Program-made: the position numbers and the translations under genes
Origin: Schmidtea polychroa
Taxonomy: Eukaryota
Reading direction: 5' to 3'
NCBI GenBank assembly: GCA_044892525.1
Contig: CM097888.1
Coordinates: forward strand, 34,224,001-34,288,000
DNA: 64,000 bases
Part shown: positions 1-64,000 of the stretch, one piece after another
Numbering within the stretch: the first letter of the stretch is position 1
How the letters are laid out: the number at the start of each line of letters is the position of its first letter
Notes under the pieces: generated by a model
Told to the model about the DNA's origin: nothing
Database searches by the model: none
Seen by the model: the letters and a program-made list of their open reading frames with translations, nothing else

Positions 1-681
1 CTCCCAACTTACACTCTCATTTTCGATTAACAGTCTTTCTGATTCTTCATCCGGTTTCTGTATAGGAACTATTTCTTCGACAATTTCAACAGTTTCACAT
101 TCAACTGTGCAGCAACTCAATTCAAACATCGACGACTCATCTATCACTTTCACTCCTACTGTCATTACACCGACTTCTACAGTTTCTATCATTTGATCTA
201 CTTGACTGTCTTCCATACTTATTGTATATTCACTTGAACATTCTACAATCACACTTCTGAATTCTGATCCGACCTCGACTGCCTTAGAACCAACATGACT
301 CAAGCTTTCTTCTATTGATTTACATTCAAAACTGCTTTCACTATCAACTGTCTCACACATGAACTCAGTCATTGTTTCTTGGAATTTTCCTACAGCTTCA
401 TGACTTGTTAGTGTATCAATGAATACAATATGCTTTTCTCCGAATGTTTCGCTTCCTACTTCAATCAATTTACTCTCTACACTACTACCGAAGTCAACTG
501 TGTCTTTTAGTTTTTCGAAAGAAACCTCTACAATTTCATTATCTTTCACTGATTCACTACTCATATCTATAGCCTCTGCTTTATAGTCAGTTAACTTATT
601 TGAAGCCTTTGTATCTTTTTCCAAGCTCGTATGTGTCAATTCGATTATTCCAGTTTCAGTTGCAATGTTTTCAGATTTGAT
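1..681 (-). CDS. Type-A module exon, partial (cut by the window edge)
   Basis: Acceptor at 682, open frame to position 1, homologous to the other A exons. Confidence 0.8.
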   Translation of the reverse strand, partial: MKSENIATETGIIELTHTSLEKDTKASNKLTDYKAEAIDMSSESVKDNEIVEVSFEKLKDTVDFGSSVESKLIEVGSETFGEKHIVFIDTLTSHEAVGKFQETMTEFMCETVDSESSFECKSIEESLSHVGSKAVEVGSEFRSVIVECSSEYTISMEDSQVDQMIETVEVGVMTVGVKVIDESSMFELSCCTVECETVEIVEEIVPIQKPDEESERLLIENESVSWE

Positions 682-3600
682 CTAAACACGAGAAAACATT
701 TCTTAAAAATGTCCAAAATGTTTTGTAGTTTTTTTAAACGATAATTTATTATTATAAAAAGTAATTAAAAGAAATGAATAAAAAATATGTTTAATGAAAA
801 TTTAATAAATATCATGATAAATGTATCAAACATTGCTTTAGTGCTATAAATTGTAGGAAAAAAATTAATTTTATTTACCTCTATTTCACTGAAACATTCT
901 TCCATTGTTGATTTCATTTCGTAGCCAGATTCCATGTTGCGAGTCTTTGTTTCTTCGAATTGTATTTCAACGGTGCAATATTTAATGTCTTCATCTGATG
1001 ATATGATGGTTGTTGAATAAACTGATTTTTCTGTTTCAAACATTTCGTTTTCATGCTTAATCTCTCGACACCATTCTCCACTATATTCAACATGCTCAAT
1101 TACATTTTCTATGCTAATATCCTCTATTGTCGGCTTAGCTGTTGAAGTAGCAATATCTAGCATTGGAATCTCCCAACTTACACTCTCATTTTCGATTAAT
1201 AGTCTTTCTGACTCTTCATCCGATTTCTGTATAGGAACTATTTCTTCGACAATTTCAACAGTTTCACATTCAACTGTGCAGCAACTCAAATCAAACATCG
1301 ACGACTCATCTATCACATTTACTCCTACTGTCATTACACCGACTTCTACAGTTTCTATCATTTGATCTACTTGACTGTCTTCCATACTTATTGTATATTC
1401 ACTTGAACATTCTACAATCACACTTCTGAATTCTGATCCGACCTCGACTGCCTTAGAACCAACATGACTCAAGCTTTCTTCTATTGATTTACATTCAAAA
1501 CTGCTTTCACTATCAACTGTCTCACACATGAACTCAGTCATTGTTTCTTGGAATTTTCCTACAGCTTCATGACTTGTTAGTGTATCAATGAATACAATAT
1601 GCTTTTCTCCGAATGTTTCGCTTCCTACTTCAATCAATTTACTCTCTACACTACTACCGAAGTCAACTGTGTCTTTTAGTTTTTCGAAAGAAACATCTAC
1701 AATTTCACTGTCTTTCACTGATTCACTACTCATATCTATAGCCTCTGCTTTATAGTCAGTTAACTTATTTGAAGCCTTTGTATCTTTTTCCAAGCTCGTA
1801 TGTGTCAATTCGATTATTCCAGTTTCAGTTGCAATGTTTTCAGATTTGATCTAAACACAAGAAAACATTTCTTAAAAATGTCCAAAATGTTTTGTAGTTT
1901 TTTTAAACGATAATTTATTATTATAAATGTAATTAAAAGAAATGAATAAAAAATATGTGTAATGAAAATTTAATAAATATCATGATAAATGTATCAAACA
2001 TTGCTTTAGTGCTAAAAATTGTAGGAAAAAAATTAATTTTATTTACCTCTATTTCACTGAAACATTCTTCCATTGTTGATTTCATTTCGTAGCCAGATTC
2101 CATGTTGCGAGTCTTTGTTTCTTCGAATTGTATTTCAACTGTGCAATATTTAATGTCTTCATCTGATGATATGATGGTTGTTGAATAAACTGATTTTTCT
2201 GTTTCAAACATTTCGCTTTCATGCTTAATCTCTCGACACCATTCTCCACTATATTCAACATGCTCAATTACATTTTCTATGCTAATATCCTCTATTGTCG
2301 GCTTAGCTGTTGAAGTAGCAATATCTAGCATTGGAATCTCCCAACTTACACTCTCATTTTCGATTAACAGTCTTTCTGATTCTTCATCCGGTTTCTGTAT
2401 AGGAACTATTTCTTCGACAATTTCAACAGTTTCACATTCAACTGTGCAGCAACTCAATTCAAACATCGACGACTCATCTATCACTTTCACTCCTACTGTC
2501 ATTACACCGACTTCTACAGTTTCTATCATTTGATCTACTTGACTGTCTTCCATACTTATTGTATATTCACTTGAACATTCTACAATCACACTTCTGAATT
2601 CTGATCCGACCTCGACTGCCTTAGAACCAACATGACTCAAGCTTTCTTCTATTGATTTACATTCAAAACTGCTTTCACTATCAACTGTCTCACACATGAA
2701 CTCAGTCATTGTTTCTTGGAATTTTCCTACAGCTTCATGACTTGTTAGTGTATCAATGAATACAATATGCTTTTCTCCGAATGTTTCGCTTCCTACTTCA
2801 ATCAATTTACTCTCTACACTACTACCGAAGTCAACTGTGTCTTTTAGTTTTTCGAAAGAAACCTCTACAATTTCACTATCTTTCACTGATTCACTACTCA
2901 TATCTATAGCCTCTGCTTTATAGTCAGTTAACTTATTTGAAGCCTTTGTATCTTTTTCCAAGCTCGTATGTGTCAATTCGATTATTCCAGTTTCAGTTGC
3001 AATGTTTTCAGATTTGATCTAAACACGAGAAAACATTTCTTAAAAATGTCCAAAATGTTTTGTAGTTTTTTTAAACGATAATTTATTATTATAAAAAGTA
3101 ATTAAAAGAAATGAATAAAAAATATGTTTAATGAAAATTTAATAAATATCATGATAAATGTATCAAACATTGCTTTAGTGTTATAAATTGTAGGAAAAAA
3201 ATTAATTTTATTTACCTCTATTTCACTGAAACATTCTTCCATTGTTGATTTCATTTCGTAGCCAGATTCCATGTTGCGAGTCTTTGTTTCTTCGAATTGT
3301 ATTTCAACGGTGCAATATTTAATGTCTTCATCTGATGATATGATGGTTGTTGAATAAACTGATTTTTCTGTTTCAAACATTTCGCTTTCATGCTTAATGT
3401 CTCGACACCATTCTCCACTATATTCAACATGCTCAGTTACATTTTCTATGCTAATATCCTCTATTGTCGGCTTAGCTGTTGAAGTAGCAATATCTAGCAT
3501 TGGAATCTCCCAACTTACACTCTCATTTTCGATTAATAGTCTTTCTGACTCTTTATCCGATTTCTGTATAGGAACTATTTCTTCGACAATTTCAACAGTT

Positions 3601-6600
3601 TCACATTCAACTGTGCAGCAACTCAAATCAAACATCGACGACTCATCTATCACTTTCACTCCTACTGTCATTACACCGACTTCTACAGTTTCTATCATTT
3701 GATCTACTTGACTGTCTTCCATACTTATTGTATATTCACTTGAACATTCTACAATCACACTTCTGAATTCTGATCCGACCTCGACTGCCTTAGAACAAAC
3801 ATGACTCAAGCTTTCTTCTATTGATTTACATTCAAAACTGCTTTCACTATCAACTGTCTCACACATGAACTCAGTCATTGTTTCTTGGAATTTTCCTACA
3901 GCTTCATGACTTGTTAGTGTATCAATGAATACAATATGCTTTTCTCCGAATGTTTCGCTTCCTACTTCAATCAATTTACTCTCTACACTACTACCGAAGT
4001 CAACTGTGTCTTTTAGTTTTTCGAAAGAAACATCTACAATTTCATTATCTTTCACTGATTCACTACTCATATCTATAGCCTCTGCTTTATAGTCAGTTAA
4101 CTTATTTGAAGCCTTTGTATCTTTTTCCAAGCTCGTATGTGTCAATTCGATTATTCCAGTTTCAGTTGCAATATTTTCAGATTTGATCTAAACACGAGAA
4201 AACATTTCTTAAAAATGTTCACAATGTTTTGTAGATTAGTTTAAACGATAATTTATCATTATAAAAAGTGGTTAAAAGAAATGAATAAAAAATATGTTTA
4301 ATGAAAAACATTATCTTCCTTATAGAGATAATGATAATATTTCAACAATGATTTAGTAATATAATTTGTATAAAAAAGTTGATTTTGACAAATATATTTC
4401 AATTAAATGATATTTATTATGTCGATAAATCATTATTTTATTTTTCAAATATAATTACAACTTAAATATTATGTTAACGTTAAATGAATAAATTCTTTAT
4501 AGAAAATTATATGATTAATTTAGCTTCTAATTTTAGAATTATAGTTATAGCATAGTATTTTTTAATTTATATCTTTATTTTTAATTAATCTTTTATCTCC
4601 ATCTTACCTTTCAAATTTTATAAATATAAGAAATTCTTGTAATTTTCAAAGCTGGTTTTAAATTTCAGCTTTTTCGACTAAATTTCAACTAAATTCGATA
4701 TATATATTTTGAGGATAGAATAATATATAATAAATTTATATAAATAAAGTCTTATTGTATTATTATTAGTTTCAGTATTATTTAAACACAGCGTTATTTG
4801 TAATTAACCTCATTTCAATTGTATAATATTTTTTGAAAATATTTAACTAATAGTTCATAATTTAATATCTCAGATCGTATTTCTTATCCAGATATGCTTT
4901 TAATTTCTTAATTTTGTTCTCATTGTAATTTATTGTAATATTTTTGAAAAATTTTTTACTTTAGTCATATTTTAAAAAGATGTATTTAATAATTTTTTTG
5001 ATGACTTCGAAACACAAATAAATTTGTTTTATATGAGGTATATATAGTCGATACTATACTCAATAGTACTTATTGCAAACTCTATTGCAATTGTATCTTA
5101 AGTTTTTGTATTGAATGACTTCTTATTTGAAACCCTTTTAAACGATTGATGAACTGAAAAAATTTGAAATGTGTTTAAAGTTATTATTATATATTTAATA
5201 TTATTTTATTAAACCTATTATCTTACCGAATGTTTTGAATGAGTTTAAGGTAAGACAATTTTATATTGTAGAACAATTTGATTAAGCGAAAAGAATCTAC
5301 TCACATAAAATTCAGAAATTTGAAATTTTAATTTTTATAAAAATAATAAATCTATAAAAAGTCCATCTTTAGAAAATTCTTTTTTTTAATTATGAGTGGT
5401 CAAAGAATTTTATCAGAATATTATAAAAACATGTCTATGTATAGAAGGTAGAGTGAAATTATTTAGAAGAAAATTTATAAACCTGTCCGAATTCGGTTTC
5501 GTAACTGCTTTCACAATAATCAATTTCTTTATTTAAATTCATATTTATAAGTGACATTTTGCAGTTGTAACAATACTTTTCATTTCAGTTTCACTAGCTA
5601 TACTCTCATTTTCTATCAATATTACATCAGCCTTTTCTTTTTCACTAGCCTTTTCAATTATTTCTTCTTCTATCATTTCTGTTCTTTCACATTCAAAAGA
5701 TTTCCAAACCACTTCACAACTTGTTGATTCATCGACAACTTCAACGAATAAAGTCTCCGTGCCGATTTCGAAATATTCTTTTGTTTCATTAACTTTACTT
5801 TCAATCAATTTTATTCTATATTCGCTAGAACAATCTACGGTTTTACTTCTGCTTTCAATTTCCGCTTCTGAAACTTGTTCTTCCTCAAATTTCCCATCTA
5901 AGAAATTCCAACAGTCTACCATTTCAATCTTAAAATCCGTTAACGTGTTGACAACCTTTGATTTCACTTCGTAGCTCGTTAAAACATTCACTAACACCTC
6001 ATGCTTTTCTCCATAAATTTCGGTTCCAACTTCTATTAGTTGACTCTTGACGTATTTACTGAAATCCACACTCTCTTTCTCGACTCCAAATTCTATTTCA
6101 ACTATTTCAGTGTCTTTAGAGAATTCACTCTTCATCTCAATGATGTCTGTTCGGAAATCTGTGGATTTATCTCTATTTCTTATCTCAAGTTCCAAACTTG
6201 TATCAATCAACTCTGGTAGATTCGACTCCACCGCAATGTTTTCAGTTTTAATCTGAATTTAATGAAACCATTTACATTCAATAAAATTGTTGCTATTAAT
6301 ATTATTTTCAGTATGATTATATTTTAATATAAAGATCAAAATAACTATATTATAGCTCGCCGTAAATTAAAACATTATTAAAATACATTACTTATTACCA
6401 TTCAAAGAAACAATTTCATTTTCATTTTTCAATAATCGTTATTTAAATATTTTTAGATTTTAAAATTAAAATTATATTTCATTTGGCTGATTAAATTTAT
6501 AAGTAATATATGTTATTATTTTTACTATTATCAATTTGATTTCTTAATAAAATGTTGTCAAGTTTGTTTACCTATTAAATAATTTCTATTAAAAATATAT

Positions 6601-9600
6601 TTCATTATTATTTTTTTTATTAATAAATGAATATTAATAATATTATTTTATATATTTAGTTAAGAAAATTCATCAACCATACATAAAGTTCCCATTTCAA
6701 TTTACACTCTATTTGAGTAAATTAAAACAAATAATTTTTAAAGCAGTGAAGAATTAAGATTTCATTTGAAATTGATCTCTAATAAAAATATGAAAATTAT
6801 TTACCTCTAAATGTTGGGATGAATCTTTCACCAATGATTTGAACTCGAATCCTATTTCAGATGTTATATCACATATTTTACTTTCGAATTGGATGTCAAT
6901 CGAACAAGATTTTATTTCAGATGTCGCTACCATTGTCTTGAGTTTTCTCTGTTCAGTTTCAAATAATTTATTTTCATAAGCCTGTCCGAATTCGGTTTCG
7001 TAACTGCTTTCACAATAATCTATTTCTTTATTTGAAATCATGTCAATCAGTGAACATTTTGCAGTTGTAACAATACTTTTCATTTCAGTTTCACTAGCTA
7101 TACTCTCATTTTCTATCAATATTACATCAGCCTTTTCTTTTTCACTAGCCTTTTCAATTATTTCTTCTTCTATCATTTCTGTTCTTTCACATTCAAAAGA
7201 TTTCCAAACCACTTCACAACTTGTTGATTCATCGACAACTTCAACGAATAAAGTCTCCGTGCCGATTTCGAAATATTCTTTTGTTTCATTAACTTTACTT
7301 TCAATCAATTTTATTCTATATTCGCTAGAACAATCTACGGTTTTACTTCTGCTTTCAATTTCCGCTTCTGAAACTTGTTCTTCCTCAAATTTCCCATCTA
7401 AGAAATTCCAACAGTCTACCATTTCAATCTTAAAATCCGTTAACGTGTTGACAACCTTTGATTTCACTTCGTAGCTCGTTAAAACATTCACTAACACCTC
7501 ATGCTTTTCTCCATAAATTTCGGTTCCAACTTCTATTAGTTGACTCTTGACGTATTTACTGAAATCCACACTCTCTTTCTCGACTCCAAATTCTATTTCA
7601 ACTATTTCAGTGTCTTTAGAGAATTCACTCTTCATCTCAATGATGTCTGTTCGGAAATCTGTGGATTTATCTCTATTTCTTATCTCAAGTTCCAAACTTG
7701 TATCAATCAACTCTGGTAGATTCGACTCCACCGCAATGTTTTCAGTTTTAATCTGAATTTAATGAAACCATTTACATTCAATAAAATTGTTGCTATTAAT
7801 ATTATTTTCAGTATGATTATATTTTAATATAAAGATCAAAATAATTATATTATAGCTCGCCGTAAATTAAAACATTATTAAAATACATTACTTATTACCA
7901 TTCAAAGAAACAATTTCATTTTCATTTTTCAATAATCGTTATTTAAATATTTTTAGATTTTAAAATTAAAATTATATTTCATTTGGCTGATTAAATTTAT
8001 AAGTAATATATGTTATTATTTTTACTATTATCAATTTGATTTCTTAATAAAATGTTGTCAAGTTTGTTTACCTATTAAATAATTTCTATTAAAAATATAT
8101 TTCATTATTATTTTTTTTATTAATAAATGAATATTAATAATATTATTTTATATATTTAGTTAAGAAAATTCATCAACCATACATAAAGTTCCCATTTCAA
8201 TTTACACTCTATTTGAGTAAATTAAAACAAATAATTTTTAAAGCAGTGAAGAATTAAGATTTCATTTGAAATTGATCTCTAATAAAAATATGAAAATTAT
8301 TTACCTCTAAATGTTGGGATGAATCTTTCACCAATGATTTGAACTCGAATCCTATTTCAGATGTTATATCACATATTTTACTTTCGAATTGGATGTCAAT
8401 CGAACAAGATTTTATTTCAGATGTCGCTACCATTGTCTTGAGTTTTCTCTGTTCAGTTTCAAATAATTTATTTTCATAAGCCTGTCCGAATTCGGTTTCG
8501 TAACTGCTTTCACAATAATCTATTTCTTTATTTGAAATCATGTCAATCAGTGAACATTTTGCAGTTGTAACAATACTTTTCATTTCAGTTTCACTAGCTA
8601 TACTCTCATTTTCTATCAATATTACATCAGCCTTTTCTTTTTCACTAGCCTTTTCAATTATTTCTTCTTCTATCATTTCTGTTCTTTCACATTCAAAAGA
8701 TTTCCAAACCACTTCACAACTTGTTGATTCATCGACAACTTCAACGAATAAAGTCTCCGTGCCGATTTCGAAATATTCTTTTGTTTCATTAACTTTACTT
8801 TCAATCAATTTTATTCTATATTCGCTAGAACAATCTACGGTTTTACTTCTGCTTTCAATTTCCGCTTCTGAAACTTGTTCTTCCTCAAATTTCCCATCTA
8901 AGAAATTCCAACAGTCTACCATTTCAATCTTAAAATCCGTTAACGTGTTGACAACCTTTGATTTCACTTCGTAGCTCGTTAAAACATTCACTAACACCTC
9001 ATGCTTTTCTCCATAAATTTCGGTTCCAACTTCTATTAGTTGACTCTTGACGTATTTACTGAAATCCACACTCTCTTTCTCGACTCCAAATTCTATTTCA
9101 ACTATTTCAGTGTCTTTAGAGAATTCACTCTTCATCTCAATGATGTCTGTTCGGAAATCTGTGGATTTATCTCTATTTCTTATCTCAAGTTCCAAACTTG
9201 TATCAATCAACTCTGGTAGATTCGACTCCACCGCAATGTTTTCAGTTTTAATCTGAATTTAATGAAACCATTTACATTCAATAAAATTGTTGCTATTAAT
9301 ATTATTTTCAGTATGATTATATTTTAATATAAAGATCAAAATAATTATATTATAGCTCGCCGTAAATTAAAACATTATTAAAATACATTACTTATTACCA
9401 TTCAAAGAAACAATTTCATTTTCATTTTTCAATAATCGTTATTTAAATATTTTTAGATTTTAAAATTAAAATTATATTTCATTTGGCTGATTAAATTTAT
9501 AAGTAATATATGTTATTATTTTTACTATTATCAATTTGATTTCTTAATAAAATGTTGTCAAGTTTGTTTACCTATTAAATAATTTCTATTAAAAATATAT

Positions 9601-12600
9601 TTCATTATTATTTTTTTTATTAATAAATGAATATTAATAATATTATTTTATATATTTAGTTAAGAAAATTCATCAACCATACATAAAGTTCCCATTTCAA
9701 TTTACACTCTATTTGAGTAAATTAAAACAAATAATTTTTAAAGCAGTGAAGAATTAAGATTTCATTTGAAATTGATCTCTAATAAAAATATGAAAATTAT
9801 TTACCTCTAAATGTTGGGATGAATCTTTCACCAATGATTTGAACTCGAATCCTATTTCAGATGTTATATCACATATTTTACTTTCGAATTGGATGTCAAT
9901 CGAACAAGATTTTATTTCAGATGTCGCTACCATTGTCTTGAGTTTTCTCTGTTCAGTTTCAAATAATTTATTTTCATAAGCCTGTCCGAATTCGGTTTCG
10001 TAACTGCTTTCACAATAATCTATTTCTTTATTTGAAATCATGTCAATCAGTGAACATTTTGCAGTTGTAACAATACTTTTCATTTCAGTTTCACTAGCTA
10101 TACTCTCATTTTCTATCAATATTACATCAGCCTTTTCTTTTTCACTAGCCTTTTCAATTATTTCTTCTTCTATCATTTCTGTTCTTTCACATTCAAAAGA
10201 TTTCCAAACCACTTCACAACTTGTTGATTCATCGACAACTTCAACGAATAAAGTCTCCGTGCCGATTTCGAAATATTCTTTTGTTTCATTAACTTTACTT
10301 TCAATCAATTTTATTCTATATTCGCTAGAACAATCTACGGTTTTACTTCTGCTTTCAATTTCCGCTTCTGAAACTTGTTCTTCCTCAAATTTCCCATCTA
10401 AGAAATTCCAACAGTCTACCATTTCAATCTTAAAATCCGTTAACGTGTTGACAACCTTTGATTTCACTTCGTAGCTCGTTAAAACATTCACTAACACCTC
10501 ATGCTTTTCTCCATAAATTTCGGTTCCAACTTCTATTAGTTGACTCTTGACGTATTTACTGAAATCCACACTCTCTTTCTCGACTCCAAATTCTATTTCA
10601 ACTATTTCAGTGTCTTTAGAGAATTCACTCTTCATCTCAATGATGTCTGTTCGGAAATCTGTGGATTTATCTCTATTTCTTATCTCAAGTTCCAAACTTG
10701 TATCAATCAACTCTGGTAGATTCGACTCCACCGCAATGTTTTCAGTTTTAATCTGAATTTAATGAAACCATTTACATTCAATAAAATTGTTGCTATTAAT
10801 ATTATTTTCAGTATGATTATATTTTAATATAAAGATCAAAATAATTATATTATAGCTCGCCGTAAATTAAAACATTATTAAAATACATTACTTATTACCA
10901 TTCAAAGAAACAATTTCATTTTCATTTTTCAATAATCGTTATTTAAATATTTTTAGATTTTAAAATTAAAATTATATTTCATTTGGCTGATTAAATTTAT
11001 AAGTAATATATGTTATTATTTTTACTATTATCAATTTGATTTCTTAATAAAATGTTGTCAAGTTTGTTTACCTATTAAATAATTTCTATTAAAAATATAT
11101 TTCATTATTATTTTTTTTATTAATAAATGAATATTAATAATATTATTTTATATATTTAGTTAAGAAAATTCATCAACCATACATAAAGTTCCCATTTCAA
11201 TTTACACTCTATTTGAGTAAATTAAAACAAATAATTTTTAAAGCAGTGAAGAATTAAGATTTCATTTGAAATTGATCTCTAATAAAAATATGAAAATTAT
11301 TTACCTCTAAATGTTGGGATGAATCTTTCACCAATGATTTGAACTCGAATCCTATTTCAGATGTTATATCACATATTTTACTTTCGAATTGGATGTCAAT
11401 CGAACAAGATTTTATTTCAGATGTCGCTACCATTGTCTTGAGTTTTCTCTGTTCAGTTTCAAATAATTTATTTTCATAAGCCTGTCCGAATTCGGTTTCG
11501 TAACTGCTTTCACAATAATCTATTTCTTTATTTGAAATCATGTCAATCAGTGAACATTTTGCAGTTGTAACAATACTTTTCATTTCAGTTTCACTAGCTA
11601 TACTCTCATTTTCTATCAATATTACATCAGCCTTTTCTTTTTCACTAGCCTTTTCAATTATTTCTTCTTCTATCATTTCTGTTCTTTCACATTCAAAAGA
11701 TTTCCAAACCACTTCACAACTTGTTGATTCATCGACAACTTCAACGAATAAAGTCTCCGTGCCGATTTCGAAATATTCTTTTGTTTCATTAACTTTACTT
11801 TCAATCAATTTTATTCTATATTCGCTAGAACAATCTACGGTTTTACTTCTGCTTTCAATTTCCGCTTCTGAAACTTGTTCTTCCTCAAATTTCCCATCTA
11901 AGAAATTCCAACAGTCTACCATTTCAATCTTAAAATCCGTTAACGTGTTGACAACCTTTGATTTCACTTCGTAGCTCGTTAAAACATTCACTAACACCTC
12001 ATGCTTTTCTCCATAAATTTCGGTTCCAACTTCTATTAGTTGACTCTTGACGTATTTACTGAAATCCACACTCTCTTTCTCGACTCCAAATTCTATTTCA
12101 ACTATTTCAGTGTCTTTAGAGAATTCACTCTTCATCTCAATGATGTCTGTTCGGAAATCTGTGGATTTATCTCTATTTCTTATCTCAAGTTCCAAACTTG
12201 TATCAATCAACTCTGGTAGATTCGACTCCACCGCAATGTTTTCAGTTTTAATCTGAATTTAATGAAACCATTTACATTCAATAAAATTGTTGCTATTAAT
12301 ATTATTTTCAGTATGATTATATTTTAATATAAAGATCAAAATAACTATATTATAGCTCGCCGTAAATTAAAACATTATTAAAATACATTACTTATTACCA
12401 TTCAAAGAAACAATTTCATTTTCATTTTTCAATAATCGTTATTTAAATATTTTTAGATTTTAAAATTAAAATTATATTTCATTTGGCTGATTAAATTTAT
12501 AAGTAATATATGTTATTATTTTTACTATTATCAATTTGATTTCTTAATAAAATGTTGTCAAGTTTGTTTACCTATTAAATAATTTCTATTAAAAATATAT

Positions 12601-15600
12601 TTCATTATTATTTTTTTTATTAATAAATGAATATTAATAATATTATTTTATATATTTAGTTAAGAAAATTCATCAACCATACATAAAGTTCCCATTTCAA
12701 TTTACACTCTATTTGAGTAAATTAAAACAAATAATTTTTAAAGCAGTGAAGAATTAAGATTTCATTTGAAATTGATCTCTAATAAAAATATGAAAATTAT
12801 TTACCTCTAAATGTTGGGATGAATCTTTCACCAATGATTTGAACTCGAATCCTATTTCAGATGTTATATCACATATTTTACTTTCGAATTGGATGTCAAT
12901 CGAACAAGATTTTATTTCAGATGTCGCTACCATTGTCTTGAGTTTTCTCTGTTCAGTTTCAAATAATTTATTTTCATAAGCCTGTCCGAATTCAGTTTCG
13001 TAACTGCTTTCACAATAATCTATTTCTTTATTTGAAATCATGTCAATCAGTGAACATTTTGCAGTTGTAACAATACTTTTCATTTCAGTTTCACTAGCTA
13101 TACTCTCATTTTCTATCAATATTACATCAGCCTTTTCTTTTTCACTAGCCTTTTCAATTATTTCTTCTTCTATCATTTCTGTTCTTTCACATTCAAAAGA
13201 TTTCCAAACCACTTCACAACTTGTTGATTCATCGACAACTTCAACGAATAAAGTCTCCGTGCCGATTTCGAAATATTCTTTTGTTTCATTAACTTTACTT
13301 TCAATCAATTTTATTCTATATTCGCTAGAACAATCTACGGTTTTACTTCTGCTTTCAATTTCCGCTTCTGAAACTTGTTCTTCCTCAAATTTCCCATCTA
13401 AGAAATTCCAACAGTCTACCATTTCAATCTTAAAATCCGTTAACGTGTTGACAACCTTTGATTTCACTTCGTAGCTCGTTAAAACATTCACTAACACCTC
13501 ATGCTTTTCTCCATAAATTTCGGTTCCAACTTCTATTAGTTGACTCTTGACGTATTTACTGAAATCCACACTCTCTTTCTCGACTCCAAATTCTATTTCA
13601 ACTATTTCAGTGTCTTTAGAGAATTCACTCTTCATCTCAATGATGTCTGTTCGGAAATCTGTGGATTTATCTCTATTTCTTATCTCAAGTTCCAAACTTG
13701 TATCAATCAACTCTGGTAGATTCGACTCCACCGCAATGTTTTCAGTTTTAATCTGAATTTAATGAAACCATTTACATTCAATAAAATTGTTGCTATTAAT
13801 ATTATTTTCAGTATGATTATATTTTAATATAAAGATCAAAATAACTATATTATAGCTCGCCGTAAATTAAAACATTATTAAAATACATTACTTATTACCA
13901 TTCAAAGAAACAATTTCATTTTCATTTTTCAATAATCGTTATTTAAATATTTTTAGATTTTAAAATTAAAATTATATTTCATTTGGCTGATTAAATTTAT
14001 AAGTAATATATGTTATTATTTTTACTATTATCAATTTGATTTCTTAATAAAATGTTGTCAAGTTTGTTTACCTATTAAATAATTTCTATTAAAAATATAT
14101 TTCATTATTATTTTTTTTATTAATAAATGAATATTAATAATATTATTTTATATATTTAGTTAAGAAAATTCATCAACCATACATAAAGTTCCCATTTCAA
14201 TTTACACTCTATTTGAGTAAATTAAAACAAATAATTTTTAAAGCAGTGAAGAATTAAGATTTCATTTGAAATTGATCTCTAATAAAAATATGAAAATTAT
14301 TTACCTCTAAATGTTGGGATGAATCTTTCACCAATGATTTGAACTCGAATCCTATTTCAGATGTTATATCACATATTTTACTTTCGAATTGGATGTCAAT
14401 CGAACAAGATTTTATTTCAGATGTCGCTACCATTGTCTTGAGTTTTCTCTGTTCAGTTTCAAATAATTTATTTTCATAAGCCTGTCCGAATTCGGTTTCG
14501 TAACTGCTTTCACAATAATCTATTTCTTTATTTGAAATCATGTCAATCAGTGAACATTTTGCAGTTGTAACAATACTTTTCATTTCAGTTTCACTAGCTA
14601 TACTCTCATTTTCTATCAATATTACATCAGCCTTTTCTTTTTCACTAGCCTTTTCAATTATTTCTTCTTCTATCATTTCTGTTCTTTCACATTCAAAAGA
14701 TTTCCAAACCACTTCACAACTTGTTGATTCATCGACAACTTCAACGAATAAAGTCTCCGTGCCGATTTCGAAATATTCTTTTGTTTCATTAACTTTACTT
14801 TCAATCAATTTTATTCTATATTCGCTAGAACAATCTACGGTTTTACTTCTGCTTTCAATTTCCGCTTCTGAAACTTGTTCTTCCTCAAATTTCCCATCTA
14901 AGAAATTCCAACAGTCTACCATTTCAATCTTAAAATCCGTTAACGTGTTGACAACCTTTGATTTCACTTCGTAGCTCGTTAAAACATTCACTAACACCTC
15001 ATGCTTTTCTCCATAAATTTCGGTTCCAACTTCTATTAGTTGACTCTTGACGTATTTACTGAAATCCACACTCTCTTTCTCGACTCCAAATTCTATTTCA
15101 ACTATTTCAGTGTCTTTAGAGAATTCACTCTTCATCTCAATGATGTCTGTTCGGAAATCTGTGGATTTATCTCTATTTCTTATCTCAAGTTCCAAACTTG
15201 TATCAATCAACTCTGGTAGATTCGACTCCACCGCAATGTTTTCAGTTTTAATCTGAATTTAATGAAACCATTTACATTCAATAAAATTGTTGCTATTAAT
15301 ATTATTTTCAGTATGATTATATTTTAATATAAAGATCAAAATAACTATATTATAGCTCGCCGTAAATTAAAACATTATTAAAATACATTACTTATTACCA
15401 TTCAAAGAAACAATTTCATTTTCATTTTTCAATAATCGTTATTTAAATATTTTTAGATTTTAAAATTAAAATTATATTTCATTTGGCTGATTAAATTTAT
15501 AAGTAATATATGTTATTATTTTTACTATTATCAATTTGATTTCTTAATAAAATGTTGTCAAGTTTGTTTACCTATTAAATAATTTCTATTAAAAATATAT

Positions 15601-18600
15601 TTCATTATTATTTTTTTTATTAATAAATGAATATTAATAATATTATTTTATATATTTAGTTAAGAAAATTCATCAACCATACATAAAGTTCCCATTTCAA
15701 TTTACACTCTATTTGAGTAAATTAAAACAAATAATTTTTAAAGCAGTGAAGAATTAAGATTTCATTTGAAATTGACCTCTAATAAAAATATGAAAATTAT
15801 TTACCTCTAAATGTTGGGATGAATCTTTCACCAATGATTTGAACTCGAATCCTATTTCAGATGTTATATCACATATTTTACTTTCGAATTGGGTGTCAAT
15901 CGAACAAGATTTTATTTCAGATGTCGCTACCATTGTCTTGAGTTTTCTCTGTTCAGTTTCAAATAATTTATTTTCATAAGCCTGTCCGAATTCGGTTTCG
16001 TAACTGCTTTCACAATAATCTATTTCTTTATTTGAAATCATGTCAATCAGTGAACATTTTGCAGTTGTAACAATACTTTTCATTTCAGTTTCACTAGCTA
16101 TACTCTCATTTTCTATCAATATTACATCAGCCTTTTCTTTTTCACTAGCCTTTTCAATTATTTCTTCTTCTATCATTTCTGTTCTTTCACATTCAAAAGA
16201 TTTCCAAACCACTTCACAACTTGTTGATTCATCGACAACTTCAACGAATAAAGTCTCCGTGCCGATTTCGAAATATTCTTTTGTTTCATTAACTTTACTT
16301 TCAATCAATTTTATTCTATATTCGCTAGAACAATCTACGGTTTTACTTCTGCTTTCAATTTCCGCTTCTGAAACTTGTTCTTCCTCAAATTTCCCATCTA
16401 AGAAATTCCAACAGTCTACCATTTCAATCTTAAAATCCGTTAACGTGTTGACAACCTTTGATTTCACTTCGTAGCTCGTTAAAACATTCACTAACACCTC
16501 ATGCTTTTCTCCATAAATTTCGGTTCCAACTTCTATTAGTTGACTCTTGACGTATTTACTGAAATCCACACTCTCTTTCTCGACTCCAAATTCTATTTCA
16601 ACTATTTCAGTGTCTTTAGAGAATTCACTCTTCATCTCAATGATGTCTGTTCGGAAATCTGTGGATTTATCTCTATTTCTTATCTCAAGTTCCAAACTTG
16701 TATCAATCAACTCTGGTAGATTCGACTCCACCGCAATGTTTTCAGTTTTAATCTGAATTTAATGAAACCATTTACATTCAATAAAATTGTTGCTATTAAT
16801 ATTATTTTCAGTATGATTATATTTTAATATAAAGATCAAAATAATTATATTATAGCTCGCCGTAAATTAAAACATTATTAAAATACATTACTTATTACCA
16901 TTCAAAGAAACAATTTCATTTTCATTTTTCAATAATCGTTATTTAAATATTTTTAGATTTTAAAATTAAAATTATATTTCATTTGGCTGATTAAATTTAT
17001 AAGTAATATATGTTATTATTTTTACTATTATCAATTTGATTTCTTAATAAAATGTTGTCAAGTTTGTTTACCTATTAAATAATTTCTATTAAAAATATAT
17101 TTCATTATTATTTTTTTTATTAATAAATGAATATTAATAATATTATTTTATATATTTAGTTAAGAAAATTCATCAACCATACATAAAGTTCCCATTTCAA
17201 TTTACACTCTATTTGAGTAAATTAAAACAAATAATTTTTAAAGCAGTGAAGAATTAAGATTTCATTTGAAATTGACCTCTAATAAAAATATGAAAATTAT
17301 TTACCTCTAAATGTTGGGATGAATCTTTCACCAATGATTTGAACTCGAATCCTATTTCAGATGTTATATCACATATTTTACTTTCGAATTGGATGTCAAT
17401 CGAACAAGATTTTATTTCAGATGTCGCTACCATTGTCTTGAGTTTTCTCTGTTCAGTTTCAAATAATTTATTTTCATAAGCCTGTCCGAATTCGGTTTCG
17501 TAACTGCTTTCACAATAATCTATTTCTTTATTTGAAATCATGTCAATCAGTGAACATTTTGCAGTTGTAACAATACTTTTCATTTCAGTTTCACTAGCTA
17601 TACTCTCATTTTCTATCAATATTACATCAGCCTTTTCTTTTTCACTAGCCTTTTCAATTATTTCTTCTTCTATCATTTCTGTTCTTTCACATTCAAAAGA
17701 TTTCCAAACCACTTCACAACTTGTTGATTCATCGACAACTTCAACGAATAAAGTCTCCGTGCCGATTTCGAAATATTCTTTTGTTTCATTAACTTTACTT
17801 TCAATCAATTTTATTCTATATTCGCTAGAACAATCTACGGTTTTACTTCTGCTTTCAATTTCCGCTTCTGAAACTTGTTCTTCCTCAAATTTCCCATCTA
17901 AGAAATTCCAACAGTCTACCATTTCAATCTTAAAATCCGTTAACGTGTTGACAACCTTTGATTTCACTTCGTAGCTCGTTAAAACATTCACTAACACCTC
18001 ATGCTTTTCTCCATAAATTTTGGTTCCAACTTCTATTAGTTGACTCTTGACGTATTTACTGAAATCCACACTCTCTTTCTCGACTCCAAATTCTATTTCA
18101 ACTATTTCAGTGTCTTTAGAGAATTCACTCTTCATCTCAATGATGTCTGTTCGGAAATCTGTGGATTTATCTCTATTTCTTATCTCAAGTTCCAAACTTG
18201 TATCAATCAACTCTGGTAGATTCGACTCCACCGCAATGTTTTCAGTTTTAATCTGAATTTAATGAAACCATTTACATTCAATAAAATTGTTGCTATTAAT
18301 ATTATTTTCAGTATGATTATATTTTAATATAAAGATCAAAATAACTATATTATAGCTCGCCGTAAATTAAAACATTATTAAAATACATTACTTATTACCA
18401 TTCAAAGAAACAATTTCATTTTCATTTTTCAATAATCGTTATTTAAATATTTTTAGATTTTAAAATTAAAATTATATTTCATTTGGCTGATTAAATTTAT
18501 AAGTAATATATGTTATTATTTTTACTATTATCAATTTGATTTCTTAATAAAATGTTGTCAAGTTTGTTTACCTATTAAATAATTTCTATTAAAAATATAT

Positions 18601-21600
18601 TTCATTATTATTTTTTTTATTAATAAATGAATATTAATAATATTATTTTATATATTTAGTTAAGAAAATTCATCAACCATACATAAAGTTCCCATTTCAA
18701 TTTACACTCTATTTGAGTAAATTAAAACAAATAATTTTTAAAGCAGTGAAGAATTAAGATTTCATTTGAAATTGACCTCTAATAAAAATATGAAAATTAT
18801 TTACCTCTAAATGTTGGGATGAATCTTTCACCAATGATTTGAACTCGAATCCTATTTCAGATGTTATATCACATATTTTACTTTCGAATTGGATGTCAAT
18901 CGAACAAGATTTTATTTCAGATGTCGCTACCATTGTCTTGAGTTTTCTCTGTTCAGTTTCAAATAATTTATTTTCATAAGCCTGTCCGAATTCGGTTTCG
19001 TAACTGCTTTCACAATAATCTATTTCTTTATTTGAAATCATGTCAATCAGTGAACATTTTGCAGTTGTAACAATACTTTTCATTTCAGTTTCACTAGCTA
19101 TACTCTCATTTTCTATCAATATTACATCAGCCTTTTCTTTTTCACTAGCCTTTTCAATTATTTCTTCTTCTATCATTTCTGTTCTTTCACATTCAAAAGA
19201 TTTCCAAACCACTTCACAACTTGTTGATTCATCGACAACTTCAACGAATAAAGTCTCCGTGCCGATTTCGAAATATTCTTTTGTTTCATTAACTTTACTT
19301 TCAATCAATTTTATTCTATATTCGCTAGAACAATCTACGGTTTTACTTCTGCTTTCAATTTCCGCTTCTGAAACTTGTTCTTCCTCAAATTTCCCATCTA
19401 AGAAATTCCAACAGTCTACCATTTCAATCTTAAAATCCGTTAACGTGTTGACAACCTTTGATTTCACTTCGTAGCTCGTTAAAACATTCACTAACACCTC
19501 ATGCTTTTCTCCATAAATTTCGGTTCCAACTTCTATTAGTTGACTCTTGACGTATTTACTGAAATCCACACTCTCTTTCTCGACTCCAAATTCTATTTCA
19601 ACTATTTCAGTGTCTTTAGAGAATTCACTCTTCATCTCAATGATGTCTGTTCGGAAATCTGTGGATTTATCTCTATTTCTTATCTCAAGTTCCAAACTTG
19701 TATCAATCAACTCTGGTAGATTCGACTCCACCGCAATGTTTTCAGTTTTAATCTGAATTTAATGAAACCATTTACATTCAATAAAATTGTTGCTATTAAT
19801 ATTATTTTCAGTATGATTATATTTTAATATAAAGATCAAAATAATTATATTATAGCTCGCCGTAAATTAAAACATTATTAAAATACATTACTTATTACCA
19901 TTCAAAGAAACAATTTCATTTTCATTTTTCAATAATCGTTATTTAAATATTTTTAGATTTTAAAATTAAAATTATATTTCATTTGGCTGATTAAATTTAT
20001 AAGTAATATATGTTATTATTTTTACTATTATCAATTTGATTTCTTAATAAAATGTTGTCAAGTTTGTTTACCTATTAAATAATTTCTATTAAAAATATAT
20101 TTCATTATTATTTTTTTTATTAATAAATGAATATTAATAATATTATTTTATATATTTAGTTAAGAAAATTCATCAACCATACATAAAGTTCCCATTTCAA
20201 TTTACACTCTATTTGAGTAAATTAAAACAAATAATTTTTAAAGCAGTGAAGAATTAAGATTTCATTTGAAATTGACCTCTAATAAAAATATGAAAATTAT
20301 TTACCTCTAAATGTTGGGATGAATCTTTCACCAATGATTTGAACTCGAATCCTATTTCAGATGTTATATCACATATTTTACTTTCGAATTGGATGTCAAT
20401 CGAACAAGATTTTATTTCAGATGTCGCTACCATTGTCTTGAGTTTTCTCTGTTCAGTTTCAAATAATTTATTTTCATAAGCCTGTCCGAATTCGGTTTCG
20501 TAACTGCTTTCACAATAATCTATTTCTTTATTTGAAATCATGTCAATCAGTGAACATTTTGCAGTTGTAACAATACTTTTCATTTCAGTTTCACTAGCTA
20601 TACTCTCATTTTCTATCAATATTACATCAGCCTTTTCTTTTTCACTAGCCTTTTCAATTATTTCTTCTTCTATCATTTCTGTTCTTTCACATTCAAAAGA
20701 TTTCCAAACCACTTCACAACTTGTTGATTCATCGACAACTTCAACGAATAAAGTCTCCGTGCCGATTTGGAAATATTCTTTTGTTTCATTAACTTTACTT
20801 TCAATCAATTTTATTCTATATTCGCTAGAACAATCTACGGTTTTACTTCTGCTTTCAATTTCCGCTTCTGAAACTTGTTCTTCCTCAAATTTCCCATCTA
20901 AGAAATTCCAACAGTCTACCATTTCAATCTTAAAATCCGATAACGTGTTGACAACCTTTGATTTCACTTCGTAGCTCGTTAAAACATTCACTAACACCTC
21001 ATGCTTTTCTCCATAAATTTTGGTTCCAACTTCTATTAGTTGACTCTTGACGTATTTACTGAAATCCACACTCTCTTTCTCGACTCCAAATTCTATTTCA
21101 ACTATTTCAGTGTCTTTAGAGAATTCACTCTTCATCTCAATGATGTCTGTTCGGAAATCTGTGGATTTATCTCTATTTCTTATCTCAAGTTCCAAACTTG
21201 TATCAATCAACTCTGGTAGATTCGACTCCACCGCAATGTTTTCAGTTTTAATCTGAATTTAATGAAACCATTTACATTCAATAAAATTGTTGCTATTAAT
21301 ATTATTTTCAGTATGATTATATTTTAATATAAAGATCAAAATAACTATATTATAGCTCGCCGTAAATTAAAACATTATTAAAATACATTACTTATTACCA
21401 TTCAAAGAAACAATTTCATTTTCATTTTTCAATAATCGTTATTTAAATATTTTTAGATTTTAAAATTAAAATTATATTTCATTTGGCTGATTAAATTTAT
21501 AAGTAATATATGTTATTATTTTTACTATTATCAATTTGATTTCTTAATAAAATGTTGTCAAGTTTGTTTACCTATTAAATAATTTCTATTAAAAATATAT

Positions 21601-24600
21601 TTCATTATTATTTTTTTTATTAATAAATGAATATTAATAATATTATTTTATATATTTAGTTAAGAAAATTCATCAACCATACATAAAGTTCCCATTTCAA
21701 TTTACACTCTATTTGAGTAAATTAAAACAAATAATTTTTAAAGCAGTGAAGAATTAAGATTTCATTTGAAATTGACCTCTAATAAAAATATGAAAATTAT
21801 TTACCTCTAAATGTTGGGATGAATCTTTCACCAATGATTTGAACTCGAATCCTATTTCAGATGTTATATCACATATTTTACTTTCGAATTGGGTGTCAAT
21901 CGAACAAGATTTTATTTCAGATGTCGCTACCATTGTCTTGAGTTTTCTCTGTTCAGTTTCAAATAATTTATTTTCATAAGCCTGTCCGAATTCGGTTTCG
22001 TAACTGCTTTCACAATAATCTATTTCTTTATTTGAAATCATGTCAATCAGTGAACATTTTGCAGTTGTAACAATACTTTTCATTTCAGTTTCACTAGCTA
22101 TACTCTCATTTTCTATCAATATTACATCAGCCTTTTCTTTTTCACTAGCCTTTTCAATTATTTCTTCTTCTATCATTTCTGTTCTTTCACATTCAAAAGA
22201 TTTCCAAACCACTTCACAACTTGTTGATTCATCGACAACTTCAACGAATAAAGTCTCCGTGCCGATTTCGAAATATTCTTTTGTTTCATTAACTTTACTT
22301 TCAATCAATTTTATTCTATATTCGCTAGAACAATCTACGGTTTTACTTCTGCTTTCAATTTCCGCTTCTGAAACTTGTTCTTCCTCAAATTTCCCATCTA
22401 AGAAATTCCAACAGTCTACCATTTCAATCTTAAAATCCGTTAACGTGTTGACAACCTTTGATTTCACTTCGTAGCTCGTTAAAACATTCACTAACACCTC
22501 ATGCTTTTCTCCATAAATTTCGGTTCCAACTTCTATTAGTTGACTCTTGACGTATTTACTGAAATCCACACTCTCTTTCTCGACTCCAAATTCTATTTCA
22601 ACTATTTCAGTGTCTTTAGAGAATTCACTCTTCATCTCAATGATGTCTGTTCGGAAATCTGTGGATTTATCTCTATTTCTTATCTCAAGTTCCAAACTTG
22701 TATCAATCAACTCTGGTAGATTCGACTCAACCGCAATGTTTTCAGTTTTAATCTGAATTTAATGAAACCATTTACATTCAATAAAATTGTTGCTATTAAT
22801 ATTATTTTCAGTATGATTATATTTTAATATAAAGATCAAAATAATTATATTATAGCTCGCCGTAAATTAAAACATTATTAAAATACATTACTTATTACCA
22901 TTCAAAGAAACAATTTCATTTTCATTTTTCAATAATCGTTATTTAAATATTTTTAGATTTTAAAATTAAAATTATATTTCATTTGGCTGATTAAATTTAT
23001 AAGTAATATATGTTATTATTTTTACTATTATCAATTTGATTTCTTAATAAAATGTTGTCAAGTTTGTTTACCTATTAAATAATTTCTATTAAAAATATAT
23101 TTCATTATTATTTTTTTTATTAATAAATGAATATTAATAATATTATTTTATATATTTAGTTAAGAAAATTCATCAACCATACATAAAGTTCCCATTTCAA
23201 TTTACACTCTATTTGAGTAAATTAAAACAAATAATTTTTAAAGCAGTGAAGAATTAAGATTTCATTTGAAATTGACCTCTAATAAAAATATGAAAATTAT
23301 TTACCTCTAAATGTTGGGATGAATCTTTCACCAATGATTTGAACTCGAATCCTATTTCAGATGTTATATCACATATTTTACTTTCGAATTGGGTGTCAAT
23401 CGAACAAGATTTTATTTCAGATGTCGCTACCATTGTCTTGAGTTTTCTCTGTTCAGTTTCAAATAATTTATTTTCATAAGCCTGTCCGAATTCGGTTTCG
23501 TAACTGCTTTCACAATAATCTATTTCTTTATTTGAAATCATGTCAATCAGTGAACATTTTGCAGTTGTAACAATACTTTTCATTTCAGTTTCACTAGCTA
23601 TACTCTCATTTTCTATCAATATTACATCAGCCTTTTCTTTTTCACTAGCCTTTTCAATTATTTCTTCTTCTATCATTTCTGTTCTTTCACATTCAAAAGA
23701 TTTCCAAACCACTTCACAACTTGTTGATTCATCGACAACTTCAACGAATAAAGTCTCCGTGCCGATTTCGAAATATTCTTTTGTTTCATTAACTTTACTT
23801 TCAATCAATTTTATTCTATATTCGCTAGAACAATCTACGGTTTTACTTCTGCTTTCAATTTCCGCTTCTGAAACTTGTTCTTCCTCAAATTTCCCATCTA
23901 AGAAATTCCAACAGTCTACCATTTCAATCTTAAAATCCGTTAACGTGTTGACAACCTTTGATTTCACTTCGTAGCTCGTTAAAACATTCACTAACACCTC
24001 ATGCTTTTCTCCATAAATTTCGGTTCCAACTTCTATTAGTTGACTCTTGACGTATTTACTGAAATCCACACTCTCTTTCTCGACTCCAAATTCTATTTCA
24101 ACTATTTCAGTGTCTTTAGAGAATTCACTCTTCATCTCAATGATGTCTGTTCGGAAATCTGTGGATTTATCTCTATTTCTTATCTCAAGTTCCAAACTTG
24201 TATCAATCAACTCTGGTAGATTCGACTCCACCGCAATGTTTTCAGTTTTAATCTGAATTTAATGAAACCATTTACATTCAATAAAATTGTTGCTATTAAT
24301 ATTATTTTCAGTATGATTATATTTTAATATAAAGATCAAAATAATTATATTATAGCTCGCCGTAAATTAAAACATTATTAAAATACATTACTTATTACCA
24401 TTCAAAGAAACAATTTCATTTTCATTTTTCAATAATCGTTATTTAAATATTTTTAGATTTTAAAATTAAAATTATATTTCATTTGGCTGATTAAATTTAT
24501 AAGTAATATATGTTATTATTTTTACTATTATCAATTTGATTTCTTAATAAAATGTTGTCAAGTTTGTTTACCTATTAAATAATTTCTATTAAAAATATAT

Positions 24601-27600
24601 TTCATTATTATTTTTTTTATTAATAAATGAATATTAATAATATTATTTTATATATTTAGTTAAGAAAATTCATCAACCATACATAAAGTTCCCATTTCAA
24701 TTTACACTCTATTTGAGTAAATTAAAACAAATAATTTTTAAAGCAGTGAAGAATTAAGATTTCATTTGAAATTGATCTCTAATAAAAATATGAAAATTAT
24801 TTACCTCTAAATGTTGGGATGAATCTTTCACCAATGATTTGAACTCGAATCCTATTTCAGATGTTATATCACATATTTTACTTTCGAATTGGATGTCAAT
24901 CGAACAAGATTTTATTTCAGATGTCGCTACCATTGTCTTGAGTTTTCTCTGTTCAGTTCCAAATAATTTATTTTCATAAGCCTGTCCGAATTCGGTTTCG
25001 TAACTGCTTTCACAATAATCTATTTCTTTATTTGAAATCATGTCAATCAGTGAACATTTTGCAGTTGTAACAATACTTTTCATTTCAGTTTCACTAGCTA
25101 TACTCTCATTTTCTATCAATATTACATCAGCCTTTTCTTTTTCACTAGCCTTTTCAATTATTTCTTCTTCTATCATTTCTGTTCTTTCACATTCAAAAGA
25201 TTTCCAAACCACTTCACAACTTGTTGATTCATCGACAACTTCAACGAATAAAGTCTCCGTGCCGATTTCGAAATATTCTTTTGTTTCATTAACTTTACTT
25301 TCAATCAATTTTATTCTATATTCGCTAGAACAATCTACGGTTTTACTTCTGCTTTCAATTTCCGCTTCTGAAACTTGTTCTTCCTCAAATTTCCCATCTA
25401 AGAAATTCCAACAGTCTACCATTTCAATCTTAAAATCCGTTAACGTGTTGACAACCTTTGATTTCACTTCGTAGCTCGTTAAAACATTCACTAACACCTC
25501 ATGCTTTTCTCCATAAATTTCGGTTCCAACTTCTATTAGTTGACTCTTGACGTATTTACTGAAATCCACACTCTCTTTCTCGACTCCAAATTCTATTTCA
25601 ACTATTTCAGTGTCTTTAGAGAATTCACTCTTCATCTCAATGATGTCTGTTCGGAAATCTGTGGATTTATCTCTATTTCTTATCTCAAGTTCCAAACTTG
25701 TATCAATCAACTCTGGTAGATTCGACTCCACCGCAATGTTTTCAGTTTTAATCTGAATTTAATGAAACCATTTACATTCAATAAAATTGTTGCTATTAAT
25801 ATTATTTTCAGTATGATTATATTTTAATATAAAGATCAAAATAATTATATTATAGCTCGCCGTAAATTAAAACATTATTAAAATACATTACTTATTACCA
25901 TTCAAAGAAACAATTTCATTTTCATTTTTCAATAATCGTTATTTAAATATTTTTAGATTTTAAAATTAAAATTATATTTCATTTGGCTGATTAAATTTAT
26001 AAGTAATATATGTTATTATTTTTACTATTATCAATTTGATTTCTTAATAAAATGTTGTCAAGTTTGTTTACCTATTAAATAATTTCTATTAAAAATATAT
26101 TTCATTATTATTTTTTTTATTAATAAATGAATATTAATAATATTATTTTATATATTTAGTTAAGAAAATTCATCAACCATACATAAAGTTCCCATTTCAA
26201 TTTACACTCTATTTGAGTAAATTAAAACAAATAATTTTTAAAGCAGTGAAGAATTAAGATTTCATTTGAAATTGACCTCTAATAAAAATATGAAAATTAT
26301 TTACCTCTAAATGTTGGGATGAATCTTTCACCAATGATTTGAACTCGAATCCTATTTCAGATGTTATATCACATATTTTACTTTCGAATTGGATGTCAAT
26401 CGAACAAGATTTTATTTCAGATGTCGCTACCATTGTCTTGAGTTTTCTCTGTTCAGTTTCAAATAATTTATTTTCATAAGCCTGTCCGAATTCGGTTTCG
26501 TAACTGCTTTCACAATAATCTATTTCTTTATTTGAAATCATGTCAATCAGTGAACATTTTGCAGTTGTAACAATACTTTTCATTTCAGTTTCACTAGCTA
26601 TACTCTCATTTTCTATCAATATTACATCAGCCTTTTCTTTTTCACTAGCCTTTTCAATTATTTCTTCTTCTATCATTTCTGTTCTTTCACATTCAAAAGA
26701 TTTCCAAACCACTTCACAACTTGTTGATTCATCGACAACTTCAACGAATAAAGTCTCCGTGCCGATTTCGAAATATTCTTTTGTTTCATTAACTTTACTT
26801 TCAATCAATTTTATTCTATATTCGCTAGAACAATCTACGGTTTTACTTCTGCTTTCAATTTCCGCTTCTGAAACTTGTTCTTCCTCAAATTTCCCATCTA
26901 AGAAATTCCAACAGTCTACCATTTCAATCTTAAAATCCGTTAACGTGTTGACAACCTTTGATTTCACTTCGTAGCTCGTTAAAACATTCACTAACACCTC
27001 ATGCTTTTCTCCATAAATTTCGGTTCCAACTTCTATTAGTTGACTCTTGACGTATTTACTGAAATCCACACTCTCTTTCTCGACTCCAAATTCTATTTCA
27101 ACTATTTCAGTGTCTTTAGAGAATTCACTCTTCATCTCAATGATGTCTGTTCGGAAATCTGTGGATTTATCTCTATTTCTTATCTCAAGTTCCAAACTTG
27201 TATCAATCAACTCTGGTAGATTCGACTCCACCGCAATGTTTTCAGTTTTAATCTGAATTTAATGAAACCATTTACATTCAATAAAATTGTTGCTATTAAT
27301 ATTATTTTCAGTATGATTATATTTTAATATAAAGATCAAAATAATTATATTATAGCTCGCCGTAAATTAAAACATTATTAAAATACATTACTTATTACCA
27401 TTCAAAGAAACAATTTCATTTTCATTTTTCAATAATCGTTATTTAAATATTTTTAGATTTTAAAATTAAAATTATATTTCATTTGGCTGATTAAATTTAT
27501 AAGTAATATATGTTATTATTTTTACTATTATCAATTTGATTTCTTAATAAAATGTTGTCAAGTTTGTTTACCTATTAAATAATTTCTATTAAAAATATAT

Positions 27601-30600
27601 TTCATTATTATTTTTTTTATTAATAAATGAATATTAATAATATTATTTTATATATTTAGTTAAGAAAATTCATCAACCATACATAAAGTTCCCATTTCAA
27701 TTACCACTCTATATTTGAGTAAATTAAAACTAATTTATTTTTTTTGCTTATTTTTTCAATACTTTTTTTGTAAATTTTTGTAGGATTATTTATCTTGAAG
27801 TTTAGAAATTTTCAATATCGTGTTATATTTTTATTCTTTTGATAAAAAATTTTTTTTTAATTCTTTTTCATATTTCTATTTAGTATTTTTTATGGTTTGT
27901 TTATTTCTTACTAGTTTATATTTCGATTTTTATTCTGTAATTATATTTTTTCTAATTATAATAAATTTTTATTTTTTCTTCGAATATTTTTTCCCTTTTT
28001 CTTTCACTTTATTTTTTAGATGTAATTATTTTTATTTTTAATCATTAATGTTTTTTTAAACTTTATAAATTATTTTATTTGTTTTGTTTTTTTTTTTTGC
28101 TTATTTTTCATTTTTTTTAAAGTTAATTTTGATTGAAAATTCATCTGATTTTTCTAATATTTTATTACTGTGTAAATTACTTGTCATGTCTTTACATGAG
28201 AGCTATTTTAACTCTTTGCTATTTCCAGAATATTTCGTTTAGCAATTTCCGCCTTATCTGTATCATATCTGATACACGAAACATGAAAAAGATTTATTTT
28301 CTATGTTACCATTTTTAAAATTTGCACTTTCTGATCCTTTTTTGACAAATATTTTATGGAATTATTTCAACTAACATTTTCAATATTATTAATATTTATT
28401 GGTTTATTCAAATATAATTATATTAATTTTTTCTCTTATTCATATTTTCCATATTTTCCGTTTTCGATATTTAGTTGTTTTTATTTTTTTATTTGTTATT
28501 AATTAATAATTTTCAAATTTTTTTTTATAATTTTTAACTATAGAATATTTTTTATTTTTTTATGCTTTTATATATAATAAAATATAATATCATTACCTCG
28601 TAATTTAATTGAATTCCTTTCAATCGCATTTCTTTTAATGTTTTCATTTCGGACTGATTCTCTTTTGTTATTGTTTGACTTTCTTTGTTTATGGTTATTT
28701 TCTTTCTGTTTTCTATCAGTTCTTTTTCCAATTCAAATCTGTTTATTGCAAATTCTCTTTCCAAATCATTATTATCTTCAATAATGTTACTATTGTCTTG
28801 CTGAATATCTTTTAATTCGACGCTGTATTCTGTCGATTTGTTATGGTATTTCGGAGATTGTGATTTGCTTTCGAGATCTTTTATTTTAGTTATTTTTACT
28901 TCTGTCTTTTTAAAAGATGTTTCAATTTTTGAGGTCTTTATTTCTAAAATATCCATTTCTTCGGTTGAGAGTAATTTATCATTATGTGTAAACTGTAGTT
29001 TTTCAGTGCTTCTTATTCCAAAGTCTTTTAACAATGGCTTTTCTTTTTCATATTCTGTAAGTGCATTTTCAAATCTAATTTTATCACTCATTTCCAATCG
29101 CGTTCGACTTTCAATTAATTCAATTTCTTTAACAGTTTTCTGGAATTCTTTTGAATCGTTAATATATAATTGTTTCAGAATTTCTTTTAACATTTCATCG
29201 TTTGTAATTCTTTGTACCAGTTCTTCCTTGCTCTCTGTTATTTCGTAACTACTCTCTATATTTTCCAGTGCGTTTAGTATTTCATTTCTTAAATCTTCTG
29301 TTGTTATTTTTGCTAATGTTTTTCTGATGATATTTTTTACCTCCACAAATTTTATTGGTTTTCTTGCTTCTGTTTGTGTCATTTTAGCAAATCTCATCAA
29401 CTTTGAATTTATTTCATTTAATAATATTGGCAATTCATTTCTTTCCATGATTTCTGCTACCATATTCTTTATGGAAATAGTTTCTATCTTCTTAATTCTA
29501 TCTGTTTGGACCAATTTTGAGGATTTCAATAACCCACTATTTATTTCGGTCAGTAATACTGGCATTTCATTTCTTTCAATTGTTTCTTTTATAAAATCTT
29601 TGATTGAAATTGTTTCAATTTTTCTAATTCTATCAGTTTGCATTCCTTGAGTCATCTTCGTTAAATTTGAGTTTATTTCTGTTAATAAAACTTCCATTTC
29701 ATTTCTGTCTTTTGTTTCTCGGACGAAATCCCTAATGGTTAATGTTTCTATTTTTCGAATTCTTTCAGTCTGAACTCCTGTTGTTGTTCTTGTTAAACTT
29801 GAATTTATTTCCTTTAACAATATTTCCATTTCATTTCTGTCTTTTGTTTCTCGGACGAAATCCCTTATGGTTAATGTTTCTATTTTTCTTATTCTCTCCG
29901 TCTGACTTGAAGTTGTAGTTCTCGTCAGGAAAGAATATATTTCTTTTAACAATATTGGCAATTCACCCCTTTCAAAACTTTTTTGAATTATATCTCTGAA
30001 TGACAGGCTTTCTAATTCTTTTTGTTTGATTTCAAAGTAACTTTTTGAAGATAAATCTGGACCACTCAATTTTATTTGATCTAATACACTTAAATATTCC
30101 TTTTCGTGTTTCTGTTCAACATTATCATCCAAATTATTTTGATCACTTTCATTCTCCATAAAACTTTCAAGTTGGGTACTTTCCTTATTTATTTCCATTT
30201 TTTCATCTTCAGACGAAGAGTAACCGTCAATTACTGGAGAAACCTCAAAGTAAGTTATTTTAAGATTACTTCCATCCCAAAATGGTTTAAGTTGTAATCG
30301 TTTTCTAGACTTGTACAACTGTACCTCGTCTGTCTTTTCTATATATGGTTCAAACTCCATGTTTTTCTCAATATCAGCGCTGGACACAAACATTTCATTA
30401 TACATTTTATCGAATGAATTGTAATTGTTAGCTTCAAAATCACAGTAAAGTTTCGTTTCACTAAATTTATTTTGATATTCAGTAAAATCATCATTTCTAG
30501 ATGATGAAGATGAAGAAGATCGACAGTAATCCCTGGGTTCACTTGAAAACATAAACTCTGGCGAATGTGATTCATGTCTCATTTTTTTAAATTCTTTCAT

Positions 30601-33600
30601 ACTTGATGCACTTAGCGTTCCTTGTTTCCACATTTCGACATGTTCCAAAATGAATTTCAATTCTTCTTGATTTCTGTATTGCATTTCTCTATAAAAGTAA
30701 AATATTTTTTTTAAATAATTTTTGAATAATTATTAATTTTTAGTTTTAAGAAATTTTACTATTACAAGATAAATAATATAGATTTGTTTAAATAATATTT
30801 ATAAAGTATGATATTTCAAATAGCTAATTTAATTTACAATTTATTGCACTTATATTAAAACTTTTAATATTAGTAATTGATGATGAAGGTTCAAGCAAAA
30901 GCGGACAGGAAATAGAATGTTGTGTTGGACCATGTTCAAAATTTGCACGATGCCAAAAACAAAATAATTATAAGAACTTTCGATTTTCATCTTTGATTTC
31001 TTTTTATAAATACAAAGACAAAAGAAAATTTAAATAACCTTTTTATTATGAACAGATTATTATATATTATTTAGTATCATAAAATATTGCTTAGCAAATT
31101 TTCTAGCCTTTCTCACTGGAAGTCGTTAATTACATCATCAAAATTTACGGAATTTGCTATCTCGCTGTCGATGAATAAAGTTGTCAGAGACGTAAAACGG
31201 TCTTGACCAACGGCAGATCGAACTTAATTCTTAATCAAAAGCTACCCTCGACTGAACCTACTGTGTATTTGTAAATTGTAACGCAAGATCTTATAAAACG
31301 CGGGCCAGGTTTGAACGTCATGGAAATTTATCAGGAAGTATTTTTTTGACTTTATGACATCATATTATCTGCTAAACATTTTTCCATGAGAATAACATTT
31401 ACATTCTATAAGCTTCACTTTTATTCTTCAATATGAATTTTCTTGTCCATATCACATGTGTATCTACAAATTTAAATCTTAAATAGTGAAGGATTGTTAG
31501 ATGTATTAACCTCTTGACGTTAACTAGGAACATCAGCTCTTATAACTACATAATTTTATTTTATCATTTTTACATAATATTTGTGGATTTCCTCCATATT
31601 AAATTAATATTTCCAAATCAGTGGTTCTCTTTATCAAAAACTAGATGTTTACATACTGCGACTTGAATTTATTTAGATATCCTTACATTTCCACCGATCT
31701 AATTATCTAAAGAAAGGTATTTTCAGTCAACACGAACAGTATTTCCTTCTCCGATTGCGAATGCTAATGATGTTCATATTAAGCGGACTCGAAATTATGA
31801 ATTTAAAACCGTCGACATTGTGGTTTGTAAGTCATCTTGGCGCTAATATCTTTCTCTATGAATTTTGATAACAAACAGCCATTATAGCAAAGATGAAATA
31901 TCTCATTTTTGAAATGAATTACTTTCAGGTTAATCTTATTGTGATTGTTTAATTAAGAAATCATGAATTCTCTATAAAGACCCCTTTGTTTTATGGGGGG
32001 GCATCCATAAAGTATGTCACGCTCCGGGAGAGGGGCTGTAAGAAAATATGGCGGTTTGTGACAGTGAGAGGAGGGGGTTTCAGGTCATGCGTGACGTCAC
32101 ACATTTATTTTTTAAAATTTTATTTCTTATTTTTTTTATTTTTTTAGTAGAATTTAATGGCTTTAAAAATAATTCTCAAAAATTTTGTGAAACATTTGAA
32201 TTAGTTTTATGTCAAAATAGCATGAAATACGTATCGGATGAATTAGGGGTAGTATCCTAGGGTTTAGAGGGTTAGGTATAAATAAAAAACAATTTCATGA
32301 CCAATCAAGGTGGTTAGTAAAATATATGAAATATTATATTATATTTAGAATAAATTTTAGTTAGGTGTTAATTAAAAAAAAATTCTTCAAAGGTGTGACG
32401 TTCTTTAGGGAGGGGGTTTAAAATGGTCAAAAATACCGTGACGTACTTCATGATGGCACATGAAGAGAATATGATAAAGGTATTGCGCTAGTTAAAAACG
32501 TTTCCAATCGAGTGGAAATAAATAACATTCCGGGTGTAGGTTGGCAAAAAAAGATATAATTTATGCTATTTATGGACAATCTTTAAGTGGTATTAATTAA
32601 GAAATGTAAAATATTTATATTTATATTAAAAAAATTCAATAAATTTATCTAGAAAGGAATATGTAATCAAATTAGAATTTATGCCAAGCAGACAATAACA
32701 GTTCTGTTTTGTCTATGAAAGTCGATCATGTATTTTATTTGCTACATATATGGGATATGATTCTTAAATGTCATTTAAATAAAAAACATTATTTTAAAAA
32801 CAGTAATATAACCAAAAGTTATTGAGACAGAAATCAGTCGTAAAACTAAATAAAGCAAGAACATCTAGAGAATAAACGCCTATATAAAAGAAAATAGAAA
32901 ATATACGGATAATCAACGTAACATTTATCAATTCATAATTATCAATATTGCATTTATCAGATTTATATGACAGTGAATTGATTTGACAATTATTGTTTTA
33001 CAGTTATTATAACAACACCGGGCCAAGGGAAAAACTTTAAAAAATTCAAATTTTTTAAAACACCTGTGTTTTTAAGTAATTTTCACTCGTTATTTCTATA
33101 TCATTATTGTCATCATTAATTTCATCTGCAAATCTTTTCCTAAATTTACTCCTTTTACCATACGAATTAGTGTTAAAATCGATTTTAAAATTTTCTACAA
33201 CAATTTTACATTCAGTCAAAATATCACTCCATTTTTCGCTAATATTTTTAAAATCAAAAATCAAACTATTAATATTTCTTTCTTCGATGTCAATTGTTGC
33301 ATTTACATTTTGCAAAATTTTAATTCTTCAATCGATTGCCACCAATATTTTAAATCATATATTCAGACGGCCTAGGGCTTTGTTAAAATGTCTCGGGAGT
33401 CCGGGCCCCTTATTATCCCGGGCCCAGGAAATTCTGTCCCTTCTCCCCCTCCTTTCATGTAACATTTAATGAAAACAGTCTTTTATTTTTGTTCGAATTT
33501 TGTGGTAATAAATCAGAAATATGTTGATAAAAATTTGAGATTTTTTGTTTTAATTATCATGTTTATTTATTTTATAAAACTTACATTTTTCTTCTTTCTA

Positions 33601-36600
33601 GGTGAAAGATAAGAAATATGATCCAAAGAGCAAATTAATTTATAATAATTATTATTTAATTAATTAAATACATTTGTTGATATTCAATTGATAATTTCTA
33701 ACATCAATATAATTTCAGAAATGTAGTTTTATTTTTATCAATATTTATTGAGATTATTTTAGAAAAAAAAAGATTACTGTAAAATTCCCAAGGCTTTTAC
33801 TACTCTTAAATTGGAATTCATCGTTGATTGCCATTCTTCTTTCAAATCATTCATATCCTTTATTTCAACGGGTCGACGGATCTTTTCTATTACCTAATGA
33901 TTTTTTTAAAATTTATAATAATAATAATATTTAATAGAATACCATAAATTTGACCATCATTTCGTCGAGCAAAACCAAGTCTTGTTGTCTTAAATTGTAG
34001 CCTGTGAACGATTCTGAAACTAAACCAAAAATTTATCTAAATTTTCATTTAAATCTATTTACCTTCGCAAAATTTTAATTCTTCCTCCAGTCTTTTCAAG
34101 TTACGCAAGAAGTTTTTCGTCAAAGTTGAACTGGAATTTTCTGAAGTTACGAGACTTTTTGAATTAGTAATCCACTTTGTGAAAAGTTCTTTTTTGTTGC
34201 AGGTAAATTCGGACTTGGCAAATATTTTCCCAAATAACCGTTGAAAGAAATTTATGTTAACTTCTCGTAACATTTGAATCAGTTCTTCCCATGTGGCCGT
34301 CAATAGATTTTGTAATCTACATTAATATAGTATTAATTTTTACTCAGAAAAAATAATATAAAATTTAAAATATTACTAGAGATCGGAGTTTTTTAATATC
34401 AGTAACAGTTAAGCAGAAAAAATTATAGAAAATGATGTATTGAAGAATTGACATTAGGGGTTATCCTCGAATAATTGCATATTTTATTCGTCATCACCGT
34501 CTTCAAATATGGCATTTTGTAGATGTCTTTTATTTATGAGTGATCAGACAATCTCATCGCTTGAAACTTCTTAGACTTTATTGTATAAGATTTAGTTGAC
34601 AAGAAGTCGGTAACAAGGACTTGCTTACCACTAGGCTTTAATTTATATTAGATTCGGAATGTCAACTGAAACAACGTTTCAATCTATATAACTATATAAG
34701 CTAACCCAACCAAACTTTGCCTAACCTAACCTGACTAACCTTGACTAATTTGCAAAGTTTGATGAGGCTAGCTTATATAGTTTAGGAGACATGGTCACAT
34801 TTGTATTTTAAAATTCTACAAAAAAACATTCTTTGATTTTATAATTCAAAGAAATGCATACAAATCCTTACGAGACGTCACCAAATTTGAGCTAGCATAC
34901 AGCTAAATTCAATCATTATTTGAAGATAAATTTATTATAAAAAAATGTTAAATCATCAAACGCATATTTTAATAAATAATTTTTTTTCTATATTCAATAA
35001 ATAATTTATAAAAATACTTTTACGCCTTACAAACTGAGCGCCCTAGGCGGCCGCCTACTTCGCCCNNNNNNNNNNNNNNNNNNNNNNNNNNNNNNNNNNN
35101 NNNNNNNNNNNNNNNNNNNNNNNNNNNNNNNNNNNNNNNNNNNNNNNNNNNNNNNNNNNNNNNNNNNNNNNNNNNNNNNNNNNNNNNNNNNNNNNNNNNN
35201 NNNNNNTAATTGATTCTTTTTTTCTCTTTTCATGTGTATTCATTTACCATTTCATTTATTTCCATTTAGTTTTCGACTGTAGATCAATGATTTTGATTTA
35301 ACACACATTTTCGGTATTGTTTATTACAAGTTGATTAACATCAGATTTAGATGGAAAGAATCACATACCAATTTTTTATAAAAATTAATTAGAAAAGAAT
35401 ATATTATTAAAAAATTATTTAATAATTTATTTCGTCAAATTGACAGATTTCCTAAATTTAGTTTTAATCAATATTTTAAATGTGTCTTTTAAAAATAATT
35501 AATTGATTAATGATCATATGAAAAAGAAAAAAAAACATTATTTTTATGATTCATTATTGATTTTTTAATGCCATCACAATGTTTGATTTTAAAGCATCAC
35601 AAGTAGATCATAAATATCATTATTATCAAACAAATCTATAATAATTATGAACTTATACTTTAAGTTTAAATAAAAAATCAAATTTACTGACAAGTTGTCA
35701 GTAAATACAAAAATTTAATATTTTGTAAATAAATTAATTGTGTCTCGGTTTATACATTTATTGTGAAGTTTCCGATTTGTAATTAAACTAATGGCAATAA
35801 AATTAAAAATATATATTACTCGTTCAATACTAGACTTGTTTCTGAATCAGGTCCAGGAATCCAAAGAGCGATCGATGGAATAAGTAATTTATCCCCGTTT
35901 CTAGTTTCAACCAACCAATTGATTCGACTTGGAATTGAGCCGGAAATATTAGAATCGCTATTGGTTGATCCATCTTTTCCCCAATTATCCAAAACGGTGA
36001 CGTGTTCAGATTTTTTTAATTGCAAATCTCCGATTTTGAAATCGGCAAGCAAAAAAGCTTTTCTGCCCTGTTCGGCAATTGAACTGGTACGTAGGTAAAT
36101 CGGAACAATGTTTGCTGATCGTCGTTTGAGGTTTGTTATCTGATCAGCCAAACTATGAAGCTCGTTTGTTGTGCCCTTATAAAGAAATATTTGATAATTT
36201 ATAATCCTTTCAAAGAGTATACTTTTGTGATTTTTATAATTTCTTTTGCATCCTTCATGACACCTTTGATGTTTAGTTGATTTATTGATTTGGTTGTCAG
36301 TTGCCATCGTCTTTCAATTAATCGTCGTATCTCGGAGCATTCATGATAGAACTAAATTTATTATTATTATGATTGCCATATAACATAATTAAATATTACT
36401 TGATGATAATCTGCAGCATCTTTTGTGTGAATTGATGTCAATTCTGAATAGTGTAGAATTCTATTCCAGCATTGTTTAACTTTAGGGACGGATACCTATG
36501 TGTCCATAATTATATTAATTATTTTTATTTTAAATAAAAACGTTTTTACATCGGACTCGAAATCTTTTGTTGTAGAAATCAGTGAATCTTTTAGAGCCCT

Positions 36601-37137
36601 GTCTGCTATTTGTGTGGTAACTTGCTGTAATTATTATTATTAATAAATATTTTCATATCATGTGTCATTGAAAACTTACAGAAAAAAGTTCTTCCAAAGA
36701 TGAAATTGAATCATAAAATTCAAGAGCTTCTTGATTCGCATTTATTTCTTCCTGAAAAGTAGAAAGTATTAATAAACTTTTGAAATTTTTAATTATAAAT
36801 TTTTACTTTTATTTTTTCTACTTCTGCCGTGTTGTTTAATGAGTTAGATTCATTCTAATAGTGGAAAGTTAAATTAAATAAAAATAATCGTTCTAATTTA
36901 CAGTTGTTTTGATGATGTTTTCAATTTTCTCTAATTCGGCTTTTAGTGCTGCTTGTCTATTATTTTCTAGGATTAAGGCACTGTGACAAGATGAAAATGG
37001 TATGGACTGGATTGTGGACTGAAATGCAACCAATGTTCATTGTCTTACAATTTTTTACAATTAATTACTTGAATAAAACTCAATCGGATTTGAGGGTCCT
37101 CGAGAGCCATTTTTGCAAATAAACTCAATTCAAAACT
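1..37137 (-). CDS. Giant multi-exon plakin-family protein (plakin domain + QT repeats + tandem acidic exon modules); 3' end beyond the left edge, 5' end uncertain
   Basis: Manual splicing with GT-AG sites and consistent phases: 37137-37069, 37018-36902, 36854-36822, 36751-36680, 36624-36550, 36495-36400, 36351-36223, 36175-35820, 34316-34063, 34019-33943, 33893-33778, 30688-28597 (3486 nt, 1162 aa, no stop). These are followed by 14 x 948-nt and at least 3 x 972-nt phase 0-0 exons plus a partial one. Confidence 0.8.
879..1850 (-). CDS. Type-A module exon (972 nt, 324 aa)
   Basis: Same splice sites; the intron to the next unit is 197 bp. Confidence 0.85.
2047..3018 (-). CDS. Type-A module exon (972 nt, 324 aa)
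   Basis: Same splice sites; the intron to the next unit is 196 bp. Confidence 0.85.
3216..4187 (-). CDS. Type-A module exon (972 nt, 324 aa)
   Basis: Acceptor gtgtttag|ATC AAA TCT GAA; donor ATA GAG|GTAAAT; phase 0-0. Confidence 0.85.
5470..6252 (-). pseudogene. Broken terminal type-B exon copy
   Basis: Matches the array from the acceptor at 6253 down to about 5555. A 1-bp deletion (tgaacatttt to tgacatttt) then gives TAA at 5547-5545. Homology is lost by about 5470 and the donor is absent. Confidence 0.8.
6805..27252 (-). CDS. 14 type-B module exons (948 nt, 316 aa, E/S/I/V/T-rich), at 6805+1500n..7752+1500n for n=0-13
   Basis: Each has acceptor aaattcag|ATT AAA ACT GAA and donor TTA GAG|GTAAAT, phase 0-0, with 552-bp introns and no internal stops. 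Confidence 0.85.
28597..30688 (-). CDS. Large internal exon (about 697 aa) with five 44-aa repeats
   Basis: ORF 28552-30684. Acceptor ttttatag| at 30689 is phase 2 and matches the donor at 33777. Donor GAG|GTAATG at 28596 is phase 0. Confidence 0.85.
29311..29970 (-). repeat. Coding 132-bp/44-aa tandem repeat x5 (RNEMxxLLxEINSxLxxxxxxxQT[ED]RIRKIET...)
   Basis: Visible in the translation. DNA copies start at about 29700 and 29832, 132 bp apart. Confidence 0.9.
31997..32459. mobile_element. MITE with GGGGCATCCATAAAGTATGTCACG-type ends (PIF/Harbinger-like, superfamily uncertain)
   Basis: Imperfect terminal inverted repeats. The interior 32100-32230 is the reverse complement of about 37910-38045. 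Confidence 0.65.
33010..33460 (-). mobile_element. Probable hAT transposase fragment with GC-rich subterminal sequence
   Basis: ORF 33055-33315 (...KRSKFRKRFADE...YLKTQVF) resembles the ZMYM1-like hAT middle region. Resemblance is by eye only. Confidence 0.45.
33778..37137 (-). CDS. Plakin-domain exons (spectrin repeats with inserted plakin-type SH3)
   Basis: Spliced translation ...CWNRILHYSELTSIHTKDAADYHQFYHE...LKRRSANIVPIYLR...AFLLADFKIGDLQLKKSEHVTVLDN...WLVETRNGDKLLIPSIALWIPGPD follows the plectin/desmoplakin pattern as I recall it (HLKENxAYFQFF; IVxLKPR; ALCDYK...ILKDN...W...VPSVGLIIPPP). Most introns are 43-70 bp. Confidence 0.85.
34695..34772. repeat. Short foldback element with internal CCTAA-like repeats
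   Basis: actatataagcta ... tagcttatatagt and caaacttt ... aaagtttg inverted pairs surround aacctaacct units. Confidence 0.55.
35066..35206. other. Assembly gap (141 N) within a plakin intron
   Basis: Run of N. Confidence 1.
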
Positions 37138-37723
37138 CTATATTTATGTATAATTAATTATATAACTTCTAATTTTTCTAACCTTGAAAAAATTGTAATT
37201 GATAATAAATAATAAAAATCCAAAATTTTAAGTAATTAAATTAGTAATTTTCAAATGAAATGATCAAATGAAATGTGAAATTTGATTTTATGCTAACAAA
37301 GTGTGTTAAACAAAGTCTATTATTGTTGTTGTTGTGCATCTTCAATTTTTGGCCTACTCAATACATTACTTTCTATTGTAATTTTGATCAAAATACACAC
37401 GCGTGTTTCAATCGATTGTTATTTCTATGAATATTTTCATTTGCTGCATTCTGTGTACGCGTGTGCCTTCGTGAGCCAATTGATTTTGTGTGTGTGTGCC
37501 TTCGTGAGGTGGTTGATTCGAGCGTGTGTCTTATTACAATAAATGCTAAACTGAATCTGCATTGTTCAAATAAACAATATCCAATTTATTATTTATGCAT
37601 TTGCTGCATTGCATTGCTGAGAACTATAGCAAATAAATACAAATAATTAACTCTTTCAAATATTAACACAAAAAACAATAAATTATTAATTGAGAAAGAC
37701 AAATTTAACTAAAATTAAAATAT

Positions 37724-38080
37724 GGGGCCGTCCAGAAAAGTACGCCACGCTATTTTTGACCATTTGAACCCTCTCCCTCACCATGTCACAAATCTCGGAC
37801 CGCTTCCCCTAAAATACGTGACACTTTCGAAGAATAAATTTAACAGATGAAACAAAAAACAAGGCTTCGCAACAGCATACAAACGCTCCTAGCGAGAGGA
37901 ATCGTGAACAACGCATTTCATGCTATTTTGACATAAAACTAATTCAAATGTTTTACAAAATTTTTGAAAATTATTTTTAAAGCTATTAAATTCTACTAAA
38001 AAAATTAAAAAAATTAGAAATAAAATTTTAAAAAATAAATTTGTGAATTATTCTCCCTGTCACAAACCGTCACATTTTCT
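37724..38080. mobile_element. Truncated second copy of the 31997-32459 MITE family, opposite orientation
   Basis: Starts with GGGGCCGTCCAGAAAAGTACGCCACG; interior shows reverse-complement similarity to the first copy. Confidence 0.65.
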
Positions 38081-38944
38081 TTACTTTGTGGACTATTGTG
38101 CAAATGCAAATTTTAAATATTGAAAATTCTACAAGTGATTCGAAAATTTTTAACTCCATTAGTAGAATTGGTGATGTTGGTGTCACATAAATTAAGCAAT
38201 ATTTTATTAAATCAAACTCAAAAGTTTAGCGTCCATAATTGAAATTTAAAAAATGTTACATGATCGGTTTTAAGCAATAAAATTTGAATAAATTGCACTC
38301 TATGTTTATTTGATAGACACATTACTCAGAAATTCGTGTGAAAAAACGTATAAATAAAATAAGTTTTCCATAGTAATATTGGGGATACGTTCTATATTAT
38401 CCAAAAACCTTATAAGGTGACATAAATCGTATGAAAATGCTGAAATTTGTAAAAGTTCTGATATGAGTAGAAAAAGTGAGCTGTCTAACTAACACTCAAA
38501 CTCAATCTCCCACCGCCAGTTTAAAATTTCCAAAAATTCGGCTATGTCCATTTAGCAAATTTAACAAAAAATTTTTATTGATAAATTTAACTTCATTAAT
38601 CGACATTTATAACTTACCGTAATTTCCGGGCAATAAGTCGCTCCTGTGTATAAGTCGCAATTGTAAAAAATGGCTAAAATTTTGGAAAAATTAATATATA
38701 AGTCGCTCCGTTATTTAAGTTGCACTTATACAGTAATAAGCATGCCTCTGCGGAAATGTTTACTTTGTTCGGTGGTGGTCGCCAAGTTTAATTAAAGACA
38801 CTAAAGAGAAGAGGTGAGAACAAAAATCATTTAGCGCAAGTATTTAATAACATGGAATATTTCTTTTTAATTTATAGAGAAATTATTTATATCAATAAAA
38901 CGAAATGCCTAAGTTATAAATGTCGATTAATGAAGTTAAATTTA

Positions 38945-39435
38945 TCAATAAAAATCAGAGTCTGTAAATCCATTAAATCCATTAAAGCCTTCATCTTCGG
39001 TATCGCTTTCAAATAATTGAGCAATTTCATCTGGTACAGTCAGTTCATAGTTGTCATCATCATCATCGCTATCAGAGTCGTCGTTGTCATCATTGTCTGC
39101 CAGTAAGATTTCCGCTTTCTTGAATCCACTGGTGATAATCGCCGGATTCAATTTATTCCATGCCTCGACCACCCATTTGGCCACTTCCGCAAAGGTGGCA
39201 TGACGCATGCGACCTGTTGCCGTAAAGCTATGTTTACCGCTGGTCATCCATCTTTCCCACAAACGACGCAGATGGACCTTGAAACTTCGGTTGACAGAAA
39301 TATCCAGAGGCTGTAGCACCTTCGTCAGACCACCTGGTATAATGACAGGAATCGAGTTGTTGCCTTTAACTTTCGTTTTTATGTTCTCCGTGATGTGAGC
39401 TCGCATACTGTCCATTAGGAGCAATGCCTTTTTAG
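38945..39435 (-). CDS. pogo transposase, C-terminal part (LLMDSMRAH ... LQPLDISVN, acidic tail)
   Basis: I count 35 residues between the second and third catalytic D. It rejoins the N-terminal part in frame (DGFFK|TKKAL). Confidence 0.92.
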
Positions 39436-39591
39436 TTTTTGCTGGGGCACTACTCGGTTGACCACTCACAATTCCACTTTCTAGTCTAGGAGATGAACGT
39501 CCATTACGATTATTTTGGTCACCACCGTGCCAACCCTGAGCCGAGCCCTGCATAACCTTCCCTCCAACATGATACCCGTGAGACACTTCAC

Positions 39592-39709
39592 GTTGGTACT
39601 GTACCATGCCGGCGAGACGCCAGTAAGCAGGTGAGCCCCTGCCTTAGGAGTACTCCTTACTGAGGCCTCGACTTACCATCCTCGACTGCCGATAGAAGGT
39701 CTTACGTCC
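39592..39709 (-). ncRNA. Candidate structured cis-RNA element, copy 1
   Basis: Covarying stems against copy 2; G-U wobbles favour the minus strand; function unknown. Confidence 0.55.
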
Positions 39710-40012
39710 GTCTAAGTGGAAAATTCACTATTCATCTTTGGTTGGGATTCACCTGGCTAATTCTACTGAAATCTCGAAAACAAAATAAAAACCAAAAACT
39801 TCCTACTCTCGTTATTATTGTCATACTAATACCGTTTATAAAACGAACTGATACCAAGACGCAAAGATTTATTTATAGCAATATCAAATCTATACAATAT
39901 CCGTAAAGTGTATACAGCACAAGATGACAAGATGAGAAAAACACAACACCATGATTTTAGTTCGTTGATTTCGCTATCGGCAGAATTATCCCACGAGTTA
40001 TTCTCATTTCTC

Positions 40013-40757
40013 TCAATCAGTGGCGGCTAACAGCTCTTCGAGGTCGAAAAACTCGGAAGCGTTCTCTTCCCAAGTGACTCCGGCGGCAGAGATAATTCGC
40101 CCAGTCACTTCAGATGTGGGGACTACTGTTACCGAAGGAACGTTGACTACATCTAAGAGGTTCGTTAGGGGTATATTGGACTTGGCAACCATCCGTTCTC
40201 GTTGTTTTCTTTTTCGTTCAGCCCTAGACATTTGCCGACGTTTCGGTTTGGATGTTGCTGTGTTGGTCGGAATCGCCTTAGACGTAGAGGCGAGCACCGG
40301 GGATACCTGACTTGTACCCATGAAAATGAGATCTGGTTGTTTGGGTGAGAGCTGAGTCTCTACACATTCCTTGCAGGACTTTTTGGCAGGAGACGACAAT
40401 TTTGACGAAGTATCATGTTGCGCCGGAAAGAGTTCGTTGGCGTCTTTGATCGGGATTTTTACTATCTTTCGGGTAGTAGTTGCCTGCAGATAAACTTTAT
40501 GCAGTGCTTCGGACTGCTCCTTGATCAAGCTCCTCTAGGAGCGACTTTCAGCGATCAAAGCATCTCGACAGTGCTCGCTCCGGTAGAGCTTCTTCTGGAT
40601 CTCCTTCATCCGAGCGGGACTAAACCATGTCCCTTCCAGCTCGTCTATCTTCCTTTTGTAACGTCCAATCTGGGTTTGCAGATCTTTGATAATGGCGTTT
40701 TTATCCGCGCAAGAGAAGCACGGACGTAACGCGGGTTTGGTAGTTGGTATCATGCTC
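40013..40757 (-). CDS. Hypothetical cargo protein of the insertion, with one in-frame TAG (40537-40535)
   Basis: ORFs 40535-40855 and 40013-40528 share a frame (...ESRS*RSLIKEQ...). Features: CFSC, coiled coil, CKEC, basic RAERKRKQR, acidic end. The start is uncertain. Confidence 0.45.
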
Positions 40758-43683
40758 GCTATAAAGAATAAGGTTAAGACGTAATATATGCATGGTTGAA
40801 GAAATACGTGGAATACGAATAATCGACTGCCCGTGGATATTCGGCCGATAAACAAAAATGAATCTCCTTACACGTCGATTTAAATTATTTACAAAATTAC
40901 TTGATTCAATTAAATAATACTAGTTTGACGGATAAAATTCTTTACTCAACCGAACTATACTAATTTGACGAATGCAATTCGATTAATACAGGTTCATGGG
41001 TACCTTTACAAATCCTAACCCTCTTCTTGTCGTTTCTGATACCGGTTAGTCGATATAGTTTATAACATTTAATACCATCAGAAAATAGTAACATTAGAAC
41101 GATCCTGAATAGGAATGTTATTACCCCCCCCCCCTTATCATAATTCATTTTGAAATGGTAACTTATTTATTACGGTTACTATTGGGAATTACTAAAGTGA
41201 AATTTTCTGCTGTTAACATATGCTATCATAATTCATTTTAAAAAATGGTAAATTATTTATTACGTTCGATGGCTACAATTTCTAGAGGGAATTTTTACAC
41301 CTAAATCTAATGTTATTTTAAGCATTCGAGATGATTAATTAGTGGATTATTCTGTACATGAGTTTGGTGAATTTTTACGCCTTAAGATATCGACTATGGA
41401 TTATCTACTCAGTTTGCACTGCAACATTTCTCAACCCCTATCTCAGTGACATACGCGGAATTGACAACTGGATTTCATTTCTCTCGAGGCAACTGCCAAT
41501 TCACTACCACTTGTCTGTTATTGACTTGTGAAAAATTCATGTCGTTATATCAGATGGCAGAATCAATATTTTGGTTGAAGATCCTTATCTCCCCCGGGTG
41601 TGTATTCTCAATGTCGGTTACATGACATGCATGTCTATCTGTCGTGTGTATCCTACTCTGTCAACGTGCTGCTGATCGTTTCACTACAAATTCCGTGAGT
41701 TTATCTTGTTCAATATGTTTTTTATCGTTATACGGTTACTCGCATAATCTACTCTCACCGTATGACTAGTCTCAGAAAATCGTTGATCTATGCTACGGTG
41801 ATCTCTCATCATGGATATTTTTCGTTTTCGTCGTTGTTACTGGGATTTTTCTGACTATCTAAATTATCGATGGAAGACAACAACAAGAAATTCTCTAGCA
41901 CTCGGCTCTCTTATTGTACTGTTGGAATTTATTCGTTTGGCAGGCTACTATGCTTCTCGCAATTATGATCCTATCTTGATGTATTCACTACGCTGAACGG
42001 ACGTGATGTTGAGTTGTTGTTTTCGAAAATAAATATCGGTTCGATGGAATCTACTCTTAACCATTCGCAATTTTCCCTCAAGTGTTATACGTTCAATAAT
42101 TTCGGGTAGACAAAGTGAAAGCCTAGTTCTCATTTGTAACGATAAATGTTGTTAGATGGATTTTTGGTATTTTACATTTTTATAATAATTAAATATTTAT
42201 AATAATTTTGGAATGTAATATTAGATGGATTTTTGTAGGCTCTTACATTTTTTAGTTTTGAAATAGTTGAAGTTTTAGAAGACTTTTGGAACATGACATG
42301 CATTCTGGACAGACTAAATGACCTTGGGTGTATGATAACGGAATTCCAGGCGAAATTAGTTTTACTGAGTTCGGAAAATAGACGTTGTAATAATCAATTT
42401 GATAAAACCATGTTTCCAGATGAAGTGCACTATGAGATGACGTTACCCTTGACGAAATTTACTAAATCATTGTCTGGATTTCATTTTCCAATAGGTGTAA
42501 GACTTACGAAAACGACTTGATGAAAGAATAATGCGACGCTCTCAATCACTGTGCGAATTCTCGAAAAATCCCTCCGTTCATACGGCTATCTCTGTGAAAT
42601 CATTGTCTGCCTGTTATTCCTTGAGCAATACCCCATTGTGATAATTTAGTCGCACCTTCAGCAATTGGACCCGTGAAGAAGCCTTCACATTTCGGCCCAA
42701 TCTAGCTGCGTGATTGAAAAACTCCATGTCCACCGGCTGAGCTCCCGAAGGCACCTCACACCATGACATGGAGTAGTTCAACTCCACGTTCCTCGTTACT
42801 TTAAACAGCATAAAAAGATACTTCATAAAAATAATCATAAAAATAGTTCAATTGCTCAATCATATCGAATTAATACTTTAAGATCTTTAAATCATTTAAT
42901 TTATCAAATTTACTAATCGGGATCAAGTGAAAAGAAAATCAAGTGTAACTTTCAAAATTTTAATTATTCAATAAATATACATAGTTATTGTTAACTTTAA
43001 AATTAAACAAAACAAATGAAATACAATCCCTTACTGTCGAGTTAGGCTGAATCGAAATATAAGGATCGTCTTTTCCAAAGTAGTTAACTGGTTTCGAAGC
43101 TTGTAGTCGGGTTCTATTGATAGTTGATTTGATGTGTGAGTCGTTGCTGTCGCTGAGTACTTATGAGGTTTTCGAATGGTTTCTCTGATTTATTGAAGGT
43201 TTTCTGGTTCTAGAGTCAGTCCTGTAATGTTTTCAAATTAACACTGACACTTATGCTAAAATTTCTTTACCTGTAATGTTTTCAAATTAACACTGATTTT
43301 TATGATTTTGGCGTCGGTTTATATACCAATTTTTCATTTTCGCGGACCAATCAAAATTGAGTACCGCTTATTTTATTAAATTAATTTGTTTTTTCCTATT
43401 TCTTTGGATATTTTACTTATTTTCCTATTTTTATTATATCTTTTATTTATTTCCTAAATTCCTTATTATTTATTGCGTTTTGCGGTATCTTATTCATTAT
43501 CTTATTACTTTATTTTTTTTAAATTTTTTAATTTTAATTTTTTGTTTTAATCTTTATATCCTATTTTATGGTTTATTTTATGTCTTGATTTATTTATTCC
43601 TAAAATTGGTGGTCTTATTTTATTTTATTCGCCTCTTGTCTATCTTATTTTTCGACGATTATGTTTTCCGATTCAGCCCAACA

Positions 43684-44494
43684 TTTTGAAGAATCCGTCA
43701 GGCCTCTTTTTGAAACATCTCTCCAACCATATGTTCATCATTTCTTCATCCATCCATCCCTTTGCGTTGGTTTGAATGATCACGTTGTTGGGAAATGCCT
43801 CTTTTGGCATGGTTTTCCTTTTGAAGATTATCATTGGAGGAAGCTTCCTTCCATCACCACAGCATGACAGCACGACCGTAAAGTGCGATTTCTCGTGGCC
43901 AGTTGTTCTTATGTTGATCGTTTTCTCACCTTTGTTATTGAGAGTTCGGCCCAGAGGAATATCGAAGGTGAGTGGAACTTCATCCATGTTGATAATATGA
44001 TCTGGAATGATTTCATATTTCGCGACTTTTGAATAAATGAATTCACGAAAATTCCGGATTTTTTCGACGTAGTCAGCAGGCAGTTGTTGACACATGGTCG
44101 TTCTTGATCTGATGCAGAGCTGCTGGCGCTTCATGAAACGAAAACACCAAGATGGTCCACCAATGAATTCATCAATTCCCAGATCATTCGCTATTTCTTT
44201 GGCCTTAAGACGAACTTGGACGGTTGATATTCCGCGACCTTGAGCTCGCTGCTCCACAATAAACTTAGAAAGCTGATTATCCAGTCCTGGCCATCTTGCT
44301 TTATGACCTCGATTCGCTCGCTTGGTTCTTTTTGTCAGCAACAGCGCATCTTTTGATTTTCGCCAGTCTCGAACTAGTTTTTCACTAATATTAAATCGCC
44401 GCTCAGTCGCTCGATTGCCGTTTTCCTCAGCAAATTTGATAGTTTGCAGCTTAAACTCGGCAGTGTACGATTTCCTTGTTTTGTTGGAACTCAT
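43684..44494 (-). CDS. pogo transposase, N-terminal part (Brinker-like HTH, CENP-B HTH, first catalytic D in NMDEVPLTFD)
   Basis: Translation MSSNKTRKSYTAEFKL...FIGGPSWCFRFMKR...NMDEVPLTFD...GWMDEE. Confidence 0.92.
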
Positions 44495-44991
44495 TTTGCA
44501 CTAAACTTTCGGAATATTTTAATTTGAAAAATTAAATTGTTTTGACAGGAAATCTATTACAGCGGTCTTATATACACTGCCATCTGGTGATTAAAGCTGA
44601 CATTTGTTTGATGGGCTCTCAAATTTCGGATCCAGGGTCCGAAATGACCAATCAGATCGGCAGTTAAACTGACACGCCAACATGGCGGCAGTTCGCCTAG
44701 CCTAGACATCCTGTAAGCTTGGTTTACGAAATAGGCTATATGGCGTCTTAGATATATTATAATGATGGTGATGGTTTATGATTGTATCATATTACAAAAA
44801 GGGCCTTTGATAACCACGGCATCAATTATCAGTTCATCAAAGACAGAACAGTCACAAATTGTTGATTACATTTAGATTTATTATAGAAACGGCACGTGAT
44901 TAAACTTATTATATAAGTCGCTCCTTTATTTAAGTCGCAGCACCGTCAGCGTCTGAAAAAAACCGCGACTTATAGACCGGAAATTACGGTA

Positions 44992-45284
44992 GGCATTTCG
45001 TTTTATTGATATAAATAATTTCTCTCTAAATTAAAAAGAAATATTCCACGTTATTAAATACTTGCGCTAAATGATTTTTGTTCTCACCTCTTCTCTTTAG
45101 TGTCTTTAATTAAACTTGGCGACCACCACCGAACAAAGTAAACATTTCCGCAGAGGCATGCTTATTACTGTATAAGTGCAACTTAAATAACGAAGCGACT
45201 TATATATTAATTTTTCCAAAATTTTAGCCATTTTTTACAATTGCGACTTATACACAGGAGCGACTTATTACCCGGAAATTACGG
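44992..45284 (+). mobile_element. 3' end of a host pogo copy (left remnant at about 38570-38616)
   Basis: Reverse complement of 38617-38909 with about 4 mismatches by my count. Ends in the TIR ...CCGGAAATTACGG followed by TA. Confidence 0.88.
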
Positions 45285-47598
45285 TAAATAAATATATGGG
45301 TACTAGAAAACGATGGATTAATAAATGACTTTGAATTACAACTTTGACTTTTAAAACTTAATAAAAAATATATAATTTATTCCATAATAGCTGCAGAAAT
45401 TAAAACAAAGAACTTAAAAACTATCGGAATCTTTTGTAAAAACAATAAATGTTATTAATTCCATCAGTACTTTACAATACAATTATTTCGAATACGAATT
45501 TATTGAAACAAGTAATTATGAAGTACTTGGAAACGACAATGATGAAAAATTTTGTAAAATCGTAAAATCACTGATTCTTGGTCAAAATCTAAAAGAGGAA
45601 AAATGAAATTCTACATTGAAATCAAAGTTCTCAGATTATAAACAAACAAAGAAAATAATATTCTTTCTACAAATGAAAAATAATCCAATGACTGAAAATC
45701 TATTAGTAAAATTGAGGGAAATTTTTATGGTATCAGTCTTCGATTTCAAGAACGCTATTATTGTTGAAGAATTTAATAAGAAAAACACAGTTTCTCTGCA
45801 GAATCTTATAAAAGACAAATACTTAAGAGATAGAAGTTTATCTGAAGCATTGCATAATTTATATTCAAATCATCTAAAACACTAGTGACAGGTCATTTTA
45901 TCAGAATTATCCACAAAATATTTCAAGATGCACAAGTTCTTCAAACGAAAAAATATTTATAAACAATTGCCAAAATGGGAGAAAAATTAATCGATCGAAG
46001 GAAAGTCACTTTCATTTTATTTAGAATTCTAGAAATTTGCAGCTTTGACAAAATTCCAATTCTCGGAAAGAATGATGCAAAAAGGTTAAGCAGCAATCGC
46101 ACGATAAATTCTGTTTCTATCACAGGATATTTGGTCTAAAAAAATGTCAACATCCATGTAAACAAGAAATAATGCCACGTGAAAACGAGAAAAGGTTCCA
46201 TTAAATTAGGTTAGTGGAATTTTCAAAGTTACATTTTTAGGTTTCGATCTAAGTAGATATAGGACCAAAGTATCGAGAAAGAGTATAGAGAACATCACAA
46301 CTATACAAAAACTATTAAATGTAAAAATCCCAAGATCATTCATAGGAGTTGTTGGCTACTACAGCTAGTTTACAGCAAACCTGTCAAAAATCGTCGCTTC
46401 TCTTCATGGTCTGATAACAAAAGTAGAAGTAAATAAAATTAATTTTATTTTGAACCATCACCACGACAATGCATTTCAGAAAGCAGAAGAAGCTCCAATG
46501 ACGACAACACCAATTGCATATCCTGATTTATATAAGTTTATATTTATATTGTGTTCAAATACATCTTCAACAGCAGTCAGAGCAAATCTTAATAAAAATT
46601 ATTCCAAAGAAAAACTTGAAACCAATTTCAATCTTTTCCAAAAAACTATCTAAATCAAAAATCAAATACTCAACGAATTACTCGCCATCTATTTAGGAAA
46701 AAAAAATTCCAAGCATTACTTACTATCAGGGATATTCACAACCAAAATAGACCATAAACCTCTGTTACACATAGTTTAAATAAAGGAACCATCAACTAAA
46801 CAGTGGAAAATAATTGAACACCTTTCTTATTTCACATTTTCCATTGAATACATCAAGAAAAAGGAAAATATGGTCTCGGATATGTTATAACGGTAACATT
46901 CAGACGAAATAAATGCTGTCAAACTGAACTGGGGTAGTTTTGGGTATTAATTTTCAGTCACGTTATATAGTTTCAACACGGTTACTTGTGTTAGTAGACA
47001 TGGGTGTATCGATGGTAAGAAAGCAAGATCATTTAGTGTTTCGAGATCAAGGTCAACATTGGAGTCATAGAAACGGAATGAATTATCAACCCGGTAAACC
47101 AACAGAACATTATAAAATATTTTTTACCTTTTATATTTTATTTTGTAGATTATAGAGAATTATTTTTCTATTCCAGTTGTTTTTTAACTTGTTTACCGTT
47201 TTTACCTGTTTGTTAAAAGTGGAAAATATTTTTATTTATTGAATGTTTTGTATAACATGCACAAATGAATTTTAGCAATAATTAACTTCAGGATCGAACT
47301 ATTTTTGTGGATAAATAAATTTAATATTCCATTAGGATTTTGTAAAAGTTGTTTTTATCTATAAATAAAAATTTGTGTTGAAACGTGATTAAAACTACTA
47401 AAACATTAATGTTATTAATGTAATACTTTCAAGATTCATTCATAAGAATAGCTCATTATTAAAAACATTTAATGAAATTATTTTTCATTTATTGTAATTT
47501 TGAAATTGATTTCAAAAAGTTAAAACATTCTTTCTTTAAATAATGTAATTTTATAACAATTATTTAAAATAATATTTTACCTCTAAAGTTCGGAAACT

Positions 47599-50208
47599 AT
47601 GATATTGTTAAAAATCTTTCTTCTGACCTGTTTATATATAGATTATTTTCAATGTCCACCAGTTCAACCTGCTAAAAAACAGGACGAATCAGATGTAGAG
47701 TTTGACAAATTAGTAATATTTCAGTCTTTATTTATTAATTTTATAAGATTGAATTTAGTTAAATTCAGTAGATTATGCATCGTATTTGTCAGAAGTAATG
47801 AATGAGTTGAATAAGGATGAACAATTCAGCAAACATATCAATTCCGCAAATTCATCAGTATAAATTTTAAATGTCTATCGCAAATTAATAATTATTTAGG
47901 AATCAGTCTCTAAAGCTTTGAATGTAGTTTCACCAGATATCAGAACTAAGTTAGATGAATTGAAGCGTTTAGAAATTATACGTTTGAATAAATTAGAAAA
48001 AGAAGTAAGGAAACGTAAATCGGATAAATATCATCCACATGAAATGCCAATGCCGCCTGTAAAACCTGTTGACATAACTCATCTTGATGATATTAATCCG
48101 GAATCATTTAGTCCAGATGATTTAAAAAAATTGATTGATAGAGTAATTTTTTAGATTTTTTAAAAATTTTTAAGTATGTTTTTATATTAAAATTTATAAT
48201 TAAATGTGATAATATCAATTGAGTATATTATCTGGAATTTTTCTATAAGTAATTCGCTTAACTGTTAACTAAACCAATATTGTAAACATCGATAAGAAAT
48301 AATATGCAGTAGAATATAATTTATAAAGAGTATTATATTAACTGTTATTATTTATGTATATCAACGTGATATTAGATGTGTTCAAGAAAATCAGAGAATT
48401 GTGTACAAAGGAATTCCTAAGATGGCAAAAAATTTTTGTTAAGGTTGGTTGATGTTGGCTTCTTCAGAATTAGTCATTTGCTTACTTGAATAAGATTTGA
48501 ATTTCTAATTTCTAATATTTCTAATAATTATTTAATCGATATGGATACATAGCTCTCTGCCGAGGCTATGGAGTGACCTGTTAGTTTCTTCAATATCGGT
48601 AGGTTTGAGTTTGTCTACCGATACTCGTTAGTAATTGAGTTTCAAATGTTTTAAAATCTAAATTTCGGCTAATTACCTTGTGTAGTCCGTCATATACGTG
48701 AGTGGGTTCCTTCAGGTCACTTAGTAAGAATTGTGAAAATTAATGGAAGCTCATTTGCCGAACTTCAGGAGGCATCATCTGAATGTGCTCTCATGGTTGC
48801 TTTAAGAGTTTTATGAAACCTTTCAACTTTGTAATTGCATTGGAGATGATATGGCGTTGTGTTTTGACACATATCTCTGTATGCAGCCGAGATAAATTGC
48901 TTGCCGTTGTCGATGAAGATGATTTCTGGAGCTGCATTACTCCATAACATAGTTTAAATAATTTGATTATAATAAATACCAACTCGATTAAACGAAGAAA
49001 ATCGATACACAGGAGGATCACAGTTGCAGAAAAAAAATACACGAGAAAAGTTATAGTTTAAAAGATTTAAGATTTTAAACCGAAACTTGGAATGGTTGAA
49101 AGCTTTTAATGAAATGTCGCTGTAATTAATATAAATATTAAATTATCAATATCAAATTAATATCAAGTTATCAATAATATATTTTATTTATAAAACATTT
49201 ACTGAGATATTATTAGATTAATTATTCTTTAATATTACGGCTTCGTTAAAAATTTTGATTAACAACAATTTGGTGCACTTCGAGTGTTGTAATGAACTTG
49301 CTATCGAAATGCAAGAAATCGGTCAACAATTAAACATGAAAGATTATGTACCCATGTAGGACAAATTGGTTGAAGATTTTGATGCCAGATTTTCTGATTT
49401 TGATGCAATTAAACCAGAACTAAAATTATTTAATAATCCGACTACCATCGACGTTGAAGAAACCGATATTAAATATCAAATGGAATTATGTCAATTGCAA
49501 GCTGACGAATTTTTTAAATCAAGGCTGGAGACAGGGGTAAATTTATTCAAAATGTTTCCAAACGACAAATATCCAAAATTGCGCGATTTGGGCTTAAAAT
49601 TAATTTCTATGTTTGGTAGTACATATATTTGTGAACGAGCATTTTCTGACATGAAATATATCAAATCTAAATATAGAAATTCAATGGCCGACAAAACACT
49701 AGAAGAAATTTTAAGAATTTCTTCAACTAAAATTGATATAAATATCGAAGTTCTTGTAGCTGCCCATATAAATAAGCAGTTTTCACATTAATAAATATTA
49801 TGTTAATATTTTTTTTCTTTTTTTTCTTGAACTATGAACTAATAAAATACTAAAAAAAATTATAAATGACTTTTAATTAAAATTTATAGTATATGGCCCG
49901 CCAAACCTACAAAAAGATAAAATTGGCACACATGTACAGAAAAGTTGGACAGCGCTGGTTAAAATTGATGTAATATTTTGTAATTTAAATAAGATTCCTA
50001 AGGATATGAAAAGCGAATGGTGAGATAAATAACACTGAAAATCCATGTAAGGATGATAAGCCTAAATTTGTTTTGGTATTGCCATAATCGACAGATTTTA
50101 CAGATTATAAAGGAATAATATTTAAATTATAATGAGTTATATTTAATCGATCTCTAGAGTTATGATCTCTATTCATTTTAGGTCTATTATTTTTAATTAT
50201 TTTGTCTC

Positions 50209-50287
<79 letters not shown>

Positions 50288-53200
50288 GTATTTATTTTCT
50301 TATAACTCACAGGCTTTAATATTATCGTACAATATTTTTTTAATTTTTAAAAACACTCAACAAGCAAATGAAGGCATATTCAAAGCAAAAGTTCCCCAAA
50401 GAGATGTTTTGATTGATTGGGTTGACTCTGCCTGGGAGCAGCTATCTCATGCTACGATGATTTCTGGATTTTCAAAACCGGGCTATATTGACAGACATGA
50501 AGGTATTGATGAGCCCCTGGGTCAGGACATTCAAGATTCCAATTTAGTTGGAAATAGCAGCCTTTATCTGCCTGATCAATATTTTGAATAAACATTCTAG
50601 CTTTCCGTAATTTGAATGTACGGTTTTAATTTTCATATATCAAACAGAAAATTATTAAAGGTGTGTGTTATAAGAAAATAAATAGGGTATATATATATCT
50701 ATCTCATTCATGACATTCGGTTAAAAATCCCTGCAAAATATTTAATTCTTTGGGAGTTGAGACTAACAATCCATCTCTCTTGGCTGATACGGCATATGGG
50801 AGTTCAAATGGTTTTAAATCTCGGTTTTCAAATGATGTTAAAAGAGCTATGTGCTGGTTTCAAATGAGAAAAGCAGTACATGATAAAGTAGTTGAAATAA
50901 AAGACAAAGTAATAGATGAAAGTATATTCTATAAGGCGAGTGAATATTTCATAAAATATGGTCAAAATCATTAAACTTGAAAGTTATTAAATTTATCAAA
51001 TATTATGATAAATAATGGTTAAAAAACATAATGGTTGGTTCGAAAAAAGACAACTACTATTAAATGAAACAATAGATGAAGAAGAAATCGGCTCAAATGA
51101 AATTGAAATAGTTGATTCTTAATTGCAAAAAAAAACGTCAACAAGGGACGTCCGAGCAAAAAGCAAAGAGTGGAAACAATTGAAAAGGAAACTGTTAATT
51201 AAGTTGAAAATGTACCTGAAGTCACTAAAATAAGGCGAGGTGGCCCAAAAAAATTAATTTCTATTTTTTTACTTAATCTTATATTTTGATATTTAAAGTT
51301 TTCTATGGCATTAAAATTTTAAAAAATAAAATTTGGAGATCAAATCATTAATTTCTGCTATCATTTTTATTAAATTAGGAGATCATTTAATTAATTTAAG
51401 GTATCAAAAATAATTAAATTAAGTGATCAAAAATTTTTGGAGATCATTTAATTAATTCTAGAGATCGATTAAAAATTATAATTGTGTAAAGCCGATAATG
51501 TGTTCATTAATAAGTCTCAAGCTCCGCTTAGATTGTGTTTGGATCTTGTGTATCAATTTACTTGTAATGGGTGCAACGTCACATACATTGGAAAGACATC
51601 CCTGTAATCCTTTAATTCTTATAATTGATTATCAATAAAACATAGCAGTAAATTAGCAAAAATTACTACGAAGACATTTAATTATAATATTAAAAATTTT
51701 TATTTTTATATATTAGACTACTGAAATTTTTAATCAAATTGATAAGAAAAATGATGAAAATTATAAATTGTATGAAATGGAGAAGGAAGCCAAAAAGCGA
51801 GCTGAATTAAAAAAGACATATTCAGATGCCAAATTATTGGAAGAAGCGCAAAATAAATGGTTGGAAGAACAGAAATTTAAGCATTCCAAACATAAAAGGA
51901 TGAACGAACCAGTTAGTTTACTTGATATTCATAATCATAATAATTAATAATAATAAAATAAAAATAATGAAAATATTTATAACAATAATAAAATAAATAA
52001 ATAAAAATAATAATAAATATAATTAATTAAAAATAATAACAATAAAAATTAATAATAAATACATAATTAATTAAAAATAAAATATAATAATAATAATATT
52101 GATTAGAATTATAATAAAATATAAAATTATAATAAAATAAATAAAAATAATGAAAATATTTATAACAATAAAAATATAAATAATTACATAATACATATTA
52201 TTATTAATAATAATAATAATAATATTTATAATAAAGAAATAACTAAAACCGATAACGGAATAAATAACTAAATAGCATGAAATCAAAATTAAATTTAATA
52301 GTTAAAAATATAAAAAATAAATAAATTGTTAAACGCAATTAAATTCAACTCTTCTTACAACATTTATTTATTATTTAAATTTATTTAAATTGTCTCGTTT
52401 TTTTCTGAAAATTTCAAGAGGGATCCACAAATCAATAAAAAATTCTGCCTTGAGAATGTTCTAAGATTGAACATTTAGTGATACATATATAAAAATAGGA
52501 AATTATAAAAGAAATTCGATTGACCAATCATGACTAAGAAATTATAGTGAGGAGTCAAGAGAAGTGAATAGTACAAATATCATTGCCAAATTTGCCCCAG
52601 AAAAGACTAAAAAATAAAAGACTGTTTAACTGTGAAGAATAAGGGCCCTAAACTTTATTTAGAAAAGATTTCCGTATGTATAACGAAGGAAATTGTTTTG
52701 TTTGATTTCTTAATATTCAAGTTAATATAAAATTTCAAAAATTATTTAATATTGTAATTTTTCTTTTTTCTTCATTTCGTGTTTATATTCAATTGAAAAA
52801 CTTTTTAAAAAATAATAAAAAATCTATACTAAAATTTGAATTAAAATAATAATAATAAATTATTTCCATGTGCTTTCACATTATGACTATTGGAAGTTTA
52901 ATTAATTAAACTTAGTGTTAAAGTCTATTTTGAAACTATAATTTTCTACTTTATATGCAAATCAATAAATTAAATTTATTTAAAAGAAATTGTTAAATCA
53001 GATAAAAATATGCATAATTTAATAAAAAAATCAGGTTATCGATTAAAATAAAAAATTAATATGAATAAATTCAAATCAATTATTTTTAATATTTAAAATA
53101 ATAAAAACAGTTTAAAAAGAAATAATTGGAAAAATTGGATAAAATAAGCATTATTCGATAGGATTTTCAGGTAGTTGTTACTGGAATATCATCTCGATTG

Positions 53201-56200
53201 CTTTCTGTTAGTAAATTTGAAGTTATTTACATAATCGAAAATTTACTAATAGCAATGTTTATTTTTTAAACAAACTTTTACAACCAATTTTCAGCTTCAA
53301 ACCAAATACTTTTCAAAGCATTATCAAAAATTTTAATATTTGCAAAAACCTCATTTTAAATTATAAAATACATTTTTAATATTTTTTAACAATTTAATTA
53401 TTTACTATTTCTATTTATTTTAAACAATTTTAAATATCTAATTCTCAACTGAAGACTTCTTCGCAAAAATATATATTACAGCTTCAGATTTTTATGAGTT
53501 GTGAGTTACGTAGCTGATTTAGAAAAGATTTCCATATGTATGATAAAGGAAGTTTTGTTTGATTTCTATACAATTTCAAAAATTATTAAATATTATAATT
53601 TTTCTTAAATTTAGTTCATTTTGTGTTTATTGCAATTATTTGTTTGGATATTCAATTGAAAACCTTTTTTAAAATAATAAAAAATCTATTCTAAAATTTA
53701 TACTAGATTTAAAATAATAATAATCAATTATTTCCATGTGCTTTCACATTATGACTATTGGAAGTTTAATTAATTAAACTTAGTGTTAAAAGTCTATTTT
53801 GAAACCATAATTTTCTACTTTATAATATTCAAATCAATAAATTAAATTTATTTAAAAGAAATTGTAAAATCATATAAAAATATGCATAATTTAATAAAAA
53901 AATCAGGTTATCGATTAAAATAAAAAATTAATATGAATAAATTCAAATCAATAATTTCAATTATTTTAAATATTTAAAATAATAAAAACAGTTTAAAAAG
54001 AAATAAATGGAAAAATTGGATAGTATAAGCATTATTCGATAGGAAAAGTCGATTTTCAGCTAGTTGTTACTGGAATATCTTTGACAAACTTTTACAACCA
54101 ATTTTCAGCTTCGAACCAAATATTTTACAAAACATCAAAAATTTTAATATTTACAAAAGCCTCATTTTAAATTATAAAATACATTTTTAATATTAAAAAT
54201 TCATTTCTGATTTTACCAATTTAATTATTTACTATTTCAATTTATTTTAAACTATTTTAAATATATAATTCTCAACTGAAGACCTCTTCGCCAAAATATA
54301 TATTACAGCTTCAGATTTTTATGATTCGTCAGAAAACTTTTTATTTGTCATTCTACAACGTTAGCAAAATTTATTAATTATAGAGTAAACAATTGAATAG
54401 TTTAATAGTGCATGAAACTATCGGAACCGATTGCCTACAATACAATGCCTACTAATAGCAAATATTTTAGTCGTTATCAGCGTTAATTGACGCTAAAATT
54501 AATAATTTTGTGAAAATATTTCTATCTGTATTTTGCAAAAATCGATATATAAGTAAGGCGATTTCACATTTAATTACAGATTTAAATATGATCGTTGTTA
54601 TAAATGATCTTGAATACTTTATTTACTCGTTTTTGTTAATTATTTGATTTGGACTAATTATTATCTGGATATTGATTTAGGGAAGTATTGAACAGCTGCA
54701 AACCGTGTGGCAAAAAGAAGACCAAATGACTGATTCTTTTGATCCTAAGACCTTTTTCTATTTGCATGGTAAATTTTTTTTTAATGTTTAAAATTTAATT
54801 ATAACATCTGTTCATTATTATTATTATTATAAATTCGCAAAGTTCATATTATTTTTAGTGTTTTTCAATCTGATTAGTCATTGTGCTATATTTTTATCAA
54901 TAATAGAAATTAAACTTCATGTATTGCACATAGTTATTGATTAGAGTTTCATGATATTTTTTTTAATTTGAAATATGTGTTTGATTAATTTTTTTTCATT
55001 AAAATAATATTTTACATAATTTTTTTCAAATTAGAACAATTTTAAAATTTGGACATTTTTATCAATTTAATATTTTATAATTATTGCAAAATTTGATTTG
55101 ATTAATTAAAACAAAATTTAAATAATTAAACATTTTATAATTATAGCAAATTTATAAAATGTTTACCAATTTAGACAAATTTAAAAATTGTATTAATCAA
55201 TAAAAACAAATTTTTAATATTTAACATTTTTATTAATTAAAACAATTTTTAAATAATTTAACATTTTATAATTATAGTAAAATTTTTTAATTTGTTTTTT
55301 TCGGATTTGGACAAATTTAAGATTTGTAATAATCAATAAAACAAATTTTAATAAATAATTAAATTATTTTTTAAAATCTGAACATATTAATAATTAAAAC
55401 AATTTTTTAACATTTATAATTATAGAAATTTTTAATATATTTTCCGATTTAGACAAATTTAAAAATTGTAATAATCAATTAAAACAACATTTTAAAACAT
55501 TTTTTATAGATTAAAACAAATTTTAACAAACAATTTAGGCATTTTTAATAATTTAAAATGTTTTCCGATTTAGACAAATTTAAAAATTTTTTAATATTTA
55601 AAGATTTTTATAAATTAAAACAAATTTTATTAAATAATTTAGTTATTTTTTAAAATCCGAAATTTTATTAATTAAAACAATTTAAGCATTTTTAATAATT
55701 TAAAATGTTTTCCGATATAGACAAATTTAAAAATTGTATTAATCTATAAAATCAAATTTGTAATATTTGACATTTATAATATTTGAACATTTTATTAATT
55801 AAAACAATTTTAAAATTAGGGATTTTTAATAATTAAATATTTTATATATATAACAAATTTTTAAAATTTAAATGTTTTCATTAACTAAAAGAATTTTAAA
55901 ATTACACATTTTTATTAATTAAAACAATTTTTTAAATAATTAAATATTTTATAATTACAGAAATTTTTAATATTTTTTTTAATTAAAACAAAATTTAAAT
56001 AAATAACCATTTTAGAAATTTTCAATATGTCAGACAAATTTAAAATTTAGATTTATCAATAAAAACAAAATTTGAATATTTTTACTAATTTAAACAAATT
56101 TGGACATTTTTATCATTTATGTTGCTGTCAAGAAATAATCATTTTCTATACTTGGAATTCATAATGTAAATTTACTGTCGATGTTAGATGTCAATGGAGA

Positions 56201-56721
56201 CGGAAATCTCGATGTTGCTGAAATTGAAACTCTAATGCAAAAAGAAGTAATATAAGCATTATCTACAAAAGAAGATATTTATTCTGATTTAGTTAGACAA
56301 AGCTTATGATCCAAATGACAATGCTACAGATGTTATTGAACGTTATCATGAAATGTCGAGAATGAGAAAACAATTTCTAGAACATGCAGATCTTGATAAA
56401 AACCATTTGATTTCACTGCAAGAATTCATGCAATGGACGAAGAGTGCTGAAGCTATTCAAAACAATGAATGGAAGGTCTTTTGATTTTATTCAGAAAATA
56501 GATTGTGTACTGTGTTCACTAGACTCAAGAAGAATTGGAAAAAAATTATTCTAAAGAAGAATTCGATCAATTCTACCAGGATTATCTTAGTCGTCATCTG
56601 GAATTGCAACAGCCAGTTACATTATTTTGATATAATTTCATTATAATTTTATATAAATATTTAGCCTGTTTATAATCCACCGACACCTCCTAGTCAGTCT
56701 TTAAATACACAAGCAAAATGA
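47599..56721 (+). CDS. NUCB2: Nucleobindin (NUCB1/NUCB2-like secreted/Golgi EF-hand Ca2+-binding protein), 9 exons, about 376 aa
   Basis: Exons 47599-47712, 47759-47857, 47900-48142, 51717-51911, 54681-54768, 56188-56246, 56293-56475, 56523-56615, 56665-56721. Signal peptide; IRTKLDELKR; GSIEQLQTVW...FDPKTFFYLH; EF-hands DVNGDGNLDVAE and DLDKNHLISLQE. The symbol is nominal (NUCB1 vs NUCB2 not resolved). Confidence 0.93.
48700..48960 (-). mobile_element. LTR retrotransposon integrase core fragment
   Basis: PEIIFIDNGKQF ... VERFHKTLK (rve D and E motifs). Confidence 0.8.
49270..49957 (+). mobile_element. hAT (Buster/GTF2IRD2-like) transposase C-terminus with probable 3' TIR
   Basis: ORF 49366-49791 contains SMFGSTYICERAFSDMKYIKSKYRN; the segment ends ...AAAAGTTGGACAGCGCTG. 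Confidence 0.85.
50213..50285. repeat. (AT)n microsatellite
   Basis: Direct reading. Confidence 0.99.
50350..50590 (+). mobile_element. pogo transposase C-terminal fragment
   Basis: LIDWVDSAWEQLSHATMISGFSKPG matches the W..AW....I..GF.K motif. Confidence 0.65.
50740..51260 (+). mobile_element. Degenerate Mutator (MULE)-like transposase fragment
   Basis: LLADTAYGSSNGFKSRF...AMCWFQMRKAV resembles the MULE D and CxxH region. Confidence 0.55.
51539..51603 (+). mobile_element. Penelope-like GIY-YIG endonuclease fragment
   Basis: LVYQFTCNGCNVTYIGKTS. Confidence 0.75.
51930..52330. repeat. A/T-only low-complexity tract rich in (TAA)n
   Basis: Direct reading. Confidence 0.9.
52661..54330. repeat. 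Diverged tandem duplication (about 860 + 810 bp) in a NUCB intron
   Basis: agaaaagatttcc.tatgta starts at 52661 and 53521; both copies end in ttacagcttcagatttttatga. Confidence 0.85.
55000..56110. repeat. Degenerate AT-rich minisatellite
   Basis: Core ttccgatttagacaaatttaaaaattgtaataatc recurs at about 55167, 55301, 55441, 55561 and 55709. Confidence 0.75.
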
Positions 56722-56842
56722 AATAAAATTTTTCATGATTTATTAACAATAAATTTTTAATAAATTATTTGGTTTCGAATTTTTTAAGATTTAATTGGAA
56801 ATTTTTGTTGAATATCGATCTTATTTGATGAATTTTGATTGA

Positions 56843-56945
56843 TGTATTGATTATCGATCCTATTTAATGAATTTCGACTGATAATGTATTGATTATCGAT
56901 CCTATTTAACAAATTTCGACTGATAATGTATTGATTATCGATTTT
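56843..56945. repeat. 42-bp tandem repeat (about 2.5 copies) downstream of NUCB
   Basis: tgtattgattatcgatcctatttaa..aatttcgactgataa units. Confidence 0.85.
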
Positions 56946-57799
56946 GATTGAGTTAGTTTTCGATTTGTCAATTTAATTTCATTGATTTTATTGAATTTTT
57001 CAATAGAATAATTTTTTGGTTGAGGTTGATTATCGATTTTTACTCAATTTTTGACTGATAAATCTATAGAATTAGCTTGTGGTTAATTGCATTAAAATTT
57101 CTCTGGCAGTGTTGAACAAAAAATGAAGTAAAATCAATTTTTGGAATTCCCTTCATTTTAAATGTTATAATATTTAGAGGAAATTTGGTGTTTACGTTTT
57201 GGTATGAGTTTGAAAAAATAAATATATTGTGTTGTTGAATTTATTTTATTTATATTGAAGTTTTGCTAAAATGGACAAAGGACGAATAGAAGTAATAGAA
57301 GAATTTGTTGATCTTTACGAAAGGAAGCTATTTTTCTATTTTACAACCATAATTTTAAAATGGCTGAATTTACCTTTAAATGATTGCTGTAATACCGAGA
57401 GAAACATATTTCCAATCAATGTGAATGATTCTTTTGGTTACGTCGCTTTTAGCAGTGAAGCGGTAGTATTGGTGGGTTACGAGTGGGGGAACTCTTTCGC
57501 TTTTAAACTTCATTAACCATTTTCTTTCACTATATTCGAGTCCCCTAGTAAACACACATAACTATTTTATTTGACCACTAAATCACGTAGTAAGTGACGT
57601 TGGTACTGCGCTTTAGCGGGTGACTGTCAGTAAAAGCTGAGCGCTCCAATGAGAACTAGTCACTGGGTTCATCGGCTATCGTAGAAGATTTTGTGCCTCA
57701 CTTTACATTGTCCCTTCATCATTTCCCTATGTGCTTCTTACTTCGAACCTTTATTTAAGCAAATGTCGAAAACTTCAAGATTGGAATTTTCGTCGAATT

Positions 57800-60020
57800 G
57801 TCTGAGATTATGTTGATAAAATCACTTTAGTTGTTCATTTTAGGCCGCGAGATGCTTTAAAAACTATATTTAATTTATTGTTTAACTAGTTCGAATTATA
57901 TTTAAATATTTTCGTGAGGAGATACCTTTCTTTGGCCATAGGAAAGTAACGCTGTCGTAATTTGCTCAATCTATTTTATTTACCTTTTATCTTTAATATA
58001 ACCGTTTCTTAAGGAAATAGTCTTTTCAATTTGATTAATTATTTCGGCTATACTACTAAGACAAGATTTACGCATCTTATTAAAATAAAACAGTTTATCA
58101 TAATTTATTTTTTCTCAATTATTTACATTTTCAATCATTTCATTAAATCATTATTGTTATTTTTCTGGACCTTCTTGCTGGATGAACACTTCCTTTCGAA
58201 TTTTCCAGGACGAGGCTTGCATGCTTTCTTTGGTCCTGGAGTTGCTGTTGGTATCCTGGAGATCAGAGCTGCTATATGTGATAACATATCTGTCTCGGAG
58301 TACAACGGTACTCTTCCAACTCCAGCTTGATATGATTTCCTGCACGCAGCTCCAGGATTTTTTGAGACTGATTACGGATTGTTACTTTCAAATCTCCGAT
58401 AGTCGCTTGATCCTCAGATCAAGTTTATCGATATGATGGTAGGATGCTATGGTGTTATGGTTGGCGTTGAAGCTTTCTAAGCATCTCGGGTATTTCTCAG
58501 CAATTTTGGAAATCAGCACGTTGTGCAGCGTTTTGTACAATTTGTAAGTTGTATCGCAAAATCCTGTGATGCAATTATGAACGTGAATATTTGAATTGGT
58601 AAAACGATTATTAGGAATGTTATCATTGTTCACTCGCAACGCTAATATCCTATTTTGGCAATCGACTTAATATCCAAAAGCATCGAAGAAATCCGCTCCA
58701 AGAATTGGTTGTAAAGTCTCAGCAACGGTAAAAGCCCAATCTAAATGCTTTTCAATGTTTTTAACTAAAACTTGAGATTTACAATTCCATAGGTTGGGAT
58801 ATCTGAGACATTGGCAGCTCGCTATTTTCCGGTTGGAACAGTAAATGACACAAAAGTATTCGGTAAGATTGATAGGCATGAACCGGTGTCGATCAAGAAG
58901 GAGATTGTTGTAGTTATGCGATCGGAAGTTTGGAAAGTTGCAGGTAAAATAAAAATGCCGCAAGATATTTGACACTTTGGTTTAGCAGATTTTCCAAAAG
59001 ATCTTAAAAGTTTTTTTAAAAGTGCAATCCTCTAAACATTTTTGAGCTTTCTCTTTTAAAATCGAATGGACAATACAGGTTGAAATGATTTTGAGATCGG
59101 TCTTATTCAGCCAATTACAACCTATGCAGCATTTCTGGGAGCAATTTATAAATTTATAATGAAATTCGCAGATTAATCTGCCTCTAGATTGAGATCTTTT
59201 CGTATCTCTGTCATTGGGGGTAATTTTTATTTGAACTACTTCTACTTGTAATGATGCTACTTGATCGGATGTCTAACAATGTGGTGTCAGTGTTGTGAAC
59301 CGATACTACTAAAGACTCTGGAAGATTTGTCATTATCCTATCGACAGTAGTAGCAAGTTCGTCTAAATTTGTTTTGTCTGACCCGGCAAGTATTGCACGA
59401 ACAGTAGGTGGTAAAACCGAAATAAAAAACTGCGAAATATTGTCGTGTTTGAAAATGAGACTGGATGCAATCTCCCGAGATCGTTTTGAGTTTTCTTTAA
59501 AAACAGTAAAGGGGATAAATTGCCTAATAATTGTGTTCGAAAATAGGAGTTGAAGAGGTCAGTTTCGGAAGGTTTGTAAAATTCTGTAACTAGTGATTTT
59601 ATTTTGTTGTACATATTTGAAGACCTTTACTATTTTGCTGCCCCAGTGACTGTAATAGTTCTGTGGGTAAGAAAGACATACGGATATGTGTTTTCACACA
59701 GGAAGAGATGTGATTGTTAGAGAAAGACAATTTTGTCAATAGCAATCAAGTGTTGGGAACGCCATCTGTCTAAAAAGAAACTACGCTGAGTGACAGGTGA
59801 CACAAGAGAGATATTTTGACCACGGTCGGTATTGATTGTATCATTGTTACCCCATAAGAGTCTCTGTCTAAATTGTATAGGATAATTAAAAATCGACAAT
59901 TGTTGCAAGGTGTGGTAGTCTCGTGGAATTTTCGTTTTAGTGCAGAGATAAAAAGAATGACAAGGTATTTTGCATCTCTTTTTTCTAGTCGAGTTCCATA
60001 ACCGACTATAGTTAGATACA
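57800..60020 (-). mobile_element. Degenerate Ty3/Gypsy remnant (gag + protease; candidate 5' LTR at about 59651-60020)
   Basis: Protease FLIDTGSCLSILP (58905-58861) and WAFTVAETLQPILGADFF; gag-like QLLGNLSPLLFL. The TGTA...TACA segment is followed on the minus strand by PBS-like GTCACTGGGGC. Boundaries are approximate. Confidence 0.75.
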
Positions 60021-60199
60021 GTTTACCACCATGCAGAGTATCTGGTGCTTATATAAATACAAGATTCAGAGCTGCTAGGAGCAAAATCTGGAGTTATTTG
60101 CAAACACGCCAATTCACATAATTTCAGGAAATTGAAGACATTTTTTACCTATTCGTTTTATGAAAATAATTATTCCTGTGGAATGTTATACTTTAAATT

Positions 60200-60402
60200 C
60201 TCACTAATTGTGTCTGTCTTCATGTGAAGAGTTTTTTCAAAACAGAAATGTGTAAAGAACTATTTGCGATCAACAATAGGACAATCAAGGCTTTCTGATC
60301 TGGTTTTATTATCAATTGAAATTGATATGGTGAAAGATATTGATTTTAATGGAGTGATTGAAAGGTTTTCAGCATTGAAGGCCAGGAAAGAAAAATTTTA
60401 AA
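60200..60402 (+). mobile_element. hAT (ZMYM1-like) C-terminal dimerisation fragment
   Basis: RVFSKQKCVKNYLRSTIGQSRLSDLVLLSIE...FSALKARK. Confidence 0.8.
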
Positions 60403-61028
60403 TAAAGCTTTATGTTAAAAATAACAATAACTCAACTTAGAAGCAGTTCTCCGATGCTTAAACCTTGATACTTTTACCGTAAATTATGTTATTTAATTTG
60501 CTATTTTCTTAAGTCTTTATTAACATTTTGACTTATTTTACAAACATTATTGCCGATTAGGGATGGTCTAGTACAGGAAGATTAGGAAGAGATCCATGAC
60601 TCCATGACTCCATAAAATTCTGGGCTCAGAGAGGGTAAATGCATGACACCAACCCAAGAACCCCTTTGATAGTGATTTCTGTTCAAAGCTTTAGACAGAT
60701 TTAAAAATGACTTTAAATACTAAAAGATACATTCTAATAAATTGAAGGCATCACTAGAATGTCCCCCGTTTTACTTTCATATTTATAAATCAAGCAAATT
60801 AGATATATATTATCAAAAAGGAAATCTTTCAAAATTGAACTTTGTAGTTCATTAAAATTGATAAATTTAAACATCAAGTGGTTAATGGATTTATTTTATA
60901 TCTAATATAAAAATAATTTGATATATTTTTTAAACTTTATCACAGATAAAATTGTCCCAAGATTTAATAGTATAATTTTATTTCAAAAAATAAGTTGCTG
61001 ACAATTGAAAATTTTTCAAAAAACTTTG

Positions 61029-61661
61029 TTATGGAAATAATTCTTTGGATATTGTATAATTATAATTGTCCAGAATATTTTTAATATGTTCCTCCCAATT
61101 GGCAATGAAATCCTTCGTTGACCAAAAGTGACTTCTCCCTTTATCGTCAATGAAATTGGCCGATGGTTTGAAAAATATTGTCTTATAAAAGTTTCTATCG
61201 TTTCGAAGTTGCGGTAGAATATGTTTGACAATGTAGGATTTGTTTTGAACCAACAAATGTTTTTCATAGTTCGTCAAATTACCAAAAGAAATTCGTTCTC
61301 GTTGAATAGACTTCAAAAGTGAAATTATATGTTTTCTAATTTCATTTTGTTTCTGTTGATTTAAACATTTTTTGATTCGCTCATAGTTTTCGAGCTCTTT
61401 TCTGCACATTTCTTTCGAGCGATTCAATTGTTTCAAATTCTGGTCTAACGCCTTTTTGGACAAATCTATTTGTCTGTTGCCGAATTTCATCAATTGAAAA
61501 TGTTGAAAATAGAGATATTTATTCTGATCATTGTTGTAACACATTTCGAATTTTAAGTCATGATCGGGATCAATTGGAGATTGGTTCGAGGAGATATCTT
61601 TGCATTTATTTGAATTCGACAATTTCAATGGAATATTGTGAATTGGTGGTAAATAATTCAT
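61029..61661 (-). CDS. Hypothetical 210-aa protein with a central coiled coil
   Basis: ATG-initiated 633-nt ORF in AT-rich DNA; no family recognised. Confidence 0.45.
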   Translation of the reverse strand: MNYLPPIHNIPLKLSNSNKCKDISSNQSPIDPDHDLKFEMCYNNDQNKYLYFQHFQLMKFGNRQIDLSKKALDQNLKQLNRSKEMCRKELENYERIKKCLNQQKQNEIRKHIISLLKSIQRERISFGNLTNYEKHLLVQNKSYIVKHILPQLRNDRNFYKTIFFKPSANFIDDKGRSHFWSTKDFIANWEEHIKNILDNYNYTISKELFP

Positions 61662-62164
61662 TGGCAGATTATACGAAAGTGAAAATTACGTAATAGAAAT
61701 TATTTGATTTACTAAACCAAACATCAACTAATATATTGTTGCCATAGATAATTTTCGAAGAAATTAATTATTTTGTTTTCATTATGTCAGCGATTGTCAT
61801 CATGTTTGTAGAAAAATCAAATTTCTCTTTTTGTTTTTACTTATTGTTCACTATTTCTATTTAATAAAATTAAATCATTAATTTAATTACTTTTGATGAT
61901 TTAATGGAATTTTTTTCTCTTTCCAAAATTAAACATCCTAATGAAATTTCAGTTAATTATTTTTATTCAATAATTAACATTTTTAAAAAAATAAAGTTTT
62001 ATTTAAATTTTTCAACTTTTTTTGTTTAATTGGAATTTCAATAGTTTGACTTAAATTTCTTTATATAAATTATTTTGATCTTCATTCCATTTTTAAATTA
62101 TCGATCAATATTATGTTTTAGATTTAACACCAATTTACGATAGGTCAAATGTCTTAACATATTA

Positions 62165-62971
62165 CAGTGAAACCTCTCTAATAGGACCACCCTTGGTTCC
62201 GGACCAAAAGTGGTCTTTACTAGAGGTGGTCCTATTAGAGAGGGTTTTATTTTTATAAAGAAAACTAGACTTAAATTGAAGATTTTATTATTAAAACTCA
62301 TATAATGTTGTTTGTCTCTTCGATTTGGCTTCACTGTTATCAAAAACTATCATATTCGTCAACTTTTGTTCAGCTTGAAACATTATATCAACTAATTTAT
62401 TGTCACCCAGTTCCATTCCAAGATTCTTAATCTGCTGAATATAAGATATAAGATGTTTTTAAATCAATTTTTGGTAAATCAGATTCTTCTTCGTTTGGTT
62501 CAGAAACCTCACTTGATGCATCATCCAAACTAGTGTAAGAAGAAATCAGTTTTTCTTCCCAGTCACTCTCAAAACAGTTTTGTTCAAGAGAAATGTCAAG
62601 CTCACTAAGGTTAAAGTCGAAATCAAGCTTCTTAGCTAAATCTGTTACGTCTTGTTCGATCTCAGTTATAATATCTGGTTTAACCGTGATATCCAAGCAG
62701 AACCCACATTTTTTAAAACAGCTCTCAACTGTTGACGGCTTAACAGCATTCCAAGACTCCTTTACAAACTCAACAACATTAGAGAGATTGATTTTTTTCA
62801 ACAACTCTTCTACATTGGAAGTTGTTTCATAAAACGACAATAATGAAGAGAGCATTCTTTTTTGATATTCCAGCTTGAAAGATCTAATTATACCTTGGTC
62901 TAAAGGCTGAGATTTGCTGGTAGTATTTGCAGGAAGAAATGCAAATTTTATATTGCTTAAATCCATTTTAG
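62165..62971 (-). mobile_element. Tigger/pogo 3' half (transposase C-terminus and TIR)
   Basis: FLPANTTSKSQPLDQGIIRSFK...FVKESWNAV...CFKKCGF. TA then CAGTGAAACCTCTCTAATAGGACCACC, with an inverted subterminal copy. Confidence 0.88.
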
Positions 62972-63790
62972 TGTTGGTTACTTAGGGGTGTGCCCTTTTT
63001 ACAATTTAAAATACGTTAGGGGTAATCATAATCGTTCGACTCTTTCCTAAGCACCTCCATGACTATTGCAATTTAAACCATTTGTGTACCCATGGCGACG
63101 ACCATGTTGGTACTGTACACAAAGGTGAAAAAACAATGAGCAGGTGAGCTCTATTACTAAAACTACTCCCCATTGGATTTTCTTTTCGGGTTCTAGACTG
63201 CCGATAGAAGGTCTTACGTCCTTATTCACTATATATGCTATTTTTGGATCGATGTTGGTCCTCAATTACGGGTATTTTTAATTGTTCTCTTATAAAATTT
63301 TGTGCAGGGATCCGTCCTTATTTCCCAGCTAGTAATTATTGTTCTACACTTCCTACAATATTTAAATTATCCTTTGAAAAATTTGCGCAGGGATTGGCCC
63401 TTATTTTCAAGTTAATCCACACTTGCCATAATATTTAAATTGTCCTTCAAAGATTTTGAGCAGGGATCTGCCTGTGTTTCTAATCCTGAGCTGTCGGAAA
63501 AATTACATAAATCTAACTTTATCCATCTTCAACTGGTCTCAACTATTCCATCTTTACTCCTAACTCACTTATGTCTATAAAACATAAAGGTGACTAAGCC
63601 ACTTACATTATCTAAATCTGAATAAAATCCTAAACGACCTAAAATGACATTACACTCCCTAATCATTCCTATCACTATCACTGTCGTCTAACTCGATGGA
63701 CTCAACCGGCGAAATATCTGCCGACCAACAGCACGTAGTGCCGCCCGTCCACAAACTTTTCCCCAGCCCAGACCATCGACACAATCAACA
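62972..63790. mobile_element. TGTTGG-starting element abutting the Tigger transposase; related to 39440-43683; right end uncertain
   Basis: TG terminus at the point where transposase coding stops. It shares conserved blocks with 39592-39709 at a similar distance from the end. No target duplication confirmed. Confidence 0.6.
63106..63221 (-). ncRNA. Candidate structured cis-RNA element, copy 2
   Basis: Identical 26-nt and 13-nt flanking blocks, and compensatory stem changes relative to copy 1. Confidence 0.55.
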
Positions 63791-64000
63791 AATAATATAA
63801 TTGAATTCAATAAAAACTATGATTTAGAATAAATGAATTTAAACCATTAAAAAGGATCACTAAAGAAAATTTAACCGAAACATTAATAGCATATAAAATT
63901 TATTAATTAAAATACTCCATAAAAATTACAGAAAACAATAACAAATAAATTACCACATCCACGTTGGCATAAAATCGAAACTGAGAGTTCTGCAAATTAA

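What the first reader, a model, noticed from the sequence alone, without database searches (positions are those of the whole stretch)
6805..27252. 22-kb array of 14 near-identical symmetric exons inside a plakin gene: a candidate length-tunable giant protein
Seen: an exact 1500-bp period, each unit a 948-nt phase 0-0 exon plus a 552-bp intron, with no indel or stop noticed in any complete copy. Introns are as homogeneous as exons. Established: exon-intron tandem arrays such as LPA KIV-2 and the titin/nebulin triplicated regions vary in copy number, and titin length is tuned by splicing. Canonical plakins continue into a coiled-coil rod or spectrin repeats rather than such modules. Inference: any number of modules can be included without frameshift, so copy number or splicing could set the length of an acidic spacer in 316-aa steps.
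Basis: partly seen in the sequence, partly recalled or inferred. Interest (0 to 1): 0.85.

Follow-up and report, generated by a model that had tools for sequence, protein, structure and literature searches.

The report
Tandem identical-exon array in giant gene
A 22-kb run of fourteen almost identical exon-plus-intron units, followed by a second, older run of related units, sits inside a very large, lineage-restricted animal (probably planarian) gene; it is a real and tidy case of a known way of lengthening proteins, but length tuning and the link to a plakin gene are not shown.

Summary
Window 5554-27702 (minus strand) is a gap-free 1500-bp tandem array of 14.77 units. It holds 14 complete 948-nt exons (27252 down to 6805), all open, with identical AG/GT borders and phase 0-0. 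Only 9 of 1500 columns vary.

- a 15th copy that is frameshifted and truncated;
- a second array (B: 972-nt exon plus 196-nt intron, at least 3.7 units, running off the window start) whose module is 39-41% identical to A;
- the family's exon-equals-module layout, which is kept in eight distant relatives.

Two database proteins from a close relative carry the predicted junctions: big exon to A, and B to B. They may be gene models rather than transcripts. Copies within a species are 98-99.9% alike, against about 88-90% between species, so the arrays evolve in concert.

The plakin label rests on one plakin-type SH3 exon 8.6 kb upstream. Its splicing to the array gene is unproven.

Length tuning by copy number is a reasonable inference. 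Tuning by splicing is speculation.

The module is acidic (pI 4.4) with conserved motifs, so it is not a featureless spacer. Its fold is unknown (pLDDT 30).

This scan also reported a giant plakin-repeat exon elsewhere in this genome. I class this as a new member of a known kind, of moderate interest.

The parts
5554..27702 (-). Array A: exact 1500-bp tandem repeat, 14.77 units. Each unit is a 948-nt exon plus a 552-nt intron.
   Evidence: Lag-1500 identity and exact limits; 9 variable columns in 14 units.
26305..27252 (-). First A exon (316 aa, phase 0-0). The other 13 lie at minus 1500 per copy.
   Evidence: Sequence and splice sites read directly; all 14 checked.
6805..7752 (-). Fourteenth and last intact A exon.
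5470..6252 (-). Fifteenth A copy: a pseudo-exon with an intact acceptor, a 1-nt deletion near exon position 700 and a stop at 5545. Homology is lost about 80 nt further on.
28597..30688 (-). Large exon (696 aa from the ATG at 30684). It holds 44-aa repeats and ends in the donor GAG|GTAATG in phase 0. An acceptor-like TTTTATAG lies 4 nt before the ATG.
   Evidence: TRF period 132 at 29539-29956; P0017 is collinear with it.
3216..4187 (-). B exon 1 (324 aa, phase 0-0, acceptor GTGTTTAG|, donor |GTAAATAA).
2047..3018 (-). B exon 2.
879..1850 (-). B exon 3.
1..681 (-). B exon 4, cut by the window start. It matches B exon 2 at 680 of 681 nt, which indicates a 2-unit higher-order repeat.
35819..36178 (-). 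Plakin-type SH3 exon (a helix followed by an SH3 with an inserted loop). Whether it belongs to the same gene is not shown.
   Evidence: Pfam SH3_10; relatives P0018-P0020 carry PF17902; AF2 model pLDDT 57, best Foldseek match 3r6n, the desmoplakin plakin domain, E 4e-4.
36205..36342 (-). Exon just upstream of the SH3 exon (…RRWQL…MKDAKEIIKITK), separated from it by a very short intron.
   Evidence: Coding-score scan; relative P0019 reads through the same short intron.
33061..33300 (-). Last candidate plakin-like exon before the big exon. Its frame ends in a stop at 33058 unless it is spliced.
   Evidence: Coding-score scan and donor/acceptor phases. No family match.

Best explanation
The locus is part of one very large, lineage-restricted protein-coding gene on the minus strand. 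A 696-aa exon is followed by two head-to-tail arrays, in each of which one exon encodes one acidic module of about 36 kDa. Array A has 14 intact exons, and array B has at least 3.7 and continues beyond the window.

Shown: every exon starts and ends between codons, so any number of units keeps the reading frame.

Shown: A and B are old paralogues, 39-41% identical in protein, with introns that cannot be aligned.

Inferred: each array is kept uniform, introns included, by repeated unequal crossing-over or gene conversion between units. The within-species against between-species identities support this. Array A is the product of a very recent expansion or homogenisation.

Inferred: the protein made from the window alone would have at least 6,300 residues and carry a large negative charge. 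The modules probably act as repeated, sequence-specific structural or binding units along a long intracellular filament or linker, rather than as a featureless spacer.

Inferred: copy number is expected to vary between individuals or lineages.

Not tested: whether cells also vary the length by skipping exons.
For: - Array geometry, intact frames and identical splice sites.
- Second array B.
- Coding constraint between A and B: the exon alignment scores 169 against 63-75 for shuffles, while the intron alignment scores 37 against 38-40. Identity by codon position is 0.60, 0.64 and 0.43.
- Family: only 9 hits among 1.84 billion representative proteins. Eight are true relatives, and the six full-length ones read into a GT exactly at the module end, so the exon-equals-module layout is old.
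- Predicted junctions seen in a close relative's proteins: P0017 has ...ENYE|IKTENIV (big exon to A). P0001 has ...CFSEIE|IKSENIA (B to B), then a 540-aa tail.
- Concerted evolution: window B copies are 98.8-99.0% identical in exon nt (316-319 of 324 aa), the two B copies in P0001 match at 139/140 aa, and window B against P0001 B matches at 286-291/324 aa.
- Real paralogous variation: 9 distinct A-unit haplotypes, with variants shared by non-adjacent units, for example units 4 and 6.
Against: - No transcript or read-level data could be consulted. P0001 and P0017 are database entries of unknown origin and may be gene models rather than cDNA.
- The A-to-B connection (6805 to 4187, over the pseudo-exon) rests only on same strand, adjacency, homology and matching phase.
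- The 15th copy keeps a perfect acceptor, and a GTGAGT lies at the homologous donor position. Transcripts might include it and end at the stop at 5545.
- Variants among A copies are 5 nonsynonymous to 2 synonymous, against a neutral expectation of 81% nonsynonymous. The young copies therefore give no sign of selection by themselves.
- AlphaFold2 finds no fold for the module (pLDDT 30), and no function is known for any family member.
Confidence: 0.75

Rival explanations
1. The array exists but its size in the assembly is wrong. The assembler or polisher expanded, collapsed or homogenised a repeat whose copies are too alike to place, so '14' and the perfect 1500-bp register are partly artefacts.
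For: - Copies differ at only 0.16% of sites, and there is not one indel even in the A/T homopolymer runs of the introns.
- At 22 kb the array is as long as or longer than many single reads (own knowledge).
- No read data are available here.
Against: - There are 9 distinct unit haplotypes, with variants shared between particular non-adjacent units. This gives a lower bound of several real copies and a pattern expected from block duplications.
- The neighbouring B array has the same architecture at 1-1.5% divergence, where misassembly is much less likely.
- The edge copy is degenerate, as expected at the edge of a real array.
Confidence: 0.15
2. The array gene and the plakin-like exons are two separate genes. 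The acidic-module gene starts at the ATG at 30684, possibly behind a spliced-leader trans-splice acceptor. The upstream SH3-bearing gene ends at the stop at 33058.
For: - P0017, from a close relative, begins at the same Met.
- An acceptor-like TTTTATAG lies 4 nt before that ATG. Spliced-leader trans-splicing is common in flatworms (PMC12582326 abstract).
- The coding score of the last plakin-like exon runs on to a phase-0 donor or a stop at 33061-33058, and that phase fits none of the acceptors near 30688.
- No spectrin, plakin-repeat or GAR domain was found in the big exon, in the modules or in the tail of P0001.
Against: - A plakin domain that stops just after its SH3-bearing repeat would be an odd gene.
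- The next coding sequence on the same strand, 2.4 kb downstream, is the big exon.
- A phase-compatible pair exists: donor GGA|GTAAAT at 33150/33149 with the acceptor at 30686.
- P0017 may be a truncated model.
- A 141-base N gap (35066-35206) and unscored small exons could hide connecting pieces.
Confidence: 0.45
3. Most of the A copies are young, selectively neutral passengers. The amplification is recent, and the extra exons are largely skipped, or they are tolerated without function or are mildly harmful, so no length is being 'tuned'.
For: - Variants among copies fit neutrality: 5 nonsynonymous to 2 synonymous against 81% expected.
- Introns are as uniform as exons.
- A is the most divergent module type in the family, at 28-43% identity to all others.
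Against: - There are too few variants to test selection.
- All 14 copies keep open frames and perfect splice sites, although at this age that carries little weight.
- An A-type module follows the big exon in the relative too, so type A itself is old and retained.
Confidence: 0.15

Closest known systems
LPA kringle IV type 2 array (human apolipoprotein(a))
   Same: Head-to-tail units that include exon and intron. The unit preserves the reading frame, introns are nearly as identical as exons, and protein length is set by unit number (own knowledge).
   Different: The LPA unit is about 5.5 kb with two exons, and it encodes a well-known folded, secreted domain. Here the unit is 1.5 kb with a single 948-nt exon, it encodes an orphan acidic module with no signal peptide seen, and two different arrays lie in the one gene. 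Copy-number polymorphism is documented for LPA and untested here.
Nebulin triplicate region and titin repeated-exon blocks
   Same: Blocks of near-identical exons lie inside giant cytoskeletal genes and are prone to copy-number change (nebulin: PMC9109913). Titin's spring length is set by exon inclusion (PMC6300359).
   Different: Those blocks contain several exons for known folds or for PEVK. The module here has 1 proline in 316 residues, so it is not PEVK-like. No alternative splicing is known for it.
Plakin / spectraplakin family
   Same: An exon with a plakin-type SH3 preceded by a helix lies upstream on the same strand. Like plakins, the gene is giant and repetitive. This scan reported a spectraplakin with a 47-kb plakin-repeat exon elsewhere in this genome (not checked here).
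   Different: No spectrin-repeat, plakin-repeat, GAR or calponin-homology match was found in the array gene. The modules are unrelated to plakin repeats. Continuity with the SH3 exon is unproven.

Membership tests
Intragenic exon-intron tandem array (LPA KIV-2 type) | Head-to-tail units, each containing whole exon(s) plus intron | tested here: met
   The 1500-bp unit is a 948-nt exon plus a 552-nt intron, present 14.77 times.
Intragenic exon-intron tandem array (LPA KIV-2 type) | The unit preserves the reading frame whatever the copy number | tested here: met
   All 14 exons are in phase 0-0, with identical AG/GT borders.
Intragenic exon-intron tandem array (LPA KIV-2 type) | Homogenisation of the copies, introns included (concerted evolution) | tested here: met
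   2 of 552 intron columns and 7 of 948 exon columns vary. Identity is 98-99.9% within a species against 88-90% between species.
Intragenic exon-intron tandem array (LPA KIV-2 type) | Copy number differs between individuals and sets protein size | not testable with these tools
   No reads, no population data and no protein data are available.
Plakin family | Plakin domain with an SH3 embedded in a spectrin repeat | tested here: met
   SH3_10 scores 27.8 bits against a cut-off of 22.8 on 35816-36307. PF17902 is present on three relatives. The best Foldseek match is the desmoplakin plakin domain, 3r6n, at E 4e-4, but on a low-confidence model of pLDDT 57.
Plakin family | A series of flanking spectrin repeats (SR3-SR9) | tested here: inconclusive
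   Neighbouring open segments score as coding but match no Pfam family. An N gap at 35066-35206 interrupts the region.
Plakin family | Downstream rod, spectrin-repeat rod, plakin-repeat or GAR domains | tested here: not met
   No such Pfam match was found in the big exon, in the A or B modules, or in the 540-aa tail of P0001.
Plakin family | SH3 exon and array exons lie on one transcript | not testable with these tools
   Only phase compatibility could be examined. P0017 starts at the big exon's ATG.
Titin PEVK-type differentially spliced spring | Pro/Glu/Val/Lys-rich disordered composition | tested here: not met
   The module has 1 Pro in 316 residues. It is Glu-, Ser- and Ile-rich with 8 Cys, and it has conserved motifs.
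Titin PEVK-type differentially spliced spring | Tissue-regulated inclusion of symmetric exons | not testable with these tools
   Exon symmetry is met, but no RNA data are available.

The most novel reading that the evidence does not exclude
The number of 36-kDa acidic modules is polymorphic between individuals or clonal lines of this animal. Because all A exons have identical splice sites, cells also make a ladder of isoforms by skipping exons. The length and charge of a plakin-anchored filament would then be a heritable and a regulated variable, in steps of 316 aa.
Probability: 0.12. Interest if true: 0.7.

Novelty: new member of a known kind. Interest (0 to 1): 0.42.

Why it matters
It is an unusually clean natural example of how a protein can grow by whole-exon units. 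One symmetric exon encodes one module, introns are homogenised together with exons, and two arrays of different ages lie side by side in one gene. That shows successive stages of the same process.

The module family has no known function or fold, and it appears in only a handful of related AT-rich animal sequences among 1.84 billion representative proteins. The gene is therefore a candidate lineage-specific giant structural protein.

For genome annotation it is a warning: such loci are broken into fragments in databases (P0001, P0017), and their copy number needs long-read checks.

Tried and rejected
- TRF cannot see periods above 500, so it missed both arrays. My own lag scans replaced it.
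- Pfam on the module, the big exon, the neighbouring plakin-like segments and the tail of P0001 gave no family at or above threshold, except SH3_10 on the SH3 exon.
- The ESM Atlas gave nothing above 0.67 for the A module or the tail of P0001, and only generic SH3 clusters at up to 0.80 for the SH3 exon.
- AlphaFold2 on a 12-sequence alignment of the module gave pLDDT 30, so no fold search was made with that model.
- A search for internal repeats within the module found nothing above shuffled controls.
- A PDB sequence search with the SH3 exon gave no plakin hit. The fold search did.
- A protein search with the first 140 residues of the big exon, meant to find spliced fragments showing what precedes the Met, found nothing.
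- The apparent homologue on a bacterial-looking contig (L001) is a chimeric scaffold, with GC jumping from 36% to 58% at about base 800. It is not gene transfer.
- P0009 (E 1.5e-4, eight short stretches on one motif) is treated as spurious.
- Rfam found nothing in the window.
- Four literature searches found no description of this gene.
- Reading the antisense 144-aa ORFs in each unit as genes was rejected. They are the usual mirror of a Glu-rich frame and recur only because the unit recurs.
Full report
**1. The observation**

A lag scan of the window against itself gives 99.4% identity at lag 1500 over 5481-27780, and nothing at 1498, 1499, 1501 or 1502. Mismatch positions fix the array at 5554-27702, which is 22,149 bp or 14.77 units.

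The coding strand is the minus strand. Each unit has a 948-nt open frame bounded by ...AAATTCAG|ATTAAAACT and CATTTAGAG|GTAAATAA. All 14 complete copies (27252 down to 6805) are stop-free, carry the same 20 nt before the acceptor and the same 8 nt after the donor, and are in phase 0-0.

Only 9 of 1500 columns vary among the 14 units, 7 in the exon and 2 in the intron. There are no indels. The mean pairwise difference is 0.16%, and there are 9 distinct unit haplotypes. Some variants are shared by particular non-adjacent units; units 4 and 6, for example, share two. That is what block duplications within a real array would give.

An open frame of 316 codons at this composition has a chance of about 2.5e-15. 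Exons have 33% GC and introns 16%.

**2.

- *A 15th copy.* It starts at 6252 with the same acceptor but has a 1-nt deletion near exon position 700 and a stop at 5545. Its similarity decays about 80 nt later. It is a degenerate edge copy. A GTGAGT sits at the homologous donor position, so its inclusion, which would end the frame, cannot be excluded.
- *A second array.* Downstream on the same strand lies array B with period 1168/1169, a 972-nt exon (324 aa) and a 196/197-nt intron. Its borders are GTGTTTAG| and |GTAAATAA and it is again in phase 0-0. Its exons are at 4187-3216, 3018-2047, 1850-879 and 681 to the window start. B copies are 98.8-99.0% identical in exon nt. The fourth matches the second at 680 of 681 nt, so there is a 2-unit higher-order repeat.
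- *The relation of A to B.* The two modules are 39-41% identical in protein.

**3. It is coding sequence under long-term constraint**

The A and B exons align far better than shuffled controls (score 169 against 63-75). Their introns do not (37 against 38-40). Identity by codon position is 0.60, 0.64 and 0.43, so the third position is the most diverged.

A profile of A and B, run against 1.84 billion representative proteins, found only 9 hits. One of these (P0009) is a weak match to a single motif and is set aside.

One hit, P0001, is a 1003-aa database protein. It holds one partial and one full B module, spliced ...CFSEIE|IKSENIA..., followed by a 540-aa tail.

The others are single exon-sized open frames on 1-2 kb AT-rich contigs (L002 has 28% GC). 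They are 28-54% identical to A or B. The full-length ones run into a Val codon, that is a GT, exactly at the module end. So one module per symmetric exon is an old feature of the family.

The alignment has 13 invariant and 24 nearly invariant columns. Type A is the most divergent member.

**4. Upstream exon and predicted junctions**

A 696-aa open frame (ATG at 30684) ends in the donor GAG|GTAATG at 28597 in phase 0. It holds 44-aa repeats (TRF period 132).

The only database relative of this exon, P0017 (836 aa), matches at 71% overall. The figure is lowered by an 88-residue gap, which corresponds to two extra 44-aa repeats in P0017. P0017 starts at the same Met and reads ...ENYE|IKTENIVLESNIPELID..., so it crosses the predicted junction between the big exon and an A module.

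P0001 and P0017 are therefore independent support for the splice sites. Their origin, gene model or cDNA, is unknown to me.

**5. Concerted evolution**

- Window B copies share 316-319 of 324 residues.
- The two B copies in P0001 share 139 of 140 residues.
- Window B against P0001 B shares only 286-291 of 324.
- The A-type start in P0017 matches window A at 35 of 52 residues.

Copies are thus much more alike within a genome than between genomes, while both module types predate the split. This is the signature of unequal crossing-over or gene conversion. It says nothing about regulated tuning.

**6. Nature of the module**

The A module has 316 aa, weighs 36.4 kDa, has pI 4.4 and a net charge of -38. 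It has 58 Glu, 1 Pro and 8 Cys, and no internal repeat above shuffled controls. On a charge-hydropathy estimate that I made from those numbers it sits on the border between folded and disordered.

AlphaFold2 with the 12-sequence alignment gave pLDDT 30, so the fold is unresolved. Pfam and the Atlas gave nothing usable. The conserved motifs argue for a specific structure or binding surface rather than a plain spacer.

The window alone encodes 6,319 residues: 696, plus 14 times 316, plus 3 times 324, plus 227.

**7. The plakin question**

The open segment at 35816-36307 matches Pfam SH3_10, the plakin-type SH3, at 27.8 bits against a cut-off of 22.8. Three exon-sized relatives from other contigs carry PF17902, and one of them reads through the same tiny upstream intron. 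A low-confidence model (pLDDT 57) has the desmoplakin plakin domain as its best PDB match (3r6n, E 4e-4) and plectin at rank 10. A plakin-type SH3 exon is therefore real.

Neighbouring segments score as coding but match no family.

The link to the array gene is open:
- P0017 starts at the big exon's Met.
- An acceptor-like TTTTATAG lies 4 nt before that Met. It could be a cis acceptor or a spliced-leader trans-splice acceptor.
- The natural phase-0 end of the last plakin-like exon does not fit the acceptors there, although another donor/acceptor pair would.
- A nucleobindin-like exon on the plus strand at 47918-48154, and transposon pieces, limit how far the upstream gene can extend.

I put one gene against two at about even odds.

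**8. Comparison and verdict**

The architecture works like the LPA KIV-2 array and the nebulin and titin repeated-exon blocks (own knowledge; PMC9109913 and PMC6300359 were seen). It meets the structural criteria of that kind. Polymorphism and expression are untested.

It is not PEVK-like in composition. It is not shown to be a plakin beyond the upstream SH3 exon.

Other agents of this scan judged the genome probably planarian and reported another giant repeat gene in it, a spectraplakin with a 47-kb plakin-repeat exon. I did not check either claim.

I found no paper describing this gene.

Verdict: a real, well-formed and recently homogenised exon-intron array in an orphan giant gene. It is a new member of a known kind, of moderate interest. 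The length-tuning reading remains a hypothesis.

Noticed in passing
window 1-4187 (-): A second exon-intron array (B): a 972-nt exon plus a 196/197-nt intron, at least 3.7 units, with neighbouring exons 98.8-99.0% alike. It has a 2-unit higher-order repeat (lag 2337) and runs off the window start.
   Followed up: yes
window 5470-6252 (-): A 15th A copy with an intact acceptor but a 1-nt deletion, a stop at 5545 and then lost homology. A GTGAGT lies at the homologous donor position, so inclusion would truncate the protein before the B modules.
   Followed up: partly
window 29539-29956 (-): Tandem 132-nt (44-aa) repeats inside the big exon. The close relative's protein P0017 has two more of them, so this part also changes in repeat number.
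   Followed up: partly
window 30685-30695 (-): An acceptor-like TTTTATAG lies 4 nt before the ATG of the big exon. It could be a cis acceptor or a spliced-leader trans-splice site.
   Followed up: no
L001:1-4966: A metagenome scaffold in which a module fragment at 36% GC is joined at about base 800 to bacterial cell-envelope genes at 55-60% GC. It is an assembly chimera, not gene transfer.
   Followed up: yes
window 38945-39607 and 43673-44494 (-); 62427-62966 (-): The pieces of a pogo/Tc5-type transposase (HTH_Tnp_Tc5, DDE_1) lie about 4 kb apart, as if interrupted by another insertion. A further DDE_1 piece lies near the window end.
   Followed up: partly
window 47918-48154 (+) and 49366-49791 (+): A nucleobindin-like exon (NUCB1_N, E 8e-13) lies on the opposite strand, with a hAT dimerisation-domain fragment near it.
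   Followed up: no
window 35066-35206: An assembly gap (141 N) lies inside the plakin-like exon region, between the SH3 exon and the next candidate exon. It was left as it is.
   Followed up: no
P0009, P0015, P0016 (ENA contigs of 0.66-1.6 Mb): Proteins built of about 58-aa tandem repeats that share only a VDVLTSH-like motif with the module (E 1.5e-4). Probably a chance or very remote match.
   Followed up: no

Follow-up and report, generated by a model that had tools for sequence, protein, structure and literature searches.

What is the function of a structured RNA that recurs near the ends of LTR elements within a single stretch of DNA? In the window (the whole 64,000-nucleotide stretch analyzed here), the original prediction described a covarying, bulged hairpin in two otherwise dissimilar elements and proposed that it represents a selected cis-acting RNA encoded by the minus strand. 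That proposal is well supported by the covariation and G-U bias described below. The local arrangement also was described correctly. On the minus strand, an identical 26-mer precedes the hairpin (39684-39709 and 63196-63221; no other site in the window lies within 6 mismatches) and an identical 13-mer follows it (39592-39604 and 63106-63118), with spacers that agree to within 1 nt (14/13 and 9/8 nt). The motif as first drawn lies 152 and 134 nt from the LTR-terminal CA (LTR ends 39440 and 62972). The identity of the 26-mer and 13-mer holds between these two copies, whereas across the clade neither is invariant and only short cores are retained.

Host elements

A third motif copy extends the set beyond the two originally described, and the hosts in the window are as follows.

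39440..43683, minus strand: host of copy 1, a family-A solo LTR of 4,244 bp with TG...CA ends and a 4-bp AAAA target duplication
40013..40867, minus strand: LTR-borne ORF of family A, in two stop-separated pieces in this copy and ~260 aa long in relatives
57554..57710, minus strand: third copy, family C, decayed/older, scoring 70.2 bits with the covariance model; LTR end near 57470
62972..64000, minus strand: host of copy 2, a family-B 3' LTR of 1,658 bp that runs past the window to 64629

The family-A solo LTR interrupts a pogo/Tigger-type transposase gene, halves of which lie on both sides, and the family-B element is inserted in another pogo-type transposase gene. The latter element is ~15 kb long and carries a zinc-knuckle ORF, and a Pfam search of it for pol found none. 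LTRs of the family-A type head elements with gag, fusion, PR, RT, RH, IN, ankyrin, and MATH ORFs (Pfam). Of the full-length hosts that were measured, one of 30.4 kb has LTRs of 4.18 kb and one of 30.0 kb has LTRs of 3.7 kb, and hosts carry a fusion-glycoprotein (env-like) region between gag and pol, a PR-RT-RH-IN order, and ankyrin and MATH cargo (Pfam). Judged by size and domain content, family A is a giant (~30-kb), Burro-like Gypsy family. The two hosts are not unrelated, contrary to their initial description as dissimilar: family-A and family-B elements have in common the LTR start, the PBS, and the signal before the 3' LTR, and copies 1 and 2 both lie at the LTR 3' end of elements of one clade. 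The LTRs of families A, D, and E also carry an orphan ORF directly upstream of the motif; this LTR-borne ORF has no Pfam match, and its best atlas score (0.84) is not convincing.

The motif is abundant in the genome, as counted by pattern matches rather than by a covariance-model scan. Its core word occurs 4,129 times versus once for a control, and the exact 26-mer has 327 copies, many arranged as same-strand pairs ~13.5 kb apart. Tandem head-to-tail arrays of motif-bearing elements are also present. Furthermore, all 20 loci chosen by PBS alone have the motif upstream (5 of the 20 belonged to the covariance model's training set). The motif is a sensitive marker of Burro-type LTRs, one that also picks up solo LTRs and pol-less derivatives.

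A three-hairpin RNA

As defined by comparative alignment, the motif is a conserved element of three hairpins (H1, H2, and H3) that matches no catalogued RNA family. The hairpin described originally is H2; the 26-mer is itself a hairpin (H1), and the 13-mer is the 5' half of the third (H3).

39684..39708, minus strand: copy 1 H1, with a GAC/GUC stem, a 5' bulge, CC/GG, and the conserved loop UUCUA
39614..39669, minus strand: copy 1 H2, with a C-loop-shaped 3x1 internal loop at 39651-39653 / 39630-39634
39564..39612, minus strand: copy 1 H3, with the internal loop AGUACCAA / G, in which CCAA is a candidate anticodon reader
63196..63220, minus strand: copy 2 H1, from alignment and covariation
63127..63182, minus strand: copy 2 H2, with a C-loop-shaped loop and a GUAA apical loop
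63081..63123, minus strand: copy 2 H3, from alignment and covariation

Additional homologs bear out the predicted covariation, with about 44 (39-50) independent compensatory changes compared to 2.2 +/- 1.5 in a matched null (maximum 8 in 900). Proposed pairs are formed in 86.4% of cells versus 70.7% in shuffles and 34-41% in slid controls, and 25 of the 33 pairs show double changes. The outer and middle stems of H2 covary in the wider alignment, as had been proposed, and the choice of the minus strand was right, given 117 G-U versus 48 A-C cells in proposed pairs. H2 adopts an identical register in the MFE structures of all seven folded LTR ends (three groups). H1 is unstable in single-sequence folds, and its pairs 16-40, 17-39, and 18-38 carry compensatory changes. 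An all-pairs tree-null test, which has little power, yielded one pair (78-89) that exceeds the null and no credible pseudoknot. Likewise, a search of four elements for TAGAAG, the exact partner for the H1 loop, revealed no copy at a position near the PBS that they have in common.

A search of Rfam found no family that matches the motif, either in the window (E<=1) or in six additional copies (E<=5), and no ribozyme family was listed over any scanned copy. Outside the genome, 32 viral and 4 metagenome loci fit a three-anchor pattern. None of these (0/36) scores with the covariance model, and on inspection they are chance matches. Several fall on phage tRNA-Arg anticodon loops.

The internal loop of H2

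Two details of the hairpin as first drawn did not survive. The proposed GAG/CUC helix with UA and ACCUG bulges is paired in 61.9% of cells versus 60.8% in shuffles (122/500; 42 sequences), and the apical register drawn for copy 1 depends on a G-to-C change not seen in other listed family-A copies. The site of the supposed helix is instead a C-loop-shaped internal loop. The supported register (42 sequences) comprises G73-C96 (A-U in 12/42), A75-U92, G76-C91, U77.G90, and 78-89. Its 3x1 loop has a long strand that starts with C (C93 42/42, A94 42/42, C95 36/42), two closing Watson-Crick pairs (A75-U92 in 40/42; 73-96 as G-C in 26 and A-U in 12 of 42), and a free variable base at position 74 (U 37, C 5).

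These features resemble the C-loop RNA 3D motif as outlined in PMC9516175, which shares the 3x1 asymmetry, the C-first long strand, the two closing pairs, and the one free base, here inside a hairpin. The likeness is one of sequence. A C-loop also has crossed tWH and cWS pairs that build two base triads, and most families here would need a C-G trans pair rather than the C-A pair of that account. Viroid C-loops are described in the same source as binding protein and serving as trafficking signals.

Position relative to the PBS and RNA ends

The 18-nt PBS of these elements matches tRNA-Pro(UGG), and the motif lies upstream of this PBS, near the LTR 3' end, probably in U5. Of 44 representatives, 22 have an AATAAA 140-200 nt before the H1 core, and copy 1 has one at a similar distance.

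39868..39873, minus strand: copy 1 AATAAA, 164 nt upstream of the H1 core

In most families the motif is downstream of the poly(A) signals. Five of 6 family-C representatives have an AATAAA right after H3, which could place the motif in R in this family. RNA evidence comes from contigs of four runs assumed to be RNA and concerns family B only. One such contig has a poly(A) end at LTR position ~747, 14 nt past the AATAAA start, with H1 at 1416 (~670 nt downstream), and one spans H1 and H2 (it may be DNA).

Among the functions offered originally, priming has gained positive sequence evidence (see below), whereas 3' processing and self-cleavage are disfavored by the location of the motif downstream of most poly(A) signals and of the contig's poly(A) end. 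A 3'-processing or splicing signal, acting through U1 binding to control polyadenylation or as a splice donor, would account for the donor-like GUAAG that families A, B, and E have in their H1 bulge, for the AG/GTGAG on the opposite strand of H2, and for the AATAAA right after H3 in family C. However, families C and D lack GUAAG, no canonical joint is listed among the RNA-type contigs (family B), and the family-B poly(A) site is ~670 nt away, so that such a role is scarcely credible.

H1 is reminiscent of P3-L3 of HDV-like ribozymes, and the motif has compact, strongly conserved loops linked by variable stems, as a new self-cleaving class, possibly related to HDV, might have. The UUC of the H1 loop could also pair with the GAA just after it, and tandem arrays of elements exist. 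HDV-like ribozymes form a nested double pseudoknot with P2 between P1 and P3, a conserved P1.1, and a J4/2 cytosine. Only 4-6 nt separate the H1 outer stem from the CC/GG stem, a stretch that in HDV has to accommodate J1/2 and P2, and family A does not conserve the GAA. Cleavage in U5 would be expected to harm the element by severing the strong-stop template from the PBS. Moreover, the 3' end apparently arises from ordinary upstream polyadenylation (one contig), one RNA-type contig (possibly DNA) spans H1 and H2, and no Rfam family matches. The motif is therefore probably not a new ribozyme, and we consider this reading very improbable. A comparison by eye to consensus features of HDV-like, twister-sister, hatchet, hairpin, and VS ribozymes matched isolated words only.

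Complementarity to the primer tRNA

Two short segments, termed here the T-box and D-box, are complementary to arms of the primer.

39482..39497, minus strand: copy 1 D-box, predicted 15-bp duplex with the tRNA-Pro D-arm, -20.8 kcal/mol
57665..57671, minus strand: third copy T-box, family C
63017..63024, minus strand: copy 2 D-box core UACCCCUA, 8 Watson-Crick pairs with tRNA-Pro 13-20
63187..63193, minus strand: copy 2 T-box GAACCCG, complementary to the tRNA-Pro T-arm (PAS-like)

The T-box lies between H1 and H2 in families B, C, D, and E, ~190-250 nt from the PBS, and is lacking in family A. The D-box lies within the terminal hairpin of the probable U5 in families A, B, and some others (predicted duplexes of 14-16 bp in A-type families), and no significant D-box was found in families C, D, and E. 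Neither box is universal across families. With box windows chosen after inspection, 32 of 57 representatives reach p<0.05 for the T-arm and 23 of 57 for the D-arm, and the family sets are largely complementary. When 31 tRNA windows were scanned without bias, the best z values were -2.9 (D-arm), -2.4 (acceptor strand), and -1.8 (T-arm), which are marginal after multiple testing and come from related sequences. The best tRNA duplex falls in one 10-nt bin in 33 of 57 representatives, which gives the T-box a fixed place inside the motif.

Among 37 non-A representatives, 26 have an exact T-box and 7 a G-U-compatible one; in 3 the box is broken, and 1 lacks it. Most transitions in GAACCC stay G-U-compatible anyway, which weakens an argument from T-box conservation, and the T-arm word is common to most tRNAs. 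The four D-box positions opposite tRNA G15-G18 are C or U in 60/60 cells (15 representatives).

A third candidate contact is the CCAA of the H3 loop, which could read the UGG anticodon of the primer. In an alignment anchored on CCAA, its positions are retained in 39, 41, 41, and 42 of 42 sequences, and it occurs in all 20 PBS-picked loci. It is only 4 nt long, which limits its weight as an anticodon match. Positions 34 and 59 are the only differences between the tRNA-Pro genes of the UGG and CGG types, and the PBS is of the UGG type in 1,054 and the CGG type in 19 of 1,073 cases, while CGG makes up ~616 of 2,170 tRNA-Pro gene matches; tRNA-Pro(AGG) had 0 matches to the exact pattern. Either tRNA abundance or the position-59 mismatch alone could produce the UGG bias. 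No family with the motif plus a different primer was found.

T-box riboswitches carry a specifier loop, an internal loop in which a codon plus a purine, near AGUA, matches the anticodon of the bound tRNA. The H3 internal loop similarly shows a codon plus purine beside an AGUA word, matching the anticodon of the tRNA that would be bound. Unlike the riboswitch, this is a eukaryotic retroelement with AGUA and codon on one strand and no antiterminator, and no homology is implied. One might speculate that the folded RNA recognizes the whole tRNA, with H3 reading the anticodon through a displayed proline codon and swappable T- and D-arm boxes unwinding the tRNA, so that the element picks tRNA-Pro(UGG) over an isoacceptor that differs at two positions. 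We regard this fuller scheme as unlikely.

Proposed function

On balance, we judge it more likely than not that the three-hairpin element serves the giant Burro-like Gypsy clade and its derivatives as a platform on which the tRNA-Pro(UGG) primer docks and reverse transcription is initiated. The tRNA 3' end would anneal to the PBS and thereby free the T-arm, which would pair with the box between H1 and H2 in families B, C, D, and E. In families A, B, and some others, the D-arm may pair with the box in the terminal U5 hairpin, in place of or in addition to the T-arm contact. The CCAA of the H3 loop may contact the UGG anticodon loop, and the C-loop-shaped loop of H2 and the UUCUA loop of H1 might be bound by a protein of the element, Gag/NC or RT, acting as a chaperone of the complex. 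Such binding could serve packaging as well. The motif is retained in family B although pol was not found there, which we have counted in favor of a primer platform. The conserved H1 and H2 loops are not accounted for by tRNA pairing, which counts against it.

Those loops are of a protein-binding type (C-loop geometry; viroid C-loops are described as binding protein, PMC9516175), and the hairpins could chiefly be a packaging or dimerization signal for Gag/NC, with the tRNA-matching boxes separate and minor. Family B keeps both the motif and a zinc-knuckle ORF, the motif is probably at the RNA 5' end only, and H2 and H3 are present in every family while each tRNA box is in some only. However, inspection of the motif alignment revealed no conserved palindrome or kissing loop, and the T-box sits at a fixed place inside the motif. 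We hold packaging as the chief role to be rather unlikely; the two roles are compatible with each other. By eye, a palindrome surrounds the H3 loop in families A and D only.

An unspliced RNA of ~26-30 kb would need exporting, and the motif could instead be a nuclear export or RNA localization element of the CTE or RcRE type; the orphan LTR ORF just upstream in families A, D, and E might encode a protein that binds it. Viroid C-loops, as trafficking signals (PMC9516175), would be a parallel. This improbable alternative leaves the tRNA complementarity and the fixed distance to the PBS unexplained.

Primer tRNA selection and loading by LTR elements has been worked out in a small number of viruses and yeast elements, for the most part by mutating single genomes. 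The clade offers a natural experiment, with thousands of copies, many families, a covariation-backed fold that contains a recognizable 3D motif, and boxes for the tRNA arms that are exchanged from one family to another. Because of these many families, the supported fold, and the swapping boxes, primer selection is directly testable on short RNAs.

Comparison with known systems

Literature searches, judged from titles and abstract openings, turned up no description of this RNA; the original Burro paper (Grohme et al. 2018), its supplements, and Repbase may mention LTR features. The account of the planarian giant Gypsy-like retroelements Burro and GYPSM1 in the parts of PMC6431247 consulted covers protein content and no LTR RNA structure. 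Compared by description, the hosts here match those elements in size (~30 kb), in LTR length (3.7-4.2 kb), in having a viral fusion-glycoprotein region that separates gag from pol, and in their PR-RT-RH-IN, ankyrin, and MATH domains.

In HIV-1, as summarized in PMC11251516, the PAS and an A-rich loop upstream of an 18-nt PBS pair with the T-arm and anticodon loop of the primer, and the predicted T-arm and anticodon-loop sites here are likewise upstream of an 18-nt PBS. Unlike in that summary, the T-arm box here is ~190-250 nt from the PBS and inside a three-hairpin domain, some families would use a 14-16-bp D-arm box instead, and the candidate anticodon contact is a codon-like CCAA in an internal loop (PMC11251516).

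Ty3 is reported to make T- and D-arm contacts through a bipartite PBS with a partner at the RNA 3' end (PMC5371799), and boxes 0, 1, and 2.1 of Ty1 to pair with primer arms downstream of a short 10-nt PBS, although the predicted box 2.1 was not confirmed in particles (PMC3592414). As in the passages on these yeast elements, LTR-retrotransposon RNA here is complementary to primer T and D arms outside the PBS; unlike in them, the PBS reaches the full length of 18 nt, with the boxes upstream in the LTR (PMC3592414, PMC5371799). Finally, retrozymes and other ribozyme-bearing retroelements, as presented in PMC6765202 and PMC4918200, also have a structured RNA within the LTR and non-autonomous derivatives. 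The motif described here differs from them in having no hammerhead or HDV match, in its probable U5 position, and in being carried by autonomous 30-kb elements as well (PMC6765202, PMC4918200).

Motif copies and their host elements

The identical 26-mer and 13-mer that flank the predicted hairpin were confirmed on the minus strand in both original copies. No further site in the window lies within 6 mismatches of the 26-mer, and a 13-mer variant at 57599-57611 pointed to a third copy. The relevant features, with families A-E denoting LTR groups of one giant Burro-like Gypsy clade, are as follows.

~39592-39709, minus strand: motif copy 1 (family A)
43683-39440, minus strand: solo LTR hosting copy 1, 4,244 bp, AAAA target duplication
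40013-40867, minus strand: orphan LTR ORF (also at L095:4630-5418, minus strand)
57554-57710: third motif copy (family C)
~63106-63221, minus strand: motif copy 2 (family B), in the 1,658-bp 3' LTR of a ~15-kb element

A covariance model scores copies 1 and 2, both in its training set, at 153.8 and 146 bits and the third copy at 70.2 bits, with a background of ≤8.7 bits. Across this AT-rich, 781-Mb animal genome, the exact 26-mer occurs 327 times, and a degenerate core of the first hairpin (H1) matches 4,129 times, compared to once for the reversed control. Anchors for the second and third hairpins (H2 and H3) are also present at 69 of 79 H1-core matches examined, and the covariance model recovers 9 of the 10 failing loci. 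From the retrieved loci we parsed 172 motif matches, 119 of them distinct, which form 37 clusters at 88% identity and 57 at 94%. Elements are also arrayed head to tail (C1:77255531-77323366, C1:39424152-39471576); one array repeats every 13.56 kb and holds six motif copies, and the other repeats every 15.8 kb and holds four copies of the primer-binding site (PBS).

The two hosts had been considered otherwise dissimilar, but they are related, sharing the LTR start TGTTGGGCTGAA, the PBS and a signal before the 3' LTR. The copy-1 solo LTR interrupts a pogo/Tigger-type transposase. Its relatives head ORFs encoding viral fusion glycoprotein, protease, RT, RNase H, integrase, ankyrin and MATH domains, and two complete ones span 30.4 and 30.0 kb. 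By description rather than by sequence, they match planarian Burro/GYPSM1 elements as presented in PMC6431247; Burro expression is shown in PMC8532177, with no LTR detail. The single long ORF found in the copy-2 element carries a zinc knuckle, and pol was not found in its ~15 kb. In family B, a stretch of ~8 kb that lacks any long ORF on the sense strand precedes this one, which occupies the 3' end of the internal region (L031:3721-6351 and L033:1661-4291, both minus strand).

Other features of these elements deserve mention. The orphan ORF (~260 aa), within LTRs of families A, D and E and directly upstream of a conserved AATAAA, has no Pfam match and no convincing atlas match. Upstream of the 3' LTR there is no polypurine tract (L252, L253-L256, L257-L260, L031; window position 64630 onward, L033). 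Instead, families A and E have in common a 7-bp hairpin, a GC-rich word after it and then GAGTGATT; family B has at least the latter two. Plus-strand priming may be unusual. Family E (L100, L119) combines an A-type H2 apical part with a B-type T-box linker (compared with L020 and window copy 2), which suggests module exchange between families. Elsewhere, window positions 1-4200 and 5470-27260 hold tandem arrays of 1,169-bp and 1,500-bp units. The units are 98-100% identical, and every one carries a minus-strand frame of 361 or 334 aa lacking a Pfam match.

A three-hairpin RNA

Copies 1 and 2 and 40 cluster representatives (42 sequences) were aligned with MAFFT on sequence only. Because anchor-failing copies were excluded, loop conservation there is partly due to this choice of sequences; loci picked on the PBS alone provide an independent check, and 20 of 20 carry the motif. 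It comprises three hairpins. The 26-mer itself forms H1, whose parts are a stem of 3-5 bp, a bulge on the 5' side, CC/GG and a UUCUA loop. The hairpin originally predicted is H2, and H3 starts within the 13-mer and has an internal loop, AGUACCAA, opposite a single G.

For the 33 proposed pairs, 86.4% of cells are paired versus 70.7% after shuffling (0/500) and 34-41% in slid controls. Double changes occur in 25 of these pairs, and 39-50 independent compensatory events map to the tree, whereas wrong partners matched for rate give 2.2 +/- 1.5. All these figures favor the structure, since it was derived from the same sequences. In an all-pairs tree-null test, pair 78-89 alone exceeds the null. 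G-U pairs outnumber A-C (117 versus 48), which shows, as had been proposed, that the minus-strand (sense) RNA is the one that folds. However, the GAG/CUC helix of the original prediction pairs only at chance level and is replaced by G73-C96 (A-U in 12/42) and A75-U92, which close a 3x1 loop of C-A-C facing one variable pyrimidine. This loop fits the C-loop definition in PMC9516175 (for background, see PMC2441787). Single-sequence folds place H2 and H3 in the supported register in 7/7 cases (A, B and D types: 3, 2 and 2), and H1 is labile.

The H1 loop word CUUCUA (window 39692-39699, minus strand) equals the start of a phage tRNA-Arg(UCU) anticodon loop, possibly by coincidence or anticodon mimicry. 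Directly 3' of that tRNA gene, phage contigs L200, L207, L209 and L210 (about 645-770) carry a conserved, structured-looking sequence of ~110 nt with no Rfam match; it has no relation to the LTR motif and could represent an RNA associated with tRNAs.

Outside this genome, 0 of 36 pattern matches scored with the covariance model. Literature searched at listing level, a scope outside which the original Burro paper and Repbase fall, held no account of the RNA. We conclude that the motif is a real structured RNA family, previously undescribed and functionally of a known kind.

Position in the transcript

Of 44 representatives, 22 have an AATAAA situated 140-200 nt 5' of H1. In the family B LTR, the TATA box is at 571, AATAAA at 733 and the H1 start at 1416, and a poly(A) end falls at ~747 (seen in a single contig, which belongs to a related subfamily and whose run is guessed to be RNA). 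These positions indicate that the motif is probably in U5 and present only in the 5' leader. Family C counts against this placement, as AATAAA follows H3 in 5 of 6 of its representatives. The family A LTR has CCAAT/TATA ~350 nt in and AATAAA ~130 nt later (43195-43355, minus strand); if these set R, U5 would be ~3.7 kb and strong-stop DNA exceptionally long.

The original prediction also raised a self-cleaving motif, which now seems very improbable. Known ribozyme-bearing retroelements have hammerhead or HDV-like motifs (PMC6765202). The Rfam comparison that the original prediction proposed gave no match for the motif in the window or for six further copies. An HDV fold has no room, and a cut in U5 would harmfully part the strong-stop template from the PBS.

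The tRNA-Pro primer

The 18-nt PBS matches tRNA-Pro, whose CGG and UGG forms differ at positions 34 and 59 only. PBS copies number 1,054 of UGG type and 19 of CGG type, while ~616 of 2,170 tRNA-Pro gene matches are CGG; this skew is only suggestive, as gene number does not equal abundance. An exact pattern for AGG-type tRNA-Pro genes gave no match. One of the 19 CGG-type PBS copies (C4:34300623-34300641), ~12.6 kb past the window end, sits at the distance expected for the 5' end of the copy-2 element. The tRNA-Pro genes form long tandem arrays with a 475-bp UGG unit and a 442-bp CGG unit (L190-L197, L234-L239). The gap from the LTR-terminal CA to the PBS is usually 1-3 nt; here it is 5-8 nt (L002-L119), implying a long integrase-trimmed overhang.

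Additional boxes could contact the primer. In families B, C, D and E, the linker from H1 to H2 contains a T-arm box (GAACCC). A-type families have a D-arm box of 14-16 bp ~55 nt upstream of the PBS; in B the D-arm match is shorter. With windows picked after inspection, duplexes reach p<0.05 for the T-arm in 32 and the D-arm in 23 of 57 representatives, and a variable-loop box occurs upstream in 18 of 57. At the D-box positions opposite four tRNA guanines, 60/60 cells hold C or U, and of 37 non-A representatives, 33 have a T-box that is either intact or G-U-compatible. When 31 tRNA windows are scanned without bias, the outcome is marginal (best z -2.9 for the D-arm, -2.4 for the acceptor strand, mostly from a PBS-like word in H2, and -1.8 for the T-arm). 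CCAA in the H3 loop complements U33-G36 in the anticodon loop of the UGG form, whereas CGG would give a mismatch; 4 nt are too few for statistics here.

On balance, we lean toward a role for the motif as a platform for primer docking and initiation. Pairing with the tRNA leaves the H1 and H2 loops unexplained; they probably bind protein, which makes packaging the main rival. As the motif's role it seems rather unlikely, and it may be a second role beside docking. A docking platform would have precedents. Ty1 has comparable boxes, although one predicted box was not confirmed in particles (PMC3592414). The HIV-1 PAS and A-rich loop (PMC11251516) and the T- and D-arm contacts of Ty3 (PMC5371799) are likewise comparable.
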